Assembly: GCA_963746505.1 (NCBI GenBank) | Contig: CAVVBN010000014.1 | Span: forward strand, 72,823-136,822 | Origin: an uncultured delta proteobacterium | Lineage (GTDB): Bacteria; Desulfobacterota; Binatia; DP-6 | Direction: 5' to 3' | Length of the DNA: 64,000 bases | In this document: positions 1 through 64,000 of the stretch, in pieces | Position numbering within the stretch: position 1 is the stretch's first letter | How the letters are laid out: every line of letters begins with the position of its first letter | Position numbers and translations under genes: made by a program | Notes under the pieces: generated by a model | Databases searched by the model: none | Seen by the model: only the letters and a program-made list of their open reading frames with translations | What the model was told of the DNA's origin: nothing

Positions 1-543
1 CGTCCCGACCATCATCCCCTGCGTCGTGAGCCGGGAACGATCGACGGCGACCGCGAGCCCAAAGTCGCCGAGCTGGGCCGATCCGTCGGCAGCGAGCCAC
101 ACGTTCCCGGGCTTCACGTCACGGTGCACGACGCCGCGCGCGTGCGCGTGGGCGAGCGCCTGACATATCTGGTCGGTGATCCGGATCGCATGCGTGATCG
201 AGAGGCGCCGGTCCGGGGTGCCGGCCAGGAGCCCCTCGACGTCGCCGCCGGGCATGTACTGGCTGACGATGTAGGGATCGCCACCCTCCTCGCCGATGTC
301 GAAGACGGTGACGACGTGCGGATGATCGCCGAGGCGCGCCATGGCCTGCGCCTCGCGCTGGACGCGGAGTCGCCCGGCCTCGTCCAGGCCCTCGGTCTTG
401 ATTACGGAGAGCGCCACCTCGCGGTCGAGGCGCGTATCGTGCGCGAGGTAGACCCGCTTCTTGCCCCCCTCGCCGAGGAAGCGACGGACAACGTAGCGGC
501 CTTCGGCAAAGATTTCGGGCGCGTCCAATGTGTAGATTCCCAA
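1..543 (-). CDS. Ser/Thr protein kinase (Hanks-type), partial; the C-terminus lies beyond the window start
   Basis: Reverse-strand translation gives LGEGGKKRVY (Gly-rich loop), VALSVIK (the VAIK lysine), HRDVKPGNVWL (catalytic loop) and DFGLA. The likely start is TTG at 543 (or 529). This frame is not listed in the ORF track. Confidence 0.8.
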   Translation of the reverse strand, partial: MGIYTLDAPEIFAEGRYVVRRFLGEGGKKRVYLAHDTRLDREVALSVIKTEGLDEAGRLRVQREAQAMARLGDHPHVVTVFDIGEEGGDPYIVSQYMPGGDVEGLLAGTPDRRLSITHAIRITDQICQALAHAHARGVVHRDVKPGNVWLAADGSAQLGDFGLAVAVDRSRLTTQGMMVGT

Positions 544-677
544 ACGGGCGGGCTTGATCTCGCGTCCTGGCGACCGCTTAGCCCGGGTACCCCGGCCTTC
601 GCAAGGTATGTGTCTGGTCCGGGGGTCATAGCGGAATCTGCTTTACCGCCGGCGGCGCGGATGCCTATGCTAGTGGC

Positions 678-1976
678 ATGCGAACGATGATCCTCATCGC
701 GATTGTGGCACTCGCTCTGGTCCGAAGTGCAGCCTGGGCTCAGACCTGTGCATTCGACGCCGGGGCACTTCCGGTCGACACCCTGCCCCCGGGCACCCTG
801 CACGGGCCCGCGATCCCCGTCGAGCACATCGTCGTCATGATGCAGGAGAACCGCTCGTACGATCACTACTTCGGGCGCCTGCGTCCCAAGTACGGTCCCC
901 CGCGGGGCACCACCAATCCCGATCCGCTGGGTGGCGATCCGATCAAGCCGTTCCGCCAGAAGCGCTACTGCGAGGTGGCCGACCTCGACCATTCCTGGAA
1001 CGGGACGCACCGGGAGTGGAACAACGCCGTGATGGACGGCTTCACCGCCGAGAACGTCGACCCCGACGACCCCAGTGGCAGTCGCACCATGGGCTACTAC
1101 ACGCGCCGCGACCTGCCCTTCTACTTCAAGCTCTTCAAGAAGTTCGCCACGAGCGACAGCTACTTCTGCTCGGTCCTCTCGCAGACGTTCCCGAACCGCT
1201 ACTACCTCCTGGCGGGCACGTCGTTCGGTCACATCAACAACGCCTTCCCGAACCTGTCCGGCCCGGAATGGTCGCAGCGTACGATCTTCAACCTCCTCGA
1301 TGAAGCAACCCCGCCGGTGTCGTGGAAGATCTACTATTCGGATTTCCCCTTCGCCGCGCTCTTCGGCCACGTGCGGGCACAGCTGGGGACCAACACCGTC
1401 CAGATGGGTGCCAACGACGCGACGAACCCGCTCCTCCTCGACGCGCAGAACGGCACCCTGCCCCAGGTCGCGTTCGTCGACCCCACGTTCCTCGGTGAGG
1501 GCGAGAACGACGAGCACCCGCCGACGAACATCCAGCTCGGTCAGGCGTTCACCGCCAAGATCATCAATGCGCTCATGAGCGGGCCGGCATGGCAGAGCAC
1601 CGTCATCTTCCTCACCTACGACGAGCACGGCGGCTACTTCGACCACGTCCCGCCCCCGGCGGCGTGCACGCCCGACGACATCCCGCCGATGCTCCAGCCC
1701 GGAGACGAGCCCGGGGCATTCGATCGCTACGGCATTCGGGTACCGGTGGTCGCGATCTCACCGTTCTCGAAGCGGAACTACGTCTCGCATGGGGTGTACG
1801 ACCACACGTCGATCCTCCGGTTCATCGAGACGCGATTCGATCTCCCCGCGCTCACGCGGCGCGATGCGAACGCGGACCCGATGCTCGACTTCTTCGACTT
1901 CGCCGACCCGCCGTTCGCGAAGCCGCCCCGCCTGCCCGCGGCGACGATCGACCCCGGCCACACCGAGTGTCCCTGA
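678..1976 (+). CDS. Secreted phosphoesterase family protein (phospholipase C / acid phosphatase AcpA-like)
   Basis: N-terminal signal peptide. The MQENRSYDHYFG motif and the overall pattern match the PF04185 phosphoesterase family. ATG at 678. Confidence 0.85.
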   Translation: MRTMILIAIVALALVRSAAWAQTCAFDAGALPVDTLPPGTLHGPAIPVEHIVVMMQENRSYDHYFGRLRPKYGPPRGTTNPDPLGGDPIKPFRQKRYCEVADLDHSWNGTHREWNNAVMDGFTAENVDPDDPSGSRTMGYYTRRDLPFYFKLFKKFATSDSYFCSVLSQTFPNRYYLLAGTSFGHINNAFPNLSGPEWSQRTIFNLLDEATPPVSWKIYYSDFPFAALFGHVRAQLGTNTVQMGANDATNPLLLDAQNGTLPQVAFVDPTFLGEGENDEHPPTNIQLGQAFTAKIINALMSGPAWQSTVIFLTYDEHGGYFDHVPPPAACTPDDIPPMLQPGDEPGAFDRYGIRVPVVAISPFSKRNYVSHGVYDHTSILRFIETRFDLPALTRRDANADPMLDFFDFADPPFAKPPRLPAATIDPGHTECP

Positions 1977-2002
1977 GTCGCGAGGGACTCTGAGCCCAAG
2001 GG

Positions 2003-2790
2003 TCAGCGGGCGGTGTCCGTTCCGCCTGCTACCGCGTCCGTCGCCTTGGACGCGGCCCACACCGCGAGCAACGACACGACGATGTTCGGCAGCATCGTCG
2101 GCGGGAAGAGGAACAGCGGGAGGTTGGGCGGTCCCCAGAGCAGCAGGGGGGCGAGCAGGCTGCTCAGCAGCAAGGCGGGCCAGAGGAACATACGCGCCCA
2201 CCCTTTCGCCGGGACACGCCCGGCGGCAGGAAAGAGCGCCCGGTAGGTCCACCACAGCGTGAGCGGTGCCAGCGCGATGGCGATGTTGAAGGACAGGCCG
2301 ATCACGGTGTTCCATCCATCCGCGCTCGGCGACGCGGGGAAGAGAACCCGCACGGCCTCGGGCGCCCACGCCAGCGCGACGCATGTCGTGAGTCCCCAGC
2401 CCCACGTCGACCGGACGGTCCAGCCCCCCGGGTCCGTCTCGCGCCGACGCCACCGTCGCCACAGGCGGTCGAGTCCCAGCCAAACGACGCCCAGCGGTAG
2501 CAGCGCACGGATCGTGTTCAGGTAGAGATCCCGCGGCGTCTCGGGGCCAGGCAAGGCGGGCGATGGCCGTGCCCCGGTCCGCACGATGAAGACACAGTCC
2601 TTGCCCGGCGCATCAGGCGGACAGATGTCGCCGTGGTGCCATTCGATCCATTGCCCGGGTCGATCGTGGAAGGACCACGCGTACTCCGCGAAGCCGGCCG
2701 TCGCATCGGCACGACCCGCAGACAGCGAGAGAACCAGCAGCAGCGGGCGCAGGGCCGATCGTGCTCGGTGATCCATCCCCGGCATGTTCC
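2003..2790 (-). CDS. Hypothetical membrane protein with an N-terminal signal/periplasmic region
   Basis: ORF with a signal-like N-terminus (MPGMDHRARSALRPLLLVLSLSAG) and a Trp/Leu/Pro-rich multi-TM C-terminal half. No family recognised. Confidence 0.4.
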
Positions 2791-2846
2791 CGAAGTCCCC
2801 CGCTCTGCTATCGGCAGGGGACCGACCAGGCTTGAGAGGAGACCGA

Positions 2847-3128
2847 ATGAACCTGCAGCTCTTCGCGACGGTATTCACCACCGTCTTCGTCGCTGAACTC
2901 GGGGACAAGACCCAGCTGGCGACGCTGCTCTACGCAGCGAAGGCGGAGAACCCGAAGCTCACGATCTTCGCGGCATCCGCGGCGGCCCTGACGCTCTCCG
3001 CAGCGATCGGTGTCGCTGCCGGCTCGGTCGTCGCAGAGTACGTGAGCCCGAAGGTCCTCTCCTGGGTGGCCGGCACGGGCTTCATCGCCATCGGCATCTG
3101 GACCCTCCTCGCCGCCGGCACCGAGTGA
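2847..3128 (+). CDS. UPF0016 (GDT1/TMEM165) family membrane protein, single half-size repeat
   Basis: Carries the ELGDKT signature (E-x-G-D-K-T) in the first TM helix and has 3 predicted TM helices. ATG at 2847 is preceded by GAGAGGAG. Confidence 0.8.
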   Translation: MNLQLFATVFTTVFVAELGDKTQLATLLYAAKAENPKLTIFAASAAALTLSAAIGVAAGSVVAEYVSPKVLSWVAGTGFIAIGIWTLLAAGTE

Positions 3129-3154
3129 TGTCCATCCCCACGAACGGGCATACC

Positions 3155-3454
3155 CTAACCGTGTCTGAGTTCACGCAGCAGCAGATAGCTGAGCGGTCCG
3201 AACGAACCGAGAACGACCGTGAGGACGACGAACGGCCAGGGCGAGAGCCCGTGTGCCGGCGCGTCCTTCACCATCCAGATGCACGCCAGCACCGCGAGGA
3301 TGACCAGGTCGGCAAAGACCTGTCCACCGCCCCACGACCGGAAATGGGGCGCGACGATGCCCCAGTAGCCGACGTCGGCGAGAGCCAGGAACGACAGCGC
3401 GCCGAACGCAACGAACACCGCCCCAAGGATCAGAATCGTAGGTTTCACGAGCAT
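3155..3454 (-). CDS. Small integral membrane protein (hypothetical)
   Basis: 99 aa with 3 hydrophobic helices. ATG at 3454 has an AAGGAG Shine-Dalgarno 4 nt upstream. Confidence 0.5.
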   Translation of the reverse strand: MLVKPTILILGAVFVAFGALSFLALADVGYWGIVAPHFRSWGGGQVFADLVILAVLACIWMVKDAPAHGLSPWPFVVLTVVLGSFGPLSYLLLRELRHG

Positions 3455-3542
3455 CTCCTTTCCAGACAAGGGTGGCTACCCTGAGCGCGAGACGTGCGGC
3501 AATTACCAGCCAGGTAGTTGAACCGCCGCGCGACGGCCGGGC

Positions 3543-4367
3543 ATGTTCGTGTCCGGGAGCAGGGAGAGCGCAGTGACACTTGCACACGACCATCACGCCG
3601 ACACCGGGCAACAGCATTTTCCGCGGCTCCTGAAGGCCTGGCGGCATCGGCGCCGCTTGTCCCAGCTCGACCTGGCCCTGGCCGCCGGTGTCTCCCAACG
3701 GCACGTCAGCTTCCTCGAGTCGGGGCGGGCGCGGCCGAGCCGCGGCATGATCCTGCAGCTCAGCGAAACGCTGGACGTCCCGCTGCGCGACAGGAACGAC
3801 TGGCTGACCGCCGCGGGGTTCGCGCCGGTGTTCAGAGCCCGCCAACTCGACGATCCGCAGATGTCGCAGGTGCTTTCGGCCGTGCAATTGATGCTCGGGA
3901 ACCACGAGCCGTTCCCGGCGATCGCCGTCGATCGCAGCTGGAACATCCGTCTCTCGAACCGGTCCTTCGAGATGCTCGCCGCAATGATCGGCAGCAGCGA
4001 GCGCAATCTCATGCGCCTGTTCTTTCATCCCGAAGGAATCAGGCCGATGATCGTGAACTGGACGGCGATCGCCCCGCTGCTCTGGCACCGCGCCCAGCGC
4101 GAGGCCGAAGCCCTGGGCGGCGACGAGATGCGCGCCATCCTGAAGGACCTCAGCGAGTTCCAGGATTCCGAGACCCTCTGGACGGCCGAGGACGCACCGC
4201 TGGTGCCCGTGCTGCCGATTCAGCTGCGGGCGAACGGTGTCGCGATTTCGCTGTTCACAGTGATCGCGACCTTCGGTACGGCCCAGGACATCACCGCCGA
4301 TGAACTGCGGATCGAGAGCTTCTTCCCCGGCGACAAGGCCACCGAGGCGCTCTTCAGAGGACTCTAG
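3543..4367 (+). CDS. XRE-family HTH transcriptional regulator with an MmyB-like C-terminal domain
   Basis: HTH motif RLSQLDLALAAGVSQRHVSFLESG followed by MmyB-like domain conservation (WNIRLSNRSFEML..., LFTVIATFGTAQDI). Confidence 0.75.
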   Translation: MFVSGSRESAVTLAHDHHADTGQQHFPRLLKAWRHRRRLSQLDLALAAGVSQRHVSFLESGRARPSRGMILQLSETLDVPLRDRNDWLTAAGFAPVFRARQLDDPQMSQVLSAVQLMLGNHEPFPAIAVDRSWNIRLSNRSFEMLAAMIGSSERNLMRLFFHPEGIRPMIVNWTAIAPLLWHRAQREAEALGGDEMRAILKDLSEFQDSETLWTAEDAPLVPVLPIQLRANGVAISLFTVIATFGTAQDITADELRIESFFPGDKATEALFRGL

Positions 4368-4494
4368 GGCCGACGCCATTGGCCCGATTGCATCCACCTC
4401 GACACGATGTCACGGGGTCGTTCAGTTGATGCCGATGCCGGCGCGAGGTGGTGCCTCGGCTGGCGAACTCGACGCTCAGCGCGTAAGGGAGGGC

Positions 4495-5313
4495 ATGCCG
4501 ACGTCCGCTGACAGGACCCCGACCGGGGCTCCGTTGCTGATCGAACGCGATGGGCCGGTCGAGACGTTGGTGATCAACGACCCTCCGCGGAACCGCATGA
4601 GCCTCGCCTTCATGGACGCGCTGGAGGTGGAGGTCGCACGCGTCGCGGACGACCCCGGCGTGCGCGCCATCGTCATTCGCGGCGCAGGAATCGAACACTT
4701 CTCGGTCGGAATGGACCTGAAGCAGCTCCCGGAGGGCATCAAGCGCATGGGCGGGCTGGAGGCCCTCCTCGACCAACGCCTCCGCGTCCTCGAGGCGATC
4801 GAGAACCTCCCGAAGCCCGTCGTCGCCGTGCTGTGCGGCTACTGCCTCGGCGGCGGTCTCGAGCTGCCGCTCGCCTGCCACTTCCGCCTCGCGGCGGCCG
4901 AAGGCTGCAAGATGGGACTCCCCGAGCTGGATCTCGGCACCGTCCCAGCCTGGGGCGGGAGCGCGCGGCTCACGCGTTGTGTCGGACGCGATCACGCCCT
5001 CGACATGATCCTTCGCGCCAAGAAGATCTCGGGCCCCGAGGCGCTGCGGATCGGTCTCGTCAGCGAAGTCTGGCCGATCGACGAGCTGTTCGAGCGCGCC
5101 CACGCGCTGGCGCGGGAGCTGGCGGACATGCCGAGGATCGCCGTCGCGGGAATGCTCCGGTGCATCGTCGGCGCCGGCGAGAAGTCACTCGCGGAGAGCA
5201 TCGCCGACGAGCGCCGCGCGGTCCTGGCGACGATGGGCACGCCGGACCAGGGCGAAGGCTTTCAGGCGTTCCTCGAGAAGCGACGTCCCCGGTTCAACCA
5301 GGGAAGCCACTGA
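4495..5313 (+). CDS. Enoyl-CoA hydratase/isomerase (crotonase) family protein
   Basis: Crotonase fold motifs: VVAVLCGYCLGGGLELPLACHFRLAAA and the C-terminal FLEKRRPRF. ATG at 4495 is preceded by AAGGGAGGG. Confidence 0.85.
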   Translation: MPTSADRTPTGAPLLIERDGPVETLVINDPPRNRMSLAFMDALEVEVARVADDPGVRAIVIRGAGIEHFSVGMDLKQLPEGIKRMGGLEALLDQRLRVLEAIENLPKPVVAVLCGYCLGGGLELPLACHFRLAAAEGCKMGLPELDLGTVPAWGGSARLTRCVGRDHALDMILRAKKISGPEALRIGLVSEVWPIDELFERAHALARELADMPRIAVAGMLRCIVGAGEKSLAESIADERRAVLATMGTPDQGEGFQAFLEKRRPRFNQGSH

Positions 5314-5344
5314 GCCAGAACCAGACGACGCCCGCTCGCAGCGC

Positions 5345-6076
5345 TCAGACCGAAAGCTGCTTTGCGAGCTCGCGGAGTAGCCTTGCGCCGTCGCCGCGCC
5401 ACGACGAACCGTGCATGCACGCGAGCGTCGTGGGCTCGTGACGCGCGAGCTTTTCCATCAGCTGTGGTCCGCTCGCAGTGTGCGAGTAGTAGTCCATCGG
5501 TTTTCGGAACGCTTCGCTCGGCCCGAGGATGTCCCCCTCGGTGATGGGAACGACGTCGTGTCCGCCCTGCGTGAAGAGATCGCCTGCGAGCAGCGTCCGC
5601 GTCGTGCCTTCGAACATGAACCCGCAGTCCCAACCGTGAGGCAGATGCGGCACGTCGATCCAGTGCAGCTGCTTCATGCCGATCGACAGCGTTTCGCCGT
5701 CGCCGAGCGCCCGCGGCGCGCGGATCGCTTGGTCCGTCACGGACACCATCACGCCGACGTGGCCCTGAACCGCCGTCGCTCGCGGCGCGATGGTGAGCCA
5801 CTCGTTCAACGCACCGGATTCGTCGGACTCCCAATGGGAGAACGCAATCCACCGCAGCGTTTCAGGCGGCAGCACGGTCTTCATCGCCTCGCACACCAGC
5901 GGAAAGAGCCCGCGCGGACCCGTGTGGAACAGAAGTGGTTCGTCGTCGAGGACGAGAAACTGGTTGAACGTGAATCCGCCCGGCATGGCCGCGGGTGGCA
6001 CTGGCGTGCTGATGCGGTAGATGCGGTCTGCGATTTCGTCGATGCGTGTGCCCGTCTGGTTGTTCACGATTCCCAT
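5345..6076 (-). CDS. MBL-fold metallo-hydrolase, flavodiiron/ODP-like di-iron type
   Basis: About 243 aa with an HWESDESG (H-x-E-x-D-x) metal-site motif and MBL-fold residue spacing. ATG at 6076 has a GAGGTG RBS. Confidence 0.65.
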   Translation of the reverse strand: MGIVNNQTGTRIDEIADRIYRISTPVPPAAMPGGFTFNQFLVLDDEPLLFHTGPRGLFPLVCEAMKTVLPPETLRWIAFSHWESDESGALNEWLTIAPRATAVQGHVGVMVSVTDQAIRAPRALGDGETLSIGMKQLHWIDVPHLPHGWDCGFMFEGTTRTLLAGDLFTQGGHDVVPITEGDILGPSEAFRKPMDYYSHTASGPQLMEKLARHEPTTLACMHGSSWRGDGARLLRELAKQLSV

Positions 6077-6085
6077 GCCCACACC

Positions 6086-6517
6086 TCACCGCGGCTCGAG
6101 CACCACGACCGGGATCGGGCGCTTCGTGCGCGACTGGTAGATGGCGTACTGGCCCTGATTGACGTCATCGGCACGGGCCCAGAGTCGCGACCGCTCCTGG
6201 CCTTCGGCGATCCGGGCACGGACGGGGATGCGCTCGCGACCCACCTGTATCTCGACATTGGGTTCGGCGGTGAGGTTGTGGAACCACCCCGGGTGCTGCG
6301 GCGCGCCCCCCTTCGACGCGATCACCACGTACGCCTTCGCATCGCGCACGTAGAGCAGCGCGGCGGTGCGCGGCTCACGGGTACGCCGCCCCACGGTGCG
6401 CAGCAGCAGCATCGGCCGGCCGCCGAGGCTCGCACCGATGCGTCCATCGGTGGCCTCGTAGAGCCACTGGTGCACGGTGAGCAGTGGGCCCATGATGCCT
6501 TCTACAAGTGGGTTCAT
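6086..6517 (-). CDS. Deazaflavin (F420H2)-dependent nitroreductase-family oxidoreductase (DUF385)
   Basis: Typical DUF385 motifs: LLLRTVGRRTREPRTAALLYV, VVIASKGGAPQHPGWFHNL, PNVEIQVG. Confidence 0.7.
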   Translation of the reverse strand: MNPLVEGIMGPLLTVHQWLYEATDGRIGASLGGRPMLLLRTVGRRTREPRTAALLYVRDAKAYVVIASKGGAPQHPGWFHNLTAEPNVEIQVGRERIPVRARIAEGQERSRLWARADDVNQGQYAIYQSRTKRPIPVVVLEPR

Positions 6518-6624
6518 ACGCGCGAACCTAGCAGACGACGGGCCCGGGCGCATCGTGAAGGCCGCAGTCGCGGCGGCGGTGGTTTCCACGCCCGATCCGA
6601 GTCGATCGGACGCCGTCGCGCTCG

Positions 6625-7032
6625 TCAGACTGCCCGCACCAGGGTGAATGTCGCCCGGCGCGGGTGACGTCGTCCGACGAGGAACGATCCGGCAAGGGTC
6701 TGCGTCGCCATGTCGAACCGTGCGGTGATCGTCGGCTTGCTCCCGTCGTTGCAGGTGAGGTGGACCTTGAGCATCTTCTTGTACTTCGCCGTGAACGTGC
6801 AGGAGCTCCGACCTCCACTTCCGTCCGCCAGAGTACTGCTCCCTGTGAACTCCCTCGGGCGCGATGTCGACGCGAAGTCAGCGCCGAGGGCGCGGGTCTC
6901 CCCTCGGCTGGTTGCGCTGCCGACCCAGGAGCCGGTGAAGTCATAGGGAGGCGGCAGCTTGGCCTGCAGGGGCGTGGCCGACCCGCCGGCCATGCCCAAG
7001 GCGAACAGGAGCACCCGCAACTGGGGCTTCAT
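6625..7032 (-). CDS. Small secreted hypothetical protein
   Basis: Signal peptide MKPQLRVLLFALGMAGGSA. 135 aa with no recognisable domain. Confidence 0.45.
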   Translation of the reverse strand: MKPQLRVLLFALGMAGGSATPLQAKLPPPYDFTGSWVGSATSRGETRALGADFASTSRPREFTGSSTLADGSGGRSSCTFTAKYKKMLKVHLTCNDGSKPTITARFDMATQTLAGSFLVGRRHPRRATFTLVRAV

Positions 7033-7207
7033 CCGACTGCCTTTCGACCGGAGAGTAGGCCCGGGCGGGAACGAGGCGCAATCCCGCACAACCCCGATGG
7101 CAGCCTGCCATCCGCGGACGTCGCAGCGATCCGCATGGAATCTACCCCCGGGAGGCCCCGGTTGAGACTCCGGGGGTCTACGGACATCCTCCGAGGAGGA
7201 GGCTGGT

Positions 7208-7711
7208 GTGGTCGCGAAGCCGTCGTTCTCGGCGCTGCAGTCGATGGTCGCTCTGGTGGCGGGTCTCACCTCGATCGGCGGCGCCGCCTACTCCGCGATC
7301 GGCTACCTGCGCGCCACGCCGGTGCCCGGCGAGCTGGTCGCGGTCGTCCGCGACGCGGACACCGACCAGGTCGTTCGCGGCGCCGTGGTCGAGGTGCGCA
7401 CACCCGACGACGCGATCGTTACCACGATGACCCAGAACGACGATGGAGTCGCCCGGCGCGCCCTCGCGCCCGGCGCCTACCACGTCCGTGTCATCCATCC
7501 CGCCTTTGCGGAGGCGTCACGGGACGTCCACGTCCAGCCGGGTGCGCGGTCCGATATCCGCGTGCCGCTCGAACCGGTCGACCAGCCGGTCGAGCACGCC
7601 GCGACCACGCCCACCGCCCGTACGCGTACGCAGGCCACGATCACGCCCGGCCGGGTCCTCGATCGCGGTGTGGTCGCGACGCGGCGGCTTCTCGGTCGCC
7701 TCGGACTCTGA
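7208..7711 (+). CDS. Carboxypeptidase regulatory-like domain protein
   Basis: Pattern GELVAVVRDADTDQVVRGAVVEVRTPDD...APGAYHVRVIHPAF is typical of CarboxypepD_reg beta-sandwich domains. GTG at 7208 has a GGAGGAGG RBS. Confidence 0.6.
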   Translation: MVAKPSFSALQSMVALVAGLTSIGGAAYSAIGYLRATPVPGELVAVVRDADTDQVVRGAVVEVRTPDDAIVTTMTQNDDGVARRALAPGAYHVRVIHPAFAEASRDVHVQPGARSDIRVPLEPVDQPVEHAATTPTARTRTQATITPGRVLDRGVVATRRLLGRLGL

Positions 7712-7724
7712 GCGCTGCGTCAGC

Positions 7725-8855
7725 TCAGGGGGCGGCCGGCGCCGCGGTGTAGCGGACCTCGGGGAAGTCCCGCGCGAGGTCGCGTGCGAGGTACGTCGCG
7801 GCGGCGCGGCGCACCGCCGGGTCGGGCGCCATGTGGCTGTCGAAGAACGCTGCGACCGCCAGCTTCGTGATCGTCTGCTGCCGCGCGGGGTCGAGCGCTC
7901 GGAGCGGTGGCATGCGCGCGCACGGACGCGGCAGGGAGGCCGGGACGCGCACATCGTCCTCCGGGCGGACGAGCGCTGCAATCTCCTCGTCGAGGTGGTC
8001 GCGGTCGAGGACGCGGAGCAACCACCAGCAGGCGAGGCGGTCCGGGTTGTCGAGGATGCGCAGGACGCCGCCGGTCGAATCGTCGAAGCCGGCGTGCGAG
8101 GCACCACCGATGGCGACGAGCTCCCCGTCAGGGACGCGCTGGACGGCGAGCGGCGCATTCGACGTATAGTCGATCACGACGTCGGCATCTCCGGCGATCA
8201 TCAGGAAGGGGACGGACGCGCCGGCGAAGAACGCGGGCTCGAAGAACGTCATCGGCCCCGCGATCGACACGGCTGCGGCGATGCGCGGGTCGCGCAGACG
8301 CGGGTGGAAGGCGTCGAGGGTCGCAGTCAGTCCGCCGAGAGACAACCCGACGACCCCGATCCGCTCGGGATCGATCGTGCCGGGAAACAGCGCATCGGCC
8401 TCGTCGCCAGCGAGCATCCGGTCGACGAGGAAGTGGAGATCGGCTGGTTGATTGAGGACGTCGCCGACGCGCGGGCCGCCAGTCGCCCAGCGACGGGTCA
8501 ACGGATGGTCCGGCGCCACGACCACGTATCCGCGGCTCGCCAGGTGCTCGGCCAGGTAGGTCCCGCCGCTGCGCGTGGCGAGGAATCCGTGACTGTAGAG
8601 GACGACGGGCCGCGGGCCCATAGCGCCGACCGGGAACCACGTCGTGGTCTCGAGCATGCGCGGCGATCGCCAGCGATCTCCGCTGCGGGCATCGTTGGGC
8701 CGAGACCGGTCGATGAAGGTGTGGTCCCGGCGCTCGACCCGGAACGGTCCGGGAGCAAGAAGAAGGGCGCTCGGCGACCCCGGCGGTGGCGGCACCGGCG
8801 GGGCGACGAGAGCGCACGCCGAGGTGAGGGCGAGCAGCGCGATCCACCACGGCAC
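7725..8855 (-). CDS. Alpha/beta hydrolase (PAF-acetylhydrolase/dienelactone hydrolase-like) lipoprotein
   Basis: Signal/lipobox LALTSAC and a nucleophile elbow GLSLGG with alpha/beta-hydrolase spacing. GTG start at 8855. Confidence 0.75.
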   Translation of the reverse strand: MPWWIALLALTSACALVAPPVPPPPGSPSALLLAPGPFRVERRDHTFIDRSRPNDARSGDRWRSPRMLETTTWFPVGAMGPRPVVLYSHGFLATRSGGTYLAEHLASRGYVVVAPDHPLTRRWATGGPRVGDVLNQPADLHFLVDRMLAGDEADALFPGTIDPERIGVVGLSLGGLTATLDAFHPRLRDPRIAAAVSIAGPMTFFEPAFFAGASVPFLMIAGDADVVIDYTSNAPLAVQRVPDGELVAIGGASHAGFDDSTGGVLRILDNPDRLACWWLLRVLDRDHLDEEIAALVRPEDDVRVPASLPRPCARMPPLRALDPARQQTITKLAVAAFFDSHMAPDPAVRRAAATYLARDLARDFPEVRYTAAPAAP

Positions 8856-8897
8856 GACCGTGTGTCATACGAATCGGGGGGGATGTCCAATCGGCGC

Positions 8898-9950
8898 TCA
8901 GTAGCGCGTGATCACCGTCACGCCGCTCGTACCGAACGAGCCCATCGACTCGACGACGCTCGTCACGTCCTCGAGCCCGACGGTGCGCGAGACGAGCTTG
9001 CCCGGATCCACCTTCTTCGCCTCCACCATCGCAAGCATCGGGGTGAAGTGGGGGGCCTGCATGCCGAGCGAGCCGATTATCTGCAGCTCCTTGAAGACGA
9101 TCACGTCGACCGGAAACGCCACCATGCCCTTCTCGGCCTGCGTCGTGAGGCCGATCTGCAGGTGACGCCCGCGCTTGCGCAGGCAGAGGATCGAGTTGAG
9201 ACACGTGGTGGCGATGCCGAGCGCGTCGACGGAGACGTGGGCGCCGCCGCCAGTGAGCGTGGCGATCGCGCCGACGGCGTCGTCCTTCGCGGCGTTCACG
9301 GTGTGCTCGGCGCCGATCTCCTTCGCGAACGCAAGCTTGTCGTCGGCGACGTCGACGGCGATGACGCGCGCGCCGAGCGCCGACGCGATCTGGACGGCCG
9401 AGAGCCCGATACCGCCACAGCCGTGTACGGCGACCCACTCGCCCGGTGCGACGCGTGCCTGATCCACGAGGCCGTGGAACGACGTCATGAAGCGGCAGCC
9501 CATGCTGGCGGCGTCGACGAACCCGACGGCGTCCGGCAGGCGGACGAGGTTCACGTCGGCGTAGGGGACCGAGGAGTAGCGGCCGTAGCCGCCGCCGAAC
9601 GCGAGGCCCGGCAGGACCGGCGTGTCGCACATGTTGTGGTGCCCGGTACGACACCACTCGCAGGTGCCCTCACCGCCGCTGAAGGGCACGATCACCCGGT
9701 CGCCCTTCTTCCACCGCGTCACCTCGGCGCCGACCTCTTCGATCACGCCGCAGAACTCGTGGCCGATGACCGCGGGAAACTGCGGCACGATGCCCACCCA
9801 GGACCAGTCGCCCTTCCAGATGTGCCAGTCGCTCCGGCAGATCCCGTTCGCCTCGACGCGAAGGATCACGCCGTTCGGCAGGAGCGATGGGGTGGGGACG
9901 TCGCGGACGACGAACGGTTGCTCGATGGCCTCGAGGACGGCTGCGCGCAT
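8898..9950 (-). CDS. Zn-dependent alcohol dehydrogenase (MDR family)
   Basis: GHEFCGVIEEVG zinc motif, the CEWCRTGHHNMC structural zinc cysteines and a GCGGIG Rossmann motif. Confidence 0.9.
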   Translation of the reverse strand: MRAAVLEAIEQPFVVRDVPTPSLLPNGVILRVEANGICRSDWHIWKGDWSWVGIVPQFPAVIGHEFCGVIEEVGAEVTRWKKGDRVIVPFSGGEGTCEWCRTGHHNMCDTPVLPGLAFGGGYGRYSSVPYADVNLVRLPDAVGFVDAASMGCRFMTSFHGLVDQARVAPGEWVAVHGCGGIGLSAVQIASALGARVIAVDVADDKLAFAKEIGAEHTVNAAKDDAVGAIATLTGGGAHVSVDALGIATTCLNSILCLRKRGRHLQIGLTTQAEKGMVAFPVDVIVFKELQIIGSLGMQAPHFTPMLAMVEAKKVDPGKLVSRTVGLEDVTSVVESMGSFGTSGVTVITRY

Positions 9951-10030
9951 GGTCCGCCCTTACACCCGGTCGCCCGCGCGCAGCAATCCCCGGAGACATC
10001 CGCCCCGCCGAGCCCCAAGCCTCGGCGGCG

Positions 10031-11167
10031 TCAGAGGAGACACGCTACCGCGGCAGCGGCACCGAGCCCCATCGCGCCCCCGACGTAGAACACCATCGCC
10101 GCGCCCACGTGATCCCAGAGCTGTCCGGCGACGAGCGACGCCACGAAGAGACCGACGCCGACGAGTGTCCCATGCAGCCCGAGCGCTGTCGCACGGACGT
10201 CCGCCGGGGCGAGGTCCGCGATCAGTGCCTTCTCCATCCCATCGGTGAGCCCGCTGTAGGCTCCGTAGAGGACGAACAGCGGCCAGAGCAGCCACGCCTG
10301 CGCACCACCGACGGTGGCGAAGCCGAGGTAGACGAGACCGTAGAACGCGTATCCCGCAACCAGCATATGCTTGCGTCCGATGCGATCCGACAGCCTGCCG
10401 GCTGGATAGGACACGGCCGCGTAGACGACGTTGTACGCGAGATAGAGCAGGACCGTCCCGGCGCCGGACATCCCGAGGTTCCCGGCCCGCAGCAGGAGGA
10501 ACGCGTTCGACGAGTTTCCGAGGGCGAAGGCGAGCGCGAGCAGCAGAAAGCGGCGGAGCCGCAGAGGGAGCGTGCGCCAGTCGAACGACAAGGCCGATCC
10601 GGCCGGCCCCGCCCCCGGTGTCTCGCGGACGAGGAAGAGGAACCCAATGCCGATCGCCGCCGGAATGAGGGACCAACGAAAGACGGTGACGTAGTCACTG
10701 CGGAGCTGAGCGAGGAAGGCGTAGGCGAGCAGCACCCCGATCACGGCGCCGGAGCTGTCGAGCGCCCGATGGAGACCGAAGGCTGCCCCGTGGCGTCCGT
10801 CGGCGACGCTGTCGGCGACCAGCGCGTCCCGCGGCGCGGTCCGTATGCCCTTTCCGAGGCGATCACCGACGCGACCGAGGAGCACGGTGCCCCAGCTGGT
10901 GGCCGCCGCGAGGAGCACCTTCCCCATCCCCGAGAGCGTGTAGCCGAGGATCGTGGGCCATTTCCGATTGCCGACGCGGTCCGACAGATAGCCGGAGAAC
11001 ACCTTCAGCAGGCTCGCCGTGCTCTCCGCCAGCCCCTCGACGAGGCCGAGTACGGCCGGGCTTGCGCCGAGCGACGCGGTCAGGAAGAGCGGGACGAGCG
11101 GGTAGACCATCTCGCTCGCCACGTCGGTGAAGAACGATGCGAGGCCGAGGACAATGATGTTTCTCAT
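10031..11167 (-). CDS. MFS transporter
   Basis: 12 predicted TM helices and the MFS signature GxLSDRxGxRK (GYLSDRVGNRK). ATG at 11167. Confidence 0.85.
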   Translation of the reverse strand: MRNIIVLGLASFFTDVASEMVYPLVPLFLTASLGASPAVLGLVEGLAESTASLLKVFSGYLSDRVGNRKWPTILGYTLSGMGKVLLAAATSWGTVLLGRVGDRLGKGIRTAPRDALVADSVADGRHGAAFGLHRALDSSGAVIGVLLAYAFLAQLRSDYVTVFRWSLIPAAIGIGFLFLVRETPGAGPAGSALSFDWRTLPLRLRRFLLLALAFALGNSSNAFLLLRAGNLGMSGAGTVLLYLAYNVVYAAVSYPAGRLSDRIGRKHMLVAGYAFYGLVYLGFATVGGAQAWLLWPLFVLYGAYSGLTDGMEKALIADLAPADVRATALGLHGTLVGVGLFVASLVAGQLWDHVGAAMVFYVGGAMGLGAAAAVACLL

Positions 11168-11203
11168 TGCTGGACCGCGGCCACGAACCCGGAGGAGGCT
11201 CGA

Positions 11204-11725
11204 ATGAAGCGAACATGCGCAGTCCTGGGTACGGCATTCGTCACGGCCATCACCGCCCTGGCAGCCCCGGCCTCCAACGACATCGACAAGTTCTTCCGCG
11301 TGGATGCACAGGTCTGCACGGGTGGGCAGCCGACGCGCGAGCAGCTAGCGGCACTGAAGGCGGAAGGTATTCGCGGCATCATCAACCTGCGCGAACCGGA
11401 GGAGCACAGCATCGCGGACGAGGCGGCGGTCGCGAAGACCCTGGACCTTCAATACATCAGCATCCCGGTCAAGACGGCCGCCCCGAGGGACGAGCAGGTC
11501 GAAGCCTTCCTCAAGGCGACCAGCGATCCGAATGTCTTCCCGCTCTTCATCCACTGCGCCTCGGGGAACCGCGTCGGGGCGTTCTGAATGATTCGCCGCG
11601 TCCTGGTGGACGGGTGGACGCCGGAGCGAGCCGAGGAGGAGGCGAGGCAAATCGGCATGAGGAGTCCCAACCTCCTCGACTTTGCGCTCGACTACATCCG
11701 CCGACACCCGAGGAAGGAGCCGTGA
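11204..11725 (+). CDS. DUF442/TIGR01244-like putative phosphatase, interrupted by an in-frame TGA at 11585-11587 (pseudogene or recoding candidate)
   Basis: Signal peptide and an HCASGNRVGAF CX5R-type motif. The ORF stops at TGA 11585-11587, but the next codon onward in the same frame (MIRRVLVDGWTPERAEEEARQIGMRSPNLLDFALDYIRRHP, to 11725) reads like the family C-terminus. Confidence 0.55.
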
Positions 11726-11739
11726 TTCGAGCGACGACT

Positions 11740-12555
11740 CTAGAGGGAGACCGTCACCCGCAAGAACGTCGCGGGGATCGACGTACTGCGGTCGCTTCCT
11801 TCGTTCTGTGTCTTCGCCAGTTCCACGAGCTGCCCGTGGAGCTCCGTCACCTTCCCGCTCTTTTGAGCCGCCTCGAAGGCGTTCATGGTCGGGCCGTAGA
11901 AGCGGCTGAAGAGATCGATGAACTGCGCTGGGCCAATGTCGGGGGACACGAAGGTGTACGTGTCCTTGGCCATCGATATCCTCTCCGGGGGCACCCCGGC
12001 CTGACCGAAGCGTTCGATGATGTGGGTCTCCACGCCCCACGTCATCGGGCTGACGAAACCCTCTGGAGGTGGAGGCGTGAACGACGAGCTGATCTTCAGA
12101 AGCTGCGAGACGAAGGACGTCGGATCGTTTGGAATCCAGTTGCCCATCACGATGCGCCCCCCTGACCTCGTCACCCGGACCATCTCCTTCGCGACGTCGA
12201 AGGGCTTGGGGGCGAACATCGCGCCGAAGATGGAGAGCGTCAGATCGAACGAACGGTCGTCGACCGCCTGCAGGCTGCACGCATCGCCCTCCTGGAACGT
12301 CAGGCGGTGGAGACCCGCTTCCGCAGCCCGCCTGTTCCCCGCTTCGACGAGGTTCCTGGCAATGTCGACTCCAACGACGTCGGCCCCGAGACGCGCGAGA
12401 GGAATCGCGGTGGTGCCATCTCCGCAGCCGAGGTCCAGGGCCCGCAGCGGCGTCGTGATCCCGAGGGACTTCACGAGTGCCTCCCCGGATTGACGCATGA
12501 AGGCTGCGATCTCGGTGAAGTCGCCCTTCTCCCACAGTGCCTTGTTCGGATTCAC
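11740..12555 (-). CDS. Class I SAM-dependent methyltransferase
   Basis: Motif I ALDLGCGDGTTAIPLARLG and motif post-I DVVGVDIA. GTG at 12555 has a GGAGGGAG RBS. Confidence 0.8.
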   Translation of the reverse strand: MNPNKALWEKGDFTEIAAFMRQSGEALVKSLGITTPLRALDLGCGDGTTAIPLARLGADVVGVDIARNLVEAGNRRAAEAGLHRLTFQEGDACSLQAVDDRSFDLTLSIFGAMFAPKPFDVAKEMVRVTRSGGRIVMGNWIPNDPTSFVSQLLKISSSFTPPPPEGFVSPMTWGVETHIIERFGQAGVPPERISMAKDTYTFVSPDIGPAQFIDLFSRFYGPTMNAFEAAQKSGKVTELHGQLVELAKTQNEGSDRSTSIPATFLRVTVSL

Positions 12556-12834
12556 AATGACTCCCTCCGACGATGGTCGCCTCACTCGCAGGCGAACGTA
12601 TTCCCCTTCTGTCGGACCTTGCAACCGTGCGGCGGCGTCGCGAAGTCGATCGCCGCGCAGGTGCCGTCGGCCGGGAACGTGACGCCCACGGTCCCGGGTC
12701 CCGTTGCAGGCATAGGTCGCCGTGTCGGCCCTCGAGGAGCCCTCGGAGTGCGTCGTTGGGGGTGGACCCAGAGGTGAATTCCCCTTGACCGCTCCGCCGC
12801 TTCGGTCAACAGTCGGGCAACTCGGGAGGCCGTC

Positions 12835-14490
12835 ATGCTCAGGCACCTGGTCGCCGCTTCGCTGGCTCTGCTCCTGCACGACGCAGCCCTTGCGAAGAGC
12901 GGGGAACGCACTCGCTGTCCGGGCGGGAAGTTCATGGCCGAGGCGCCGCTGGTCGCGGGAGACACCGCGACCGAAGCAGGCGCGGTCGTGGTCATCGGTG
13001 GGCAGATCACCGTCGGGGGCAGCTGCGCAGCGACCGCGGCCGCCGTCACCCCCACGAAGCACGGCACGATCGTGCGCGCCCGCTGGGAGTCGTGCCGCGG
13101 CGTCACTGGAAGAGTACGCCTCCGAGCCGTGATCCGCAGCGGCTGCTCCACACTGGTCGGCGTGATCCGCGCGCGGCACCAGCGTCGACATTTCGCCGCC
13201 AATCGTCAGCCCGAGTGCGGCAACGGCGTCCGCGAGGGGCGGGAGCCGTGCGACGGCGGTAGCTGCTGTACCACGGATTGTCGGGCAGCAACCGACCCGA
13301 GCTGCCCGGGCGGTGAGACATGCACCGCCGACGCGGACTGCGGAGTGGGTACGTTCTGCTCCCGTCCCGCGGGGCAGTGCGAGGGCGCGGGCGTCTGCCA
13401 GTCGACGCACGTGTTCTGCACGGCCGTCGCCGAGCCGGTCTGCGGCTGCGACGGGCACACATACTCGAGCGCCTGTGCCGCGGAGCAGCACGGGGTGAAC
13501 GTCGCGTCGCCCGGTGAGTGCGGCGCCGAGCAGTGTGGCACGATCGCGGGCATCGCCTGTGGCGACGGCCAGTTCTGCGAGCAGCGGCCGGGCGAGTGTC
13601 ATGTGGCCGACGCCGCCGGCAGCTGCGTCGACGTCCCCGCGACGTGCCTCGGCATCCTCGACCCGGTCTGCGGTTGCGACGGCAACACGTACGTCAACGA
13701 CTGCTATCGCCTGCAGGCCAGGGTCGAGAAGGCACACGATGGCCACTGCGGTCATTGCCTCGACGTGCTGTGTACGCCTGGCACCAAGCCTGTCGACACC
13801 GACGGCGACGACTGCCCCGACCGGTGCTTCGGCGAGTGCGATCGGGACTGCGACTGCTCCCGGACGGGCGGTCCCCTTCCCCTCCCGTGCCCGATGGCCT
13901 GCACGACGACGGGCCCGTGCGGCGGCTTCTGGCGGTGCGAGGACCACGTCTGCGTCCCGAAGTGCGGTGCGATCCCGAACGACACCTGCCAGCCCCCTCC
14001 ACCCCCCGACTGCACCACCAACGCCGACTGCGAGAAGGATTCGGCGGGCGCTGCGTTCTGCGATGGGCCGCCGGGCCAGTGCGACGGGCGGGGCGTCTGT
14101 GCGCCCCGGTCCGTAGTCTGCCCCGAAATCTACGCGCCGGTGTGCGGCTGCGACGGCGAGACGTACGGCAATGCCTGCGAAGCCGCCGGGCACGGCGTCC
14201 GCGTCGCGCACGAGGGGGCATGCCACTGCGCGCCGCCACCCTGCGCAGCCGTTCTGCGGCCCGTCGACACCGACGGCGACGGCTGTCCGGACACCTGCCG
14301 CCGTCCCTGCGACACGGCCTGCGACTGCGGCCCGATCCCGGTGGCGAACAAGGCCGACGTCTGCCCGCTGGCCGCGCTCTGTCCATCGCCGTTCTGCGGC
14401 AGCTTCTGGACGTGCGAGGAGGGCTTCTGCCAGGACCACTGCGGCGTCGTGCCGCCCGGAACCGATATCTGCCACCCCTCGGAGGACTGA
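12835..14490 (+). CDS. Secreted cysteine-rich protein with three Kazal-type serine protease inhibitor domains
   Basis: Signal peptide and three copies of PVCGCDG-x-TY-x-(N/S)-x-C-x10-17-C (Kazal), each preceded by a Cys-knot module. Two copies of a PVDTDGD-x-CPD-x-C...CGGFW-x-CE module. ATG at 12835 has a GGGAGG RBS. Confidence 0.8.
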   Translation: MLRHLVAASLALLLHDAALAKSGERTRCPGGKFMAEAPLVAGDTATEAGAVVVIGGQITVGGSCAATAAAVTPTKHGTIVRARWESCRGVTGRVRLRAVIRSGCSTLVGVIRARHQRRHFAANRQPECGNGVREGREPCDGGSCCTTDCRAATDPSCPGGETCTADADCGVGTFCSRPAGQCEGAGVCQSTHVFCTAVAEPVCGCDGHTYSSACAAEQHGVNVASPGECGAEQCGTIAGIACGDGQFCEQRPGECHVADAAGSCVDVPATCLGILDPVCGCDGNTYVNDCYRLQARVEKAHDGHCGHCLDVLCTPGTKPVDTDGDDCPDRCFGECDRDCDCSRTGGPLPLPCPMACTTTGPCGGFWRCEDHVCVPKCGAIPNDTCQPPPPPDCTTNADCEKDSAGAAFCDGPPGQCDGRGVCAPRSVVCPEIYAPVCGCDGETYGNACEAAGHGVRVAHEGACHCAPPPCAAVLRPVDTDGDGCPDTCRRPCDTACDCGPIPVANKADVCPLAALCPSPFCGSFWTCEEGFCQDHCGVVPPGTDICHPSED

Positions 14491-14503
14491 AGCGTACCCG
14501 CCG

Positions 14504-15943
14504 TCAGGCGTGCAGAGGGGGCCGGCGTCCGCCCCATGGCGCCGCGGTCTCGAGCTGCGCGGCGATGCCCAACAGCAGGTCTTCGCGGGCGAACGGCGCG
14601 ACCAGCTGCACGCCGATCGGCAGCCCGTCGGCGGTCCAGTGCAGCGGCAGCGAGATGGCCGGCTGCCCCGACATGTTGAATGGCAGCGTGCATACCCCGT
14701 AGGGCGCCGAGCGCAGGAAGGCCAGCAACGGTTCCTCCGGCGTGGAGCGGAGAAAGCCTAGCGGCGGCGGCGGCGCGGCCTGCGTCGGCGTGACGAGCAG
14801 GTCGAACCCACCTTCCCACCACGCGGCGAGGCGGCGTCCGAACGCATGCACGGCCTCGATCGTGGCGAGCAGCTCCGTGGCGGTGGCAGCACGTCCGCGC
14901 TCGACCAGCGCCCAGGTGAGCGGCTCCAGCTCGTCCCGCTCGGGTATCCGTCCGACCTTCTGCGTCCACGCTTCGACCGCGCGGGCTGTGTTGATCGCCA
15001 CGATGCTGACGTAAGTGAGCACGTGCTCGGGTTCATCGAGCGCGGTGGGCCACGAGTCCTCCACGTGATGCCCCAGATCGGCGAGCAGACGCGCGGCGCG
15101 GTCGACGGCGGCCAGGCACTCGGGGTGCGTTTCGATCCCGCGCGGTGCGCCGCGCAGGACACCGATCCGCAGCGACGACGGCCGGACGGCGGCGGTCGCG
15201 AAGGGACGGGCGGGAGGCGGCGCGACGTAGGGATCGCCCGGCATTGCGCCCGCGGTGACGTCGAGCAGCGCGGCCGCGTCGCGCACGCTGCGGGTGACGA
15301 CGAACTCCGCCGACAGGCCGCTCCAGCGCTCGCCCAGCCCGGGGCCGAACGAGTTGCGCCCGCGCGTCGGCTTGAGCCCGACCAGGCCGCACATGCTCGC
15401 TGGCCCGCGGATCGAACCTCCCCCGTCACTGGCGTGCGCCACCGGCACGATCCCCGCCGCCACCGCGGCCGCGGCTCCGCCGCTCGATCCGCCCGCGCTG
15501 TGACCGATGTTCCACGGATTGCGCGTCGCGCCGAAGGCATCGGGCTCGGTGGTCGGCAGGAGCGCCAGCTCCGGCGTGTTGGTACGCCCGAGCGAAACCA
15601 ATCCGGCGGCCTTGAAGCGCCGCGTGAGCCAGGCATCCTCGGGCTCGACCCAGCCGGCGTTGCGCAAGAAGCGCATACCGCAGCAGTAGGGCCGGCCGGC
15701 CTCAGCACCGCCGATGTCCTTCATCAGGAACGGGACGCCGCGGAATGGGCCGTGCGGCAGATCGGGGGCCGCGGCGGCGGCGCGGGCGAGTTCGAGCGCA
15801 GGGTGAATGACCGCGTGCAGCGTAGGATCGAGACGTTCCAGGCGAACGATCGCGGCGTCGACCAGCTCGCGCGGCGACAGCGCGCGGCGCTGCACGAGCT
15901 CGGCCTGGGCGGTGGCGTCGAGGGTGGCGAGTTCGTCGGTCAT
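14504..15943 (-). CDS. Amidase (amidase-signature family)
   Basis: [14 protein letters not shown] and [11 protein letters not shown] amidase signature motifs. Alternative start at 15961. Confidence 0.9.
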
Positions 15944-16117
15944 GACCGCGGGTGTTACCACACTTCAGCCGAGGGGAATGCCGGCCAGCAAGGCGACATC
16001 CATCGGTATCGGATCAACTCGACATTGCACGCTCCCCTTCTCGTGGGATTGCCGTGATCCAAGGTGGCTGACGGTGAGAGCCGGCCGTGCCGCGAATCGC
16101 TTCTGTCGCCCGGTGGG

Positions 16118-16402
16118 TTACTGCACGCCGTAGCCACGGCCGGACATGCACGCGCTGAATATCTGTGCCCAGCTGTCGCTCGACGTGGCGTTCGCCGACG
16201 CGGTGTTCTGGCACTGACCCGTGTCCCTGTTCTGCTGCGCCTGGCTCTGCCGGCGCTGCGGATAGACGGTGAGCGCCCGTGGTGGGGGCGCCGGGAGCGG
16301 GGCCGGGGCCGGCTGCGCGCAGCCTGCCGCAGCGACGAGGCTGGCGATGAGCACGGCGGCCGCGCCGGATACCGACAAGGAACGGGGAAACAGAGTTCGC
16401 AT
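16118..16402 (-). CDS. Small lipoprotein (hypothetical)
   Basis: Signal peptide with lipobox LVAAAGC. 94 aa, Gln/Ser-rich. Confidence 0.5.
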   Translation of the reverse strand: MRTLFPRSLSVSGAAAVLIASLVAAAGCAQPAPAPLPAPPPRALTVYPQRRQSQAQQNRDTGQCQNTASANATSSDSWAQIFSACMSGRGYGVQ

Positions 16403-16484
16403 CTGGTCTGGGCCCTCCCGCGTCGCCGCTAGCATGGTCCTCTCGACCGAGCCAGCCGTCCCGACCCCGCCGAACGCCCCAATC

Positions 16485-17277
16485 TCATCGCAGGGGACGC
16501 GGGAGCGCGCCGACGGCGGCGAGTATCTCGGTGGGAAGGGGGCGGACGCGGAAGTTGGAGGTGACGTGGGTCCAGCGGACGACGCCGTCGGCGTCGATCA
16601 GCACGGATGCCGAGAGCGCGATGTCCCGACCCTCATGTCCGCCCGTGTGCCTCAGGCCGTAGGCATCGATCGTGCCGAGGTCGGGATCGGAGAGGATCGG
16701 GAACTCGAGCCCGGCGTCGCGCGACAGCTCGGCGTTGGTCTCGACCGGATCGACAACCATCCCGACGACGCGACATCTCAGGCGTCGGAATTCGCTCATG
16801 CTCAGCTGCAGACCCTGCAGCTCCGACACGCAGAAGGGTCACCAGTGGCCACGGTAGAAGACCAGCAGGACGGGTGCGCCGCGCAGGTCGGCAAGCCGCA
16901 CGGCCCTGCCCTTCTGGTCGAGCAGCGCGAAGTCGGGCGCCAGTGCTCCGATCGCCGGGCCGGAGGCGCGCGGGACGACGGGAACGACGTAGAGCATCGT
17001 GGCGAACAAGACGGCGAGCGCGACGTCAGCACCCAGCAGCACCTTCGCCGTCCGACCACCCGGCTCCCGGCGGACCGCGACGATCGCCAGTGCTACCCCG
17101 GCGGCGACGAGGATCCAGTTCGGCACCGCGTCGTTGCGCACCCATGGCAGCCACGACGCCAGGCGGAAGACGACGACGAAGTAGCCGACGATGCCGGCGA
17201 GAACCAGCAACAGGCCGGTGAACGCGAGGCCGCGTCCCCCGCGCGGATGGCTCACGGCGGCGGCCTCGGTCGACATG
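16485..17277 (-). CDS. Membrane-anchored TlpA/peroxiredoxin-like thiol-disulfide oxidoreductase, selenoprotein candidate (Sec encoded by TGA at 16841-16839)
   Basis: Two same-frame ORFs (17378-16839 and 16829-16485) are separated only by TGA. Read through, they give ...LLVFYRGHW-U-PFCVSELQ..., a thioredoxin-fold W-C-x-x-C motif with the first Cys replaced by UGA. Two N-terminal TM helices and a redoxin fold follow (FPILSDPDLGTIDAYGL). Confidence 0.7.
16804..16822 (-). promoter_or_regulatory. Bacterial SECIS-like hairpin downstream of the UGA
   Basis: mRNA AGCUGCAG-GGU-CUGCAGCU gives a perfect 8-bp stem with a GGU apical loop. The stem starts 18 nt 3' of the UGA, with the loop at about +25, inside the bSECIS distance window. 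Confidence 0.55.
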
Positions 17278-17564
17278 CCGCGCACCCTACTGCCGAGCGC
17301 TGCGGCGGACAAACGCCAGCAGCCTGATCGCTGCCGGCGTAGGCTCTGCGAAACGGCCGCGACACGCATCGCCGACACGGTTGTTGCGGCCGCACAGTTC
17401 GAATACGAGAGGCTGCAGGTCGTTTTGCCAACGCGAGACCCGAAGGCCGACCGCGGTCACCTCTCGATCTCTCGTGCAGCATCTTCCACCGGATCGCTGG
17501 CGAGACGCAGGGACCGGTCAGCTGTCCCGACTGGACCGGAGCTTTGGCCACCAAACGAACCGAA

Positions 17565-18533
17565 ATGGCGTCGATCGATGAGCGGCTCCTCCAGAAACTG
17601 GAGCAGCGCCTCGGACGGCTGCACGCCAGGCAACGCCTCGGCGTGGAGCGCGACCATGAGGCGTACATCTTCGGCGGCGGCCTGAATTTCTTCCACATCG
17701 AGAACTGGTACTCGGTCCAGTCCCTCATTCGAAACACGCTGAGGCTCAGCGGCCTCTATTGGCGCGGGCTGAGGAATGCGGAACGCTTCGACGTGCGGCA
17801 CAACAGTATCCGCCGCGCCGATCTGCCTTCGGCGTTCGAAGGCCTCACGATTCTTCATCTCAGCGACCTGCACGCCGACATGAACCCGGCCGCGATGCGG
17901 CGGCTCACCGACGCGGTGGCCGGGCTGTCTTACGACGTCTGCGTGCTGACGGGTGACTTCAGGGGGCAGACTGCAGGTCCGCATCAGCCTGCGCTCGAAG
18001 GGCTCGAGCAGGTGGTTCGGAGTCTTCACGATCCCGTGTATGGCGTGCTGGGGAATCACGACACGGTCCTCATGGTTCCCGCGATGGAGGCGATGGGCAT
18101 TCGCATGCTTCTCAACGAGTCGGTCGTCATCGATCGCGGCGGCCAGCACCTTCACCTGGCAGGCATCGACGACGCCCACTACTATCGGGTGGACAACATC
18201 GAAAAGGCCGCATCCGACATTCCGCACGACGAGTTCTCGATACTGCTCTCGCATACCCCGGAGATCTATCGACAGGCGGCCCATGCCGATTTCCGCGTCC
18301 TCCTGAGCGGACACACCCACGGCGGGCAGATATGCCTTCCGGGCTCGATTCCGCTGACGCTCGATTCCCGGCTTCCCAGGCGGTTGGGATCGGGCGCGTG
18401 GAGGTATCACGGGATGGACGGCTACACGTCGGTTGGCGTCGGCTCGTCAATCGTCCCGGTGCGGTTCAACTGCCGCCCTGAGATCACGCTGCATCATCTG
18501 ACGCGAGAAGGGGGCGACCTTCGTCCCCGCTAG
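17565..18533 (+). CDS. Metallophosphoesterase (calcineurin-like, YkuE-type)
   Basis: Motifs ILHLSDLHAD, VLTGDF, GNHD, GHTHGG. Alternative TTG start at 17544. Confidence 0.85.
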   Translation: MASIDERLLQKLEQRLGRLHARQRLGVERDHEAYIFGGGLNFFHIENWYSVQSLIRNTLRLSGLYWRGLRNAERFDVRHNSIRRADLPSAFEGLTILHLSDLHADMNPAAMRRLTDAVAGLSYDVCVLTGDFRGQTAGPHQPALEGLEQVVRSLHDPVYGVLGNHDTVLMVPAMEAMGIRMLLNESVVIDRGGQHLHLAGIDDAHYYRVDNIEKAASDIPHDEFSILLSHTPEIYRQAAHADFRVLLSGHTHGGQICLPGSIPLTLDSRLPRRLGSGAWRYHGMDGYTSVGVGSSIVPVRFNCRPEITLHHLTREGGDLRPR

Positions 18534-19012
18534 TACGGCCGTTCGCGGACGTGCCACCGATAGAGCAGTCGTGAGATGAGCACTTCGCCGACGAAGAATG
18601 CCGCGACGATCGTCATGGCGTCGGCCGGGCCGAAGGCGAGCGTGTTGCGACAAGCCAGCACCGGCAGAAGCGATTCGGGAACCTGATCGAGCCCGGAGGC
18701 TCTGCTGCTCGGCGCCAGCTTGAGTCGGCGCTTGACGAAGCTCGAGAGCAGGTCGCCTGCCATCGCTGCGCTCGCGACGACCACGCCAGTTCGCGCGCCA
18801 AGGCCGACGAGCGATCCGCACAGCGCAGTTGCGGCGACCGACAGCACGAAGCCGCGAACCGTCTTCGACGATCCAAACAACGGCTGACCGTCGAGGAATC
18901 GCACCCCGCCGTCGATCGGATAGGCCAACCTATCGCCGAGGATCGTCTTCGCGATGACCGGCGTGCCGTTGGCAACGGTCAGCAGACTCAGGAATCGCAG
19001 GATCGGCCCCAC
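18530..19012 (-). CDS. CDP-archaeol synthase-like (CarS/DUF46) family membrane protein
   Basis: Motif DGGVRFLDGQPLFGSSKTVRGF matches the CarS-like family consensus (DGG..F.DG.P.FG..KT.RG). 4 TM helices. The stop overlaps the upstream convergent gene. Confidence 0.6.
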   Translation of the reverse strand: MGPILRFLSLLTVANGTPVIAKTILGDRLAYPIDGGVRFLDGQPLFGSSKTVRGFVLSVAATALCGSLVGLGARTGVVVASAAMAGDLLSSFVKRRLKLAPSSRASGLDQVPESLLPVLACRNTLAFGPADAMTIVAAFFVGEVLISRLLYRWHVRERPY

Positions 19013-19020
19013 CGGGCCGC

Positions 19021-19542
19021 TCAGGCGCGGTGAACTTCGATGTGCGGCGGTGGCTTGCTGAACGCCGGGGCGGTGGCCGTGAGCGCCGCGAGCGCCGCAG
19101 CGCGGTCGGCGGCGGTGAACGCCCCGGTCGTCAGGCAGAACTCTACCAGGTTGTCGTTGGGATCCTTGGTGTAGATCGAGTGGCACCAGCCATGGTCGAT
19201 CTCGAGGACGTTGCGACCTGCCGCGAGCCAGCGTGCCTTTCGGCGGGCGAGCTCGTCCGCGGTCGGAACCGCGAAGGCGATGTGGTTGATGAAGTCCGGC
19301 ACGCCGGCGGCGCGGGAGAGGTTCGTCTCGAGGTGCGCCGCGCCGGGCACGTCGTGCAGCTCCCAGAAGGCGATGAACCGCGAGTCGTCGCCGTCCATTC
19401 GGTAGAAGAAGTGCTTCGCCCAGCCACCCTCGGGCACGGGGGCGACCTCGACCTTCACCAGCTCGAATCCCATCACTTCCTCGTAGAAGTGATGGATGGC
19501 AGCCATGTCGCGCGCCGCGAGCGCGAGATGATGGTAACCCAT
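19021..19542 (-). CDS. VOC/glyoxalase family protein
   Basis: Glyoxalase-like beta-alpha-beta-beta-beta modules (HHLALAARD..., HIAFAV). Confidence 0.8.
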   Translation of the reverse strand: MGYHHLALAARDMAAIHHFYEEVMGFELVKVEVAPVPEGGWAKHFFYRMDGDDSRFIAFWELHDVPGAAHLETNLSRAAGVPDFINHIAFAVPTADELARRKARWLAAGRNVLEIDHGWCHSIYTKDPNDNLVEFCLTTGAFTAADRAAALAALTATAPAFSKPPPHIEVHRA

Positions 19543-19555
19543 CTGCAGTCTCCTC

Positions 19556-20189
19556 TCAGGAATCGACCATGCGCATCACATCCATCGCCGTTCCGTCGGG
19601 GGCGGGAACCTCGGTGACGCGCTCGTCGACGTCGTCGTACTCGAGGCGCAGCGCCCGGCAGATCGTGGCGTGCATCTCGTACAGGGTGGTGACGTAGGTG
19701 AGCTCGAGGATCTGCTCGTCGTCGAGGTGGCTCTTGAGGGCGACGAAGACGCCGTCGGGCGTGCGACCGCCGTCGAGGACCAGGCAGTCGGTGTAGGCGA
19801 GCACGGCACGTTCGGCCGGCGTGAACACGTCGGCGGTCTGCCAATGGGGAACGGCCGCGATCCGCCCGTCGTCGATCCCGACCGCGCGCGCCGCCTTGCA
19901 GTGCTGCGAGAACACGAACCGCGAGCCGCGCGCCCAGCCGGCCCGCAGCTGCCCCAGCTCGCGCAGCTTCGGATCGAGCTTGCGATCGGCGCTCCGGTAG
20001 AGCTGGAAGCCGAGCACCGCGTGGCGAAAGCAGTCCGGCGACAGCGCGAAGACCGTCCACCAGTTGCCCGGCGACCCGGTGTCCGTCCCGGGCTCGCGCA
20101 CCGGATCCCGGTCACCGAACAACATCTGGTAGATCTGACGAACGAAGGGATCCGCCTCGTCGCGAGGCACCTCACGTAGCCGCGGCATC
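19556..20189 (-). CDS. Carboxymuconolactone decarboxylase (AhpD-like) family protein
   Basis: CMD-domain pattern with FSQHCKAARAVG (a Cys-x3-His-like motif). Confidence 0.7.
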
Positions 20190-20397
20190 GCCCGTGTGTA
20201 GACCACCCGGTCCGCGCAGGCCAGCGGCCGCAGTGACACGGGTGTCTGCCTGCCGATGGTCTGCGATACCCGATCGAACCGCTGGGGACAGTCGGGCCAC
20301 ACTCACAGAGCGGTGGCTGGGAGAGGCTCGGGACGCGTGCGCTCCCCGCGAGCGGCTCGTCGTCCGGCTCGGCGAAGCGCACGCGTCCGAGGTTGTG

Positions 20398-21015
20398 CTA
20401 CTGGAGCGTCAGCGTGCCGATGCCGATGTTGAGGGCCTTTACGCCGGTCGTGGATCCACACAGCGCGCCGATCGCGCCGACATCCTGCGTCGTGATGATG
20501 GTCGCCGTGGAGGTCGCACCGCCGTCGCCGCCGGTGAACGATCCCGAGACCGAGAGCGCCGCTCCCGGGGGGTTGCCAAGTTGGAACTGGCCGTAGACCG
20601 CGGGAACCAGCCCGGTGAAGAGACCGCCGACTGCGGACCCGGAATTGATCTGGATCGTGCTGGTGGCGTTGATCAGGCCGGGGGTCGCCTTCCACTTGAC
20701 CGTGATCGTCCCCGTGTTGGTCGTCGGACCGACCAGCCCGGCGCAGCTGTTGGTGCCGCCGGTCAGCGTCCCCTTGAAGCTGCCGGAGATGCTCGTGACA
20801 CCCGGCGCGTTCGTGGTGCAGCCGCTGAGCCCCCCCTTGATGGTGACGGTGGTCGGTAACGTTCCGCCAGTCACCAGCGAGGGCTTGAGCCCGATCACGG
20901 CCTTGGTGAGACTCGAGCAGGTGATCGTCGAGTTCGATGCATCGACGGTGCCTGCGGCATGGGCCGTGGCGGCGAGACAGAGCGCGGCCACGGGCAGGAA
21001 GAACAACCTCTTCAT
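20398..21015 (-). CDS. Secreted Gly/Thr/Ser-rich hypothetical protein
   Basis: Signal peptide MKRLFFLPVAALCLAATAHA. ATG at 21015 has a GAGGAGG RBS. No recognisable domain. Confidence 0.55.
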   Translation of the reverse strand: MKRLFFLPVAALCLAATAHAAGTVDASNSTITCSSLTKAVIGLKPSLVTGGTLPTTVTIKGGLSGCTTNAPGVTSISGSFKGTLTGGTNSCAGLVGPTTNTGTITVKWKATPGLINATSTIQINSGSAVGGLFTGLVPAVYGQFQLGNPPGAALSVSGSFTGGDGGATSTATIITTQDVGAIGALCGSTTGVKALNIGIGTLTLQ

Positions 21016-21268
21016 CGATGAGACCTCCTCGTTGGGCGGGGAGCGACGTTGCTCCGGGCCGGTGAGCGCATTACCGCCGTGTCCAGCCTGCTGGCAAGGA
21101 AATTCCGCCGCCAGACGCACGGCGTCAACGACGCGGGCCGTACGAATGACAACCCACTCTCGGCTCCCCTACCCCGGCCCCCGGCTCCCGCGGACTCTGC
21201 ACCAGCGACGACACCGGACGCCCCGGCCGCAGCGACCCACCTTCGGCACGTCACTCGCTAGGAGGCAT

Positions 21269-21470
21269 GCCCCCGGGCGCGAAGCGATGGCTCTTCGACG
21301 GCTCGGCACGGGTCTACGATCTCCCGCTGGTTCAGCGCGTCGTCTACTAGCCCCGGCAGGACGCTGTCGTCGCGGCGCTCGGTGCGGTGCCGTGTCACGC
21401 GATCCTCGACCTCGGATGCGGAACCGGCCAGACGATCCTGACCACCGGGATCATCCGCGAAGTCGTCCTG
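21269..21470 (+). pseudogene. Remnant of a class I SAM-dependent methyltransferase (in-frame TAG, then loss of reading frame)
   Basis: Encodes MPPGAKRWLFDGSARVYDLPLVQRVVY-TAG-PRQDAVVAALGAVPCHAILDLGCGTGQTIL.... The MTase N-terminus and motif I are intact but split by an amber codon. The sequence degenerates after motif I. Confidence 0.45.
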
Positions 21471-21618
21471 ACCCGCCAGACTCGGACCCGACGACCGCCG
21501 TGGTCTTTTCCCCGCAGCTCGCGCCGCGACCCTATTGACGAGGGATCCGAACCGAGGTTAACGGAGCGTGGGTTTCATCGGCCGCGCTGAGCGCGGGAGC
21601 AGGAAGAGGGAGTATCGC

Positions 21619-22098
21619 ATGCAGGCGCTTCCATTGGTCTTCGTTGCGATGGGCGACGACCTTCCCCGGCATCTCGTCGCGGCCGGCCTCACCCGCGACG
21701 GTTACGACGTGACGCCGGTCGCGACCATGGCCGGCCTCCTCGAACGGATGACCTTCGAGCTGTCCCTGGCGCGTCGCTGCGGAAGAGACTTCGTGGTGCT
21801 CGCCGACGCGCGGTTCCCGTCGTTCTCGGCGGTGGACCTGCTGGAGCTGCTCCGCAATGCCGGCCAGCGCGCTCCGGTGATTCTGGTCGGCGACCTGCGC
21901 GAGGAAGACACCTCGCGTGCCCTCGATGCGATCCTGTTGCCCGGCCGCATCAATGTGGCCGACGTGCGGACGGCCGTCGAGCATGCGGTGGCGACGGCGC
22001 GGCCCCCCGACGACCGCGATCGGCTACCGCCTCGGCCGGCGCCACGCGGCGATGTGCCGCTGCTTCCACTGCCCGTGGCGCGAACGGTTCGCGGCTGA
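21619..22098 (+). CDS. Receiver-like (pseudo-receiver) domain protein
   Basis: CheY-like layout (LVFVAMGDDL, VVLADARFP, VILVGDL) but no conserved Lys. It sits immediately upstream of the cytochrome gene. Confidence 0.45.
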   Translation: MQALPLVFVAMGDDLPRHLVAAGLTRDGYDVTPVATMAGLLERMTFELSLARRCGRDFVVLADARFPSFSAVDLLELLRNAGQRAPVILVGDLREEDTSRALDAILLPGRINVADVRTAVEHAVATARPPDDRDRLPPRPAPRGDVPLLPLPVARTVRG

Positions 22099-22133
22099 GC
22101 GGCCCCGTCCGGCTGTTCGCGCGGCGCCCCGCG

Positions 22134-24038
22134 ATGCGTGACCCGCAACGGCGGTGCCGTGGACGGGGAGTCGTCCTCGGGCTGCTCCTGCTCGCCTCGA
22201 CGCCGGCCCGAGGCGCGGAAGAACTCGGCAACGACGTCTGCCTCGCCTGCCACGATGCAGACGACCTGACCGGCACGGCGGCGCACCGGATCGCTCGAGT
22301 GCGGGGCGACGCCTACGGCAAGGCGGCTCACGGGGCGCTGCCGTGCGCGGCGTGCCACGCCGACGTCGCCGTGGTCCCGCACGAAACACCACCGGCAACG
22401 GTCGGCACGGCGCCCTGTGCGACCTGTCACGAGGACGCGGTCACGGCCTACCAGCGAAGCGTCCATGGCGGAGCCAATGGCCGCGGCGGGACGGGGACGG
22501 CGACATGCGCCGACTGTCACGGCGACGTGCACGCGATCGTGCCGGAGCGCGAGCCGACGTCGCCCGTCCACTGGTCGCGGCTGGCCGACACGTGCGCCCA
22601 TTGCCATGGCGACGTCAGCGCCGCTGATGGGCGGCGGGTTCCGGTCGTGCGGCCGGTCGAGGCATATCTGCAGAGCGCGCACGCGCGCGCCGTCCACGAG
22701 GGGCGGCGGGGGGCGGTGTGCTCCGACTGCCACGGCTCGCATGGCATCTTCCGTGGCAGCGACCCGCAGTCGACCATCTGGCGGGCCAACGTCCCGGGAA
22801 CCTGCGGCACATGCCACGCCCAGATTCTGGCCGCGTACGAGGCCAGCGTGCATGGCGAGGCATTGGCGCACGGGCTGCGCGACGCGCCGGTGTGCACCGA
22901 CTGTCACGGTGAGCACCGCATCCTCAGCGCGAGCGAGCCCGCGTCGCCGGTGTTCGCGGCCAACATCCCCGGGGAGACGTGCGGCCGCTGTCACGCGAAC
23001 GAACGCCTGAGCGCGAAGTACGGCCTGTCGTTCGGCAAGGTCTCCGCGTTCCAGGACAGCTATCACGGCCTCGCGCTACGGGCCGGGCAGCTGACGGTGG
23101 CGAACTGCTCGAGCTGCCACGGCGTGCACGACATCCGTCCCTCGAGCGATCCGCGCTCGCACGTCCATCCCGCGAACCTCGGCCAGACCTGTGGCAAATG
23201 CCATCCCGGGGCCGGCTCGCAGTTCCAGCTCGGCTTGGTGCACGGCGGGCCCGCGTCCACGGGTGCGGTGGCAACCTGGTGGATCCGGGGCGTCTATCTC
23301 TGGCTGATCGGCCTCGTGATCGGTGGGATGACCGCCCACAACCTCCTCGACCTCGCACGCAAGGCCCGGTCCCCCGTTCCCGCGCCGCCGGGGGTCCCCG
23401 GGAATCAGCCGGAGCGCATGACGCGCGCGCTGCGCTGGCAGCACGGTCTGGTGATGCTGACGTTCCCGGTGCTCGTCTACACCGGCTTCGCGCTCACGTA
23501 CCCGGAGAGCTGGTGGGCGGCGCCCTTCCTGCGGTGGGAGGCCGCGTGGGGGCTTCGCGGGCGACTTCATCGGATCGCGGCGGTCGTCATGATGGTACGC
23601 GCTCGCGTGGCATCTCGTCCACCTTGCGATCAGCCGCCCCTTGCGGAGCTGCATGCGCGCCGTGCTGCCCTCGATGCACGACGTTCGGGCGCTGCTCGGC
23701 ACGCTGGCATATCACCTCGGGCGGCGCACCGGTCCACCGCACTCCGGCACGTTCAACTACGCCGAGAAGGCGGAGTACTGGGCCTTCCTCTGGGGTACGG
23801 TGCTGATGGCCGGGACGGGGCTTCTCCTCTGGTTCGAGAACGCGACGCTCCGGTGGCTGCCCGGCTGGGTCCCGGAGGTCGCCACCGCCATCCACTTCTG
23901 GGAGGCCGTGCTCGCCACCCTCGCGATCGTGGTGTGGCACCTCTACTGGGTGATCTTCGACCCGGTCGTCTATCCGATGGACTGGACATGGTGGACCGGG
24001 CGCCCACCGGCTGCGCGCGTCCACGAGCGTCTGGCTGA
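22134..24038 (+). CDS. Multihaem cytochrome c (11 CXXCH) fused to a cytochrome b-type 5-TM domain; frame broken near 23590
   Basis: 11 CXXCH motifs between 22240 and 23210. TM1-TM2 of a b-type domain (His in TAHNLLD and WQHGLVM) lie in frame 1. The continuation (WYALAWHLVHLAISRP...AIHFWEAVLATLAIVVWHLYWVIFDP) runs in the +1 frame from about 23593 (ORF 23641-24075). Confidence 0.75.
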   Translation: MRDPQRRCRGRGVVLGLLLLASTPARGAEELGNDVCLACHDADDLTGTAAHRIARVRGDAYGKAAHGALPCAACHADVAVVPHETPPATVGTAPCATCHEDAVTAYQRSVHGGANGRGGTGTATCADCHGDVHAIVPEREPTSPVHWSRLADTCAHCHGDVSAADGRRVPVVRPVEAYLQSAHARAVHEGRRGAVCSDCHGSHGIFRGSDPQSTIWRANVPGTCGTCHAQILAAYEASVHGEALAHGLRDAPVCTDCHGEHRILSASEPASPVFAANIPGETCGRCHANERLSAKYGLSFGKVSAFQDSYHGLALRAGQLTVANCSSCHGVHDIRPSSDPRSHVHPANLGQTCGKCHPGAGSQFQLGLVHGGPASTGAVATWWIRGVYLWLIGLVIGGMTAHNLLDLARKARSPVPAPPGVPGNQPERMTRALRWQHGLVMLTFPVLVYTGFALTYPESWWAAPFLRWEAAWGLRGRLHRIAAVVMMVRARVASRPPCDQPPLAELHARRAALDARRSGAARHAGISPRAAHRSTALRHVQLRREGGVLGLPLGYGADGRDGASPLVRERDAPVAARLGPGGRHRHPLLGGRARHPRDRGVAPLLGDLRPGRLSDGLDMVDRAPTGCARPRASG

Positions 24039-24071
24039 GGACGCGCCGCTCTCGCCGGACGACGTCGAGGG

Positions 24072-24840
24072 CTAGGGGCCCGGCCGATGCTCCATGATGC
24101 CCGCCTCCTCGTCGAGGGCCTTGGCGAGCTTGATCAGGTCGTGGCTCTGCTGCAGAACCCGGTCCATCGCGAAGGTGTGCCATTTGAGCTGGATGTCGCG
24201 ATAGTCACGCTCGAGAGCCTCGAGACGCGGACGCGCCTCCTTGCGCCAGGACGCCTCGCTCCGCGCCGAAGCGTCCAGGGTATGGCGCGTCCGCCAGAGC
24301 TGCATCTTCGCGGTCGAGAGAACCGCGAGCGCCGCCTGCGCCTTCATCGGCTTCTGGTGACAGACGGCACAGCGTGCGGCGAGCTCCGTAGGTGAGGGAT
24401 AGCTGATCGCCATCGCGCCGTGGCACGTGAGGCAGGTGGCGCCCTTGCCATGGGCGGCGAGCTCACGCGCGTGGACGGTTTGCGCGTAGGCCGCGAGCTC
24501 GTTCGGGTGACACGCGCCGCAGGTGGCCGGGAGCCGGGTCGCGTGGATGAGGCTCGCGGGATCACTGGCTAGCAGGACGCTGCGGTGGGCGACCTCGGCG
24601 GTGGCGGCGTGCGGATCACCCCCATGGCACTTCTCGCAGCCCACGCCCGCCTTCCCGTGGGCGGATCCCTGCCACTCCTGGAAGCTGTGGCCGAGCGCGA
24701 TCGGCAGCACGTCCCCCTGGTGGCAGGCGACGCACTGGTTCGTCGACGGCTCCTCCGCTGCCCCCACCCCACCCGCGAGCGCGAGCACGAGCGCCAGCAA
24801 TAGCGCCTCGGAACGAACGGAGATGTGGAGGCACGTCATC
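24072..24840 (-). CDS. Pentahaem c-type cytochrome (secreted)
   Basis: Signal peptide plus five CXXCH motifs (CVACH, CEKCH, CGACH, CLTCH, CAVCH). ATG at 24840. Confidence 0.8.
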
Positions 24841-25241
24841 GGATACCCTCGGCTCGCCTGCCGCTCAGCGCACGTCGCGGATGCCTCCGCAGCTATGCCG
24901 CGAACCCGGGCGCTGTCAACGCGCCGGCGGCCGCCAGGGCCAAGCGTCCCCCCCCCGGGGCGCAAGGGACGGCGGACGGGCCTCCTCGCCCCTCTGGCCC
25001 CTCGCCAACGGGCGTGGACCCGTCCGACCTTCGCAACACGCCAGCGGTGATCTTCGCATCCACGTTCCCAGCACCGAGATGCCCTCCCCATCCCGTCCTC
25101 GCCGCTGCGAAGTCTCCGCGGGGATATGGACGAGCGTCGGTCGGCGTGAGATGGTTCGTCTATTGCATCCTGGACATGGCCACACGCCCGCGGCCGAACA
25201 CCTGGAACACTGACCGACTCATGACGGAGGGGGACTAGTCG

Positions 25242-26498
25242 ATGTCGATATCCCGTCTGGTATTTTCCATGGCCGCGGGGCTCGGGCTCTTCGCTGCGGT
25301 CGCAGGCGCACAGGTGTCGCCCGGGGATAAGATCACCGACGCGAATGCGGACAAGGTGAAGAACCTGGTCTCGCCCGGCGTCGACTGGTGCGTCCGGCGC
25401 GGGCAGCCGATCACGATCGGGGAGACCAAGAGGATCGAGTGGCCGAAGGCGTACAAGGAGGCGACGGAGAAGTACGGCGGGCAGGTGAAGCTCTCGGCCG
25501 ACGGGTTGCAGGTCCAGCACTACGTAGCCGGTCAGCCCTTCCCCACCCTCGATCCGAAGGATCCGCAGTTCGCGCTGAAGCTCATGTGGAACTTCGACTT
25601 CGGCTGGGTGAAGGGAACCGACGACAGCGACCTGCGGAACTTCGACGCCGACACGGGCACGGTTCCCGCCAAGGGTCCGATGTCGGTCGAGCGCCACTTC
25701 CTGCTCGACCACCTGCGCCGCTTGTACTGGACCGGGCGACTGTACGTCGACCCGAAACCCGACAAGCCGAATCCGAACGGCTATCGCGCTCAGCAGGGAC
25801 TCTACCCGATCCTCGAGCCATTCGACCTGAAGGGCGTCGGCGCGCTCGGCAACCGTTACGTGGACTCGGGGAAGTCGGACGACTCGTGGCTGTATCTCCC
25901 GTCGCTCCGTCGCGTGCGCCGGCTCTCGACCGCGCAGCGGTCCGACGCCCTCTTCGGCCAGGACACCGATGTCGACAGCTATGACGGCTATGCCGGGCAG
26001 ATCAGCTGGATGGACTGGAAGTTCCTCGGGGAGAAGGAGATGATCGGCGTGATGCACGCGCAGAACTTCCCCGTGAAGTGGGCCACCCCGGCCGATTGGG
26101 CCTTCGACGAGATCTGGGAGAAGCGCAATGTCTGGGTCGTGGAGGGCGTCTCGAAGCTTCCCCAGTACGCCTACTCGAAGCGCGTGCTCTTCATCGACAA
26201 GGAGACGCTCGGCGTTCTCTACTCGGACATCTACGACCGTTCGGGCGAGCTCTGGAAGGTCTGGATCAACGACTACAGCTTCCGCAAGAGCGTACCGGGC
26301 GGCATTGTGTATGACGACGAGATGCCGTTCCTGCCGTCGATCATGATGGTCGACATGCAGCTCGAGCATGCGACCAAGGCGTCGCTGCCGAGTCCCCGTT
26401 TCGCGGGCGAGCAGGGATGGTACTTCCACCAGGGAGAGAAGGTCGGCATCACCGACGACTGGTTCACGGTCGCCGCGCTCGTCGCCGCGGGACATTGA
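25242..26498 (+). CDS. DUF1329-family secreted protein
   Basis: Signal peptide, about 418 aa, with a motif pattern (MWNFDFGW, WLYLPSLRRVRRLS) matching DUF1329 LolA-like outer-membrane associated proteins. ATG at 25242 has a GGAGGGGG RBS. Confidence 0.65.
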   Translation: MSISRLVFSMAAGLGLFAAVAGAQVSPGDKITDANADKVKNLVSPGVDWCVRRGQPITIGETKRIEWPKAYKEATEKYGGQVKLSADGLQVQHYVAGQPFPTLDPKDPQFALKLMWNFDFGWVKGTDDSDLRNFDADTGTVPAKGPMSVERHFLLDHLRRLYWTGRLYVDPKPDKPNPNGYRAQQGLYPILEPFDLKGVGALGNRYVDSGKSDDSWLYLPSLRRVRRLSTAQRSDALFGQDTDVDSYDGYAGQISWMDWKFLGEKEMIGVMHAQNFPVKWATPADWAFDEIWEKRNVWVVEGVSKLPQYAYSKRVLFIDKETLGVLYSDIYDRSGELWKVWINDYSFRKSVPGGIVYDDEMPFLPSIMMVDMQLEHATKASLPSPRFAGEQGWYFHQGEKVGITDDWFTVAALVAAGH

Positions 26499-26782
26499 TC
26501 CACACGTCGCGGGACAGCCGGAGCGGCGGCATACCAGGCAAGGAAAACGACCGCCGCGCCGAGTGCCGGCAGCAGAAGCGCGGCACGAAGCAGGACGTCC
26601 GTAAGGCGCACGACGTAAAACGGGGCGACTGAAACATGCGCGCGGAGGCCTGCGCACGGTCACCGCGCTCGCGATCCCTTTACTCGTGCTTGCGACGAGC
26701 GGTGAGGCACAACCGACGCCTCAGGTGACTTCGTTGCTGGGCATGCTGCCGATTCACTCGAGACGGCCAGAAGCCAGCAGCG

Positions 26783-27987
26783 TCAACGGGCGCTACATGC
26801 GAGAGTGCGCTGCAGCGTCTTGGCGTCCGTACGGATCGCGTCTCCGCCGAGCGCGAGCGGCTCGCGAGCGTCTTCCGGAATCTTCTTGCGGGTCGAATTC
26901 GAGCGCAGCCGATGCGAGAACTGCGCGAGCTTCTTGCCCGTCTGTCGGAGGCGCTTGCGCGCGCGCTTGGTGTTGCCGCTGGTACACTCGGTCTCGGCGG
27001 TCTGGCGGCGGGCGTTGGCCACCTGCAGCGCGTTGACCAGCTTCGCCTGAATGCTCCCGAGCTGGCCCTCCCCCTCGACGGCGACGACGAGCGTCGCGAT
27101 CCGGCAGGCGAGCGATGCGAAGGTCGGGCCGTCGGGGACACCGTCGCAGCTGCCGGCGGGGAGCGTGGTCGACGTGGTACCGATCGTCGGCACGGTCGTG
27201 GTGGTGGTAACCAACGGGTTCTGGCTGCAGCTGTCCGGAATGAAATCCCCGTCGCTGTCCGTAGGATTTGCGCCGCAGAGACTCGGCGATGTGGCGCCGC
27301 CGAACCCGACGCCGAGCGTGCCGGTGCGGGCGAGGCTGCTCGAGTCAGCGACCGTCGTGCTGCCCGGGGGGTCGTCGAAGGTGTAGAGGAGGACCGTGTT
27401 CTGGTCGGCCGTCAGGTTGGGCGACGGCGGTGTGAACGACGCGCCGGTATAGCGCGCTACGTTGCTCAGACGAAGCACGTCAATGAGCCCGATGAAGCCG
27501 TCTCGCGCGGCCCCATCGCGGAAGATCGCGCCGACGTGGCTCGCGCTGCCGTCGCTGTCGTTCACGTCGCCGCTGGCAGCCTGGGACTGAACCAGGGTCC
27601 CGTCGAGGTACAGGCGCTCCTCGCTGCCGTCGTAGACATAGGCGACGTGGTGCCACTGGTCGAGCGAGACGGCCACCGAGGCGGAGACGATTCCACTCGA
27701 CACGCCATAGTTGAACCCCTGGAGTCCTCCCGACGCGCCCGGGATGACGGCGAGGTACTTGTCCTCTTGGAAGTCCTGCCACTCGTTGAATATCCGCGAA
27801 CCACCGTTGTGCGCGCTCGGGTAGAGGACGATGGCTTCGTAGGTGGCCGCCGTTTCAAATACGGTCTCCCCACTGACCTGGATCGTATCCCGCAAGCCGT
27901 TGAAGAGGGCGACCCCGGCCTCCGCGAACGAGGCGATCGCGAAGAGCGCCGCAACCGTGACGAGCAAGAATGTTCCGTGCTTGCTCA
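26783..27987 (-). CDS. Secreted LamG (concanavalin A-like lectin) domain protein
   Basis: Signal peptide. LamG-like core (LDQWHHVAYVYDGSEERLYLDGTLV) followed by a Thr-rich linker and a Cys-containing tail. ATG at 27987 has a GGAGGGG RBS. Confidence 0.65.
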
Positions 27988-28280
27988 TGCGAATCCCCTC
28001 CAGCAGCCCCGCCAGCACCGCAGTTGGCCGACATTCCCAGATGGCTGCTAGCTTCGAATGAAGCCGCCGGCCACCAGGCTCCCTCAAAGTGTAACGCGAG
28101 CTGGACTAGAACTGCAACCGATTTCGAGCCCGCCGTCACCCTCGGTTCGGGGTCGGTGCACGGTGTCGCGACGGGGCACAGTCCCGGCGCGGGCGATGAG
28201 TTCCCGAGGGTTCGCAGTTTTGGTGGCAGTTCGGGAGTGCAGCGCAGGGCATCTAGGCGCACGCAAAGCGCGCAGGTCCT

Positions 28281-31200
28281 TCACGGAATGACGACGGCCT
28301 GCAGCGTGATCGGACTGTGCACGGTGTAGTCGAGCTCGCTCGACTGCAGGACTCCACCAGGCGTCAACACATCGAGGACCTTCGGCACGGTGGTCGGGCC
28401 GACGGTGCAGTGCGGATCGGCGCTCGCGGCCGCGCAGACACCGAAGCTGAACTGACCGGGGGTCGCGGTGAAGGCGCGCGCCAGGTCGGGCGCGAAGCCG
28501 TCCTCGCCGGTGAGTGTGACCGTGAAGCCCCATCCCGAGCCAGCCTGCCCGCCGAGGGAGGAGGCCGGGACGCTGAACGTGATGAACCGGGAGATCGTGT
28601 TCGCGCTGATCGAGATGGTTCCGACGGTGCCTCCGTTGGCGTCGATGTAGCGCTGGCCGAAGCCCTGCACCTCGAGGAGCCGGCTCCACGCTGCCGACGG
28701 GGCGATGACGTAGTTGCGCTGCGAGAACGCGGCTGCGGTCGAGGTGGTGCCCGCGCTCGGATCGTGCACGTAGACGTCCACGAGTTGCGCCCCGAGCGGG
28801 CTCCCGAACGTCGGGGTCAAGTCCCGGACCCGCAGCTTGAACGTGACCGTGGACCCGTTTGGCGAGACGATGACCCGGAAGGCCTGGATGTCGAACGCCC
28901 CGGCATGGAAGTCCGAAAACGTCGGATAGGCGTAGTTTCCCGGGCCATTGTCATCGTTGCTGGGATCGGTGGCGTCCAGGACGACGGTGCCGGCAGTGAT
29001 ATCGACGAGGATCGAACGCTTGTCGTGGGCCGTGTCCCCGTTCGGGCTCACGGCCACGGTGTTGAGAACGGTCGTCCCCGCGCTGGCGGGAACCGCGACG
29101 GTGAAGCTGCCGTCCGGAGCGGCCGTCGTCGCGCCGCTCGTGGTGTCGAAGGTGTCGGTGTTCGTCGCTACCACATACACGCTGTTCCCGGCCGCGGTCA
29201 CGCCGGTGACGGCGAGGGGCGAGCTCTCCACGGGGCTCCCGTCCGCCGGGCTCGTGACCGTGAGGCTCGTCTCGCCCTGCACTCGCGCGACGTAGCGCGA
29301 CGAGGTCGTCGCTGGCAGCTCCAGGAGCTGCCCAGCGCCGAGATCGCCGAGCATCCGGACGAAGGCAGCCGCGGACCAGGTCAGCGGTGAGGCAGAGCCG
29401 GCAGGTTGATCGCTCGTGAAGCCAATCGAGGCCACCGTAGGATCCGTCCCGAACGGCGACGGAGCGAGGTCGGGAAGCTCCCAATCCTGTTCCGGGATCA
29501 GTCCGACACCGCCACCGAAGCTGGCCATTCCATCCACCAGGGTGGCCGCCGTGGTCGCGTCACCGCTCTGCAGGGCGTACGCCGCCCGTTCGGCAGCCAA
29601 GACGGGCCACAGATGGCCGGTGCCCCTACCGCTGGGCGCCCACGGCGCGCCGGTGGTTGCCGCGTCGCCGTACCCGTCCCCGTTGTAGCGGTGCCAGCCC
29701 GGCCCGTTCGGGGTGATGGTCTCCAGCGTCGCATCGACGACGGGCAGGGAACCGCTGATCGCGTCGTCCGTGGCGGCCAGATCGCCGAGCCGCGAGAGCT
29801 CGAGGAAACCCGCGTCGATGACCGCACGCTGGTCGAGCGTGGGACCGCCGTTGCCGACGTTGTACGAGATGGCCGCGTTGGGGTCGCCGGTCTTCGAGAG
29901 GCGGATGAAATACGGGGGCGCGGACAGCGGCCCGTTCGTCGTCACGGTCCAGCTCTTGACCGAGCGCTGGAAATCGTCGGCGACGCCCAGAAAGACCCGG
30001 GCCGACGGCACGTCGCCGTTAGCCTGGGCGAGGTGGGCAGCCGCGACCAGACCCGCGATCTCGGCGGCGATCGTCGAAGGCGAGTAGCCGGACTGCTCCT
30101 CCCAACGCTCGGGGCCGAACGCGGGGCCATGGGCGATCAGGAAATCGGCGGCGCGCCTGACGTGATCCTGGTACAGGGCGGCGTCGGTCATCCCGAGCTG
30201 ATCCGCCATCATGATCGCGTAGGCAGTCTCGTCGAGTTGCGTGCCGAATGAATCGGGCGCGGGCATGCCGTTGACGAGGCTGTTCCGCGGCATCGAACCG
30301 TCCGCCTGTTGCTGGCGACCGAAGAGGAAGTCGACCGTGTCGCGTGCCGTGTCGAGGTCCCCTGCCACGAGGAGCGCCGTCCAGGCCTGGTAGAGATCAC
30401 GGGCGAAAACTTCCCGGTAGGACCCGAAGAAGGTGCTGCCCGGATCTCCCGCCGAGATCGCCTGGCCCCAGGGCGCGGCGAGGCTGGCGACGATCGCGCC
30501 CGGGAAGGTCTTGTCCTCGGCAGCCTTCACGAGGTTGGCGCTCAGGTAGTAGACGTCGCGGAGCGCGCGGACACGCTTTCTCTTGATGCCGGGAAGCGAC
30601 GTCGGCGGGCGAACCAGCGAGTCGTCGTACGCCTTCCACCCCTGCCGGTAGGCCCTCCGCGCTGCCGGGAAGCCCGCGGCGATGGAGTCGTGCGCCGCGG
30701 AGACGGCCTCTGCCTGCGTCGCGCCGAAGCCGAGCGCGAGCGTGACGGCCCCGCGCTCGTGCCGCAGATTGACCGGCGCCGTCACGACGACGTTACCAAG
30801 AAGCGCGTCGGTGAACGGGTTGAACAGGAAGCCCGCGAAGTCGAGCTGGGCAAGCCCGTCGCTCCCCGCATTGGCGAAACCCACGGTGGCGTCGTTGAGC
30901 GGCCTCGATGCGTCCAGCGCCAGGAACACCGGCTGCGCGTAGTCGCGGTGGGCGGCGTTCGTCGCCGTCACCGTGTCGAACGCCACGGGAACCGAATGGC
31001 CAGTGGACGTGTCAATGGTGAACGAGTCGGCGCCGCCGTTCGCCACCTCCCCACCGCCGTTGCCGTTCACGGAGGGATCGAGACGGACGTAGAGCCGAAG
31101 GTTCGGGACGTGCGGCTTGAAACGTACGGCCATGAGCAGCGTGTTCGCACTCGGGTCGGTCACGTAGTCGGTCACGATCTGGTACGCGCCTCCCCTCCCC

Positions 31201-31562
31201 GTCGTCGTCACGCGACACAGCATCCCGCCTGCATCCAGCGCCCGCGCGCTGTACGTCATGTCGCGCGCCTGCAGGTCCGTGAAGGTCGCGCCGTCTGAGA
31301 CGATGTACTGCAGGGTCTCGACGTTGGTGTTGTCCACGGTCGGGTAGTAGACGTCACTCAGCAGGCCATTCGCGATCGTGTACCAGACCTTCGACGTCGT
31401 ATTGCGGGCCGTGCCGAGACAGTCCTTCCGGGCGAGCCCGAAGTGCGAGGGCGATCCGGGGCCGTCGGGGGCGGCGCCTTGAGCGCTGGCATCTAGCCCA
31501 GCCGCGCCCGCGACCACCACGAACGTCGCCGCCATCGCCAGTCCCCGGATCCATCGACGCAT
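28281..31562 (-). CDS. Secreted glycoside hydrolase family 15 (glucoamylase/glucodextranase-like) multi-domain protein
   Basis: Glucodextranase-type N domain, GH15 (alpha/alpha)6 catalytic region (GSMPRNSLVNG, WEEQSGYSPST, LWPVLAAERA) and C-terminal beta-sandwich domains. Signal peptide. Confidence 0.85.
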   Translation of the reverse strand: MRRWIRGLAMAATFVVVAGAAGLDASAQGAAPDGPGSPSHFGLARKDCLGTARNTTSKVWYTIANGLLSDVYYPTVDNTNVETLQYIVSDGATFTDLQARDMTYSARALDAGGMLCRVTTTGRGGAYQIVTDYVTDPSANTLLMAVRFKPHVPNLRLYVRLDPSVNGNGGGEVANGGADSFTIDTSTGHSVPVAFDTVTATNAAHRDYAQPVFLALDASRPLNDATVGFANAGSDGLAQLDFAGFLFNPFTDALLGNVVVTAPVNLRHERGAVTLALGFGATQAEAVSAAHDSIAAGFPAARRAYRQGWKAYDDSLVRPPTSLPGIKRKRVRALRDVYYLSANLVKAAEDKTFPGAIVASLAAPWGQAISAGDPGSTFFGSYREVFARDLYQAWTALLVAGDLDTARDTVDFLFGRQQQADGSMPRNSLVNGMPAPDSFGTQLDETAYAIMMADQLGMTDAALYQDHVRRAADFLIAHGPAFGPERWEEQSGYSPSTIAAEIAGLVAAAHLAQANGDVPSARVFLGVADDFQRSVKSWTVTTNGPLSAPPYFIRLSKTGDPNAAISYNVGNGGPTLDQRAVIDAGFLELSRLGDLAATDDAISGSLPVVDATLETITPNGPGWHRYNGDGYGDAATTGAPWAPSGRGTGHLWPVLAAERAAYALQSGDATTAATLVDGMASFGGGVGLIPEQDWELPDLAPSPFGTDPTVASIGFTSDQPAGSASPLTWSAAAFVRMLGDLGAGQLLELPATTSSRYVARVQGETSLTVTSPADGSPVESSPLAVTGVTAAGNSVYVVATNTDTFDTTSGATTAAPDGSFTVAVPASAGTTVLNTVAVSPNGDTAHDKRSILVDITAGTVVLDATDPSNDDNGPGNYAYPTFSDFHAGAFDIQAFRVIVSPNGSTVTFKLRVRDLTPTFGSPLGAQLVDVYVHDPSAGTTSTAAAFSQRNYVIAPSAAWSRLLEVQGFGQRYIDANGGTVGTISISANTISRFITFSVPASSLGGQAGSGWGFTVTLTGEDGFAPDLARAFTATPGQFSFGVCAAASADPHCTVGPTTVPKVLDVLTPGGVLQSSELDYTVHSPITLQAVVIP

Positions 31563-31789
31563 GCGAGACGCGGATGACCTCGTATCGGCAACTACGTGTT
31601 CCATCGGCTCGAGTCCTTCTCGGTGGCGAGCAGCCGCATCTGGGGGCTGCCCGGTGGATCATTCCGGCGAAAGTTGACGTAGACTCGCTGCTTGTCGGCG
31701 AGGGAAGGCGCTGCCGCCCAGCATGCCAGGACGAGGTCATTAGCGTGCTGCTCCTCCATGGCGAGGATGCCGAAGACCCGGCGCGGCAC

Positions 31790-32673
31790 CTACGGGTGCA
31801 CAAACGTCGTGATGACCCGCCGGAACCTCGGCGAGTGCTGCTGCGGGACGATCGGTTGATCGTGGCAGTTCTTGTAGTACCCCTTCACGACGAACCTCTC
31901 GCATGCCGGCGGCGGGGCGAAGTCGCCACAGTCGCCGGCCCAGCCGAAGCCACATTGCGTGTGCGTCGCGTCGTTCGGGTCGGGCTCGGTGCAGACGCGC
32001 TGAGCGGCTTCTGCGCTCGCCGCGTCCTGGCCGCGGCAGGCAACCACCTCCCCGGCTGCTGCGAAGAGGTTGCCGTAGAACGCGCCTTCCTCGCTCGTCC
32101 AATTCGCCGCTTCCTGCGGATCGACGGCGAGCGCCTTGTTTGGTCCGCGCAGTGACACCGCAACCGCGACGGAGTGGTCGTTGGTTCGCGCGAGCAGACA
32201 GGCGGTGATCCATCCCTGGCCCGCAACATTCAGTGGACGATGGAGCCATGACTTGCCGAGCCCGAGCTCACCGTTGAACTGGTAGACAGTCCCATCGTGC
32301 GTCGTCCCGGTGAGCGTGACGCCCTCGGGCAGCGCGCAGCCGACGATGTAGGTGAGCACCTCGCGGCCGTCGGCCGTCGCCAGCAGACCCGCACCGCCCT
32401 GGGTGTTCAACGCGCAGTTGCCTCGGCGAGCTTGCTCTCGGCAAGCGCCGTCGCGGCGAGTGTGTCGGCGGCCAGCTTGTTCCCGGAGAGTCTGTTGCCG
32501 GACAGCCTGTTCCCGGCGAGCCTCGCATGCCCCGCAGTCGCGCCGAGGAGCAGCGCGGCAACGGTGAGCAGCCCGACGGTCACGGCAGGCGCGCGGAACG
32601 CCGGCGACAGGGCGAGGTTCCTCCTGGGTTGCCGGCCAGTCGCGGTGGAGCGAACGGGAACTCGGTGCATCAT
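31790..32673 (-). CDS. Secreted Cys-rich hypothetical protein with GNRLS-type tandem repeats; frame broken near 32408
   Basis: The signal peptide and GNRLSGNRLSGNKLA repeats (ORF 32760-32407; ATG at 32673 with GAGGAGG RBS) are followed, in another frame, by a 200-aa Cys-rich domain (ORF 32410-31790) that lacks its own signal peptide. Confidence 0.45.
32476..32520 (-). repeat. Three imperfect 15-bp tandem repeats encoding G-N-R/K-L-S/A pentapeptides
   Basis: The units cttgttcccggagag / tctgttgccggacag / cctgttcccggcgag are visible in sequence. Confidence 0.7.
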
Positions 32674-32976
32674 GGTCGGTTCCTCCTCGCAGACGCGGAC
32701 CGGAGGATGGATGCTCCTCCTGTGGCTACTCGCATAAGCCAACGCGGGGATGCAGGACAAGTCCTCTGTTCAGAGGAATTGTCCCCGATTCCCGCCCCCA
32801 TATCAGACCCTGGCCCGGCCCCCTTCCCACCGTTCGCCGGCTTGCGCGGGCAGAAGCCTCGCCCCTTGCAGCTGAACGGGACGCGCCGCTCGACGGCGTA
32901 GTCGCTGCAGTGTACGCCGCCCAAGAGCAGGCATCCGTCCCTACGGCCATGTGGCCATCACCGGTCCCCTAAAGCG

Positions 32977-33002
32977 GCCCGGAGGGAATCGAACCCCCGA
33001 CC
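32977..33002 (-). repeat. 26-bp tRNA-like (T-arm plus 3' acceptor) element, copy 1
   Basis: Minus strand reads GGTCGGGGGTTCGATTCCCTCCGGGC. It is identical to 56100-56125. No complete cloverleaf could be folded from the flanks. Confidence 0.6.
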
Positions 33003-33077
33003 CTCAGGCTCGACGCCTTGCGAGAGCATCGCCGTCGCAGCCCCGGTGCCACGCGAGCGTCGCCAAGACGTGCCGGC

Positions 33078-34386
33078 TCATGCCGCCGCGTCCTCGCGTG
33101 CGAACCAGACCGTCGAGACCGTCGCGAGCGCCGAGACGACGAACAGGAGCCCGAGCATGTTCTGCCAGCCGCCCGGTCGATCCACGATCGCGCCCCCGCC
33201 GAACTGGTAGAGCATGGCCGCGGCGTAACCCGCCGCATCGATGAGCCCGATCAGGACGCCGCAGTGCGGGCCGCCGAACTCGATGGAGAACACGCTCATC
33301 GGCAGATAGTAGGATGGGGCCACGCTCAGCCCGTACAGGAACAGCACGACGGCCGTCAGCGGCGAACGCCGTCTCCGGGGCGAGCGAGGCGCGCCCCATC
33401 GCGAACAAGGCCCCGAGGCACAGCGCGGCGAAGACGAGCATCCCGCCGAGCAGGAGCGGTCGTCCCCTGCGCGGAACGCGGTCGTAGACCCAGCCGCCGG
33501 CGAGCAGGGCCACCAGACAGCCGGCCGGGAACACCGAGGATGCGGTCGCGGCCTGCGCGGGGGAGATGTGAAGGGTCTCCTTCAGATAGAGGGGGAGGAA
33601 GCCGATCACCTCCATGAGTACGGTCGTGCACATGAGGCTCACGCACATCAGCCACACGCGACCACTGCGCGCGAAGTGGAGCAGGGCCTCGCGGAGGCCC
33701 GTGCCGTCGAGCGGGTGCGACTTCGCCTCGCCGCCCGCGCCGGCGCTCGGCGGGGGCAGGCCGGCGTCGGCAGGGCCGGCCTTGAGGAAGAGGAATATCG
33801 CGGCGATGACGGCCGCCGCCAGCGCTGCCGCGGCGACGAAGACCTTCGGCCAGCTCGTCAGCAGGAGCAGGCGCCCAAGCACGAGGGTCGACAGCACCGA
33901 GCTCAGGCGCGAGCTCGTGGAGATCACGCCCCACACCTTCGCGTAGCGGTCGGGTTCGTACCAGGCCGCGATCAGCTTCGACATGGCCGGCCAGCCAGCG
34001 GCGGCCGACAGCAGCATGGCGAAGTTCAGGAGGCAGAACAGCACGAATCCGCCGGCGACCGCGAAACCCGCGGCCGCGGCCGTGGTGACCGAGAGCGCCA
34101 GCAGGAACACCGTGCGCCCGCCGAAGCGATCGGCGACCGCACCGCCGAGCAGCTTGCCCGTCACCATGCCGGCCGTCCCCCAGCCGAGGATCGCGCCGAA
34201 CATCGTCTTCGTGAGGCCGAGCGCGGGGTCCTCGACCATGGCCGGGCTCGCGACGTAGATCGCGGTGCGGCACAGGATGAAGCCCATGTACCCGACGTAC
34301 ATGCAGCCGAGGATGATCAGCTCCCAGCGCAGGCGCCTGCGACCCTGTCCGCCATCAGGGCCACCATTGACGTATGGCATGGTCAT
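33078..34386 (-). CDS. MFS transporter (organophosphate:Pi antiporter GlpT/UhpC-like), frame broken near 33355
   Basis: The first 340 aa carry MFS motifs (GKLLGGAVADRFGGR). The last about 90 aa (TM11-12; LFLYGLSVAPSYYLPMSVFSIEFGGP) are in a different frame (ORF 33347-33078). Confidence 0.7.
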
Positions 34387-34852
34387 ATACTTGTGGTTCT
34401 GGCACGCGATGAAGCAGGGACCGAGGTAAACCCCGAAATCGGACGTTAGCCCCCTGCTTCCCGCTACCCCCCAGCTCGCGCGGAATCCGTTTGGGGGGTC
34501 GGTCCCCCCCTTTTCGCACTTCGTAACTGCTCGGCGTTCCACAGAGGCCTCAGTCCGTCGCGCTTCGCTTCCGGTCTGCATCTGGCCTGTCGTGCCCAGC
34601 AACTCGCACGTACAGCGCAACTCGGAGTGGAGGTCGCCGACAGGCTTGCCGTCGATGTGGAAGAGGATCTCAAAGTCTTCGCCCAACCGCGCGGCCGTGA
34701 GAAGCTGCGGGCGCGGCCTTCCCGACATCGCGAACTCGAGCGCTGCCAGAGCACAGCGACTCTAGCATCAGCGCCGTGGCACCATTCCTGCTGTCCCAAT
34801 CTGCATCAGCCGCAGACCGCTGGCGCGGTGGCGGAGCGGCGGGAGTTTTCAC

Positions 34853-36961
34853 ATGGCCAGGCTCATGCTCGTTGCCGTTCTTGTTCTCGGTCCCCTCGGC
34901 TTGGGGGGGCGGGCCGAAGCCGCGACTTTCACGGTCGCGAGCACCGAAGACATGGTCGATGCGCTGCCAGGGGATGGCCTCTGCGCCACGGCCACCGGGA
35001 CCTGTACCCTCCGCGCGGCGGTGCAGGAAACCAATTCCCTGGGCGGGACCAACACCGTCCTCCTGCCGGCCGGCACGTACACCCTCACGATCCCCGGAGC
35101 GGACGAAGACCTGGCGGCCACCGGCGACCTCGACATCATGACCGACCTCACCGTGACCGGTGCGGACAGGAGCAGCACGATCATCGACGGCAACGGACTG
35201 GACCGCGTGTTCCATCACCTCGATCTCTTCCCCACCTCGACCCGGTTCGTGCTCTCGCACGTCACCGTCCGGAATGGAACAGCGTCGCAGGGAGCGGCGA
35301 TTGCCAGCTACGCCATGGGGGAACTCGCCCTGTCCGACTGCACGATCACGGAGAACCACGGTGACGATGCCGTCTTTGCGGACTCCAGCGGCTTTGCGAT
35401 GTCCGACATCGAGGTCAGCAGGAATACTGGAACGGGCATGGTGCTCGGCGGTCCAGGCACTCTCCAGGCCGTGACCGTCACCGCCAACGGCGGCACAGGC
35501 ATCGACGTCCAGGCCGACACGACGCTGACGGATGGGCTCATCGCCGACAACGGTGGCGCAGGCCTCAGCGACCTTGGTGAAGGCAGCATCGTCCCCGTGT
35601 GTAACCTCCTCCAGCTCACGCACACTCGCGTCCTCCGCAACGGCCGCGGCATCGTGCTGGGCACCGAGTGTAATCTCTTCTGTACCGACTGCGTGATCGC
35701 CGACAATTCCGGTGACGGAATTGGCAGCGACGGTGGGATGTACCTGGAGGACAGCAGCGTGACCGGGAACGGCGGCGGAGGGATTTTCGCGGGCGGACAT
35801 GGGGCAAACCTCTACGGGGTCACCCTGTCCGGCAATCACAATACGTTCCCGGGTGGAGCGATGTTCATCAGCACGTTCGTCCTCCATGAGGACGGCAGTA
35901 CCGACGCCGAACCGGTGATCATCGACCGGACGACCATCAGCGGGAACAGCGCCGACGGAGGTGGGGGCGGTGTGTTTCGAGACCGGGGCGCCCTCGTCAT
36001 CAGCAATTCGACCATCGTCGGTAACACGGCGACCACTGGCAGCGGAGGTGGTATCGCCATCGTCGACAACCCTTTTGACGCGTCCCCTCCCGCTCCCACG
36101 ACGATCGAGAACACCATCGTCGGGGGGAACGGCGATGGCAGCGGCGGCGCCCCGGATTGCGCCGGCGCGCTCGTCTCCAACGGTCACAACCTGATCCAGT
36201 CCCTCGCGGGCTGTTCGCTGACCGGCGACCTCGCCAGCAGCATCTTCGGCCGCGACCCACTGCTCGGTCCCCTGACCGACAACGGTGGTCCTACCCTCAC
36301 CCGCGCCCTCCTGGCCGGCAGCCCCGCCATCGACGCAGGCCCTGCGACCTGTGGTGACGTCGACCAGCGTGGTCGGCCCCGCCCGCAGTTCGTGACCTGC
36401 GACATCGGGGCCTACGAGTTCGCCCCCGCCTGCAGTCCTCCTTTCCCTGCCAAAGGAAGCTGTCAGACAGCCGATCCCGAGCGTTCACGCCTGTTGCTGA
36501 AGGACGACGTCGACCCCACCCGCAGCAAGCTCACGTGGAAATGGCGGAACTCCGGGCCAGCGACGAAAGCAGATTTTGGCTCGCCCACCTCATCGACTGA
36601 CGTGACGTGGTGCATCGGTGATGATGCCGGAAATATCCTGTCGAGCGCCGTCGCTCCGGCGGGTGGCATCTGCTTCGACGCGCCCTGCTGGCGAGAGATG
36701 AATGCGGGCTTCAGCTACAAGGATCGCGATCTGTCCCCCCAGGGCATTCAGGGGATCACCCTCCGCGCCGCGCCGTCCGGGGCGGGGAGGCTGTCGGTCA
36801 AGGGCAAGGGCAAGGGGTTGAACCTTTCGATGCCCGCGCTGCCAATGACCCCACCCGTAACAGTTCGGCTCGCGCGTAGTGACTCGCCCATCTGCTGGGA
36901 GGCCACGTTCTCGTCGCCTCGGCGGAACGACGGGCAGCAGTTCACGGCAAAGTCGGACTAG
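34853..36961 (+). CDS. Secreted choice-of-anchor-Q-type right-handed beta-helix protein
   Basis: Signal peptide, CTLRAAVQETN motif, Gly/Asn-rich parallel beta-helix repeats, and NGGPTLTRALLAGSPAIDAG...CDIGAYEF near the end of the helix. C-terminal 170-aa domain. Confidence 0.75.
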   Translation: MARLMLVAVLVLGPLGLGGRAEAATFTVASTEDMVDALPGDGLCATATGTCTLRAAVQETNSLGGTNTVLLPAGTYTLTIPGADEDLAATGDLDIMTDLTVTGADRSSTIIDGNGLDRVFHHLDLFPTSTRFVLSHVTVRNGTASQGAAIASYAMGELALSDCTITENHGDDAVFADSSGFAMSDIEVSRNTGTGMVLGGPGTLQAVTVTANGGTGIDVQADTTLTDGLIADNGGAGLSDLGEGSIVPVCNLLQLTHTRVLRNGRGIVLGTECNLFCTDCVIADNSGDGIGSDGGMYLEDSSVTGNGGGGIFAGGHGANLYGVTLSGNHNTFPGGAMFISTFVLHEDGSTDAEPVIIDRTTISGNSADGGGGGVFRDRGALVISNSTIVGNTATTGSGGGIAIVDNPFDASPPAPTTIENTIVGGNGDGSGGAPDCAGALVSNGHNLIQSLAGCSLTGDLASSIFGRDPLLGPLTDNGGPTLTRALLAGSPAIDAGPATCGDVDQRGRPRPQFVTCDIGAYEFAPACSPPFPAKGSCQTADPERSRLLLKDDVDPTRSKLTWKWRNSGPATKADFGSPTSSTDVTWCIGDDAGNILSSAVAPAGGICFDAPCWREMNAGFSYKDRDLSPQGIQGITLRAAPSGAGRLSVKGKGKGLNLSMPALPMTPPVTVRLARSDSPICWEATFSSPRRNDGQQFTAKSD

Positions 36962-37241
36962 CATCGGTCATTCCTCGGGCTCCGGGTCCAACACGAGCCC
37001 GAGGCCGTCGGCCTGACGCCCGACCAGGCGCACGATGGCCGTCCGGTCCAAGGAGGTTCCGGCGTTCGCGGGCGGTCTCTCCCCTGCCCTCACCATCACC
37101 GCCCCGTCGCGACGCGGGTTCGTGACGACACTCGCGGACGTCGGATGGGATGGAGGGAACATGACGGCTCGGCACTGGGGCCTCGACTACCTGTGACCCA
37201 TCAATTACGAGGTAGGGAGGCCGTGAACCAGTCAGGAATCC

Positions 37242-39239
37242 ATGTCGACCCCACCATCGGGTAACCAGGGCGCGCGCGCGCCAGGGGGCCAACCGACGCA
37301 AGCGACAAGGGGGACGTCCGGTCAGCCCAGGATACGGCCGCAGGCATGGTGGCTGCTCTTCGCGGCCCTCATGGTGGCCAACTATCTGCTGTCGCGAACC
37401 GTGCTACGCGAGCCGGTCTCGGTCAGCGTCCCCTACACCTTCTTCAAACGGCAGGTCCAAGAGGGGAACGTCGCGGACGTGACCAGCGTCGGCGATGCAA
37501 TCCGCGGCACCTTCAAGGCGGCGGTCACGTATCCATCCGAGGGAGAACCCACGGCGTCGGAATCGCCTGCCTCCGCACACCCTCCGCCGCGCACCTCGAC
37601 GCAGTTCACGACGCAGCGGCCGGTCTTTGCCGATCCGGGTCTGGAAACCCTACTCGAGGCGAAGGGGGTGGCGATTCAGGCCGAGGACGAGAGCCGTTCG
37701 TCCTGGCTCGAACTGCTGGTCGGCTTCGGTCCCACCCTGTTGCTGATCGCGGCCTTCGTGTGGCTCAGTCGCCGGGCTGCAGCGGCCGGTGGGGGCGGAC
37801 TGTTCAGCCTCGGCCGCAGCCGCGCCAAGCGCTACAGCGAGGAGCAGCCGAAGGTCACCTTCCAGGACGTCGCGGGCATCGACGAAGCCGAGAACGAGCT
37901 GATCGAGATCGTCGACTACCTCAAGAACCCCGCCAAGTACGTGCGGCTTGGCGGGACCATGCCCAAGGGCGTGCTGCTGGTCGGCGCGCCGGGGACCGGC
38001 AAGACGCTGCTGGCGCGGGCGATCGCGGGACAGGCAGGTGTCCCCTTCTTCAGCCTGAGCGCCTCCGAGTTCATCGAGATGATCGTGGGCGTCGGCGCCG
38101 CCCGCGTCCGCGACCTGTTCCGTCAGGCCAGGGAAGCCGCGCCCTCGATCATCTTCATCGACGAGCTGGACGCCATTGGCCGCGTGCGCGGTAGCGGCGT
38201 GGCCTTCGGCGGGCACGACGAGCGCGAGCAGACGCTGAACCAGATACTCACCGAGATGGACGGCTTCGACCCGCGCGAAGGCGTCATCGTTCTCGCGGCC
38301 ACCAACCGTCCCGACGTGCTCGACTCGGCGCTGCTGCGTCCGGGCCGCTTCGACCGCCGCGTCGTCGTGCAGCGCCCGGACCGCGCCGGTCGCGCCGCAA
38401 TCCTCAAGGTCCACACCAGGAACGTGCCTCTCGCTCCCGACGTCTCCCTTGCGCGCGTCGCGGCGGAGACGCCTGGTCTGGTGGGGGCAGACTTGCGCAA
38501 CCTGGTCAACGAGGCGGCGCTGTTGGCGGCGCGCAAGGGCGCGAGCGCCGTGCGCGCCCAGGACTTCGCCGAGGCGATGGAGAAAATCACGCTGGGGCCC
38601 GCCCGGCACATGCTCCTCACCCCAACCGATCGGGAACACACCGCCTACCACGAGGCGGGCCATGCCCTGCTCGCGCTGCTGGTGCCGGGCAGCGATCCGG
38701 TGCACCGCGTCTCGATCGTGCCGCGCGGCATGACACTGGGTGCAACCTCGCAGCTCCCGGTCGATGATCGCACCAACTACGCGGAGGACTACCTGCGCGC
38801 GCGCATCACCGGTGCCCTCGGGGGGCGGGCCGCCGAGCAGCTCGTCTACGGTGTCGCGACCACGGGCGCCGAGAACGACCTCCAACAGGTCACCGAGATC
38901 GCCCGACAGATGGTGCTCCGCTGGGGGATGAGCGAGAAGCTCGGCCCGATCAGCTTCGTCGCCCCCCGGGACGACGGGCTGCCGCCGGCCTTCCAGCACC
39001 AGCCGTACAGCGAGGCGACCTCGGAGCTCATTGACGCCGAGGTCCGGCGGATCGTCGAGGAGTGCCACCGCGAAGCCGACCGACTGTTGGCCGACCACCG
39101 TGACAAGCTGGACGCACTTGCCCAGGCCCTGTTGAAGGAGGAGTCCCTCGACGAGCAGGCGATCAAGGAGGTCACCGGCCTGACCGAGCCGCCGGCGCGG
39201 AACGACGCGGGCTCGCGCGTGGAGGCAGGCAAGCGCTAA
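37242..39239 (+). CDS. ftsH: ATP-dependent zinc metalloprotease FtsH
   Basis: Walker A GAPGTGKT, Walker B IIFIDELD, an SRH region and the HEAGH zinc site. Two N-terminal TM helices. Confidence 0.9.
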
Positions 39240-39516
39240 CCCGTCGGTGCCGCCCGACCGGGTCGTGCGATCCTTCGCCGAGGTTCATTGAACCTCGGCG
39301 AACGACGGCTGTACGTGATGCGGGCGGATGGCACCGACCGCTACCTCGACTCGTTCCCGGTCGCGGTCGGTCGCAGGGAAGTGACGTCGTCAGGCTCTAC
39401 GACCGCGTCCGAGTCGGTACGACGGTGATCGTGGAACCGTAACGCGGGGCTTCACAATGCTCCGCCTCTGGTGTAGCCCTACGAACGCGTCGGCTTCACA
39501 CGAAGGAGATTCAAAG

Positions 39517-40782
39517 ATGGTTCAGGCGCGTGCTCGAAGGATTCCTTGGTTCACCTCTGCCCTCGCCCTCACGGTCGCGCTCGGCGGGACCGGTTGGGCT
39601 GCCCGCACCGGGACGGCGCTCGTCCCGACGGATGCGGCACCGCCCCACGCGCGCGGTCGCGCGCAGGTGGTTGTTCCCCCGGGACGGGGCGGGAGCAAGC
39701 TCCTCGTCCTCGTCCACGGCCTGCCGGCGCGCGAACGCTTCGAGATCACGGCCGACGGTGTGCGGATCGGCTCCCTGCAGACCACGCGCGGAGGCAACGG
39801 TCTGGCTCTCTTCTCCAGTCGCACCTCGACCCGCGGTCGGCTCCGCCCGCGACTTCTCGGATTCGATCCGCGCGGTGTCAGCCTCGCCGTCGTGAATGCG
39901 AACGGCGAGGAGATCCTGGTGGGCAAGCTGCCCGGAGGATCCTCCGACCGGATCGCGTGCTGTATCACGAAGAACGAGGAGTCGGAGTGTGCGCGCGTCA
40001 CCGCCGCGCTGTGTGCGTCGGTCGGCGGCACCGCAACCGAGCAGTCCTCCTGCGTTCCCGACCCCTGTGCGCCGCCGCCGGGCGACGTCGTCTGCTGTCT
40101 ACCCGGCAGCGCCGAGGGCGCCGTGGTCGATGGCACGATCCACTGCGACGCCAACCTGGCGCCGGCCGCGTGTGTCCATGCCGGCGGAACGCTCATCCAC
40201 GCGACGTCGTGCACCCCGAACCCGTGTGAGCCGCTACCACCCCCGGAGAGGGCGCGCTGCTGTCTCCCCGACGGCGACGGTGCCGTCTGTGAGGATCGCC
40301 AGCCGCTGGACTGCGTCCACGCCGGCGGCAAGCCGATCCGCGCCGAGTCCTGTGACCCGAACCCGTGCCCGCCCGTTCAGGGCGCGTGCTGTCTCCCGTC
40401 GAGCGCCGAGTGCGCCTTTCTCGATCGCCACCGTCCGAGCACGTGCCAGGATGGGCTCACACCCGACGCCTGCACCTCCGCCGGTGGCAGCTTCGTGAGG
40501 GAAGCGGCATGCAGCGATCATCCCTGCGTCGCGCCCCCGCCGGTGCTGGTTGCGTGCTGCGTGCCGGAGGACGGCGACGAGACGGAGTGCAAGCTGACGA
40601 CCGCCCAGCGCTGCGCGGGGGTCCATGGGACCGTGAGCGACGCCACCTCGTGCAGACCGGATCCGTGCGAGCAGGGCGACGATGACGAGGACGGTCACGG
40701 GCACGGCGACGGTGGCAAAGGTGGCAACAAGGACCACGGAAACGGCCACGGCGACCACGGTTGGCCGCCGTGGAAGCGGTAG
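39517..40782 (+). CDS. Secreted cysteine-rich repeat protein with a His/Gly/Asp-rich C-terminal tail
   Basis: Signal peptide. N-terminal beta-rich region followed by five copies of a 45-55 aa module (CC-x6-12-C-x5-8-C-x3-GG-x6-8-C-x-P/D-x-PC). The tail reads DDDEDGHGHGDGGKGGNKDHGNGHGDHG. Confidence 0.6.
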   Translation: MVQARARRIPWFTSALALTVALGGTGWAARTGTALVPTDAAPPHARGRAQVVVPPGRGGSKLLVLVHGLPARERFEITADGVRIGSLQTTRGGNGLALFSSRTSTRGRLRPRLLGFDPRGVSLAVVNANGEEILVGKLPGGSSDRIACCITKNEESECARVTAALCASVGGTATEQSSCVPDPCAPPPGDVVCCLPGSAEGAVVDGTIHCDANLAPAACVHAGGTLIHATSCTPNPCEPLPPPERARCCLPDGDGAVCEDRQPLDCVHAGGKPIRAESCDPNPCPPVQGACCLPSSAECAFLDRHRPSTCQDGLTPDACTSAGGSFVREAACSDHPCVAPPPVLVACCVPEDGDETECKLTTAQRCAGVHGTVSDATSCRPDPCEQGDDDEDGHGHGDGGKGGNKDHGNGHGDHGWPPWKR

Positions 40783-40842
40783 GACGCCGCCCAGGGTCGA
40801 TCGACCGCGAGTTGCCGGTCGCGCCAGGCACACGTTGCCTGG

Positions 40843-41655
40843 TCAGTCGGCGCTGCAGACGTTCCAGTCGTCGGCAACGCCGGCGTTGTACACCAGGCTG
40901 TGATCGCAGGTGGTGTTCGTGAGCTTGGGCGGGCGCTGCGACTGGATGTCGGCGATCGCATTCCCGGTGACGGTGGAATCCTTCAGCACCACACGTTTCC
41001 CAGCGACCCCGACGGTCGAACCCGTCGCGGTGAGCCGGGTGATCTCCACCTTGCGGTCCCCGAGCACGCCATAGCTGCAGCCCGACACCGTGACGTCGTT
41101 GCCACGAACACCGGCACTGCGCTGGGTTGCGCCGATGCATTCGGACGGCTGGGCGTCGGTGAGGGTGACCGTCACGTGGTCGAGGACCGCCCGGCTGATC
41201 GGGTAGATGCCGAAGTGGCCAGCCTGGATGGAGACGTTCGTGAGGAAGACCTTGCCGTAGGCCACCTCGATGCCCGTCACGACGTTGTCGATGGTCAGAT
41301 CCGTCGCTGCGAGCCGCCCGCGGCTGTCGAGACCGATCGCGAGGCCGCCGCCACCGGTGATCCGGCCGTTGTTGACGGAGCACCGCGAGGCGCAGTGTAC
41401 GACGCCGAATATCTGCGGACCCACCTGAAGGGTCACGGTGTGCCCACCGAGATCGAGCTGAGCGCGCGGGCCGAGGTCGATACCGTGGTAGGGATGGGTT
41501 GCACCGCCCTGATTGCATGTGAAGTCGGCCGTGACGACACCCACCTGGCCCTCAGGCACCTCCGCCGGACAGCTCGAGATGTCGACCGCGGCCGCAAGAC
41601 GAGCCCCGAACACGAGCGGGATGATCACTGACGTAAGCCGAATCGCTGCGCGCAT
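40843..41655 (-). CDS. Secreted beta-helix-like protein, paralog A (of 53574-54383)
   Basis: Signal peptide. Shares the ...DISSCP...ADFTC... start and the C-terminal TTCDHS...VCSAD with the 53574 gene. Confidence 0.6.
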   Translation of the reverse strand: MRAAIRLTSVIIPLVFGARLAAAVDISSCPAEVPEGQVGVVTADFTCNQGGATHPYHGIDLGPRAQLDLGGHTVTLQVGPQIFGVVHCASRCSVNNGRITGGGGLAIGLDSRGRLAATDLTIDNVVTGIEVAYGKVFLTNVSIQAGHFGIYPISRAVLDHVTVTLTDAQPSECIGATQRSAGVRGNDVTVSGCSYGVLGDRKVEITRLTATGSTVGVAGKRVVLKDSTVTGNAIADIQSQRPPKLTNTTCDHSLVYNAGVADDWNVCSAD

Positions 41656-41837
41656 CGTGATTCCCCCCTGTCGGTCGCTGGTACCACCCCCTAGCGGCCG
41701 TCGACAAGCGCAAACATCGCTCGGGTATGCGGACCGAGTTCCAATGCCGAGACCCGCCCGCGACGGCGGCCCCGCAAGGGGAGTCACTGCTCTCCAGGTG
41801 AGGACCTGCGGGCAAAGATGTTACGACAGTCGACGAA

Positions 41838-42872
41838 ATGAGGAAGTCCAGAATGACTCGCTCTCGTAGAGTATTCGTCGCTCGCTTGACGGTTCTGCTG
41901 GCGCTGGCTGCCAATGAGGTGCCAACTTGGGCGTCCCCGAGTATGGCGACCGGCACGCCGGCCGCGATTGGGCGAAGCGGGCGTACCCAAGTCTACCTGC
42001 TCGGATCCCAGGGTGGGCAGCAGCGGACGCTGCTCACCGGCGCCAACATCCGCGGCGGTCCCTCGGCCCTGATCGTCGTGGACGGGGTCGGCTACATGCT
42101 GGACGCCGGCGTTGGCGCACTCTTGCGACTCAACGAGGCCGGCTTCGACGCCAACGTCGTCCGCCACATCTTCGTGACCCACCACCATCAGGACCACAAC
42201 GCGGATCTCGGCAGCATGATCGGCTTCAGCTGGACGGCGGGGCGTTGGGGCAGCGCCGACCGCAGGCTCGACGTCTGGGGCCCGCCCGGGACCAAGGCCT
42301 ACATCCGCGGCTACAAGATCTCGACCGCACGGAACATCGCCGACCAGGAGGGCCCGTTGGTCCAGAAGCCCACCCTCGACGCGTACGTGCACGGCCACGA
42401 GCTGTCGATGCAGGGTGGGGTTCGCACCGCCGGTGTCCGGGTCATGAGCGACGAGCGAATGACCGTGAGCACGATTCGGGTCAACCATGGGTCGCTTCCA
42501 TCGGTCGCCTACCGCTTCGAGACGCCGGATCTCACGGTCGTCTTCAGCGGTGACCGCGGCGATCGCGGCGACGGGCTGGCTGGGTTCGCCAGAGGTGCCG
42601 ACATCCTCTTCCACGAGATCAGTGATCTCGACGTCGTGAGGGCAGCTCTCGCGGCGCAGGGAGCGCCGCAACGCTACGTCGATCACCAGATCCACGATCA
42701 CTCCGGCGGCGAGCTCGTCGGGCGAACGGCGACTGAAGCGGGCGTCCCCAAGCTCGTGCTCTACCACTTGGTCCCCGGCACTGCCGCACTCAGCGACGAG
42801 CGGTGGCGCTCGCTGGTCTCCCCCTACTACGCGGGCGAAATCCTCGTCGGGAAGGATCTGTCCGAGTTCTAG
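41838..42872 (+). CDS. Secreted MBL-fold metallo-hydrolase
   Basis: Signal peptide. VTHHHQDH motif and downstream His/Asp metal ligands. Confidence 0.75.
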   Translation: MRKSRMTRSRRVFVARLTVLLALAANEVPTWASPSMATGTPAAIGRSGRTQVYLLGSQGGQQRTLLTGANIRGGPSALIVVDGVGYMLDAGVGALLRLNEAGFDANVVRHIFVTHHHQDHNADLGSMIGFSWTAGRWGSADRRLDVWGPPGTKAYIRGYKISTARNIADQEGPLVQKPTLDAYVHGHELSMQGGVRTAGVRVMSDERMTVSTIRVNHGSLPSVAYRFETPDLTVVFSGDRGDRGDGLAGFARGADILFHEISDLDVVRAALAAQGAPQRYVDHQIHDHSGGELVGRTATEAGVPKLVLYHLVPGTAALSDERWRSLVSPYYAGEILVGKDLSEF

Positions 42873-43031
42873 GAGCCGGGCCACCGAGCGCGGGCTCGGC
42901 CAACCCCCGTTCGCCCACGTGGAGGGGTCCCGCGGGGGGCGAGCACCCCGAAATGCCCGTCCCGTGCAGAAAAACCGCTTGACAGCTCGAGCGCACGGAA
43001 CATAGTTCGTCCCACAAGGGGGGCGAGATAT

Positions 43032-44321
43032 ATGCTCGGTCTTCCCGCGCTGCTTGCGGCCGGCCTCATGCTGACGTGGGGTGGCTCGGTCGCTCGCGCC
43101 GACCATACCGTTTTCGACTACGCGGTCGAACGGTTCGAGGCCGACGGCAACATCTTCGGGTCCGCCGACGGGGTGTTCGACCTGATCGACGAATTCGACG
43201 ACGGCATCCTTGGCCCGACCTTCGGGCACCTCTTCGGCACCACGATCGAGCAGAACGGGGCGATGCATCTCAAGAACCCCGGTACCCACTTCTCGCTCAA
43301 CTTCCCCTGGACGCTCGATCAGAGCGACGTCAACAGCACGAGCCAGCTCGTGCGGGAGGGACACGGCGCCGGAGTCTACCGAACCATCTGGGTGCCGACG
43401 GCAATCGGGGTCAACCACTATCTCCACATGACCTTCTGGGCCGGGACCGACGTCGTCGGGATCGCCCTCACGAATTTCGACGAGACGATCACCAACCTCT
43501 ACGATCCGCCCGATCCAAGTGCGATCGGTCTCCGGATGACCGCCCATCACGAGCGCTTCGAGAACTTCGCCTTGACCAACGTCTCGCTCGAGCACCACCC
43601 CATCGATGCAGTCCCCGGGGCCATCGTCTTCGAGCTGCGTTTCGACGACACGACACGCACGGTGAGCGTCGGGTTCAGCGTCGACGGGGGCGCGACCTTC
43701 GATCGCGGCTTCGCGCCGATGCCGATCGGGTTCGCGCCCGGCAGCCAGGCCGGTGCCACGATCCTCGTCGGCGCCGACCCGTACGAAGCCAACGCCGCCC
43801 CGCCCCCGCCCGAGTGCCCGCTCACCTTCTTCCTCGACCAGGCGACGATCAAGAACGGCGGCGGCCCGGCGGGCAAGGGTGCCCTGACGCTCCATGGGGC
43901 GATCGGGAACGACCTCCTCGATCCGCTGAATCAGGGCATGACGCTGCTGCTCGTCGACATGGGCGCGGGCGGCGGGGAGCCGGCGTGGACGGTCGCGATC
44001 CCGCCCGGCGGGCCGGGAAGCGGGTGCGATCCCCGCGACGGCTGGCGGTCGGGATCGCGGGGCCGGGCCAGCTACCGGAACGTGTCGGGCGCGTTCCCGC
44101 CCGGATGTGCACCGGGAACGGCCGGGGGGCTGGTGAAGGCCAAGACCAAGGCCGCGGCCTCGGACGTGAGGGTCATGGTCAAGCGCGCAACGCTCCCGTC
44201 GCTGGTCGGACCGCTGGTCGTCGGTTACGTGAACCCCGCGGCGGCGGCGGGTCAGTGCGGCAACTGGCTCTCCGCGCCCACGGCCTGCGTCTCGAGCGGG
44301 TACAAGCTGCGCTGTCGGTAG
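43032..44321 (+). CDS. Secreted hypothetical protein, uncharacterised family X, paralog A (of 56184-57473)
   Basis: Signal peptide. N-terminus HTVFDYAVERFEADGN is almost identical in the paralog. Conserved INHYLHM, CDPRDG and a C-terminal Cys pattern. Confidence 0.6.
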   Translation: MLGLPALLAAGLMLTWGGSVARADHTVFDYAVERFEADGNIFGSADGVFDLIDEFDDGILGPTFGHLFGTTIEQNGAMHLKNPGTHFSLNFPWTLDQSDVNSTSQLVREGHGAGVYRTIWVPTAIGVNHYLHMTFWAGTDVVGIALTNFDETITNLYDPPDPSAIGLRMTAHHERFENFALTNVSLEHHPIDAVPGAIVFELRFDDTTRTVSVGFSVDGGATFDRGFAPMPIGFAPGSQAGATILVGADPYEANAAPPPPECPLTFFLDQATIKNGGGPAGKGALTLHGAIGNDLLDPLNQGMTLLLVDMGAGGGEPAWTVAIPPGGPGSGCDPRDGWRSGSRGRASYRNVSGAFPPGCAPGTAGGLVKAKTKAAASDVRVMVKRATLPSLVGPLVVGYVNPAAAAGQCGNWLSAPTACVSSGYKLRCR

Positions 44322-44325
44322 GCGG

Positions 44326-44577
44326 CTAGGCGCCCCATTCGGCGTGGACTGCGGCCTTGAGGGCCGAGACCACCGCCTCGAGCTCCGCGACGCTGCTCGG
44401 GTCGCGCCAATTCCAGAGATCGAGCGCCCGCCGCAACAGATCGCTCCAGAGGACATCCGCCGGCGATTCGCTTCCGGGGCGCGGCAGGCTGGCCAGATAC
44501 GGCATGATATCGACGACTTGCGCTGCTGGCCGATCGGCCGATCGGGGGGATTCCAGGGCGACGAGTGGAGACTTCAT
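44326..44577 (-). CDS. Small hypothetical protein
   Basis: ORF only, 83 aa, no motifs. Confidence 0.25.
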   Translation of the reverse strand: MKSPLVALESPRSADRPAAQVVDIMPYLASLPRPGSESPADVLWSDLLRRALDLWNWRDPSSVAELEAVVSALKAAVHAEWGA

Positions 44578-44660
44578 ATCGTTTCGAAGTCATACGCCCG
44601 CCCAGTCACCTGCGGTCAATGCCGTATTGTTCCCGATGCCACTACGGGAAACTCCGGTAG

Positions 44661-45302
44661 CTAGTCGTCGACCTCGACGAGCAGCTTGAAGTGTATCAAC
44701 TCGGCCACGGAATGGACTCCCAGCTTGCGCATGAGCGCCGCCCGGTATGTCTCGACAGTCTTGGATGCCAACCCGAGCTCCGCCGCGATCCACTTGTTTG
44801 GTCTTCCGGCCGTGACGAACCGGAGCACTTGCCGTTCGCGCCGGCTCAGAAGATCGAACAGCGCTCTGGCTGCCCGGCGGCGGGCATCCGCCGCCCGCAT
44901 CTGCTGGTCGAGCTCGATCGCCTGGTGGACTCGATCGAGCAGGAGTTGCTCCTCGACCGGCTTTTCCATCACGTCGAGCGCGCCGGACCTCATGGCACGC
45001 ACCGCGGTACGGACGTCGCCGAAGCCCGTCACCACGATCACCGGCATGCTAGACTGGCGGTTTCGCAGGTTCGCCAGAAGGTCGAGGCCGCCCATGCCGG
45101 GAAGCCGGACGTCGAGCACCAGGCAGCCTGGGCGGTCTGGCCCGCAGCCCTCCAGGAATTCCCGCGCGCTGCCGTATGCCTCCACGGCAAGACCGACCGA
45201 CTGCAGCAGCCAGGTGAGCGAGTCCCGGATGCCCGTGTCGTCGTCGACGACGAATACCGTGGCCGGAACGTCGCCCGGGTTCTGCTCTAGCAAGCTGGTC
45301 AT
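44661..45302 (-). CDS. Response regulator, FixJ/NarL (LuxR-type HTH) family
   Basis: Receiver domain (VFVVDDD, LVLDVRLPGM, K in EKP) plus a LuxR-type HTH (ETYRAALMRKLGV). Confidence 0.9.
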   Translation of the reverse strand: MTSLLEQNPGDVPATVFVVDDDTGIRDSLTWLLQSVGLAVEAYGSAREFLEGCGPDRPGCLVLDVRLPGMGGLDLLANLRNRQSSMPVIVVTGFGDVRTAVRAMRSGALDVMEKPVEEQLLLDRVHQAIELDQQMRAADARRRAARALFDLLSRRERQVLRFVTAGRPNKWIAAELGLASKTVETYRAALMRKLGVHSVAELIHFKLLVEVDD

Positions 45303-45362
45303 CCGTACCGCTCCGATCGATCGAGGGATAGCCGGCGCTCGGACGGACCGTCAAGGATCGCC

Positions 45363-46730
45363 ATGAGGGTGGCCCCCCTGGCCGCTCTGGTTTGCCCCGG
45401 TCGCCCCCCACCGTGCTATGCGACCCCCATGAAAGCACCGGACACCGGGGCGCACGCCTCGCCTCCGGGCGGGGCCGCCGAGCTCGTCGAGTCGGTGCTG
45501 GGTCCGCAACCTGACGACCTGCAGGCGCTGCTCGACTCGGTTCCGGCGTTCATCTGGTACAAGGACCGGAACAACCGCATTCTCCGCGCGAACAGGCTGG
45601 CGGCGGAGTCGATGGGGATGCGGGTCGAGGAGATCGAGGGGCGCTCGACCTACGATCTCTATCCGGACGAGGCGGCGCAGTATCATGAGGCCGATCTCGA
45701 GGTCATCGGCTCGGGGCAGCCGAAACTGGGGATCGTCGAGACGATGCGCACCGCCTCGGGGGAGAAGCGCTGGGTACGCACCGACAAGATTCCCTACCGC
45801 AATCCGCAGGGAGAGGTCGTCGGTCTGATCGTCTTCGCGATCGACATCTCCGAGCGGATATCTGCCGAGGAGGCCTTGCGGCGCACGCACGAGGACCTCG
45901 AGCGGCGCGTCGACGAGCGGACGCGACAGCTCGCGGCGGCGGTGGACATTCTCAACGCGGAGATGACCGAGCGCCAGCGAGCCGAGCAGCGCGTCCACGA
46001 GCAGCAGGCCGAGCTGGCGCACGTGCTGCGCCTGCATACGCTCGAGAGCATGGCCGCCAACCTGGCGCACGAGATCAACCAGCCCTTGTCGGCGATCGTC
46101 AACTTCGCCTCCGGGCTCGGGCGCTGGCTCGAGGCCGGCGAGCTCGACGTCGAAACGGCCCGGCAGGTCGTCGATCGGATCAGCCGCGAGGCACTGCGTG
46201 CCGCCGAGGTCGTGCGGCGCCTCCGCGCCTCGGTGCGCAAGGAGGCGCCCAAGAGGGAGCTCTGCGACCTGCGGCCCGTTCTGGGCGCCGCGGCGTCGCT
46301 CATTACCGCCGAGGCCAAGGCCGCGGGGGTGGCGCTGCATCTGGATCTCGATTCGTCGCTCCCGGACGTCGAGATCGACCGCGTGCAGATCGAGCAGGTC
46401 GTGCTGAACCTGCTGCGCAACGCGCTCGAGGCGGTGTCCGAGGGTACGCGCGGGACGCACGCGATCCATCTGGAGGCCGTGGCGAGGGCCGACGGCGGCT
46501 GCGAGGTGCGGGTCCGCGACGATGGCCCGGGGCTCCCGGGGGGCGACCTGACGAAACTGCTGGAGCCGTTCTTCACCACCAAGCCGCAGGGGCTGGGCAT
46601 GGGGCTTCCGATCAGCCGACGGATCGTCGAGGCGCACGGCGGCAGCCTGCGAGGGTTCACGAACGCCGAGGGCGGTGCGACACTCGCGTTCACGCTCCCG
46701 GCGCCCCGTCCCAGAGCGAGCGCGGGCTGA
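45363..46730 (+). CDS. PAS-domain sensor histidine kinase (FixL-like)
   Basis: PAS fold followed by an H-box (ANLAHEINQPLSAI) and HATPase N/G1/G2 boxes (NLLRNALEA, DDGPGLP, GLGMGL). Divergent from the response regulator gene. Confidence 0.85.
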   Translation: MRVAPLAALVCPGRPPPCYATPMKAPDTGAHASPPGGAAELVESVLGPQPDDLQALLDSVPAFIWYKDRNNRILRANRLAAESMGMRVEEIEGRSTYDLYPDEAAQYHEADLEVIGSGQPKLGIVETMRTASGEKRWVRTDKIPYRNPQGEVVGLIVFAIDISERISAEEALRRTHEDLERRVDERTRQLAAAVDILNAEMTERQRAEQRVHEQQAELAHVLRLHTLESMAANLAHEINQPLSAIVNFASGLGRWLEAGELDVETARQVVDRISREALRAAEVVRRLRASVRKEAPKRELCDLRPVLGAAASLITAEAKAAGVALHLDLDSSLPDVEIDRVQIEQVVLNLLRNALEAVSEGTRGTHAIHLEAVARADGGCEVRVRDDGPGLPGGDLTKLLEPFFTTKPQGLGMGLPISRRIVEAHGGSLRGFTNAEGGATLAFTLPAPRPRASAG

Positions 46731-46798
46731 CGGCTTCCGCGGTCGGCGCCTCCGCGTGGCCGAGGGACCCCGCTGGAGACCGGCGCTGACGAGGGGCG

Positions 46799-47440
46799 TC
46801 ACGGGATCGTCGTCGTGGTGCTCGTCGACGTCGAGGAGGTGGTCGACGTCGTCGAGGTCGTTGACGACGTCGTGGTGGTCTTCGGTGGCTTCGGCAGCGG
46901 GCACCGTTCGACCGTGAAGGTGACCGGCGGCGTCACGACGTCGATGATCCCGACGCGCCGGCGCAACCTGCGGAGCGCTCGCGCGCAGAGCGCCGCACGC
47001 CGTGAGGGCGCGACGCCGAGCGTCGCCAGCCGGGCATCGGAGCAGATCGTGAGGGAGAGGGTGCAGGCGATCGGCTCCTCGTGCCGCGCCACGTCCGAGA
47101 GCTGCAGCGTTCGCGTCCCGACGAAGCCTCCCAGCGCCGATGCCGGGGACAAGGCCACGCCGGCGTAGAACGGCACCTGGTCGGACTCGGTGGGTCTGAT
47201 CTCCCGCGTGCGGAAGCGCAGCGCCTGCCGGATCGCCCTGCGTTTCTGGTCGCTCACGGATGCTGGCGCCCCGATCGGGAGCTGCAGGCTGTACTTCAGG
47301 CCGATCTGCACGCGATGGAGCTGCTCGGCGCGGTCCGTGCACGTCACCTTGAGCGAACACGTCACGACGAGGTGCGCCGGAAAGCGTGCCTCGGCCGGCA
47401 CCCCACCGCCGGAGGCGAGCAGCGCAGCCATCGAGACGGC
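46799..47440 (-). CDS. Secreted hypothetical protein with a Thr/Ser-rich C-terminal tail
   Basis: Hydrophobic N-terminus. The tail is TTTTSSTTSTTSTTSSTSTSTTTT. The start is uncertain (47440-47560). Confidence 0.45.
   Translation of the reverse strand, partial: AVSMAALLASGGGVPAEARFPAHLVVTCSLKVTCTDRAEQLHRVQIGLKYSLQLPIGAPASVSDQKRRAIRQALRFRTREIRPTESDQVPFYAGVALSPASALGGFVGTRTLQLSDVARHEEPIACTLSLTICSDARLATLGVAPSRRAALCARALRRLRRRVGIIDVVTPPVTFTVERCPLPKPPKTTTTSSTTSTTSTTSSTSTSTTTTIP
46800..46880 (-). repeat. Low-complexity codon-repeat (ACG/TCG/ACC) tract encoding the poly-Thr/Ser tail
   Basis: Visible in sequence as gtcgtcgacgtcgaggaggtggtcgacgtcgtcgaggtcgttgacgacgtcgtggtggtc. Confidence 0.6.
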
Positions 47441-47552
47441 AGCCGTGCGCAGCACGCTTGCCGGGCTACGTCCCACGCCATTCACGGTGCCATGCCACCG
47501 CGCCACGAGCAACGTCGCGAGTCTCCGCGTCCCGTCCAGCGCAGGAGTGCAG

Positions 47553-48610
47553 CTATGCAACGCGCCGCAGCTCTTCCGCCAGCTTCCTCGCCGCCTCCAG
47601 CATCGCCGCCCGGCTCGACGGGCTGATCGACGTCATGTTGCAGAAGCCATGGACCAGCCCGGCATGGCGCCGCAGCCACGTGCGCACGCCCGCGTCCTCG
47701 AGGCGGCGGGCATACGCCTCGCCCTCGTCGCGCAGCGGATCGAAGCCGGCGGTGAGGACGAGCGCGGGCGGGAGCCCCGAGAGGTCGGGTGCGAGCAGTG
47801 GCGAGGCGCGGGGATCGCGCGCGGCGTCGGCGTCCCGGAGATAATGGCCGATGTACCAATCCATCTCACCCGCCGTGAGGAAGAAGCCCTCGGAAAAGAG
47901 CCGATACGAGCAGGAGCGGTTGGCGAGATCGGTGACCGGGTAGATCAGCATCTGCGCCGTGGGACGCGGCCCACCGTCGCGCGTCGTCACCAGCGAGACG
48001 ACCGCCGACAGGTTGCCGCCCGCGCTGTCGCCCGCGACGGCGACGCGCCGGGCATCGAAGCCCAGGGTACTGGCCTCGCACGCAGCCCAACGAAAGGCCG
48101 CGACGGCGTCGTCGACCGCGGCGGGAAACCTGTGCTCCGGCGCCAGGCGATAGTCGATCGACAGCACGCCGGCGTCGACCTCGCGCGCGAGGAAGCGGCA
48201 GACACCGTCGTGCGTATCGAGATCGCCGACGACCCAACCACCGCCGTGGTAGTAGACGATGAGCGGGCGCACGCGCCGCTCGGCCGAGGGGACGTAGAGC
48301 CGCGCCCGCAACGAGCCTGCGGGCCCCGGGATCTCGAGCGACTCGACGCTTGCCACCGCCTCGGCGAGCCCCGCCGCGAGCGCAGCCGTACGGCGGATGT
48401 CGGCGCGCGCTTCGAGCGGCGTCATGGTGTCGAGGGCGCGATGGCCCAGCAGGGTCGCGAGCCGCAGGATCAGCTGGATGTCGGCGTCCAGCTCGGCATC
48501 ATCGAGTCGCACCGTCCCGCCGCCGGAGAGGAGGCGGAGTACACCGGGCGGCAACCAGTCGAGTGCGGCCGCGACCCCCCACCCGAGCAAGGCGAGCAGG
48601 CGGTTCTTCA
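47553..48610 (-). CDS. Alpha/beta hydrolase, HSL-family carboxylesterase/lipase
   Basis: HGGGW oxyanion motif, GDSAGGNL nucleophile elbow and a signal peptide. Alternative start at 48650. Confidence 0.85.
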
Positions 48611-48729
48611 TGTCGAGCGGCGCTCTACACCGAGCCGGCTCCGCTGTCATGCCAGCCCGCTGCCGGCCGGCCGATTGACGGCTCGCCGGCCGCGGGACTA
48701 CGGTTCAGCCAGTGCACATCCCCCGCTTC

Positions 48730-49101
48730 ATGCGGAGCGTGAACCGCGTCTTCACGAACCCCGTGATGGGAACGATCGCGTGGATCGTGCCGCCGCTGGC
48801 AGTCGTGCACCACGTGGGGCGAAAGAGCGGCAAGCCCTATCGCTCGCCGGTGATCGCGATCGCGAGCGAGCATGGCTTCGTGATTCCGATGACGTACGGG
48901 CGGGACGTCGACTGGGCGCGGAATCTGCTGCACGGCCGTGGCGGCGAGCTGGAGCGGATGGGGCGGCGGGTGACGGTGCGGAATCCGAGGATCGTGGGGC
49001 TGGACGAGGCCCGGCCGCATCTTCCGGCGCCGGCGCGGGCGTTCTTCGGAATGATGAACTTCCCGGGCTTCGTGCTGCTCGACGCGTCGAGCGCGCGCTA
49101 G
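48730..49101 (+). CDS. Deazaflavin-dependent nitroreductase-family protein (DUF385), second copy
   Basis: NRVFTNPVM...HHVGRKSGKPYRSPV...ASEHGFVIPMTYG matches the DUF385 pattern. Confidence 0.6.
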   Translation: MRSVNRVFTNPVMGTIAWIVPPLAVVHHVGRKSGKPYRSPVIAIASEHGFVIPMTYGRDVDWARNLLHGRGGELERMGRRVTVRNPRIVGLDEARPHLPAPARAFFGMMNFPGFVLLDASSAR

Positions 49102-49230
49102 TCGTCCCCGGGGGCCACCGTTCAGCGTGGGCACGTCGCGTCGGCGCAGGATGCTGCCCAGCTGGGATATCCCGGCCCTGGGGAGATGGTCGTTGGATGG
49201 ATGCGGATGAAGGCGCTCGCCGAATCGCCG

Positions 49231-50649
49231 TCAGCGTGCCGTCACGATGGTCCGCACGGGCAGGCGGCGCGCGCGCCCGCAGGCGCGCGCGTATCCGTTG
49301 CGGCACGCCTGGGCATACAACTGATGCGCACCGGCGACGTCGCCGTCGTCCTCTCGGAGTTGCGCCAGCACGTCGCACCCCCCCGGGTCGCCAGCCGCGC
49401 ACGATCGGGTTGCGAAGCGGAGCGCGCTGGCACCGCTGCGCTCGTCGTTGGCGTACATCCGGGCGAGCGTGTGGCAGTCGTATGCGGACCACCCGTCGCA
49501 GCTACCATCCAGCAGTGCCACGGCCTGCGCGTGCAACCGCTCGACCTGCTGGGGGGTGCACTGCGCGCGCGGACCCGGATAGGACAGGTGGTCGGTGCAC
49601 AGCTCGGCGAGGTGCGCGCAGGCGTGCCCGTCATCTCCATCGCAGGCGGCGCGCGCCAGGTTCGCGGATCGTGCCACGCTGCGCCGCGACCCCTCGTCGT
49701 CGAGATACAGCTCGGCGAGCGCGCCGCACCCGAACGCGTCGCCACCGGTGCAGGCCTTCGAGAGGAGGCTCCAGGCCTTGGTGGTGTCGCGGGCGACCCC
49801 GCGTCCGTCCCGATACAGGAGACCCGCCCGCGCGCAGCTGCCCGTCTCGCCGCGACTGCAGCGCCGCATGCAATCGGCGGCGTCGTAGGGCCGGCAGCGC
49901 GACCGCGCAACCCGCAACCGCCGACCGGTCGGTGGCGTGGCGTCCTCATGGTCGGGCGGCAGCGGGAACGCGCGCAGCGACGCAGCGAGCTCCGTGTACA
50001 GGTCGCCGACCCAGGATGGAGGCCGCCGCAGCCGCGCGAGCGCCGCCCGCGGCTCGACCCGCCGGAGGTCGAGCGGGCTGATGATCATCTCCACGTGCTC
50101 GGTGCCGATGCGACTCGTGAGGACGAACAGCTCCTCGATGGCGTCGTCGCCGACCGGAAGACAGCCATCGGAGACGGCGTCGCCGTGGACCATGATGTCA
50201 CCGCCGAGCGCCGCCCGGCCGTCGTCCCGGGCGCGGAGCTGGTCGACCGCGTTGGGATAGTCGACGCGCAGGGACAAGTGGTAGCGGCTGTTCGGGTTCA
50301 GGGCCGCGATACGGTACACGCCCTCGGGAACCTGATGGTCGCCCTGGCGGAGCTTCGGCCCGAGCTGCCCGCTGGCCGCGAGCACCAGATAGGAACGGAC
50401 GAAGCGCCACCCGGCGCCGCCGTCGGCCCACAGCTCGAGCCGTCCCTCGTCCTTGAGGGCGACGAGCGCCATCGCCTGTGGCGGGTAGACGCCGGCGCGC
50501 GCGGCGATGAGGGGGGCGATTCGCTGCTCGGCCTCGCGGAGCGCCGCAGGCGATACGGCTGCTCGCGCCGGTCCCGCGACCAGGCCCACGACGCACATCA
50601 TCAACGCCAAGCGACGCACTCGACGAATTCCTCTCCCCCGCCCCGCCAT
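49231..50649 (-). CDS. L,D-transpeptidase catalytic (YkuD) domain fused to Cys-rich Sel1-like repeats
   Basis: Signal peptide. YkuD-like HQVPEGVY...IMVHGDAVSDGCLPV. Four C-terminal repeats of A-x-x-AC-x-GGD-x-x-GC-x-x-LA-x-LY. Alternative start at 50601. Confidence 0.55.
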   Translation of the reverse strand: MAGRGRGIRRVRRLALMMCVVGLVAGPARAAVSPAALREAEQRIAPLIAARAGVYPPQAMALVALKDEGRLELWADGGAGWRFVRSYLVLAASGQLGPKLRQGDHQVPEGVYRIAALNPNSRYHLSLRVDYPNAVDQLRARDDGRAALGGDIMVHGDAVSDGCLPVGDDAIEELFVLTSRIGTEHVEMIISPLDLRRVEPRAALARLRRPPSWVGDLYTELAASLRAFPLPPDHEDATPPTGRRLRVARSRCRPYDAADCMRRCSRGETGSCARAGLLYRDGRGVARDTTKAWSLLSKACTGGDAFGCGALAELYLDDEGSRRSVARSANLARAACDGDDGHACAHLAELCTDHLSYPGPRAQCTPQQVERLHAQAVALLDGSCDGWSAYDCHTLARMYANDERSGASALRFATRSCAAGDPGGCDVLAQLREDDGDVAGAHQLYAQACRNGYARACGRARRLPVRTIVTAR

Positions 50650-50762
50650 CCCCGCCGTGCCCGGAGCCAGCGCCCGTCGGGTACCCTGATCCGGGGCATC
50701 GGTCAACCGAAACCCCTTGGACGCGAAGCTCCCGGGGGTACCCTCGGCGGTGTAGAAGGTCG

Positions 50763-51449
50763 ATGAGCCCACGACACATGGCAGCCTCGACGACGCGGCG
50801 CGGATTGCTCATCGGGATGACCCTCCTGCAGGTGGTCGTCACGCTCGCGCTGACCGCGCTCGGCTGGGGCGGTTGGACCGCACTCGTCGCGAACCCAGCG
50901 CGCGCCGCCTTCGTCATCGTCGTCGTCGTGATGACGCTGGTCGCGCTCGCCTCGCCCGTGAACATGAGCAGCGGCGAGCGCGAGGACGTCGGCAACCGGC
51001 GCATCTTCGCACCCACGGTCGCGGGCGTGCTGCTCCTCACCTGGCTCATGCCGTTCATGGACCGGCGCGACCTCTGGACTTTCGACGGCGACGCGGTCCG
51101 GTGGGCCGGCGTCGTCCTCCTCGTCGGCGGCGGCGTGCTCCGCATCTGGCCGATGTTCGTGCTCGGGCGGCGCTTCAGCGGGCTCGTGGCCATCCAGCCG
51201 GGGCACGAGCTCGAGACCGGCGGGCCCTACCGCTACATCCGGCACCCGAGCTACCTCGGCATGATGCTCGGGTTCGTCGGCTGGATCCTCGTGTTCCGCA
51301 GCAGCGTCGGTCTGGTCGCGATCGCGCTCGGGCTCCCGCTGCTCCTCGACCGGATCGAATCGGAGGAGGCGCTCCTCGCCTCGCACTTCGGGACTGCGTA
51401 CGCCGACTACCGCCGGCGGACGTGGCGGCTGCTGCCTGGCCTCTACTGA
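50763..51449 (+). CDS. Isoprenylcysteine carboxyl methyltransferase (ICMT)-family membrane methyltransferase
   Basis: Multi-TM protein with the C-terminal LETGGPYRYIRHPSYLG...RIESEEALLASHFG signature. Confidence 0.8.
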   Translation: MSPRHMAASTTRRGLLIGMTLLQVVVTLALTALGWGGWTALVANPARAAFVIVVVVMTLVALASPVNMSSGEREDVGNRRIFAPTVAGVLLLTWLMPFMDRRDLWTFDGDAVRWAGVVLLVGGGVLRIWPMFVLGRRFSGLVAIQPGHELETGGPYRYIRHPSYLGMMLGFVGWILVFRSSVGLVAIALGLPLLLDRIESEEALLASHFGTAYADYRRRTWRLLPGLY

Positions 51450-51577
51450 GATGTACCGGCGAGGCTCCGTCGGGATTCCCGACGCGCCAAGGACGAACGG
51501 CGACGCCAGCGGCTTTCGATGCCGGCACCCACTGCCTCCAGCGCCTCATCCCTGAGACTCGTCGCCCACTGCGAACG

Positions 51578-52434
51578 TTACCTGGTCGCGTGCGGCCCTC
51601 CCTGAATTGCGGATCGAAGATCGCCGAGCGCGTCCAGACACGCCCGCGTCGCGGTCCGTTTCTCGTGAATCGAGACATCGACCGACTTCACGTTCGTGTT
51701 CAACCGGGAGAGCCGGATCACCTCTGCCGCGACTCGCTGGTATTCGGCCCACGCCTGCGTCCCATCGGCCACAGCGCCCGCAGCCGGGGATGGGACCGAC
51801 GGACCTGCTTCCCGGAGGGCCGCGTCGACCGTCTCGCCGAGGCGGCGAATGCGCGCTTCAAGCGTCGTCATCTCGGCATCCGACGCCTCGGGTATGTGTA
51901 CGAGCAGCAGGGACTGAATCCGCGCAATCGCGGTGGCAGCCGTCGCGAGCGAGCGGACGACCGCGACGTCTGTACACGCCAGCATCATGGCATCGACCGA
52001 CGTGATGAACCGGTCGAATGCGACCGAGCCTTCCTGCACCAAGAGATGTGCGGCCTTCAGATTGGTGTTGGCGACGGCAAGGTCGAGCAACCGCGCATCG
52101 ATCGCCTTGAGTTCATCCCACTTCGCGGCGAACGCGGCCAGCTTCTCGACTTCGTCTCGACGCGCATCCGCATTGATCAGCTCGGCGAGGCGCGTCATCG
52201 AGTGGCCGATCTCCTCTGAAGAACGCTTCGATCGCGCCGCGAACTCGGCCGATTCCTCGTCCGTCATGGCGAGGACGGCGCTCTTCTCGGCCTCCACGGA
52301 CTCGAGGAGGCGGTGCTGGATGTTGTTGACCAACTCCAGCTTCTCCACCTGCCGCAGAAGCGCTGGCCGACCGCACGCACCAATCCATACGACGGCGATC
52401 GAGAGAATTGCGATGCGTCTGGAGATTCGCATGA
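51578..52434 (-). CDS. Lipoprotein with a four-helix-bundle (4HB_MCP-like) coiled-coil domain
   Basis: Signal peptide with lipobox IGAC. Mostly helical heptad-like sequence. Confidence 0.5.
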
Positions 52435-53107
52435 CTCGCTCAGGAGAGGCCGATGGCTCTTTGACACAGCGCGTGTGCGAAACACAACTGAACATCAGCA
52501 GATGCATGCCCGTGCGCCGCGATCGTCGGCTGTCATCTTCGTCACCGCAGCTGACGGCCGTACCATCACGATCCAGAGCGTGCAGTTCATCTTCGACACA
52601 GAACGCTGGCCGCGTCGTCGCTCGAGATCGGCCAATGGACCGCGTACGGCCTCCCGAGGGGTCGGCGACAAACGGAACGCCCGCCCTCGGACCCTGCGCC
52701 CTGCAGTCGGGCGTGGACAGCGCCATCATCCCGGGCGGGAGCATGAGCATCAGCCCGTAGAGGAACCACCCGACCAGCAGACCCGCCGGCCAGACGCCGC
52801 AGGATGAACCCCACGAGCCGACCGGACGCGTAACAGGCCCAGACCTCGCGCACCCAGTTCAGCCGGACCAGGGGGAACTTGGGCGGGATCTCGCCGTGGA
52901 GCAGTCCCGTCAACGTCCAGGCGAGTGGACAAAAGTGGCTGGGACCGGACTACGGATATATCGAGTTGATCCGTCTTGCTCCTCCACGCCAAGTGGATGG
53001 CCCGTTTCCCTGCGTTTTCCGAGGAGAGCCGTATGGCACCGCTCCTGCAACGAGAAAGGTGCAACGGCATGCGGGAAAACGAAACCATGCCGGAGAGGGG
53101 AAACGAT

Positions 53108-53366
53108 CATGGTACCGACGATTCGCGAGGCAGGACCGACGGGTGCAACGAAGCACGCGGCCGCTCGGGTTGGGGAGCGGGTCATCCCGTGCCGTCCGGC
53201 CCCAGCGGACGGGCGCGCCGAGCCGTGGGGTGGCTGGCGCCAAGGATGGGGCATGGTCGCAGCGACGGCGATCCTGGGAGTCATGCTCGTCGTCATCATT
53301 CGCCACGCTTCGTCGGCGCTTCTGGTTGCCACCCCATTGTCGTTCGTCCCACCCTACGCCATGTAG
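53108..53366 (+). CDS. Small protein with a C-terminal TM helix (hypothetical)
   Basis: ATG has a GAGAGGGGAAAC RBS. 86 aa. Confidence 0.3.
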
Positions 53367-53573
53367 GGACGCGGGCATCCGGCCCAACGCACCAGGAAGG
53401 CCATGGTCGGCTCGATGCTCGTATGCCTCGTTCCGCGGCGAGAGGGGGACGACTCAAATTGAGTCCTCATGCAGCGGACATCTCCGGTGTCTACGATACG
53501 GCGAGCATTTTCCGTTGACAGACGGGTAGATTCCGCCATACGGTCTCGCGACACGGTCGATGGGGAGGGCCTC

Positions 53574-54383
53574 GTGAAGACCACGATCGTCGCGGCTGTG
53601 CTCGTAATGCTGTGTCCGGAGGCCCGCGCGCTCGACATCACGTCGTGCGGGCAGGTGGTCCCGGATGGCGAGACCGGGATTCTTCAGGCCGACCTCGTCT
53701 GCCCACCCGCACCTCCGGGCCCGCCGTACTTCGCGGTGCAGCTGAATCGCGGGGCGACGCTGGAGATGAACGGCCACTCGATCACCGGTCAGCAACTGGG
53801 CGTCTTCTGCTTCGGCGACTGCACGGTGCGCGGCCCGGGCGAGATCACCGGTGCGAGCTCGAACGCGATCGGTGCGCCGATCGGCATACGCGTCGACGTG
53901 TCAGACCTCGACATCCACGACAACCACGGCATCATGGACGTCGCTGGCTCGAAGCTGACCCTCGCCAACATCACCGCGTCGCACAATGCCTACGGGATCC
54001 GCGCCGCCAGCCTGAAGGCGACCAACGTCACGATCAACGACAACGCCGGCGATGCGTTGCTCGTCCAGAAGCGACTCATCGCCACGGACGTCACCGTCAC
54101 GAATACCGGAGAAGGCGGCATCTCGACGTTGGGATCGATCCGCGCCACCCGCCTCGTCGTGTCCGGGGCCGCGGGCGTGGGACTGTTCTCGCGCGGTCGC
54201 GCCAAGCTCATGGATTCGAGCGTGACCGGCAGCGGGTTCCTGGCGCTCGACCTGGTCACGGGTCGTAAGCCTCGGCTGCTCGGCACATCGACATGCGGTC
54301 ACAGCGCGGGGCTGGTGAAGGATCCGGCGAACCCGGGGATGCTCCTCATCGGACCGACCTGGGGTGTGTGCGCGAGCGACTGA
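53574..54383 (+). CDS. Secreted beta-helix-like protein, paralog B (of 40843-41655)
   Basis: GTG at 53574 has a GGGGAGGG RBS. Signal peptide and the shared motifs DITSCG...ADLVC and STCGHS...VCASD. Confidence 0.6.
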   Translation: MKTTIVAAVLVMLCPEARALDITSCGQVVPDGETGILQADLVCPPAPPGPPYFAVQLNRGATLEMNGHSITGQQLGVFCFGDCTVRGPGEITGASSNAIGAPIGIRVDVSDLDIHDNHGIMDVAGSKLTLANITASHNAYGIRAASLKATNVTINDNAGDALLVQKRLIATDVTVTNTGEGGISTLGSIRATRLVVSGAAGVGLFSRGRAKLMDSSVTGSGFLALDLVTGRKPRLLGTSTCGHSAGLVKDPANPGMLLIGPTWGVCASD

Positions 54384-54573
54384 CGCGCCCGGCCTGCGTT
54401 CACCCGCGGGATCGTCTCTCGCGCCCCCCAGCGAACCCGGGAATCGCCCGGTGAGGCTCTCGGTTCCCGACGGGCACAGTCGGCGCACAGGAGAGCATGA
54501 TTTCGATCGTCGCGATGTGACGGCCTGAAACTGCTTGACAGCGGCGCGCCCCGACGCGCATGCGTCGGGGTGA

Positions 54574-56164
54574 GGGGGGATCCATGAGAATCGCAGGTCG
54601 CACGGACCAGCGGCGTGGTCACACCGCGCTCGTCGCGGCCATCGTGCTGGCACTCGAGTCTCACCCGGCTGGCGCACTGGACGTCACCGGCAGGTGGAGG
54701 CTGAGCGCCGGCGGGAGCGAGCAGATCGCGGACTTCGTCCAGTCCGGAACGAGCCTCCAGATCACTGCTTTCGAGGGCACTACGTTGACCGGCACCATCG
54801 GCCCCGACGGCGCCTTCACGGTGAATGTGTTTCTTCCCGGGTGCGAGGGCGGCCTCGGGGGGCGGGTCGTCGGCGAGACGCGGCTCGCGGGGACGTCGGC
54901 CGCCCTCTGCCCGACCCTCTCGGAGGCGCTCATCAGCGGCATCCGCTGTGAGTGCTTCGACGACAACGCGACGAACGGCGACGGCTGCGACTCGCGCTGT
55001 CAGATCGAGCCGTGCTTCACGTGCGCGGGATCGCCATCGCTCTGCGTGCCGTCCGGCGACGGTGCGACGTGCGATGACCGGAGCGCCTGCACCAGCGGCG
55101 AGACGTGCTCCGCGGGCGTGTGCGGCGGTGGAAGCCCGGTCAGCCCGTGCATCAACCTCGGCGGGCAGTGGCTCGAGCATGTGTCGGTCCCGACACTCGG
55201 CGTCGAGGAGGACGCCATCGTCGACGTCGCGCAGGTCGGGAGCATCCTCGAGTTCGGTGGATCGCCGGCGAGCCTGCCGCTCACCTTCGGGACGATCGAC
55301 CCGGCCACGGGTGCCATGACGCAGGCCACCGGCGTCGGGGTGTTCCTCTGCCCGGGAGCGACCGTCTTGGGGGGGACGACAGCCCCGGATGGCAACACGT
55401 ATACGCTGTCAGGTCTCCGCTACGCACTCGACCTCGACGAATGCGAGAGCTACCCGGCGACCGTCACCGGTACCCGATGCGTGGGCCCGTGTGTGCTCCC
55501 GACGTCCACGACCAGCACCACCACGAGCACCAGCACGACGACGACCACCGCCCCGCAGCTCCTGTCGGGAAAGCGGCTCGTCCTGAAGAATCACGCCGAT
55601 CCGACCCGTCGGAGGCTCACGCTCGATTCCAGGGACGCCGGTCTGTCGATCGGTGGCGGCAACGGCTCGCCCGACGATCCGACCGTCGCCGGGGCGACGT
55701 TGCGCCTGCGGACAGCACCCGCCTGCGTTGGCGCGTGCGATGCGATCTACGGCCTGCCGGCCGCAGGCTGGCGGCTCCTCGGCGAGCCCGGTGAGAACAA
55801 GGGATATCGGTATGTCGACCGGCGGCTGGCCGCCGGACCCGTGAAGCGGGTGACGGTGAGGCCCGGGAAGGCGCTGACGGTCGTCGCCACGGGCGCGCAG
55901 CTCGCGCACCCGCTCGCAGAAAACCCCGAGCCGGTCGACGTCGTGCTGGAACTCGGCGATCAGCGGTCATGCCTGAGGTTCGGAGGCACCACGCGATTCA
56001 GGCCGGGGCGGACGTTTCGGGCGAGCAACGCGCAGGCGCCGGGCACGTGTTCAGGGGTCCCGAGAGGGCGGGCACCACAAGTACCCGTCCGTAGAGTGCG
56101 CCCGGAGGGAATCGAACCCCCGACCGCCTCCCGGGCTGGCGCGGCCGCCCCCGTTCAGGCGTAG
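54574..56164 (+). CDS. Secreted protein with a myxococcus cysteine-rich repeat and a Thr-rich linker
   Basis: Signal peptide. CECFDDNATNGDGCDSRCQIE matches the myxococcus Cys-rich repeat pattern. PTSTTSTTTSTSTTTTT linker. The C-terminal domain resembles that of the 34853 protein. The last 25 codons are encoded by the tRNA-like repeat. Confidence 0.6.
56100..56125 (-). repeat. 26-bp tRNA-like (T-arm plus 3' acceptor) element, copy 2
   Basis: Identical to 32977-33002 in the same orientation. It lies inside the 3' end of the 54574 ORF and is flanked by a GCGCAC-GGTTC-GTGCGC hairpin at 56161-56177. Confidence 0.6.
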
Positions 56165-56183
56165 CGCACGAACCGTGCGCGGG

Positions 56184-57473
56184 TCACTTGCACTTGGCCT
56201 TGCGCGCGTTTCCGACGCAGGTCATCTGCCCGACGTACCCGTCGCACTCGTTCGTCGGTCCACCGGGCTTGTAGAGCCCGACCCGCAGCGGCCCGACGAC
56301 GGATGGGACCGTCGCGCCATTCGCCTTGATCTTCACCTTGGCCGTCCCGTTCCATCCGAGCTCGAGCAGCCGCAGGCCGTGGGCCGAGCCAGGGATGCAG
56401 TCCGGGGGAAGCGCGTCGGAGTAGTTCACGTAGCGCCGACGGCCACCACGAGGGACGTATCCGTCGCGAGGGTCGCAAGCCTTTTGGTAGGCGGTCGCGC
56501 CATCCGGGACCGTCACGTCGAACACCGGCGCACCGCCCGCTCCCTCGTCGGTCACGAGCAGGCGGAGCCCGTCGAGCCCATAGACGAGATTCGAGCCGCT
56601 TGCCGCGGTCCCCTTCAGGGTGAACCGCTCGTCGCCCGCCGGCGGCTCGAGCTTGCTGAACACCGCCAGGGTCGGGAAGAACTCGCCCGGGCACGCCCCG
56701 TCACGCGGGTCGGCGCCCAGGTAGAGCCCGGCCGTCCCCTGGGACAGGGAGACGGGGATCGGCGCGAAGGGCGCCGCGAACGTGGCCCCGCCATCCAGGC
56801 TGTAGGTCACCGTGATCTCGCGGCGTGTGTCGTCGTAGCGCAGCTCGAAGACGAGGAGGCCGGTGATCGCCGCGGGATCGATCACCTGGTGGTCCTGGCG
56901 GTCGAGGTGGCCCGTCACGTCCATGTGCGCGTCGTGCGCGGTCATCACGTAGCCGGTGGGCCAGGGCGGATTGTAGAGGTCCCCGAGCGCCTGGTTGTAG
57001 TTCGTGAGCACGAGACCAGCGAAGTGCCACCCGTCGGGGCCGATCCATTCGAGGCTCATGTGGAGGTAGTGGTTGATGCCGAGCGGCTGAGGGCGCCAGT
57101 AGGAGCGCAGGACCAGGTCACCGGCCCCGGCCTGGAGGAAGCCGGCCGGGTCGCCCTTGTGCACCTCGCTCACCTCGAAGGACACGGGGGACAACCCGAG
57201 AACGGTGATGCCGAAGCCCGGATCCTTGAGATGCAGTGCACCGTCGCTCTCGACCGCGGTGCCCGGACCGACGCCCCACTCGGGCAGGCCGAGCACGCCG
57301 TCGTCGAACTCGTCGACGACGTCCGGGATGCCATCCTGCAGGCCGTGCACGTTGCCGTCGGCCTCGAAGCGCTCGACCGCGTAGTCGAACACGTGTCCGC
57401 GCGCGCCCGCCGTGCCCCCGGCACACATCACCGCGGCGGCAGCGATGGCCAACGTCCATGATCGCGCTCGCAT
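56184..57473 (-). CDS. Secreted hypothetical protein, uncharacterised family X, paralog B
   Basis: ATG at 57473 has a GGAGGGG RBS. Signal peptide. HVFDYAVERFEADGN, INHYLHM, CDPRDG. Confidence 0.6.
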   Translation of the reverse strand: MRARSWTLAIAAAAVMCAGGTAGARGHVFDYAVERFEADGNVHGLQDGIPDVVDEFDDGVLGLPEWGVGPGTAVESDGALHLKDPGFGITVLGLSPVSFEVSEVHKGDPAGFLQAGAGDLVLRSYWRPQPLGINHYLHMSLEWIGPDGWHFAGLVLTNYNQALGDLYNPPWPTGYVMTAHDAHMDVTGHLDRQDHQVIDPAAITGLLVFELRYDDTRREITVTYSLDGGATFAAPFAPIPVSLSQGTAGLYLGADPRDGACPGEFFPTLAVFSKLEPPAGDERFTLKGTAASGSNLVYGLDGLRLLVTDEGAGGAPVFDVTVPDGATAYQKACDPRDGYVPRGGRRRYVNYSDALPPDCIPGSAHGLRLLELGWNGTAKVKIKANGATVPSVVGPLRVGLYKPGGPTNECDGYVGQMTCVGNARKAKCK

Positions 57474-57742
57474 GGGCCCCCCTCCGAAGTGAGCATCTAG
57501 GCCGGCAGGGTTGCCAGCGTCAATCTGTCTTTTCGGCGGGCTCCGCCCAGGCGCGATACCGCGGGCGCATCCGTGGGCGCCGCGTCCCCACTCCGGGGGT
57601 CGAGTCATCCGGAGTGACAGGCGAGCGCCCCCTGCACATGGCGAACCCGCCAGACATCCGTTACCAATCGACGGGTGCGAACGTTCCCCCGGGGCGAGGT
57701 GCCTTGTGAACGGTGACACTCCCATAGGATGATCCCGCGTGG

Positions 57743-58753
57743 GTGCCCGCACCGCTCGTCTCCGTCGTGATCCCGGCCTACAACGCCGAGGCCACCATCC
57801 TCGAGACCATCGCCTCGGTGCGTGCGCAGACCCATACGGACCTCGAGATCATCGTCATCGACGATGGCTCGACGGACAGAACGCGGCAGCGCGTCGCGAC
57901 GGTTGCCGACGATCGGCTGACGCTCCAATCGTACCCGAACGCCGGCCTCGCGACCGCGCGGAACCGCGGGGTGCAGCATGCGAGGGGCGCGTTCGTCTCC
58001 TTCATCGACGCCGACGATCTCTGGACGCCCGACAAGCTCGCCAGCCAGCTGGCAGCGCTCGAGCGCCATCCAGAGGCGGGCCTCGCCTACAGCTGGACGG
58101 TGCTCGTCGATCGCGACGGCCGCTTCCTCTTCGCGAAGGAGCCCCTCCATTTCGAAGGCGACGTACGCCTGCCGTTGTTGCGCGAGTGCTTCATCGCAAG
58201 CGGCTCGAACGTGCTGCTCAGGCGGCGCTGCATCGACGCGGTCGGGCTCTTCGACCCTGCGCTGCGCGCGGCCGAGGACTGGGACTACTGGCTGCGGGTG
58301 GCAGTCGACTGGGCGTTCGTCGTCGTCCCTCGCTACCATATCCTCTATCGCGTCTCCGCCGAGTCGATGACTGCGGACGCGGCAGCGGTCGAACACGCGT
58401 GCCTGGTGGTACTGGAGCGTGCGCTGCAGGGGGCGCCCGTCACGATCCGGCAACGGCGCAACGAGTACGTCGCCAGCATCAAGCACTACGTCGCGTTCCT
58501 GCAGTTGACGCGGGCGACCGGACGCGACAACCGGGCGAGCGCAGGGTGGAAGCTCCTCGAGGCGGTCCGCCTCGACCCCACGATCGTCGTTCGCCGCAAG
58601 ACGTTCACGCTGCTCTGCACCTGGTTGCTGCTGCGGGCGCTGCCTCGCCGACTCGCGCCGGCGATGATGACCGCCTTGCTGCGCCTGCACGGCCGCACGA
58701 TGGCGCTGCTCATTCCGGAGCTTCGTCGCTGCGCCGTGGTCCGCCGCCTGTGA
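57743..58753 (+). CDS. Glycosyltransferase family 2
   Basis: VSVVIPAYNAE, IIVIDDGSTD, FIDADD (DXD) motifs. Confidence 0.85.
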   Translation: MPAPLVSVVIPAYNAEATILETIASVRAQTHTDLEIIVIDDGSTDRTRQRVATVADDRLTLQSYPNAGLATARNRGVQHARGAFVSFIDADDLWTPDKLASQLAALERHPEAGLAYSWTVLVDRDGRFLFAKEPLHFEGDVRLPLLRECFIASGSNVLLRRRCIDAVGLFDPALRAAEDWDYWLRVAVDWAFVVVPRYHILYRVSAESMTADAAAVEHACLVVLERALQGAPVTIRQRRNEYVASIKHYVAFLQLTRATGRDNRASAGWKLLEAVRLDPTIVVRRKTFTLLCTWLLLRALPRRLAPAMMTALLRLHGRTMALLIPELRRCAVVRRL

Positions 58754-58755
58754 CG

Positions 58756-59910
58756 ATGCGAATCTGTTTCCTCTGCAACGAGTATCCGCCGGGTCCGCAC
58801 GGCGGCATCGGCAGCTGCACCCAGATACTGGCGCAGGCCCTCGTGCGCGCCGGGCACGCGGTGCGGGTGATCGGCGCATACGCGACCGGCGATCCGGCTC
58901 CGCGCCACGAGGTCGACGCCGGCGTCGAGGTATGGCGGTTGCGAGATGCCGCGTGTCGCCCCGCCAAGACGTTGGTGCGGATGCGGGTGTGGCGCACCGT
59001 CAGCGCGTGGGCGCGTGCGGGCGCCGTCGACCTGGTCGAGGCGCCCGACTGGGAAGGATGGATCGCCGGCTGGCCGCACCTGCCGGTGCCCGTGGTCGTG
59101 CGCGCCAACGGCTCCGCGACGTATTTCGCGGCGGAGCTCGCCGAACGTGCCCCCATCGTCACGGCGCTGCTGGAGCGGGCCGCCATGCGCCGCGCCGACT
59201 TCTGGTGCGCCGTAAGCCAGTACACGGCGACCCGGACCGCCGCCCTCTTCGGGCTCGGCCCGCAACCCGATGCCGTGCTGCACAACCCGGTGGAGCTGCC
59301 GCCGGCGGGCGCGGCGGGGCCGCGATCCGCAGCCAGCGTGGTGTTTTCCGGCACGTTGACCGCGAAGAAGGGGGTCGTGACGCTCCTCACCGCATGGTCA
59401 CAAGTCCTGGCTGCCAGGCCGGATGCCGAGCTACACCTCTACGGGCGGGACGGTCTCACACGCGACGGCGCGTCGATGCGACGTTTCCTCGCATCCCGGC
59501 TGGGCGCCACCGCCGCGCAGCGCGTCCATTTCCACGGCCACGTCCCGCGTGCCGAGGTCGCCCGTGCACTGCAGCGGGCACGCGTCGCCGTGTTTCCGTC
59601 GCAGGCGGAAGCCTTCGCGCTCGCACCGATGGAGGCGATGGCGTGCGGCTGCCCGATGATCTACAGCCGCCGCACGAGCGGTCCCGAGCTCGTCCGGCAC
59701 GACGAGGACGGCCTGCTGATCGACCCCGATGACCCCGACGCGATCGCGGCCGCGATCGTCCGCCTGCTCGATGACCCGGCCTTGGCCGAGCGGCTCGGCG
59801 AAGCGGGGCGACGGCGCGTGGCGCGCGATCTCGCGATCGAGGTGCTGCTGCCGAAGAACGAGGCGTTCTACCACGACTGTCTCGCACGGTTCGCGGGAAG
59901 GCCCACGTGA
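58756..59910 (+). CDS. Glycosyltransferase family 4 (RfaG-like)
   Basis: GT-B fold with the E-x7-E region (FPSQAEAFALAPMEAMACGCP). The start overlaps the upstream stop (TGACGATG). Confidence 0.85.
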   Translation: MRICFLCNEYPPGPHGGIGSCTQILAQALVRAGHAVRVIGAYATGDPAPRHEVDAGVEVWRLRDAACRPAKTLVRMRVWRTVSAWARAGAVDLVEAPDWEGWIAGWPHLPVPVVVRANGSATYFAAELAERAPIVTALLERAAMRRADFWCAVSQYTATRTAALFGLGPQPDAVLHNPVELPPAGAAGPRSAASVVFSGTLTAKKGVVTLLTAWSQVLAARPDAELHLYGRDGLTRDGASMRRFLASRLGATAAQRVHFHGHVPRAEVARALQRARVAVFPSQAEAFALAPMEAMACGCPMIYSRRTSGPELVRHDEDGLLIDPDDPDAIAAAIVRLLDDPALAERLGEAGRRRVARDLAIEVLLPKNEAFYHDCLARFAGRPT

Positions 59911-60875
59911 CCGCGAGCTGCACCGCCGCGATGTCGGTCGTGATCGTCACAGCCGACACGTACGAGGCCATCCGCAAGACGATGCGGCACGTGCGCGCGC
60001 AGACTGTGCGCCAGCAGCTCGAGGTGATCATCGTGACGCCGTCGATCTCCGTGCTTGCGATGGACGATCCCGACGTCGCCGACTCGTTCGCGACGTTGCG
60101 GATCGTCGAGGCGGGTTCGATCCGATCGCTGGCCTACGGCAACGCCGTCGGGATCCGTCACGCGACGGCGCCCGTCGTCGCGCTCCTCGAAGACCATTCT
60201 TTTCCCGACCCGCATTGGGCGGAGATCATGATCGAGGGGCACCGGGCCGGCTGGGCCGCGATCGGTCCGGCCATGGGCAATCCCAACCCGCGGAGCGCGA
60301 TCAGCTGGGCAGATTTTCTGCTGGGGTTCGCGACGTGGTGGTTCCCCCGGCCATCGGGTCCGATCGATCACCTGCCGACCCACAATGCCAGCTACAAGCG
60401 CGACGTGCTGCTGCGCTACGGCGACGACCTGGAGACGATGCTCAAGGCGGAGATCGTGCTGCACTGGGACCTGCAGCGGAAGGGACATGCGCTCTACCTC
60501 GACGCACGGGCGCGCGTGTACCACATGAACTTCGAGCGCCTCTCGTCGTTCCTGCAAGTACAGTTCCACGCCGGCCGGGTCTTCGCGACGGTTCGCGCGC
60601 GGCCGTGGCCGGTCTGGCGCCGGGTCGTATACGCCGGCGGCAGCCCGCTGATCCCGCTCGTGCGCCTCCGCTGGGTCCTCGGGCAGGTGCGCGCCCGCGG
60701 CGACGCGCGCGTCGACCAACGGATGCCGCGCGGCGTCCTGCCCGCCGTGGTGATCGGGCTCGTGGCGAGCGCCGTCGGCGAGCTGGCGGGCTACACACTC
60801 GGCCTCGGCAGCGCGAGCGACAAGCTCGCATACTTCGAGTTTCACCGCCTTCGACACGTCGCGCCCCGACCTTGA
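59907..60875 (+). CDS. Glycosyltransferase 2-like (GT-A fold) protein
   Basis: N-terminal MSVVIVTAD... GT-A-like segment. The start (GTG 59907 or ATG 59931) overlaps the GT4 stop. Confidence 0.55.
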   Translation: MTASCTAAMSVVIVTADTYEAIRKTMRHVRAQTVRQQLEVIIVTPSISVLAMDDPDVADSFATLRIVEAGSIRSLAYGNAVGIRHATAPVVALLEDHSFPDPHWAEIMIEGHRAGWAAIGPAMGNPNPRSAISWADFLLGFATWWFPRPSGPIDHLPTHNASYKRDVLLRYGDDLETMLKAEIVLHWDLQRKGHALYLDARARVYHMNFERLSSFLQVQFHAGRVFATVRARPWPVWRRVVYAGGSPLIPLVRLRWVLGQVRARGDARVDQRMPRGVLPAVVIGLVASAVGELAGYTLGLGSASDKLAYFEFHRLRHVAPRP

Positions 60876-60959
60876 GCCGATCCTGCGTCCATGCGCTCGC
60901 CCGGGACACGCCCCAGCACGATTTCGACGTGGGTCGGGCCAACGTATAGACCGGGTCCC

Positions 60960-62270
60960 ATGCCGCCGACGAAGACCACCTACTACCTCATCAGTGATCT
61001 CCACATCGGTGGCGACGGCGGACTTGCCCGCTGCGACTTCGAGAACGACCTCATCAAGTTCCTCCAGGAGATCGCCGAGGGACCGCAGCCCGCCGAGCTC
61101 ATCATCGTCGGCGATGCCTTCGGCTTCTGGGAACTGACCGATCGCGCGGGCGTCTCCAAGCTCGCGACCATCGCGGCGCAGCATCCTGCCCTGTTCCGCC
61201 AGCTCCGCGACACTGGCGAGCAGGTGACGATCACGCTCCTGCCCGGCAACCACGACTACGATCTGGCCTGCGTGCCCGAGTACCAGGCCGAACTCGCCCG
61301 CTACAACGTCCGCCTCGAGCCCGTAGTGCACATCACGCGGGAGATCGCGGGGCACAGGGTCTGGATCGAGCACGGCAACCAGTACGACGACTTCAACCGC
61401 TTCCCCGACTTCGGCAACCGCTTCGGTTTGCCGCTTGGCTACTTCATCACCAGTGGTGTCGTCGCTGCCGCCGGGCGGAGCGCCGAGCGAACGAGGAGCA
61501 AGTGGCTCGACGACGTGGAGTCCGTGTACCCGAACGAGGACATTCCGTTCTGGGTCCTGTCGAATCACTTCTACAAGGACATGACGCCACTGCTGCGCTG
61601 GCTCCTGCTACCGTTCCTGCTGCTGTTCACCGCGAGTGCAGTGGTCTTCGGCCTGCGCGCGCTCGAACGGCTGGGCGGCGTGCACACGGGGCTCTTCGAG
61701 ATCGATCTGCAGCCGGTCCTCGGCTTTCCCGGTCGGATCATCGATCTGGTACAGTTCGTGAACAGCATCGTCATCGTCACGCTGCTGATGCTGGCCTTGC
61801 CGCTGTACTTCGTGGTGCGCGATGCGCGCGCAGCGCTCGTTCGCTATGGTGCCGGCAGGGGCGAGAGCCTGAAGCAGGAGAAAGACGCGCAGTACGTCGC
61901 GGCCGCCAAGCGGATCTTCGCCGCGGACCCGTCAGTCGCCCTGTTCGTCTACGGACACACGCACATTCCGTCGCTCCGCAGCATCGACGGACGTTACGTC
62001 ATCAACACCGGTACCTGGCTCAAGCGGCTCGAGTATGTGCCCGTCCGGGTGGGCCATCTACCGGGAGTCTACGTCCCTTCCTACCAGCTCAACTACTTCG
62101 AGCTCACGGAGGTCGACGGTGGGATGCGTGTGCGGTACCGAATCCTGCCCAAGCTCGCGCCGAACGACCTCACGCTGCTCGAGCGGCTCCTCATCCTGGG
62201 CCGGCGGACGAACCCACTCCCCCCGATCCCGGCAGAGACGCTCGTCGCTCGGGCGACCCACCCCCGCTGA
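60960..62270 (+). CDS. Membrane-anchored metallophosphoesterase (calcineurin-like)
   Basis: DLHIGGDG, GDAFGFWE, GNHDYD, GHTHIP motifs plus a central TM segment. Confidence 0.75.
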   Translation: MPPTKTTYYLISDLHIGGDGGLARCDFENDLIKFLQEIAEGPQPAELIIVGDAFGFWELTDRAGVSKLATIAAQHPALFRQLRDTGEQVTITLLPGNHDYDLACVPEYQAELARYNVRLEPVVHITREIAGHRVWIEHGNQYDDFNRFPDFGNRFGLPLGYFITSGVVAAAGRSAERTRSKWLDDVESVYPNEDIPFWVLSNHFYKDMTPLLRWLLLPFLLLFTASAVVFGLRALERLGGVHTGLFEIDLQPVLGFPGRIIDLVQFVNSIVIVTLLMLALPLYFVVRDARAALVRYGAGRGESLKQEKDAQYVAAAKRIFAADPSVALFVYGHTHIPSLRSIDGRYVINTGTWLKRLEYVPVRVGHLPGVYVPSYQLNYFELTEVDGGMRVRYRILPKLAPNDLTLLERLLILGRRTNPLPPIPAETLVARATHPR

Positions 62271-62291
62271 TGCCCGCGAATCGGGAGCAGC

Positions 62292-62750
62292 TCACCGCCG
62301 CCGCTTGGCGGTCCTGCTGAGCGCCGACTCAGCCTTCACGATCGCCTTCGCGTAGGCACTCGCCCGCCGCTGCGCGGATTTGAGTGCCGCCAGTTCCACC
62401 GCGTTGACAGCCTTCGCCGCCCTGGCCTTGACCAATTTGGCCTTCGTCGTCGCCAGTTCCTTAACGACCGCACGGAGGGCCCTGCGCGTCTCACCGCTCG
62501 GGGCCGACCTGGCGCGCTTCGCCGAGGTCCGCTTCCGCTTGGCGAGGACCGCGCGCTTCCTCGACAGTCGCTTCGCGGCGGCAGCGAGCTTCCTGGCCTC
62601 CCGGCTGCGCGTCGCCACGGCGCGGTCACCGGTGACACACGCCACGCCGAGGGTCGCCAACGCCGTCTCCAGGTTCTTCGTCACGCCAGCGCTCTTCGCG
62701 ATCGCACGCTTCTTCTTCGCCACAACCCCCCCTTTGGTTTCGACGATCAT
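62292..62750 (-). CDS. Histone H1-like Ala/Lys-rich basic protein
   Basis: 152 aa, extremely Ala/Lys/Arg-rich with AKxA repeats. The ATG overlaps the upstream stop (ATGA). Confidence 0.55.
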   Translation of the reverse strand: MIVETKGGVVAKKKRAIAKSAGVTKNLETALATLGVACVTGDRAVATRSREARKLAAAAKRLSRKRAVLAKRKRTSAKRARSAPSGETRRALRAVVKELATTKAKLVKARAAKAVNAVELAALKSAQRRASAYAKAIVKAESALSRTAKRRR

Positions 62751-63724
62751 CCTGACCAGTACGTCCCATACGGGATTCGCGTCTCTTCTGAAAGCTCGCC
62801 CCAGACCGGCGGCCGTGGCGCGCGGAGCCTGTCCCGTACGTTCGAAGCCTCATGCCTGTTGCCCGTTTCGTGGACACTACGGAACTCCGACAGGAGACGC
62901 CGGTTGTCGAGATACCGCCACGGGTGGAAGTCGGGCCTGTGGTAGGCGGCGACGGCGCGCCATCGACCGCGCAGCATCCCGCCGCGCCCGAGGACGAAGC
63001 GCACGAGGCCCCGCCACGCGTAGCGATCCCGCGCCACGCCCACGCTCGCTAGAATACGGTACGAAACGGATGGGAGCGCGAGGGCCAGGAGGACGACGGC
63101 GATCCACAGCCCGACGATGCGGACGACGTAGGTGTAGAGCCCACGGCCACGTGCGGCGTGGAATGCATCGAAGAGCACCCCCTTGTGCTCCACCTCCTCG
63201 TAGCCATGCCACTGGAACAGTCGCGCGATTCGAGGGTCGACCCCTTCGAACAGCTCGGGCCGCGAGAGGATCGCGTTGCCGATCTCGCCGAGGAAGTGCT
63301 CACCGGCCATCGCCACCGCGCTCCGGAGACCGCTCGAGGTCCAGTCGACGACCGCGAGCCACCGCAGGACGAAGTCCGCCGAGGCGTCGACCGGCACTCC
63401 CCACCTGGTGAGCAGCCGGTTGAACGCGGCGTGCATGTTGGCGTGGGCAGCCTCTTGGCGAAGAAAGGCTTCGACCTCGGCACGTTGGGCATCGTTGGCG
63501 ATGCGGAGCAAGAGGCGGCGAGCGTCCTCGATGAAGAAGCTCTCCACCGCCGGCGCCATCGTCGAGAGCGCCTCGAGAAACACCGTGGCGCCGATGCCGA
63601 CCGGGTGCCACGCACGTGGCACCTCGTACTCGAGGCCCTCGAAATCGAAGCGGGGCCGCCGCGGGGTGATCGCAATGCCCACCCCGTAGGTCGAGGTTGG
63701 ATTCAACGTGCGGTCGAGCGGCAA
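62747..63724 (-). CDS. Predicted metal-dependent hydrolase (PF10118-like)
   Basis: RRPRFDFEGL... N-terminal pattern, His-rich conserved motifs (EAAHANMH, WHGYEEVEHKG) and 2 TM helices. TTG start at 63724 is uncertain. Confidence 0.6.
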   Translation of the reverse strand: MPLDRTLNPTSTYGVGIAITPRRPRFDFEGLEYEVPRAWHPVGIGATVFLEALSTMAPAVESFFIEDARRLLLRIANDAQRAEVEAFLRQEAAHANMHAAFNRLLTRWGVPVDASADFVLRWLAVVDWTSSGLRSAVAMAGEHFLGEIGNAILSRPELFEGVDPRIARLFQWHGYEEVEHKGVLFDAFHAARGRGLYTYVVRIVGLWIAVVLLALALPSVSYRILASVGVARDRYAWRGLVRFVLGRGGMLRGRWRAVAAYHRPDFHPWRYLDNRRLLSEFRSVHETGNRHEASNVRDRLRAPRPPVWGELSEETRIPYGTYWSG

Positions 63725-64000
63725 CCACCCCTGGCTATCACGGTCGCGCCTCGCCTACACCTTCGCGCCGCCATCAAGGCGGCTCAGGCGCGCAATTGCT
63801 CGGTCGGCCGCTCGACTGCAGCGGCGCCCCCCCCTCGGGCAGGGGCATCTTCGCGCGGAAGTGGATCCCCGTGCACCACACTGCACCAGCAAAGCTTTCA
63901 CACTGCCAAAACCCCTATTGACATTGACACACACGCGCGCGTAGCGTCGCCGCGGGCCGAACCGCGAAGGGGGCGCGCACTGTGAGGAGATGTCCGATGT

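Follow-up and report, generated by a model that had tools for sequence, protein, structure and literature searches.

The selenoprotein class nearest to the gene described here is not a new one: it was described in 2004-2005 and has been known for about twenty years. By 2005 the 'Prx-like protein' family already counted as known: the Sargasso Sea study of that year lists it as such and defines it by UxxC in place of the TxxC or TxxU of peroxiredoxins (Prx) (PMC1088965). In the GOS data, 'Prx-like 1 (pfam00578, UxxC)' comprises 225 selenoprotein sequences (PMC2398784), and a 2026 review lists the 'Prx-like thiol:disulfide oxidoreductase, PF00578, UxxC/UxxU' among high-confidence predictions (PMC13188914).

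We analysed a 64-kb stretch of DNA from an uncultured member of the Binatia (the whole of which is referred to as the window). A gene on its minus strand, at 16485-17276, shares with the Prx-like 1 class (reference WP_010940744.1) the PF00578 domain, the UxxC motif, the occurrence of Cys homologues and a bacterial SECIS (bSECIS) element just past the UGA (PMC1088965, PMC2398784, PMC13188914). Judged by the stated criteria of that class, the gene fits as a member of this long-known group of Prx-like UxxC thiol:disulfide oxidoreductases, with PF00578, U146-P-F-C149 and a conserved TGA with Cys homologues. We consider it very probable that the locus is one gene, encoding a 263-residue Prx-like thiol:disulfide oxidoreductase that is membrane-anchored and extracytoplasmic and has the motif U146-P-F-C149, with UGA read as selenocysteine (Sec) by means of a SECIS element. 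The preliminary description of this DNA had proposed a selenoprotein candidate here, and that call proves essentially right in view of the conservation of the TGA, the domain that runs across it and the family-level evidence on the hairpin.

Whereas Prx-like 1 was first described from Geobacter and marine sequences, the clade containing the present gene comes from Binatia, Planctomycetota, Acidobacteriota and others. It differs from Prx-like 1 in its three-helix transmembrane (TM) anchor, replaced by a signal peptide or lipobox in Gemmatimonadota, and in an invariant R-G-H-W-U. There seems to be about an even chance that these sequences form a distinct R-G-H-W-U-x-x-C clade, extracytoplasmic, anchored and in nearly every case Sec-containing, with a Gly imposed by the SECIS loop, and that they give the first sequence evidence of Sec decoding in Binatia. 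So defined, the clade has no curated model covering it, occurs in at least 589 species-representative genomes from six or more soil and sediment phyla, and has Sec in 77 of 80 gene copies; it would be at most a subfamily without a curated model and with a membrane anchor. Our literature search found nothing on selenocysteine in Binatia or on a TM-anchored Prx-like selenoprotein, which is weak evidence of novelty. The gene leaves the general understanding of selenoproteins unchanged.

One reading frame across an internal TGA

The gene is complete on the minus strand, with 263 codons including Sec146 and a terminal TGA stop at 16487-16485. Its ATG lies at 17276-17274, so that the end at 17277 given previously was one base too far. 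As the preliminary description had reported, two minus-strand ORFs in one frame are separated by a single TGA at 16841-16839; the frame from the ATG continues unshifted beyond this codon to the terminal stop, and GC3 is 0.85, a coding-type value, in both halves. The junction reads ...LLVFYRGHW-TGA-PFCVSELQGLQL..., giving ...LLVFYRGHW-U-PFCVSELQ... in the protein, with U146 as the first residue of the U-P-F-C redox motif and the codon for Cys149, the resolving Cys of UxxC, at 16830-16832. When Cys was put at the TGA, the joined 263-aa product matched the AhpC/TSA family (Pfam PF00578) with 99.5 bits against a cutoff of 26 (E 1.7e-28). This thioredoxin-fold, Prx-like redox domain (residues 109-235, 16572-16952) covers profile positions 1-123 of 124, and the match spans the internal TGA.

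In public databases the gene exists as two ORFs of 145 and 114 aa, and the TGA could in principle be a true stop, leaving a 145-aa membrane protein that ends in HW and a separate 114-aa C-terminal fragment initiated at GTG 16829. Gene callers do annotate two ORFs, and this GTG, 9 nt past the TGA, is available as a start for the shorter piece. Such a stop would, however, cut one thioredoxin-fold domain at its active site, and together with the homologue and hairpin data given below this makes termination at the TGA highly improbable. TGA is the usual stop in the window (25 of 34 long ORFs), and the genetic code is therefore not reassigned. Other same-frame ORF junctions, at 42872, 46730 and 60875, were considered as similar cases and proved to be ordinary gene ends.

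Upstream of the redox domain, hydropathy predicts an N-terminal membrane anchor (16980-17228) of three TM helices, at about residues 17-37, 50-68 and 79-99, rather than the two helices proposed previously. The loop with the most positive charge is the one between TM2 and TM3. From hydropathy and charge distribution, an N-in/C-out topology is predicted, in which the three helices would anchor the protein with its redox domain outside the cytoplasm. The signal peptide or lipobox that Gemmatimonadota members carry in place of the TM anchor is consistent with an extracytoplasmic redox domain. Pfam holds no family for the three-TM region.

The solved structures nearest by sequence are the Prx-like BCP 2ywn, M. 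tuberculosis AhpE 1xvw and ResA. The protein shares its fold with canonical peroxiredoxins (BCP/PrxQ, AhpE) and with PrxU, among which its best solved-structure matches are found, and its second Cys occupies the position of their peroxidatic Cys (Cp). In alignments to 1xvw and 2ywn, U146 falls on the Thr of PxxxTxxC and C149 on Cp. The Sec thus stands three residues earlier than that of PrxU, which is at Cp itself (TxxU). UGA had been placed at the catalytic Cys with the resolving Cys intact; this holds relative to CxxC homologues, whereas relative to peroxiredoxins the Sec is at the Thr and C149 at the peroxidatic Cys.

In place of PxxxTxxC the present protein has R-G-H-W-U-P-F-C. Across the 80 family members described below, the Prx Pro column is always Arg and the Thr column always Sec or Cys. 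The column of the catalytic (distal) Arg holds Pro in 70, Ser in 9 (including the window protein) and Ala in 1, and an Arg one position earlier occurs in 26 of 80. Because the catalytic Pro, Thr and Arg are all replaced, the protein is not a canonical peroxidase. We take the Pro at the catalytic-Arg column to resemble the cis-Pro that faces the CxxC site of thioredoxin-fold oxidoreductases.

TlpA, ResA and DsbE (CcmG) likewise carry W-[C/U]-x-x-C on a membrane-tethered thioredoxin fold outside the cytoplasm, and by analogy the chemistry is likely the same. The U146 selenolate would be the likely nucleophile on an oxidised substrate, and C149 would resolve the intermediate to give an intramolecular selenosulfide, as in CxxC thioredoxin-fold reductases. 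Those proteins differ in having one TM helix against three here, and the present gene family shows no genomic link to ccdA/dsbD or to genes for cytochrome c maturation. The joined product also resembles the SelL-related family NF040769 and eukaryotic selenoprotein L, which combine a Prx-like fold and a Sec-containing CxxC-type motif. NF040769 is among the best-scoring curated selenoprotein models, but it stays below its cutoff of 120 (the window protein reaches 55.5 bits, other members 38-71) and matches over the first 100 profile positions only.

The remaining NCBIfam models also scored below cutoff: BCP 57 against 140, PrxQ 41 against 260, PrxU 37 against 270, ResA 47 against 170, TlpA 19 against 230 and DsbE 16 against 359. 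The proposal of a membrane-anchored TlpA/peroxiredoxin-like redoxin can be kept as far as the anchor and the Prx-like domain are concerned, while the model scores point to AhpC/TSA instead of TlpA/ResA. What public databases store for the gene and hundreds of homologues is a pair of truncated 'hypothetical' ORFs (about 145 and 114 aa), and this gives the present reading its value for annotation. Since no curated NCBIfam model reaches its cutoff, automated pipelines will go on splitting the gene.

Conservation of the UGA codon

Homologues were collected by scanning species-representative genomes with the peptide pattern [LI]VFYRGHW, which gave at least 589 relatives. The best 79 loci, with 80 gene copies, were analysed; they come from Binatia, Planctomycetota, Acidobacteriota, Myxococcota, Gemmatimonadota and Verrucomicrobiota MAGs, and thus from at least six phyla. 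The species of the window is not among these genomes, and its best match in the collection has 79% protein identity and 83% nucleotide identity. At the UGA column the codon is TGA in 77 of the 80 copies and TGC in three (loci L036, L055 and L077), and neither TAA nor TAG occurs, which argues against the position being a stop. The codon is always followed directly by x-x-Cys, with the residue equivalent to Cys149 being Cys in 80/80 family members.

The downstream ORF is always in frame, with a median of 116 codons and a very narrow range of lengths. For close relatives, Ka/Ks comes to 0.39 before the UGA and 0.34 after it, and on this measure the downstream stretch of about 116 aa is under purifying selection. 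In a protein search, some 60 clusters of 50-81% identity and 144-146 aa cover the N-terminal 55% of the query only, and each one examined ends ...VFYRG(H/F)W, a shared end point that favours the selenoprotein reading. At the nucleotide level the homologues do not end at the TGA, an outcome that would have spoken against that reading; all run on in frame for about 116 aa.

Cys-codon homologues are continuous across the site, which again argues against a true stop. Metagenomes add to the three TGC loci a further 53 intact CxxC forms whose Cys occupies precisely the UGA column, and the expectation that UGA would align with the first Cys of CxxC in homologues is borne out. Two rare variants on metagenome contigs (P0002 and P0003) also read through the site: one has HWGPFC, with Gly for Sec, and in the other the UPFC segment is deleted to give HW-T-VSELQ. 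Both may be errors or inactivated copies.

A pseudogene or a sequencing or assembly error, in which a Cys TGC or TGT was mutated or misread to TGA in the present genome only, would need no more than a single-base change. The window in fact holds such a case. A PTP/DUF442-type phosphatase gene (11285-11722, plus strand; HCASGNR P-loop) has an in-frame TGA at 11585-11587, five residues past the P-loop Arg, where Trp (GAFWMIRRV) stands in every close homologue, each of full length (about 172-176 aa). We rejected it as a second selenoprotein, the TGA being a private TGG to TGA nonsense change or a base error. This gene illustrates what a private defect looks like, and the redoxin gene is quite unlike it. 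The TGA of the redoxin gene stands at the same column in 77/80 homologues from several phyla, assemblies from two other sequencing runs show the same 145 + 114 aa split, and the downstream part is under selection as noted above. The conservation of the TGA effectively refutes a local error or pseudogene, which we regard as extremely improbable.

The gene occurs twice in one Binatia MAG (L004), the TGA of the second copy (18111) lying about 7.7 kb from that of the first (10433). With PLQV for PFCV, the second copy is without the resolving Cys, and some 20 codons further on its reading frame breaks down. Although the TGA and hairpin are still there, this copy appears to be a duplicate in decay.

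The SECIS-type hairpin

Four constraints have been published for bSECIS elements: an apical loop of 3-9 nt on a stem of 4-16 bp; a UGA 16-37 nt away; a loop that opens with two G residues and continues with G/U; and a minimum free energy (MFE) of -7.5 kcal/mol or lower (PMC13188914). We implemented these four constraints, with the energy cutoff applied strictly and to the stem-loop alone. Within the coding sequence of the present gene, a bacterial SECIS-type hairpin lies at 16804-16822 on the minus strand, with an 8-bp stem AGCUGCAG/CUGCAGCU formed by a 5' arm (16822-16815) and a 3' arm (16811-16804) around the loop GGU (16814-16812). The perfect 8-bp stem and GGU loop noticed earlier are thus present, although the stem begins 16 nt after the A of the UGA and not 18 nt. 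The bacterial SECIS geometry claimed for it is also seen: the hairpin lies within all four constraints, with its GGU loop, 8-bp stem, UGA-to-loop spacing of 24 nt and energy of -11.4 kcal/mol.

Taken alone, this hairpin is weak evidence, and its significance comes from family-level comparisons; we give no weight to its stability by itself. A single-sequence fold of the 81-nt region is no better than shuffles (z = -0.76). Synonymous-codon shuffling gave a mean z of -0.9, and in the window gene the hairpin was not significantly stronger than peptide and codon bias would produce (p ~0.1-0.26), because ELQGLQL written with preferred codons is nearly self-complementary. The genes of the family are GC-rich, and a stem of equal length is found at about 12% of their other positions.

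Across the family, a hairpin within the bSECIS constraints was found in 50 of 78 Sec forms (64%), whereas 6.0% of the 19,635 codon positions taken as controls from those genes had one. The strict stem-only energy cutoff is missed by about a third of Sec forms. The 61 Cys-codon members (58 from metagenomes plus the three genome loci) gave such a hairpin in two cases (3%), against 49/77 Sec forms (p 1e-14), and with GC-matched, intact genes only the figures were 2/23 and 38/58 (p 3e-6), both p-values overstating independence because the family sequences are phylogenetically related. The GG of the loop is contributed by a Gly codon found in 70/76 Sec forms (92%) and in 9/53 Cys forms (17%). Being common in Sec forms and rare in Cys forms, the hairpin and the loop Gly go with the UGA and not with the protein fold. 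This specificity for TGA forms would not be expected of a true stop, and the comparison of Sec with Cys forms gives a clear picture of an RNA element constraining its encoded protein.

The peptides encoded at the hairpin differ by lineage (ELQGLQ, ELRGLG, QLGEL), yet a stem of 6-9 bp is formed each time. Seven stem pairs, in three register groups, show double-sided compensatory changes, some of them paired synonymous changes such as CAG/CUG to CAA/UUG. Stem positions are paired in 78-92% of cases in register and in 4-49% in slid registers, percentages that are partly circular, as register was the basis for choosing the groups; no such circularity affects the compensatory changes. A covariance model built from Planctomycetota-type hairpins only placed 16798-16829 (minus strand) at the top of the whole window on both strands, with 15.6 bits and E ~0.03, a cross-phylum score that comes partly from shared coding ancestry. 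Rfam, searched permissively over the hairpin and at the gathering threshold over the window, returned nothing relevant, an outcome that carries no information because no general bacterial SECIS model is apparent in it. The one mir-143 match (11.5 bits) was dismissed as chance.

The family hairpins have a loop of GGU, GGUC, GGC or GGG located 17-30 nt after the UGA. Their small G-rich loop (GGU, GGUC), their 6-9 bp stem and their place within the coding region at this distance are shared with the E. coli fdhF SECIS and the bSECISearch consensus. We take the fdhF apical hairpin to be UGCA-GGUC-UGCA, where SelB contacts G and U of the loop, and thus to be very close to CUGCA-GGGUC-UGCAG of the present gene; the fdhF loop is presumably about 6 nt nearer to its UGA. 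In contrast to fdhF and the bacterial consensus, no bulged U is evident in the present candidate. The hairpin of the present gene, 16-34 nt past UGA146, very probably acts as a bacterial SECIS during translation, and from the known mechanism it would be presumed to recruit SelB-GTP-Sec-tRNA(Sec), so that Sec is inserted and termination does not occur.

Sec machinery and genomic context

None of selA, selB, selC and selD was found in the 64-kb window by ARAGORN, Rfam or SelD and SelB probes, and tRNA-Sec was found neither in the window nor in 60 locus flanks. ARAGORN did call an 80-nt tRNA-Ala (CGC) at 32973-33052 on the minus strand, with an oddly placed anticodon; this is probably a false positive, as Rfam at its gathering threshold gave no tRNA in the window. 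Loss of the Sec trait is frequent in the evolution of bacteria (PMC1794560). These two points, machinery not found within the window and a trait commonly lost, leave some room for a true Sec family whose UGA is not read as Sec in this genome, either as a relic after loss of the machinery or with low-level read-through as Cys or Trp. A relic should show decay of the kind seen in the second L004 copy, whereas here the UGA, the xxC, the perfect 8-bp hairpin and the intact downstream frame have all been kept, with Ka/Ks of 0.2-0.4 against close relatives. We therefore consider it improbable that the UGA is not decoded here, and retain Sec insertion as the preferred reading.

Applied to the locus flanks, the SelD and SelB probes gave one match only, in an Acidobacteriota MAG (L026), which was then confirmed by curated models. 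In this single case of adjacency, selD (4462-5511, minus strand) directly adjoins the redoxin homologue (5580-6374, plus strand) in divergent orientation. This selD scores 369 bits with TIGR00476 (cutoff 125) and itself contains a UGA in frame at the catalytic site, RLTSYAACAG-U-ASK. It lends indirect support to Sec decoding. For the Binatia, Planctomycetota, Acidobacteriota and Gemmatimonadota, all poorly studied, the family implies Sec decoding and adds a membrane-tethered, probably periplasmic Sec enzyme.

Gene context differs even among related genomes. The region 16500-17240 has 75-83% nucleotide identity to the Binatia homologues L001-L004. BLASTN of the 10-kb flanks on each side against the same four loci gave no similarity except an unrelated short match of 67% between L004 and window positions 8259-8605. 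A search for conserved neighbours returned no family shared by more than 9 of the 80 loci, none that is a ccm, res or ccdA gene, and no partner gene.

Two neighbours in the window may be mentioned. A known class of selenoproteins is AhpD-like, and members have been reported to be encoded beside Prx-like genes. A CMD/AhpD-like gene lies at 19556-20302 (minus strand), about 2.3 kb upstream of the redoxin gene and past a glyoxalase gene and a divergent metallophosphoesterase gene; it was rejected as a selenoprotein, having no CxxC/CxxU motif and no in-frame TGA. On the other side, 50 nt past the end of the selenoprotein gene, lies a 105-aa ORF (16118-16435, likewise on the minus strand) that has no Pfam match and is not conserved beside homologues; its product has several Cys residues and a lipoprotein-like signal (…LVAAAGC).

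Follow-up and report, generated by a model that had tools for sequence, protein, structure and literature searches.

CbcL-type fusion proteins are one of the few known bacterial links between the quinone pool and periplasmic or extracellular electron carriers. They belong to the CbcL/MtoC/MtrH family, whose members carry 3 to 23 CX2CH motifs and are spread over 15 phyla (PMC6295460, Zhong & Shi 2018). In CbcL of Geobacter sulfurreducens (GSU0274; Zacharoff et al.), a single polypeptide starts with a multihaem c domain in the periplasm, all of whose haems are bis-His, and ends with a dihaem cytochrome b of the HydC/FdnI type; the family has no FeS, flavin or molybdopterin subunit, and its genes often adjoin other c-type cytochrome genes. 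The window, that is, the whole stretch of 64,000 nucleotides that was analysed, carries at 22134-24075 of the forward strand a gene of the same design. It encodes a signal peptide and a periplasmic domain with 11 CXXCH motifs and, once a one-base break at 23597 is repaired, a HydC/FdnI-type cytochrome b within a 5-helix membrane domain of the same polypeptide, likewise without FeS, flavin or molybdopterin subunit and likewise beside another c-type cytochrome gene. As deposited, the record holds no uninterrupted reading frame for this protein, because of an extra A at 23597.

The predicted protein is assigned to the CbcL/MtoC/MtrH type by its Pfam match, its FdnI-like haem ligands, its modelled fold and its motif spacing; the Cbc-type multihaem c plus b fusion proposed in the earlier note agrees with the first three of these. 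On these features it is an ordinary member of a widespread and already described family, and its 11-haem version is already catalogued: Table S2 of PMC6295460 includes proteins of 650-706 aa that have 11 haems and space their motifs almost identically, among them PAW67162.1, which matches in both motif and TM spacing. The CbcL loop seems to resemble the motif P..D....G...L.....P.F....EK..YW..WG, as far as that loop can be read from the fragmentary OCR text of a damaged supplement (PMC9129911). More than 6,870 homologues were found, the best of them intact proteins of 620-660 aa, and at least 584 genome loci carry a relative. The nearest homologues come mainly from metagenome-assembled genomes of Binatia and Acidobacteriota, and not from Anaeromyxobacter or Geobacter, where the earlier note had pointed. 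The protein differs from CbcL in its 11 haems (9 in CbcL), in a c domain of about 345 aa (250 in CbcL), in a model with 5 TM helices where 6 are usually predicted for the CbcL/MtoC/MtrH family, and in its origin, a high-GC uncultured group nearest Binatia as opposed to the Desulfuromonadales. Furthermore, it has a dedicated pentahaem partner of 255 aa in place of the PpcA-type trihaems of CbcL, and its copy in the window is frameshifted.

The deposited frame-0 open reading frame, 22134..24038 (+), contains exactly the 11 CXXCH motifs that had been announced, with their first Cys at residues 36, 71, 95, 125, 154, 196, 224, 254, 283, 325 and 353; the end of the gene has to be moved to 24075. In an alignment of 25 homologues, all 11 haem motifs and about 150 further columns are invariant, so that a chance origin of the motifs is of no concern, and 11 invariant or near-invariant distal His accompany them. 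The first part of the gene, in frame 0 (22134..23596, +), was delimited by the motif count, the alignments, the alignment with FdnI and the AlphaFold helices. Its product begins with the signal peptide and the 11-haem c domain of the periplasm (residues 29-375, about 22218-23258), continues through the linker helix TM0 (23259-23369) and TM1 (23424-23498) to the start of TM2, and carries the predicted b-haem ligands H437 and H479. The second part, in frame +1 (23598..24075, +), where GC3 reaches 0.91, encodes the rest of TM2 with H493, a cytoplasmic loop with FNYAEK, TM3 (23758-23832), TM4 with the ligands H587 and H602 (23866-23958), and a C-terminal tail.

The membrane part is, on profile, ligand alignment and fold match, a predicted dihaem cytochrome b of the FdnI/HyaC type. 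The HMM search that had been suggested for a di-haem b domain gives, on the repaired protein, a match to Pfam Ni_hydr_CYTB (PF01292) over residues 428-612, spanning the break, at 32.8 bits where 30.1 is the gathering score; this match is reached only when the A at 23597 is removed. The FdnI family profile TIGR01583 matches at 5e-10. The AlphaFold model has five TM helices (376-412, 431-455, 474-499, 542-566 and 578-608), in keeping with the 5-TM domain with membrane His ligands first described for it, and among solved structures its fold comes closest to FdnI (E 3.9e-4, TM-score 0.68 on target), with HyaC next. In the family profile alignment with FdnI (PDB 1KQF chain C), H437, H479, H587 and H602 fall on H18, H57, H155 and H169, i.e. 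on all four haem ligands, and these four residues are invariant across 164 loci. The four-helix bundle thus has the 1+1+2 His pattern on TM1, TM2 and TM4 known from FdnI/HyaC. The conserved N-x-x-E/Q-K loop that precedes TM3 in FdnI and HyaC is also present, as N-x-x-E-K. It aligns with segment N110-K114 of FdnI, which we take to line the quinone site of that protein. FdnI and HyaC exist as subunits of their own, docked on FeS subunits, whereas here the bundle is joined covalently to the 11-haem domain through an extra TM helix. Two more membrane His, invariant in the whole 11-haem subfamily, lack an FdnI counterpart: H402 belongs to the linker helix, and H493 sits in TM2, 14 residues below H479. 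They could ligate a third b-type haem or contribute to the quinone site.

The adjoining gene, at 24072..24839 on the reverse strand, encodes a periplasmic pentahaem cytochrome c of 255 aa. The protein has a signal peptide, its 5 CXXCH motifs are accompanied by 5 invariant distal His, and three long helices form a C-terminal bundle. As had been noticed, it converges on the fusion gene: the alignment sequence and the ORF ends place the overlapping stops of the two genes in a CTAG palindrome at 24072-24075. In relatives, the homologues of the two genes adjoin at 13-24 nt on the same strand, in either order, and in one locus (L004) the pair is divergent. This adjacency in many relatives marks the pentahaem cytochrome as a genuine conserved partner of the fusion gene; the co-directional pairs are two-gene operons, whereas in the window the genes converge. 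Since each of the five CXXCH motifs has its invariant distal His, the protein would have no catalytic haem. We also considered its identification as a small NrfA or NrfB, which is not supported: HMM matches to these proteins are sub-threshold only, the best Foldseek match is NrfA with a non-significant E of 0.35, and a catalytic CXXCK is absent from the five motifs. A few homologues have precomputed PF02335 matches.

What, then, is the nature of the break? The earlier note had seen a 1-nt frame change near 23590. The break is indeed in the record, and the three-way nucleotide alignment places it at 23597..23597 (+), as a single extra A, a +1 shift private to this record and outside any homopolymer. 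Frame 0 is sensible only up to ..LHRIAAVVMM; beyond that the protein is read in frame +1, which takes over at 23593/23598 and reaches its stop at 24073-24075. The lesion consists of ATGATGGT, the additional A and CGCGCTCGCG; where the window reads ATGATGGTACGCG, the two close relatives read ATGATGGT-CGCG (L085, 96% nucleotide identity) and ATGATGCT-CGCA (L084, 94%), both without the extra A and both read through. After its removal the protein has 646 aa and reads ..AAVVMMVALAWHLVHL.. across the site. We consider it probable that the A is an error of the assembly consensus, in which case the organism makes the intact 646-aa protein. Between 23218 and 24075 the codon changes private to the window are four synonymous and none non-synonymous, two of them 3' of the break, which argues for error over decay, since selection on the window lineage shows no relaxation. 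The 3.3 kb of coding DNA shared with the relatives contain no other indel private to the window, and the family-invariant residues are all intact on both sides of the break. Ten kb away, near 33372, a second private +1 insertion, also at a non-homopolymer site, breaks an MFS gene that is intact in relatives at 89-94% identity. Homopolymers are the commonest site of indel errors, and the position of the extra A outside such a run speaks against the error reading. In favour of an error, the contig of L085, 96% identical to the window at the fusion locus, has an insertion-biased indel profile. A DNA pattern across the break had no match in metagenome contigs, and a protein-seeded scan of the same contigs returned only relatives at 62% identity or less.

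The same non-homopolymer site speaks for a real and very recent inactivation, with the CbcL-type gene being lost in this lineage, a reading that is credible but less likely than an error. The product would then have 634 aa, with 11 c haems, only TM0-TM2 and about 150 out-of-frame residues, frame 0 staying open for 440 nt beyond the break. As the break splits the four b-haem His two and two, the truncated product could bind no b haem and would thus have no connection to the quinone pool. Loss has parallels among the relatives: at 90% nucleotide identity, L081 keeps the pentahaem gene, but all that is left of its fusion gene is the last 28 codons, which adjoin glgP, and L085 retains the b domain only, the whole c domain being gone and the homology to the window ending at 23218. 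Judged by these sequences, this lineage can apparently do without the fusion gene, and the losses in L081 and L085 would agree with a real frameshift, although L085 is indel-rich and L081 a short metagenome contig, so that their rearrangements could be assembly artefacts. The MFS and fusion frameshifts both lie in a strain-variable stretch, where the decay of accessory genes could cluster; that two unrelated genes should carry the same private class of +1 insertion within 10 kb is, however, more simply explained by an error-prone consensus. The convergent arrangement makes co-transcription of the pair impossible here, unlike in the operons of relatives, and would also suit a gene on its way out. 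Against this, constraint shows no sign of relaxation, with invariant residues intact and a ratio of 4 synonymous to 0 non-synonymous changes, and a real frameshift would therefore have to be extremely young. Two separate readings seem to us somewhat unlikely: one, that the frameshift is real and the CbcL-type gene is being lost by three independent routes (frameshift in the window, 5' truncation in L085, near-complete deletion in L081); the other, that H402 and H493 serve a third b-type haem or the quinone site. Thus the choice between error and inactivation, which had been left undecided, now leans to error, not decisively.

That the break might be functional, through programmed +1 frameshifting at 23597 or a split into a c-haem/TM0-2 protein and a TM3-4 protein, is most improbable. 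Its sole support is a TTG at 23641 that could start a 144-aa product, and that product would be without the invariant H493. Between 23590 and 23600, ATGATGGTACGCG lacks both a slippery run and a conserved signal, frame 0 meets neither a rare codon nor a stop there and is open for hundreds of nucleotides beyond it, and the homologues that span the site, among the matches listed, and both close relatives are all uninterrupted. A programmed +1 ribosomal frameshift is nearly excluded, for want of a slippery or hungry-codon site in this interval and of interruption in homologues.

With the break taken as a consensus error and the receiver gene upstream of the fusion gene as a mere neighbour, we propose, as the likely joint reading of the locus, an inner-membrane quinol:cytochrome c oxidoreductase of the CbcL/MtoC/MtrH type, or one working in reverse, with a soluble pentahaem redox partner. 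The predicted polypeptide runs from a Sec signal peptide to 11 bis-His c haems that form a chain in the periplasm, a linker TM helix and a four-helix cytochrome b. By analogy with FdnI and the published work on CbcL, menaquinol would be oxidised, or quinone reduced, near the b haem of the cytoplasmic side; electrons would traverse the membrane via the two b haems and then the 11 c haems, and the 11-haem chain would exchange them with the 255-aa pentahaem cytochrome, which in turn would serve a periplasmic or extracellular acceptor or donor. It counts against this reading that the 64 kb contain neither an outer-membrane conduit nor a further cytochrome. The direction could be that of a CbcL-like quinol oxidase for extracellular transfer. 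The opposite assignment, which concerns the physiological role and not the nature of the frameshift, would make the fusion protein a quinone reductase with an external electron source, as in MtoC-like Fe(II) oxidation or uptake, or would have it feed a periplasmic reductase; we regard it as unlikely. The family is reported from Fe(III) reducers as well as Fe(II) oxidisers, and no sequence feature was found that separates the two directions (PMC6295460); moreover, an FdnI-type b domain conserves energy when it reduces quinone on the cytoplasmic side (bioRxiv 10.1101/2022.08.31.506072). The window, however, contains neither mtoAB/mtrAB nor nrfA, nor any other gene for a redox enzyme. A periplasmic reductase could be suggested by the weak, non-significant NrfA-like structural matches of the pentahaem partner and the few PF02335 matches of its homologues, but its five CXXCH motifs with their five distal His leave no catalytic haem for a reductase role. 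In many Acidobacteriota and Binatia loci, an ImcH-like gene (about 500 aa, 5-7 haems) lies directly beside the fusion gene, and in Acidobacteriota this quinol oxidase neighbour points to outward extracellular electron transfer. ImcH, the heptahaem inner-membrane quinol oxidase of Geobacter, has the same proposed physiological niche as the fusion protein and an unrelated fold, NapC/NirT-like and without b haems; no ImcH-like gene was found in the 64-kb window.

The upstream gene at 21619..22098 (+), which ends 35 nt before the fusion gene, encodes a protein of CheY-like fold with a degenerate active site. It aligns over its full length with single-domain receivers, with a Pfam Response_reg match far below the gathering score (E 0.076, 13.6 bits against 30.2) and an NCBIfam FixJ-type match at E 7.8e-4. 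Aligned with distant classical receivers, it keeps the phospho-acceptor Asp63 and one acidic residue, whereas the first residue of the acidic pocket is replaced by Gly, the Lys by Gly, and the Thr/Ser falls within a 3-residue deletion; of the two acidic residues, Asp, Thr/Ser and Lys of a catalytically competent CheY-like receiver, one acidic residue, the Thr/Ser and the Lys are thus missing. By this alignment it is a true pseudo-receiver. The lack of catalytic residues had been correctly seen; its placement in the respiratory module did not stand and was rejected on synteny, as no pseudo-receiver adjoins the fusion homologues in any of 80 related genome loci. One clear orthologue cluster only was found among 1.8 billion representatives, and the sole clear orthologue sits in a locus free of cytochromes. 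In the window no Rfam RNA family was detected. Several sites stood out when GC3 frame plots were screened for additional frameshifts; inspection traced most of them to adjacent genes or antisense signal. The sequence near 32428 is ambiguous: it may be a GGG to GG frameshift, or two genes may overlap there by stop and start in TTGA.

For annotation, the fusion gene is best treated as encoding a single protein of 646 aa, with a 1-nt error suspected; at least one other nearby gene shows a defect of this kind. Were the lesion real, it would be a record of this respiratory branch being lost within a population. The pentahaem gene, at a dN/dS of 0.32 between the window and L081 copies, is still under purifying selection, and if the fusion gene has indeed been lost by the three routes, its product would have a role independent of the fusion protein. 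Uncultured lineages of soil and sediment, namely the Binatia and Acidobacteriota, very commonly carry the 11-haem version with its dedicated pentahaem protein.

The gene that begins at 22134 on the forward strand opens with an ORF (22134-24038) containing exactly 11 CXXCH motifs (first Cys at residues 36 to 353), the frame-0 translation of which loses biological sense beyond ..LHRIAAVVMM. The reading resumes in frame +1, as ..ALAWHLVHLAISRP.. to ..SPDDVEG*, and ends at 24075; third-position GC in this frame is 0.91. Once one A at 23597 is removed, the 646-aa product matches the Pfam family Ni_hydr_CYTB (PF01292) over residues 428-612, spanning the break (32.8 bits; gathering score, 30.1), a profile check of the b domain proposed in the earlier note, and matches the FdnI model TIGR01583 at 5e-10. 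In the alignment of a profile built from 16 homologues with FdnI of E. coli (1KQF chain C), FdnI H18, H57, H155 and H169, which we take to be the axial haem ligands in the 1KQF structure, correspond to the invariant H437, H479, H587/588 and H602/603, and the conserved N-x-x-E-K motif of the homologues falls on N110-K114, the segment that presumably lines the quinone site in 1KQF. The AlphaFold model (mean pLDDT 75) displays five transmembrane helices, one linker helix plus four, and its closest solved fold is FdnI (E 3.9e-4, TM-score 0.68 on target), followed by HyaC. Motif count, profiles, ligand alignment and fold thus bear out the fusion of an 11-CXXCH c domain to a cytochrome b that had been read from the sequence.

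In the c domain, eleven non-motif histidines are invariant or nearly so throughout the family, as expected for 11 bis-His haems. The first five haem motifs of the family profile align with PDB 28pb chain A, a solved 278-aa 'Cytochrome c' (E 1.2e-12), far better than with every other solved multihaem protein; this chain is perhaps a CbcL-type periplasmic domain. Two further histidines, H402 (about 23337, in the linker helix TM0) and H493 (about 23611, in TM2, 14 residues after the ligand H479), are invariant in 163-164 of 164 related loci and, unlike the four haem ligands, have no counterpart in FdnI; they might be ligands of a third haem or residues lining the quinone site.

The fusion protein is a further member of a known and very widespread family. 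At E<=1e-10 the protein has more than 6,870 homologues, which their sources label 'cytochrome c3 family' or 'cytochrome b/b6 domain-containing'; the top ones share 56-69% identity, and nearly all of the best 120 of these are intact, with 620-660 aa. The nearest named relative is MFN8542778.1, from a Candidatus Binatia MAG (69% identity). A scan of species-representative genomes confirmed at least 584 fusion loci, the matches listed including Binatia, Holophagaceae/Geothrix, Thermoanaerobaculia, Terriglobia, Omnitrophota, Elusimicrobia and KSB1. Geobacter CbcL has the same architecture, with nine c haems, instead of the 11 found here, fused to a HydC/FdnI-type dihaem b domain (PMC9129911; bioRxiv 10.1101/2022.08.31.506072). 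The CbcL/MtoC/MtrH family of Zhong & Shi 2018 (PMC6295460) covers 15 phyla, 3-23 CX2CH and 416-1034 aa; its Table S2 already contains 11-haem members of 650-706 aa, and one of them, PAW67162.1, has almost the same spacing of motifs and transmembrane segments. It is this spacing match that would place our protein in the family at the sequence level, the comparison with GSU0274 being one of architecture. The Cbc-type assignment is supported, and the earlier note, whose observation is confirmed, was largely right in its interpretation.

The frame change in the b domain had been placed near 23590, and its cause, sequencing error or inactivation, left open. Three close relatives of the locus were reached via the cluster of the pentahaem protein. 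The JGI contig L084 (94% nucleotide identity to 23055-26503) is arranged as in the window, with DUF1329, the pentahaem gene and the convergent fusion gene, whose last 339 codons form one ORF; the ENA contig L085 is 96% identical to 23218-31623. Their three-way alignment with the window confirms the break and moves it to 23597, where the window alone reads ATGATGGT[A]CGCGCTC, against GGT-CGCG in L085 and GCT-CGCA in L084. Without the A, the translation becomes ..VVMMVALAWH.., with the four-residue spacing of all aligned homologues. The lesion divides the four b-haem ligands two and two, so that the product as written could bind neither b haem. A programmed or functional split would be a very improbable explanation, since there is no slippery site at the break and the homologues are all continuous.

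We consider an error in the deposited consensus the probable origin of the extra A. Between 23218 and 24075, the codon changes private to the window lineage are four synonymous, two of them downstream of the break in the repaired frame, and no non-synonymous, and all family-invariant residues are kept on either side. Furthermore, the MFS transporter gene (34761-33004, reverse strand) bears a second private +1 insertion (GCC[G]CTG context near 33372), where relatives of 89-94% identity read an uninterrupted ETAFA-LTAVV; the contig's own 574-aa product, P0250, has the same defect. Two unrelated genes with the same private class of lesion within 10 kb are expected of an insertion-prone consensus. 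This MFS gene encodes a sugar-phosphate permease whose transmembrane helices 11-12 resume in another frame (ORF 33078-33581). In the 3.3 kb common to the window, L084 and L085, the window has no other private indel; L085 has 28 such events of its own, of which three quarters are insertions.

A genuine and very recent inactivation is a serious alternative, to which we give a lower but appreciable probability. The private changes, the intact invariant residues and the second insertion speak against it, but neither insertion lies in a homopolymer, and the 26.5-40.8 kb stretch is also strain-variable. Moreover, in the third relative, L081 (90% nucleotide identity), the pentahaem gene is intact and the fusion gene is reduced to its final 28 codons, immediately behind glgP, and homology in L085 ends at 23218, leaving out the entire c domain; this lineage thus seems able to do without the fusion gene. 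Across relatives of 90-96% nucleotide identity the neighbourhood is mosaic: in L084, positions 26503 and about 40842 are linked by no more than about 1.4 kb, the 14 kb of the window being absent there, L085 diverges on either side of 23218-31623, and the pentahaem gene of L081 is flanked by SDR and glgP genes.

The convergent pentahaem cytochrome is equally verified: the gene at 24072-24839 on the reverse strand encodes 255 aa with a signal peptide and 5 CXXCH, and its stop codon overlaps that of the fusion gene in the palindrome CTAG (24072-24075). These two genes are the only ORFs with more than one CXXCH in the 64-kb window. Among contigs holding the protein's 408 homologues (E<=1e-5), several carry the pentahaem gene and a fusion homologue on one strand, separated by 13-24 nt, with the pentahaem gene first or, as in the Binatia genome with the top fusion match, second; in L004 the pair is divergent. 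With five invariant non-motif histidines, the protein has five bis-His haems and lacks a catalytic site. In the model (pLDDT 83), three long helices come after a haem-binding region; no solved structure is a significant match (top, NrfA chains, E 0.35). A dN/dS of 0.32 against the L081 copy indicates that the gene is kept even in the absence of the fusion gene.

The upstream receiver-like ORF (21619-22098, forward strand), ending 35 nt before the fusion gene, does lack key catalytic residues, as had been noticed, but is not a conserved part of the module: none of the 80 related genome loci contains it. In the alignment the phospho-acceptor Asp and one of the two acidic residues are intact, Gly replaces the second acidic residue and the Lys, and the Thr/Ser falls inside a 3-residue deletion. 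Full-sensitivity HMMER against 1.8 billion representatives gave one clear orthologue cluster (66% identity), which has the same changes and no cytochromes at its locus, and about 190 weak receiver-like matches. It is a real gene (GC3 0.83) and, as far as the evidence goes, a chance neighbour. A WS/DGAT acyltransferase gene follows both its orthologue in L086 (acyltransferase gene at 8493-9920) and the fusion-pentahaem pair of the Binatia genome L082 (acyltransferase gene at 8774-10198), and may be the trace of a shared ancestral neighbourhood.

Elsewhere in the window, an AhpC/TSA (peroxiredoxin-like) gene (16485-17456, reverse strand) has an in-frame TGA (16841-16839) at its redox motif, reading FYRGHW-TGA-PFC where WCPFC is expected, and suggests a selenocysteine (UxxC) peroxiredoxin more than a pseudogene. 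A GC-rich hairpin of 8 bp, capped by a GGU loop, begins 20 nt downstream of the TGA; its folding energy is no better than that of shuffled sequence, and Rfam gave no match. A gene for a secreted protein with pentapeptide-like repeats (LAGNR LSGNR LSGNK..; 31790-32769, reverse strand) ends at a TGA near 32428 and its coding signal goes on in another frame, either through a GGG to GG frameshift or as a second gene, coupled to the first through a TTGA stop/start overlap.

By analogy with FdnI and the published work on CbcL, quinol would be oxidised, or quinone reduced, close to the cytoplasmic-side b haem, and electrons would pass through the two b haems across the membrane to the 11 c haems and then to the pentahaem carrier. 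The family is found in Fe(III) reducers and Fe(II) oxidisers alike (PMC6295460), and outward flow through an FdnI-type domain conserves no energy (bioRxiv 10.1101/2022.08.31.506072). An ORF with at least three haems lies within 2.5 kb of the fusion gene in 51 of 80 loci. In distant loci, mostly of Acidobacteriota, this adjoining cytochrome is usually not the pentahaem protein but one of about 500 aa with 5-7 haems and a NapC/NirT-like segment, features that make it ImcH-like. Such a gene directly adjoins the 11-haem fusion gene in many genomes of Acidobacteriota and Binatia (L001, L024, L047, L054, L060, L063, L076 and others), so that the two inner-membrane proteins proposed as quinol oxidases for extracellular electron transfer are encoded side by side there.

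Follow-up and report, generated by a model that had tools for sequence, protein, structure and literature searches.

Within the 64-kb stretch of DNA analysed here (the window), a 26-nt sequence, GGTCGGGGGTTCGATTCCCTCCGGGC, occurs in two exact copies on the minus strand, at positions 32977-33002 (copy 1) and 56100-56125 (copy 2), in the same orientation and as given in the preliminary description. No further match with up to three mismatches was found in the window. The sequence was absent from all 100 dinucleotide-preserving shuffles, which supports the view that the repeat did not arise by chance. Outside the 26-mer, the flanks of the two copies do not align. For comparison we used two closely related metagenome contigs, L131 and L134 (94–96% identity). 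The features of interest are the following.

31790..32673, minus strand: gene for a secreted repeat protein, downstream of copy 1, adjoining the element in L131 too
32959..33044, minus strand: full extent of the copy-1 element, a degenerate tRNA-Arg(TCG) fragment of ~70–85 nt, according to a covariance model and homology to the related element e1
32973..33052, minus strand: "tRNA-Ala(cgc)" called by ARAGORN, a false positive (Rfam, 18 bits)
32977..33002, minus strand: copy 1, exact 26-mer, tRNA-Arg positions 45–70
33078..34386, minus strand: MFS transporter gene (Pfam MFS_1), co-oriented with copy 1 and immediately upstream of it
51548..53400, minus strand: block inside the bracketed interval, located between the tRNA-like blocks in L134 as well (blastn)
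54560..56164, plus strand: ORF for a cysteine-rich secreted protein, convergent, GC3 of ~0.88 in frame, last ~22 codons antisense to copy 2
56096..56125, minus strand: copy 2, a 30-nt block including the exact 26-mer at 56100-56125, tRNA-Arg positions 45–73 plus one base
56184..57473, minus strand: gene P0001 (429 aa, function not assigned), co-oriented with copy 2 and immediately upstream of it
60915..61132, plus strand: start of a metallophosphoesterase gene (Pfam Metallophos) with its upstream region, 93–95% identical to L131 and L134

The true stop codon of the MFS gene, at 33078-33080, precedes the 26-mer by ~75 nt. The assembly has a frameshift in this gene near 33360, where the reading frame switches and tblastn splits the protein (33361/33359); intact homologs of 89–94% identity have 430–456 aa. 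On the other side of copy 1, the secreted repeat protein gene starts ~305 nt past the 26-mer and contains an assembly frameshift at ~32419, with the L131 gene 10382-11047 mapping to window positions 32673-32419 and 32419-32012 in two frames. Next to copy 2, P0001 stops 58 nt before the 26-mer. It has a paralog in the window (P0030, 43032-44321, plus strand), and its orthologs at 76% and 70% identity show neither the element nor synteny. The convergent ORF 54560..56164 matches the myxo_disulf_rpt repeat weakly. Because the paralogous C-terminal domain encoded in 34853-36961 ends at the equivalent of its residue ~491, the last ~43 codons of this ORF are probably a read-through tail. The preliminary statement that copy 2 forms the last codons of this ORF (there placed at 54574) is literally true, but these codons probably belong to that tail.

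The 26-mer corresponds to positions 45–70 of tRNA-Arg, comprising the end of the variable loop, the T-stem strand GGGGG, the T-loop TTCGATT, the T-stem strand CCCTC and the first five bases of the 3′ acceptor strand. Both copies therefore carry a canonical T-arm (TTCGAnT loop, 5-bp stem; GGGGG-TTCGATT-CCCTC). Searching public genomes, we obtained 118 matches to the 26-mer at 117 loci. In 93 of these it forms the 3′ end of an intact tRNA-Arg gene (TCT, TCG, CCT and one GCG), in genomes from many phyla. The others are tRNA-Met genes (17/118), one tRNA-Lys gene and seven orphan fragments. Six of the orphans, those not truncated where a contig ends, start in or just before the anticodon loop, which is the usual form of att fragments; so does one fragment from a viral contig. 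The proposal that both copies are tRNA 3′ fragments, not genes, is borne out. The source tRNA of the fragments is tRNA-Arg and, by homology to longer family members described below, specifically tRNA-Arg(TCG).

Neither copy is part of a functional tRNA gene. ARAGORN and Rfam yielded no valid tRNA or tmRNA gene in the 64 kb, and Rfam gave no match at gathering level anywhere in the window. At copy 2 there was neither an ARAGORN call nor an Rfam tRNA match. At copy 1, ARAGORN called an 80-nt tRNA-Ala(cgc) (32973-33052, minus strand), as it did at the orthologous elements of L131 and L134. We rejected this call as a false positive that combines the real T-arm with a chance upstream hairpin, since copy 1 scores 18 bits against the Rfam tRNA model (RF00005; E = 0.68 in a 700-nt search), with a gathering threshold of 29 bits. 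The real ancestral anticodon arm, now mutated, is downstream of the hairpin that ARAGORN took for it, and the called fold is not more stable than shuffled sequences (z = +0.67). Pairing of the acceptor needs a bulge or a mismatch, and the D-arm is a hairpin of 3–4 bp. The elements lack a seven-base-pair acceptor stem together with a D-arm carrying the conserved G18 G19, and in the 60 nt that precede each copy on its upstream side, resemblance to a tRNA does not exceed that of shuffled sequence. The earlier conclusion that there is no intact tRNA at either position thus holds for both.

The two copies belong to a family of tRNA-Arg(TCG) 3′ fragments with two members in the 64-kb window, three in 11 kb of L131 and two in 4.75 kb of L134. 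A covariance search of the window with filters off recovered only the two copies, followed by a match of 16 bits. The scores were 83.5 bits for copy 1 (32959-33042) and 55.7 bits for copy 2 (56081-56160), each copy being itself among the training sequences. The preliminary description had considered a dispersed repeat family as an alternative. This is right in the sense of a small local family, but the copy numbers in these three stretches do not establish a high-copy REP-like element. Terminal inverted repeats and target-site duplications were not found either: beyond the block and a short trailer, the flanks of the two copies have nothing in common. Family members have in common a perfect 30-nt block of T-arm and acceptor strand and a trailer of ~15 nt, and they differ in how much of the anticodon arm they retain. 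Five of six members carry a perfect block; copy 1 in the window, the sixth, keeps 26 of the 30 nt, and the adjoining parts diverge.

The most complete member, e1 of L131 and L134, matches a real tRNA-Arg(TCG) at 47 of 50 nt; the match begins at position 25 and extends through the 3′ end, and both the acceptor 5′ strand and the D-arm are missing. With 27.8 bits for e1 and 26 bits for the element e2, both stay below the 29-bit Rfam threshold. ARAGORN accepted e1 of L131 as tRNA-Arg and left e1 of L134 uncalled; in the latter, read by eye, the hairpin loop of the D-region is AGCGACGAC, without GG. Copy 2 extends the tRNA match beyond the 26-mer to GCAC, yielding a 30-nt block that is identical to e1 of L134 at 30 of 30 positions (L134 360-389) and to the e3 block of L131 except for one extra G in the G run. 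In the copy-1 element the anticodon loop has mutated from CTTCGAA to CGTCGAG; after it come the T-arm, the 3′ strand of the acceptor and a short trailer. The element is 81% identical to e1 of L134 over 70 nt (E = 4e-11). It is conserved in the relatives: the elements e3 of L131 and L134 are its orthologs, in the same position downstream of the same MFS gene. After the 26-mer copy 1 continues as CGGGC-CGC instead of CGGGC-GCAC, while these orthologs have GCAC. Two further contigs with MFS genes of 92–94% identity, L132 and L133, lack copy 1, their homology to the window ending 5–12 nt past the MFS stop codon.

Such elements could in principle be tRNA-Arg(TCG) genes, for example duplicated extra copies, that decayed in place and involved no mobile element. 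The ARAGORN call for e1 of L131 fits this, as does the recognisable tRNA structure of e1 and e2, both of which keep a T-arm, an anticodon arm whose anticodon is TCG and what may be remnants of the D-arm 3′ strand (GTAGAGCG). However, the tRNA homology breaks off sharply, near position 25 in e1 and at position 45 in copy 2, with a perfect 3′ part, and uniform decay gives no such step. The 5′ acceptor strand survives in no family member. Moreover, the T-stem of e2 has a wholly different sequence that is still fully paired, which point mutation cannot yield. We therefore consider decay in place unlikely.

The blocks lie 4.1 kb apart in L134, 9.7 kb apart in L131 and 23.1 kb apart in the window, and the DNA between them is only partly the same. 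The 4.1-kb interval of L134 keeps two internal blocks of the window, the MFS gene and 51548-53400; the latter holds two neighbouring genes, one of them encoding a protein that carries a four-helix-bundle MCP sensor domain (Pfam 4HB_MCP_1). In blastn, L134 768-1421 aligned to window 53400-52720 (84%) and L134 1467-2363 to 52444-51548 (95%). As judged from these alignments, the interval between the blocks is a mosaic in a strain-variable region. In L131 and L134, e1 lies ~145 nt upstream of the metallophosphoesterase gene, and the equivalent window position is occupied by a glycosyltransferase cluster. Identity between the two contigs is 96% as far as ~8 nt beyond e1 on its 3′ side, after which they are unrelated; this places a junction at the element. 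Most other junctions between strain variants carry no T-arm core, so site-specific recombination cannot account for the whole mosaic.

This bears on the earlier model in which copies 1 and 2 are attR and attL of one integrated 23-kb island that has lost its integrase. The perfect direct repeats in the same orientation agree with it, and in all three strain variants the variable part is the interval between equivalent blocks. Yet neither end is an intact tRNA, and the left flanks of the copies have no common arm sequences. Pfam scans of the ~60 ORFs of the window, inside the bracket and in the rest, revealed no integrase, excisionase or transposase; the preliminary description had noted the lack of an integrase for the bracketed segment. 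None of the three was found in the variable segments of L131 and L134 either. There is no compositional break at the 23-kb segment: GC content is 0.687 versus 0.685 in the flanks, and tetranucleotide usage correlates with that of the flanks at r = 0.993, a value in the range seen for 23-kb segments chosen arbitrarily. The genes inside are ordinary chromosomal ones, many with metabolic and regulatory functions; hydrolases, a two-component system and an FtsH equivalog are among them. Finally, the presence of 51548-53400 and the MFS gene within 4.1 kb of L134 marks the 23 kb as a mosaic, not one unit. Among the relatives there was no clean empty site, only shorter mosaic intervals, and metagenome pattern scans gave no matches. 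We consider the decayed-island model distinctly unlikely; copies 1 and 2 are probably not a matched pair of ends bounding one mobile island of 23 kb.

An assembly or sequencing artefact would be another source of such a repeat, and the several assembly frameshifts, typical of long-read indel errors, might point that way. However, copy 1 is present in two independently assembled contigs. A separate short-read contig with an identical P0001 gene ends 88 nt past the stop codon, exactly at the copy-2 block; this end, window position 56096, is the last base of the shared 30-nt block, where an inferred branch in the k=31 assembly graph would be expected to stop the contig. We regard an artefact as extremely unlikely.

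The block could instead be under selection as a cis element, either as the core site of a recombinase that is encoded elsewhere and shuffles the genes between blocks in the style of an integron, or as an RNA signal for processing or stability, in which case a T-arm hairpin or a tRNA-like minihelix would form in the upstream gene's 3′ UTR. The near-perfect conservation of the block next to diverging parts, the retained pairing of the e2 T-stem with a different sequence, the location of copies 1 and 2 58–75 nt past the stop codon of a same-strand gene, and an interval that is polymorphic within one sample with no local integrase would all be in line with this. In having a T-arm with nearby acceptor-like pairing downstream of a coding region, the copies resemble tRNA-like RNAs such as mascRNA, viral 3′ tRNA-like structures and bacterial YrlA. 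Unlike these, they have no significant fold and are not conserved beside orthologous genes: orthologs of the neighbour genes in other lineages lack the element. Folding energies are no better than those of shuffles on either strand (z from -1.3 to +0.7), and no Rfam family reaches its threshold; the cmscan matches to mascRNA-menRNA are weak (16.7 and 18.9 bits versus a threshold of 42.5 bits). A stable, conserved acceptor/T-arm fold with covariation was thus not found, and Rfam scores were far below threshold. Covariation is limited to the T-stem of e2, for which a different source tRNA is an equally good explanation. The acceptor-like 5′ strands are imperfect, differ between the copies and, by a rough estimate, are expected by chance in GC-rich DNA. 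In addition, e1 and e2 have no co-oriented gene upstream of them, and we estimate that 26 unchanged bases in three orthologs at ~5% divergence are not significant. Selection on the block in either form is therefore improbable.

Fragments of this kind are known from genomic islands. The Islander study (Hudson, Lau and Williams 2015, PMC4383910) reported 3′ tDNA fragments at 3760 of 3919 islands and, using the sublocation classes of Williams 2002, 1836 attP sites in the T-stem region and 2083 centred on the anticodon. Like the Islander fragments, the pieces described here are 3′-terminal parts of a tRNA gene in direct orientation that run to its 3′ end. They start at the variable loop/T-stem (copy 2) or in the anticodon stem (e1, copy 1), and their block lengths of 30–50 nt fit the two common attP classes. 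With two tRNA-Arg 3′ fragments on one strand, the interval has what Islander looks for in a same-tRNA fragment of the same orientation at the other end. Unlike Islander islands, it is accompanied by no cognate intact tRNA, integrase or compositional signal within the accessible sequence. Within the 64 kb neither end has an intact tRNA or tmRNA gene as target and the interval has no integrase, and the Islander filter, which asks for an integrase between tDNA and fragment, would reject it.

Partial tRNA genes can be miscalled as canonical tRNAs; such fragments arise from mobile-element integration, and later rearrangement can part them from the full gene (van der Gulik et al. 2023, PMC9897764). 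The integration examples in that work include a full gene and a recognisable element, neither of which was found in the accessible sequence here. For mycobacteriophage Ms6, whose attB site is in a tRNA-Ala gene, the recombination core is within the T-loop, towards the 3′ end of that gene (PMC1762012). The T-stem arms of the copy-2 block would similarly form a natural inverted repeat around a 7-nt spacer. Unlike in Ms6, no phage, attP arms or integrase were identified, and the left flanks of the copies have no arm-type repeats.

With a little better than an even chance, in our estimation, the copies are displaced, non-functional 3′ fragments of tRNA-Arg(TCG), the cores of old att sites in a strain-variable region. 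Duplicated tRNA 3′ ends are the classical footprint of integration, as previously pointed out, and this appears to be the likeliest origin here, with tRNA-Arg(TCG) as the source by homology. Integrative elements would have recombined with a tRNA-Arg(TCG) gene via a core site reaching from the T-arm or the anticodon arm to the 3′ end. This may have left copies of the non-functional 3′ fragment, giving rise to a small family in the lineage, and the recombinase genes responsible would no longer be nearby. As they stand now, the blocks are most likely passive, being no more than short direct repeats that provide fixed junction points in rearrangements. Several observations run against the att-core reading. 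No intact tRNA-Arg gene is present in the window, L131 or L134, no recombinase was found in the window or in the variable parts of the two relatives, and the window shows no compositional break. Furthermore, except in copy 1 of the window, the block is perfect while the anticodon-arm part decays, and neutral decay of a scar predicts otherwise.

The repeat is thus probably a familiar kind of scar from the insertion of DNA beside tRNA genes and not a new type of element. It is highly unlikely that a recombinase encoded at another place in the genome uses the 30-nt block as an active recombination core. If it did, strains would exchange the genes between the blocks in a cassette-like manner without a local integrase, in a tRNA-fragment analogue of an integron array.

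The 26-nt sequence GGTCGGGGGTTCGATTCCCTCCGGGC has exactly two matches in the window, both on the minus strand, at 32977-33002 (copy 1) and 56100-56125 (copy 2), confirming the exact repeat noted in the preliminary description. No further window match with up to three mismatches was found, and none of 100 shuffles of the window sequence contained the 26-mer, in agreement with the earlier view that it did not arise by chance. The two loci do not align beyond these 26 bases, and a search for a longer window repeat including them found none.

The source of the 26-mer was sought in a scan of one genome per species (at least 117 loci), with ARAGORN then run on those loci. Among the matches listed, which span many phyla and include Anaeromyxobacter, it forms the 3′ end of intact tRNA genes: tRNA-Arg in 93/118 (49 TCT, 24 TCG, 19 CCT and 1 GCG), tRNA-Met in 17/118 and tRNA-Lys in 1/118, the other 7/118 being orphan fragments. 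The 26-mer corresponds to tRNA positions 45-70, that is, the final four variable-loop bases, the entire T-arm and the first five bases on the 3′ side of the acceptor stem. Directly after it, copy 2 reads GCA, the remaining tRNA-Arg acceptor strand plus the discriminator base, and copy 1 reads CGC. Because both copies match nearly invariant tRNA-Arg sequence, their identity is no proof that one was copied from the other. Viral contigs carry the 26-mer in tRNA-Arg genes of two phages and in a single orphan fragment of anticodon-loop type, and these loci have no relation to the window.

As proposed earlier from the sequence, the copies are tRNA 3′ fragments, and neither is a tRNA gene. ARAGORN reports an 80-nt tRNA-Ala(cgc) at 32973-33052, but the Rfam tRNA model scores copy 1 at 18 bits, below its threshold of 29, and the anticodon arm of the ARAGORN prediction is a chance hairpin upstream of the ancestral one. 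At copy 2 the Rfam tRNA model has no match. In the 60 nt upstream of each copy, resemblance to the 5′ parts of 111 real tRNAs does not exceed that of shuffled sequence. Neither tmRNA, YrlA nor any other Rfam family reaches its threshold at the copies.

Surroundings of the two copies in the window
405-nt spacer containing copy 1: MFS transporter gene upstream, secreted repeat protein gene downstream
MFS transporter gene, upstream of copy 1: true stop at 33078-33080, frameshifted near 33360
Secreted repeat protein gene, downstream of copy 1: start at 32673, frameshift near 32419
56184-57473, minus strand: gene of protein P0001, function unknown, with its stop 58 nt before copy 2
54560-56164: convergent ORF, whose last ~22 codons contain copy 2

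A paralogous C-terminal domain (ORF 34853-36961) ends ~43 codons short of the end of ORF 54560-56164, and for this reason the tail of this ORF is probably not native where it reads through copy 2. Single frameshifts split the MFS gene (33355-33365), the secreted repeat protein gene (32415-32425) and an AhpC/TSA-like ORF (16485-17456), and an amidase gene in the related contig L131 lies in three pieces (3177-4228). These look like long-read homopolymer errors because intact homologs exist; recent pseudogenes are possible. P0001 has a paralog, P0030 (43032-44321, plus strand), with 40% protein identity, and over 43 nt (43109-43151 and 57351-57393) the two genes are 93% complementary across the strands. 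Homologs of both are widespread in soil metagenomes, and neither matches a Pfam or NCBIfam family.

Using the repaired MFS protein as query, we found close relatives. Two of them, contig_100508 (L131) and contig_100507 (L134), come from one ENA sample and are 94-96% identical to the window in common blocks. Both keep the copy-1 element at the same position after the MFS gene. Its tail there, CGGGCGCACTCTACGGGACGG in L131 and a slightly diverged form in L134, comes close to matching that of copy 2. The element is absent beside the MFS genes of L132 and L133 (92-94% identical) and of L135 (80%). In L132 and L133 the homology to the window ends 5-12 nt past the MFS stop, and in L132 a DDE_3 transposase fragment adjoins the gene. 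Taken alone, the MFS gene shows 92-94% DNA identity across at least three unrelated genomic contexts, and since homology begins and ends within a few bases of its ends, it behaves as a gene-sized mosaic block. Synteny was also sought through orthologs of the copy-2 neighbor (76% and 70% identity) and of the glucodextranase (90%, 82% and 75%), which lie in unrelated contexts with no T-loop motif nearby.

MFS gene blocks, distances from the e1/copy-2 block to the copy-1 block, and element e2
Window: MFS gene block at 33067-34392; distance 23.1 kb
L131: MFS gene block at 8693-10352; distance 9.7 kb
L134: distance 4.1 kb
L132: MFS gene block at 5866-7177
L133: MFS gene block at 694-1987
L131, 6745-6826: e2, the third L131 member, with anticodon arm (TCG) and acceptor 3′ strand as in e1

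In L131 and L134 the related element e1 lies upstream of a metallophosphoesterase gene, at a distance of ~145 nt; the window has this gene at 60.9 kb. It matches a real tRNA-Arg(TCG) in 47/50 nt from position 25 to the 3′ end, lacks the acceptor 5′ strand and the D-arm, and scores 27.8 bits with the Rfam tRNA model. Copy 1 is homologous to e1 across 70 nt, with the ancestral anticodon loop CTTCGAA now reading CGTCGAG. Copy 2 retains with certainty only a 30-nt T-arm/acceptor block, and shares with e1 the trailer CTnTACGGGACGG. The T-stem of e2 differs, being strand-swapped and fully paired (CCCCG-TTCGAAT-CGGGG compared with GGGGG-TTCGATT-CCCTC). Either a different tRNA source, via a hybrid att site, or structural constraint may account for this; the foreign T-arm would suit a hybrid site that received its 3′ part from an element with the tRNA end of a different host.

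A covariance model of seven family sequences, among them the window copies, was searched with filters off. In the window it retrieved the two known copies alone, at 83.5 and 55.7 bits (both training sequences; next match 16 bits), while L131 gave three members and L134 two. Of the dispersed repeat family suggested earlier, a small local family is supported, and high copy number is not. A putative third window member upstream of ftsH, at 37077-37152, was not accepted, because its 77% match to the 5′ flank of e1 is the upstream region of a divergent gene in both places and not the tRNA-like part. This 79-nt stretch (ftsH at 37242; 255-330 in L131/L134, upstream of the metallophosphoesterase gene) lies ~80-165 nt before the start codon of the divergent gene and, with its hairpin-like motif ACCCGCGTCGCGACGGGG, may be a shared leader or operator. 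Another motif, GGCACAG-N4/5-GGGCACA, recurs intergenically on the strand opposite the tRNA-like elements (window 54473-54506 and 28171-28210; L131 222-239, 420-439 and 6861-6880), in several cases 30-90 nt upstream of start codons. In sequence it resembles a sigma-54 −24/−12 promoter; the occurrences near e1 and e2 and the two in the window, weak matches (E = 4e-5 to 3e-4) of this sigma-54-like type, were not counted in the element.

The interval between the blocks differs among the three variants. In L134 it includes blocks matching window 53400-51548 and the MFS gene, and in L131 it includes other genes and e2; no integrase was found in either. The 96% identity of L131 and L134 ends ~8 nt after the 3′ end of e1, and the sequences that follow are unrelated, which places one junction at e1. 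Most remaining junctions between the variants lack the T-arm core, and the interval is mosaic beyond what site-specific recombination alone can explain. An independent short-read Logan contig (ERR12035935, 5013 bp) corresponds to window 56096-61100, with an identical P0001 gene and the glycosyltransferase cluster. It ends 88 nt past the P0001 stop, at window 56096, the final base of the 30-nt block, presumably a k=31 assembly-graph branch at a repeated or variable junction.

The two copies are not supported as ends of one 23-kb island. Pfam scans of ~60 ORFs across the whole window revealed no integrase, transposase or phage gene, and the genes of 33-56 kb include those for an FtsH equivalog, a two-component system, hydrolases and beta-helix secreted proteins. 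Comparison with the flanks showed indistinguishable composition (GC 0.687 versus 0.685; tetranucleotide usage, r = 0.993), a negative result for a compositional island. Scans of metagenomes for either copy in combination with its own trailer gave zero matches. Repeats also occur in frame within coding sequence: one of the GTCGTCGAC type with a 9-nt period (46804-46881, within ORF 46731-47168) and three of 56 nt (40171-40667) in ORF 39457-40782, which has no known family match. Outside this interval, a 570-aa protein (12778-14490) carries three Kazal-type serine protease inhibitor domains, uncommon in bacteria, and its gene has internal 77-nt repeats (13788-13864 and 14259-14335).

An integration scar is the natural reading, as first proposed. 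Homology to tRNA has a sharp 5′ limit at the anticodon stem or variable loop, the 3′ part is perfect to the tRNA end and followed by a short trailer, the elements are in direct orientation, and strain-specific DNA joins at the 3′ end of e1; together these give the shape of displaced fragments. Similar 3′ fragments were found by Islander at 3760/3919 islands, with T-stem-region and anticodon-centered attP about equally common (PMC4383910). On balance we lean slightly towards integrase-mediated recombination having displaced 3′ fragments of tRNA genes, with the local recombinases since lost and the present blocks probably acting as short direct repeats and fixed junctions and nothing more. Three points fit this reading poorly: the 30-nt block is perfect in all members but window copy 1 (26 nt) while the anticodon-arm part decays, no intact tRNA-Arg gene occurs in the accessible sequence, and the interval is polymorphic within one sample although an integrase is absent. 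They leave room for a recombinase encoded elsewhere that acts on the block even now, or for a role at the RNA level, neither of which gained positive support: the folds of both copy loci are not significant against shuffles for either strand, Rfam families do not match, neither e1 nor e2 follows a gene of its own orientation, and 26 unchanged bases in three orthologs are, by our estimate, not significant at ~5% divergence. If the block were an active site for a trans-acting recombinase, the region would be more interesting.

As displaced tRNA fragments, these elements are a fresh instance of a well-known kind, and their main value lies in annotation. The ARAGORN tRNA-Ala should be excluded from the tRNA genes, the final ~43 codons of ORF 54560-56164 warrant caution, and 33-56 kb should carry no genomic-island annotation. 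The fragments mark a region, ~33-61 kb, whose gene content differs among strains coexisting in one metagenome and is therefore usable as a strain-level marker in this uncultured lineage.

Follow-up and report, generated by a model that had tools for sequence, protein, structure and literature searches.

The question raised by this locus, part of a window of 64,000 nucleotides, is what is encoded by two similar genes whose products the initial annotation described as a novel secreted family with no recognised domain. The first gene (P1) occupies 43032..44321 on the forward strand and the second (P2) 56184..57473 on the reverse strand; each encodes 429 amino acids plus a stop codon, both frames translate without internal stops, and GC3 values of 0.86 (P1) and 0.82 (P2) are of the coding type and back both open reading frames. 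The initial annotation named no strand for the second gene; the forward-strand frame across 56184-57473 was rejected as a spurious high-GC ORF, the real P2 being on the reverse strand. The two products are 41% identical over 429 columns (BLASTP, full length, E = 2e-85), which upholds the paralogy first proposed for them, and a six-frame profile scan found these two as the only family copies in the window. The region 43032-57473 had been presented as one feature; this does not hold, since about 12 kb of unrelated genes separate P1 from P2. Public protein P0001 is an exact match to P1 and P0158 to P2, and both are located on the same 298,525-bp contig. P1 has orthologs with 69-71% identity (P0002 and P0003) and P2 has one with 75% identity (P0005); as either paralog is closer to its orthologs than to the other paralog, the duplication is ancient, with both genes maintained. 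P1 and P2 are anciently diverged paralogs of one unannotated family. Their host is a high-GC bacterium, probably from the neighbourhood of Candidatus Binatia and Myxococcota.

The motifs from which the family was originally described are all found in the two proteins, namely HTVFDYAVERFEADGN / HVFDYAVERFEADGN, NHYLHM, VFELR(F/Y)DDT, CDPRDG, PP(G/D)C, and VGPL(V/R)VG, and DEFDDG and S(V/L)DGGATF are also present in both. The cysteine count needs correction from three to six in each mature protein (C262, C332, C359, C409, C419, and C428 in P1; 261, 333, 359, 410, 419, and 428 in P2). Signal peptides were called by inspection: that of P1 comprises residues 1-23 (MLGLPALLAAGLMLTWGGSVARA; 43032..43100, forward strand), with A-R-A preceding the predicted cleavage site, and that of P2 about residues 1-25 (MRARSWTLAIAAAAVMCAGGTAGAR; 57399..57473, reverse strand), where the cleavage position is ambiguous and may fall between AGA and RG or between ARG and H. 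A hydrophobic leader is present in P1, in P2, and in all 124 family members with an aligned N-terminus, as the signal-peptide call made at the outset would have it; the AxA site is conserved, with A at position -1 kept in 82% of the family. The P1 leader does not have a basic n-region, a point against the best explanation given below, of which Sec export of P1, P2, and their relatives is a part.

Neither P1 nor P2 matched any model of Pfam or NCBIfam (the latter including the choice-of-anchor, T9SS CTD, and MYXO-CTERM models) at E ≤ 10, and PDB sequences gave no match either, so that no existing sequence family with a known function accounts for them. The family itself is large. An exhaustive profile search recovered 774 cluster representatives at E ≤ 1e-3, of which 482 also pass E ≤ 1e-10; every one is either called “hypothetical protein” or left without a name. 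When one genome per GTDB species was scanned, four genomes matched: two Ca. Binatia MAGs, one “delta proteobacterium” MAG, and one Myxococcota MAG.

Both proteins can be divided into an acidic N-domain and a basic C-domain. The N-domain of P1 (residues 24-255, pI 4.5; 43101..43796, forward strand) is all-beta in an AF2 model with about 14 strands over ~230 aa (pLDDT 79.6); the N-domain of P2 (residues 26-260, pI 4.4; 56694..57398, reverse strand) was delimited by full-length alignment with P1, and its fold is taken from the P1 model. The model is a two-sheet antiparallel beta-jelly-roll, within the about 200-250 residues of the concanavalin-A-like lectin/glucanase class, and all top Foldseek matches at probability ≥ 0.9 are ConA-like lectins or glucanases. 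Matches in the PDB include GH16 enzymes (the laminarinase PtLam, 8xpk; the lichenases 1mac, 3i4i, and 3d6e; XTH/EG16 enzymes) as well as the GH43 C-terminal sandwiches 7jvh and 5zqj, the legume lectin 2sba, and ERGIC-53 (1r1z), with E values of 1.7e-3 to 1e-2 and target TM scores of 0.40-0.48. Because E is about 1e-3 and TM is below 0.5, the modelled N-domain is assigned to the ConA-like fold at the level of class only. The start of the domain, D-x-F-D-D-G-x-L-x-P-x-W...G...E-x-G-G-x-L, seems to resemble the first strands of many ConA-like domains. The curated families of the class (Laminin_G_1/2/3, GH16, Lectin_leg-like, DUF1080, and others), however, are not matched by the P1 or P2 sequence, and no ConA-like Pfam family was matched among 56 relatives at E ≤ 5. 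Two further differences from the class are a conserved additional strand at the N-terminus (FDYxVDRFExDGN) and the Asp-box, which is present once.

The Asp-box hairpin, SVDGGATF in P1 (residues 216-223; 43677..43700, forward strand) and SLDGGATF in P2 (56778-56801, reverse strand), is located between two predicted strands of the N-domain and is among the most conserved parts of the family (S216 99%, D218 94%, G219 94%, G220 96%, T222 82%, F223 80%). The family form SxDGGxTF, conserved at 94-99% at the key positions, has the pattern of the BNR/Asp-box motif (S-x-D-x-G-x-T-W/F), and Pfam BNR (PF02012) matches it weakly in three relatives. In sialidase-type beta-propellers the Asp-box is repeated, one per blade, whereas the N-domain of P1 and P2 has a single copy in a jelly roll; a sialidase-type propeller was rejected since there is one SxDxGxTF per protein and the model is a jelly roll. 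The Asp-box is best read as a structural hairpin rather than as evidence of a sialidase. The statement that P1 and P2 contain no known domain is thus correct for sequence but not for fold, where the N-domain model is ConA-like and SxDGGxTF is an Asp-box, and the two proteins are best read as a new family inside a known fold class.

P1 and P2 could instead be secreted carbohydrate-active enzymes, the N-domain being a catalytic member of the ConA-like clan (glycoside hydrolase, transglycosylase, or polysaccharide lyase; GH16-like or PL-like) and the C-domain an accessory or binding part. The best fold matches of the N-domain include GH16 and GH43 enzymes, several of its acidic residues are near-invariant (D205, D206, D218, and E73), and a GH15 glucodextranase-like protein and glycosyltransferases are encoded in the window as well. 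This is nonetheless improbable. The enzymes score no better than lectins (2sba, ERGIC-53) or than GH43 C-terminal sandwiches, which are non-catalytic; the GH16-type ExDxxE motif, in its strict form E-[ILV]-D-[IVAF]-[VILMF]?-E, occurs in none of 158 members, its loose form E.D..?E is absent from P1 and P2, and no CAZy-type Pfam model was found at E ≤ 5 across 56 members. Conservation is concentrated in two places, the N-terminus of the domain and the Asp-box hairpin, with variable central strands (residues ~120-195), and the N-domain is found on PEP-CTERM anchored and adhesin-like multidomain proteins; of the two options offered by the initial annotation, enzyme or binding protein, the former is the weaker. 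A His/Asp/Glu metal site formed by ERFEADGN, HYLHM, and DDT had also been suggested, which, as a transition-metal site, would make P1 and P2 secreted metalloenzymes, and NHYLHM is kept in P1, P2, and close relatives, with H79 and H132 invariant or nearly so in the ten closest sequences. In the wider family, however, 17% of members keep H129 and 48% keep H132, and no metalloenzyme model was matched in Pfam or NCBIfam by P1 and P2 or in Pfam by relatives. What is conserved instead is a set of Asp, Asn, Gly, and Ser residues typical of Ca2+ or structural loops (D38 G39 N40, D46 G47, D50, D53 E54 F55 D56 D57 G58, D205 D206, and D218), and judged by their sequence these Asp/Asn/Gly loops look more like Ca2+ or structural sites, leaving the transition-metal site very improbable. 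An LPMO-type copper brace on His1 was likewise considered and rejected: since the histidine is at +2 after the AxA site in most members and is conserved in only 60%, P1 and P2 do not have an LPMO-type His brace.

In P1 the C-domain comprises residues 262-429 (pI 9.35; 43815..44318, forward strand), is modelled as a six-cysteine beta-sandwich, and ends in KLRCR; in P2, by alignment with P1 and cysteine pattern, it comprises residues 261-429 (pI 8.5; 56187..56693, reverse strand), also with six cysteines, and ends in KAKCK. Modelled alone, the P1 C-domain (~165 aa) has a pLDDT of 92.2 and a pTM of 0.85, with about ten beta-strands as in Ig-like beta-sandwiches; there was no significant fold match in the PDB (best E 0.039) or among BFVD predicted viral structures (best E 0.077), where the sole likenesses were Ig V-type domains, BslA, and archaellum FlaF/FlaG-type sandwiches, at TM ≤ 0.37. 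To our knowledge, no counterpart has been described for the six-cysteine pattern, for CDPRDGW and PPxCxPGSA, or for the basic charge. C332 and C359 were lost jointly in seven of seven cases, and three predicted disulfides are proposed to hold the domain. The pI of the C-domain is above 7.5 in 27 of 29 two-domain members (median 9.15), and all 117 members have an N-domain pI below 5.1 (median 4.05, and 4.2 in the 29 two-domain members); P1, P2, and their two-domain relatives therefore have a charge dipole of acidic N-domain and basic C-domain. A basic C-domain is compatible with surface retention and also with other roles.

Among the 157 best representatives plus P1 and P2, 37 have both domains and 85 have the N-domain without a complete C-domain. 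Many relatives of ~280 aa consist of the N-domain followed by a PEP-CTERM anchor instead of the C-domain; TIGR02595 scored above cutoff in 4 of 10 tested relatives (P0108, P0112, P0118, and P0134 are among the examples), and named NCBIfam PEP-CTERM families matched relatives at the C-terminal end only, never over the N-domain core. There are at least four kinds of C-terminal end behind the N-domain (PEP-CTERM, the CDPRDG C-domain, a “...CWxxxF...” variant, and a “...YCxSTxGG...” variant), some proteins terminate in SPSGAFLD, and further members additionally carry TSP3, disintegrin, DUF4215, beta-helix-like repeats, or another copy of the N-domain. The N-domain is therefore modular, with alternative C-terminal ends and adhesin-type partners. 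The ~280-aa relatives share their PEP-CTERM end with exosortase-sorted exoproteins (TIGR02595, PF07589; for example, the flocculation protein PepA), which would put the N-domain at the surface of environmental Gram-negative bacteria or in their EPS matrix. P1 and P2 differ in that they end within the C-domain and match neither PF07589 nor TIGR02595. The combining of one extracytoplasmic domain with alternative C-terminal ends is the same as in the NCBIfam “choice-of-anchor” concept, but none of those models matches P1 or P2.

These architectures suggest another role for the C-domain, as a dedicated C-terminal sorting or secretion signal like PEP-CTERM or the T9SS CTD, with the N-domain as one of several cargos; an export or anchoring pathway, and not ligand binding by the C-domain, would then define the family. 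In all 45 proteins that have it, the C-domain forms the extreme C-terminus, with a conserved K-x-[RK]-C-x tail and conserved basic charge, it is interchangeable with PEP-CTERM among relatives, and it is joined to differing N-terminal regions (P0153, where the region is an unrelated repeat, and P0154); because of this position, interchangeability, and unrelated partner, it could be a retention or sorting module. At 165 aa and three disulfides, however, it far exceeds known sorting signals in size, P1 and P2 match none of the sorting-domain models in NCBIfam or Pfam, no sortase-, exosortase-, or secretion-type gene is a conserved neighbour, and just one clear non-family N-terminal partner was seen, which makes a dedicated signal unlikely. 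That the C-domain is an unrecognised surface-retention or sorting module of Binatia/Myxococcota-type bacteria, and the N-domain a new cargo of the “choice-of-anchor” type, is likewise doubtful.

Gene neighbourhood does not identify a partner. Neighbours differ at every homologous locus examined, even between 70%-identical orthologs, and this speaks against the co-occurrence with MBL hydrolases, beta-helix proteins, and choice-of-anchor proteins that had been put forward. The only choice-of-anchor match in the window is a beta-helix protein at 34766-36961, unrelated to P1 and P2, and the in-window LamG_3 protein gave an hhalign probability of 0.1 against the N-domain.

P1 and P2 resemble binding proteins of a surface or matrix more than they do enzymes. 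The explanation that we prefer, with a probability of roughly 0.45, is that they are exported two-domain proteins with a non-catalytic binding N-domain and a surface-retaining basic C-domain. After loss of the signal peptide, a mature protein of ~42 kDa would present the acidic N-domain followed by the basic C-domain. The N-domain would be a binding module, probably stabilised by Ca2+, and its ligand would most likely be a glycan of the cell surface, of the exopolysaccharide matrix, or of the environment. The C-domain would hold the protein to an anionic surface or polymer, and so may do the job of the PEP-CTERM membrane anchor in the shorter relatives. Ca2+ binding, glycan ligand, and surface retention are what we infer for P1 and P2.

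Secreted ConA-like binding proteins and PEP-CTERM cargo with no assigned function are common, and this family brings no new mechanism and settles no long-standing question. If the explanation is true, it would name and delimit two extracytoplasmic modules so far without annotation, the acidic lectin-fold domain and the basic disulfide-stapled tail domain. Hundreds of protein clusters contain them, in lineages of soil and sediment that are uncultured (Ca. Binatia, Myxococcota-like), and annotators could give a domain-level description where they now write “hypothetical protein”. The explanation would also provide an entry point to the decoration of the surface or exopolysaccharide matrix in these lineages.

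The paralogous genes reported in the initial annotation, P1 at 43032-44321 (+) and P2 at 56184-57473 (-), are both real. Because the window is uniformly GC-rich (0.65-0.73), long spurious ORFs occur on all frames; the GC3 of P1 (0.86) and P2 (0.82) is of the coding type, and reading the P2 interval on the + strand yields an Arg/Ala-rich artefact. The two proteins align end to end with 41% identity (E=2e-85), which supports the proposed paralogy, and every motif originally quoted is found in them, with six cysteines in each mature protein rather than the three claimed. A family-built profile run over all frames of the window found no copy beyond these two. They lie on opposite strands with 12 kb between them, and the unrelated genes in that interval encode a LuxR-type response regulator, a PAS histidine kinase, an esterase, a YkuD-domain protein, an ICMT-like methyltransferase, a 4HB_MCP protein, a small beta-helix protein, and an unknown 534-aa protein. 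Orthologs of P1 (P0002 and P0003) are 69-71% identical to it and an ortholog of P2 (P0005) is 75% identical, while P1 and P2 share 40%, which points to an old duplication with both lineages maintained since.

At the sequence level, the earlier statement that no known family is represented still stands. Neither protein has a match in Pfam or NCBIfam even at E<=10, a single-sequence search of PDB sequences gave nothing even at E<=10, and a PDB profile search returned CBM3 at E=0.86 as its sole match. Pfam also has nothing for the core of 56 relatives, at either E<=0.001 or E<=5. A word-indexed search of 5.8 billion proteins found only nine relatives, but the resulting impression of a tiny family is an artefact of sensitivity: an exhaustive hmmsearch with a 10-sequence profile against 1.84 billion cluster representatives turned up 774 proteins at E<=1e-3, of which 482 pass E<=1e-10 and 110 pass E<=1e-30. 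All source names seen for these relatives are "hypothetical protein," and a word-index search with PEP-CTERM relatives as the query gave six "hypothetical" proteins and no gain in annotation. When one genome per GTDB species was scanned with the 10-sequence alignment, four loci were found: two in Candidatus Binatia MAGs and one each in an "uncultured delta proteobacterium" MAG and a Myxococcota MAG. Ca. Binatia is also the source of P0040, a fifth named member. Together with the GC content, the closest homologs suggest a Binatia-like origin for the window. Nothing relevant was found in the literature joining PEP-CTERM with concanavalin, or Binatia with PEP-CTERM.

All 124 members whose N-terminus aligns carry a hydrophobic leader, where the family profile starts; its A-x-A site is conserved, with A23 (P1 numbering) kept in 82%. 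In the AlphaFold2 model of P1 (pLDDT 79.6, pTM 0.56), a Pro-rich linker of low confidence (residues 255-263) connects two all-beta domains. Foldseek matches of the N-domain (residues 24-255) in the PDB are weak but fully consistent (probability 0.95-1.00, E 1.7e-3 to 1e-2, target TM 0.40-0.48), and consist of GH16 laminarinases and lichenases, XTH/EG16, the C-terminal sandwich of GH43 xylosidases, soybean agglutinin, and ERGIC-53. The predicted structure is thus of the concanavalin-A-like lectin/glucanase fold at the class level, and the initial view that the proteins have no known domain is correct for sequence families but not for the modeled fold. Conservation across 165 aligned N-domain segments is centered on two blocks, A-x-A|x-H-T-V-F-D-Y-x-V-D-R-F-E-x-D-G-N-x-x-G-P-x-D-G-x-P-D-x-V-D-E-F-D-D-G-x-L-x-P-x-W...G-T..E.G-G.L.L..P-G and T-G-x-I-V-L-R-L-x-F-D-D...S-F-S-L-D-G-G-x-T-F-x-x-P-F. 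The second is closed by a textbook Asp-box (S-x-D-x-G-x-T-F), and three relatives have weak Pfam BNR matches. Conserved positions of the domain include R34, D38, N40, D46, D50, D53-D57, E73, D205, D206, and D218. Residues ~120-195, its middle third and the location of the HYLHM stretch, are variable.

The C-domain (residues 262-429), modeled separately from 20 sequences, is predicted to form a sandwich with some ten strands (pLDDT 92.2, pTM 0.85). Nothing matches it significantly among PDB structures, where the best are generic Ig V-type domains (E 0.039, TM <= 0.37), or among the predicted viral structures of BFVD (best E 0.077). Of 37 two-domain members, 28 have the complete six-cysteine set. 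C332 (of CDPRDG) and C359 (of PPxC) are both absent in seven of the seven cases where either is missing, and this joint loss suggests that they are paired in one disulfide. The C-domain forms the extreme C-terminus in 45/45 proteins with a matched end, followed by at most 12 residues in all of them and at most four in 43.

Among the top 157 representatives together with P1 and P2, 85 have the N-domain without a complete C-domain, 37 have both, and the remainder are fragments. Many of the N-only proteins are about 280 aa long and end in VPEP, a hydrophobic stretch, and RRR; TIGR02595 (PEP-CTERM) scores above its cutoff in four of ten relatives tested. Across these ten, NCBIfam matches are confined to the C-terminal anchor end and never reach the conserved N-domain core, which none of the named PEP-CTERM families matches. 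Elsewhere, the N-domain is joined to TSP3 repeats, a disintegrin domain, DUF4215 Cys-rich repeats, a long beta-helix-like repeat region, or a second N-domain, and in one relative (P0153) the C-domain follows an N-terminal repeat region (residues 1-409) dissimilar to the N-domain. Given this swapping of partners, both domains are independent extracytoplasmic modules. The P0153 region consists of repeated "GTEFQVN...GNFVVVW" units and is possibly beta-propeller-like. The modules also differ in charge: N-domain pI is below 5.1 in 117/117 measured (median 4.05; 4.2 in 29 two-domain members), while for the C-domain the median is 9.15, with 27/29 above 7.5. This dipole of acidic N-domain and basic C-domain is conserved, with values of 4.5 and 9.35 in P1 and 4.4 and 8.5 in P2. 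Separately, several relatives (proteins P0037, P0048, P0052, and P0056; ORF 7443-9296 (+) at the homologous locus L005) share the ending SP(S/G)GAFLD, located at the C-terminus itself or within seven residues of it, with no hydrophobic helix after; one carrier is from a Ca. Binatia MAG. This may be an undescribed C-terminal tag, and no ORF of the window carries it.

The reading preferred here, with a probability of roughly 45%, is that P1 and P2 are exported, non-catalytic binding proteins in which the N-domain would act as a lectin- or CBM-like recognition module. Binding rather than catalysis is favored because of the domain architecture, the PEP-CTERM and adhesin-type partners, and the variable central loops. 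The fold matches to laminarinases and lichenases could instead indicate a GH16-like enzyme, but P1 and P2 have no ExDxxE motif, the strict GH16 motif is present in 0/158 members, and CAZy-type Pfam matches are absent; such an enzyme is unlikely, and the "novel secreted enzyme" half of the original proposal loses ground with it. The same proposal counted HYLHM toward a metal site, yet these histidines are poorly conserved in the family (H129 in 17%, H132 in 48%), which rules out HYLHM as such a site at the family level and makes a His-based metalloenzyme highly improbable. An LPMO-like N-terminal histidine was also rejected, as the residue is at +2 and merely 60% conserved. For the conserved Asp/Asn/Gly loops, the simplest explanation would be a role as Ca2+ or structural sites.

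For the C-domain, which stands where shorter relatives have their PEP-CTERM anchor, a role as a dedicated C-terminal sorting domain is doubtful, and it is similarly a long shot that it represents a new surface-retention or sorting module. As part of the binding-protein reading, this basic, disulfide-stapled, and always terminal domain could hold the protein to anionic LPS or EPS. The fold class, the modularity, the charge pattern, and the joint loss of cysteines come out of the analysis itself; Ca2+ binding, a glycan ligand, and surface retention we infer.

No neighbor is conserved across eight homologous loci inspected, and the family genes appear to be stand-alone units. The co-occurrence with MBL hydrolases suggested earlier is not seen: an MBL-fold gene lies 160 bp upstream of P1, but none is found beside its 70%-identical orthologs, which have an MBOAT gene and a DUF4215 protein (L013) or amidohydrolases (L012). 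Nor are the window's beta-helix proteins conserved beside homologs, as the suggested link to beta-helix and choice-of-anchor proteins would have it. These right-handed beta-helix proteins, at 34766-36961 (+) and 53469-54383 (+), are unrelated to P1/P2; the former (731 aa) has a choice-of-anchor Q domain (NF041518, E=1.7e-25) and a weak N-terminal CSLREA match. A luciferase-like monooxygenase gene (PF00296) is convergent and directly downstream of a member at two loci (L001, 9337-10503 (-); L003, 9344-10564 (-)), but is missing in the window and all other inspected loci; the adjacency is probably coincidental, as these genomes have many members of the monooxygenase family.

Other secreted or surface-type proteins of the window include a 570-aa protein (12778-14490 (+)) with several Kazal-type serine protease inhibitor domains (PF07648, PF00050), probably an uncommon feature in bacteria, and a 1125-aa GH15 glucodextranase-like protein (28281-31658 (-)) with N, catalytic, B, and SLH-like C-terminal binding modules. 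A 440-aa protein (26783-28105 (-)) has a ConA-like Laminin_G_3 domain, a Thr-rich linker, and a Cys-containing basic helical tail, and is unrelated to the P1/P2 family at the sequence level (hhalign probability 0.1). GT2 glycosyltransferases adjoin P2. The association of P1/P2 with these surface proteins is loose and not conserved. Three sizeable ORFs have no Pfam match: 54560-56164 (+), which is convergent with P2, ends 20 bp from its stop, and has a borderline match to TIGR02232 (myxococcal Cys-rich acidic repeat; 20.5 bits, cutoff 20.8); 39457-40782 (+), which is below the GC3 filter and may be no gene; and 40843-41787 (-).

Among known classes, P1 and P2 would belong only to the ConA-like class, by modeled fold only, whereas at the level of sequence families they are not LamG, GH16, PEP-CTERM, choice-of-anchor, BNR propeller, or LPMO proteins. 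A specialist would find such a family unsurprising; its novelty is that an unannotated family is joined to a C-domain without a significant PDB or BFVD structural match. The family is new, sizeable, and unannotated within what the models place as a familiar concanavalin-A-like fold class, and in function its members would resemble PEP-CTERM or "choice-of-anchor" surface proteins bearing a lectin-fold domain.
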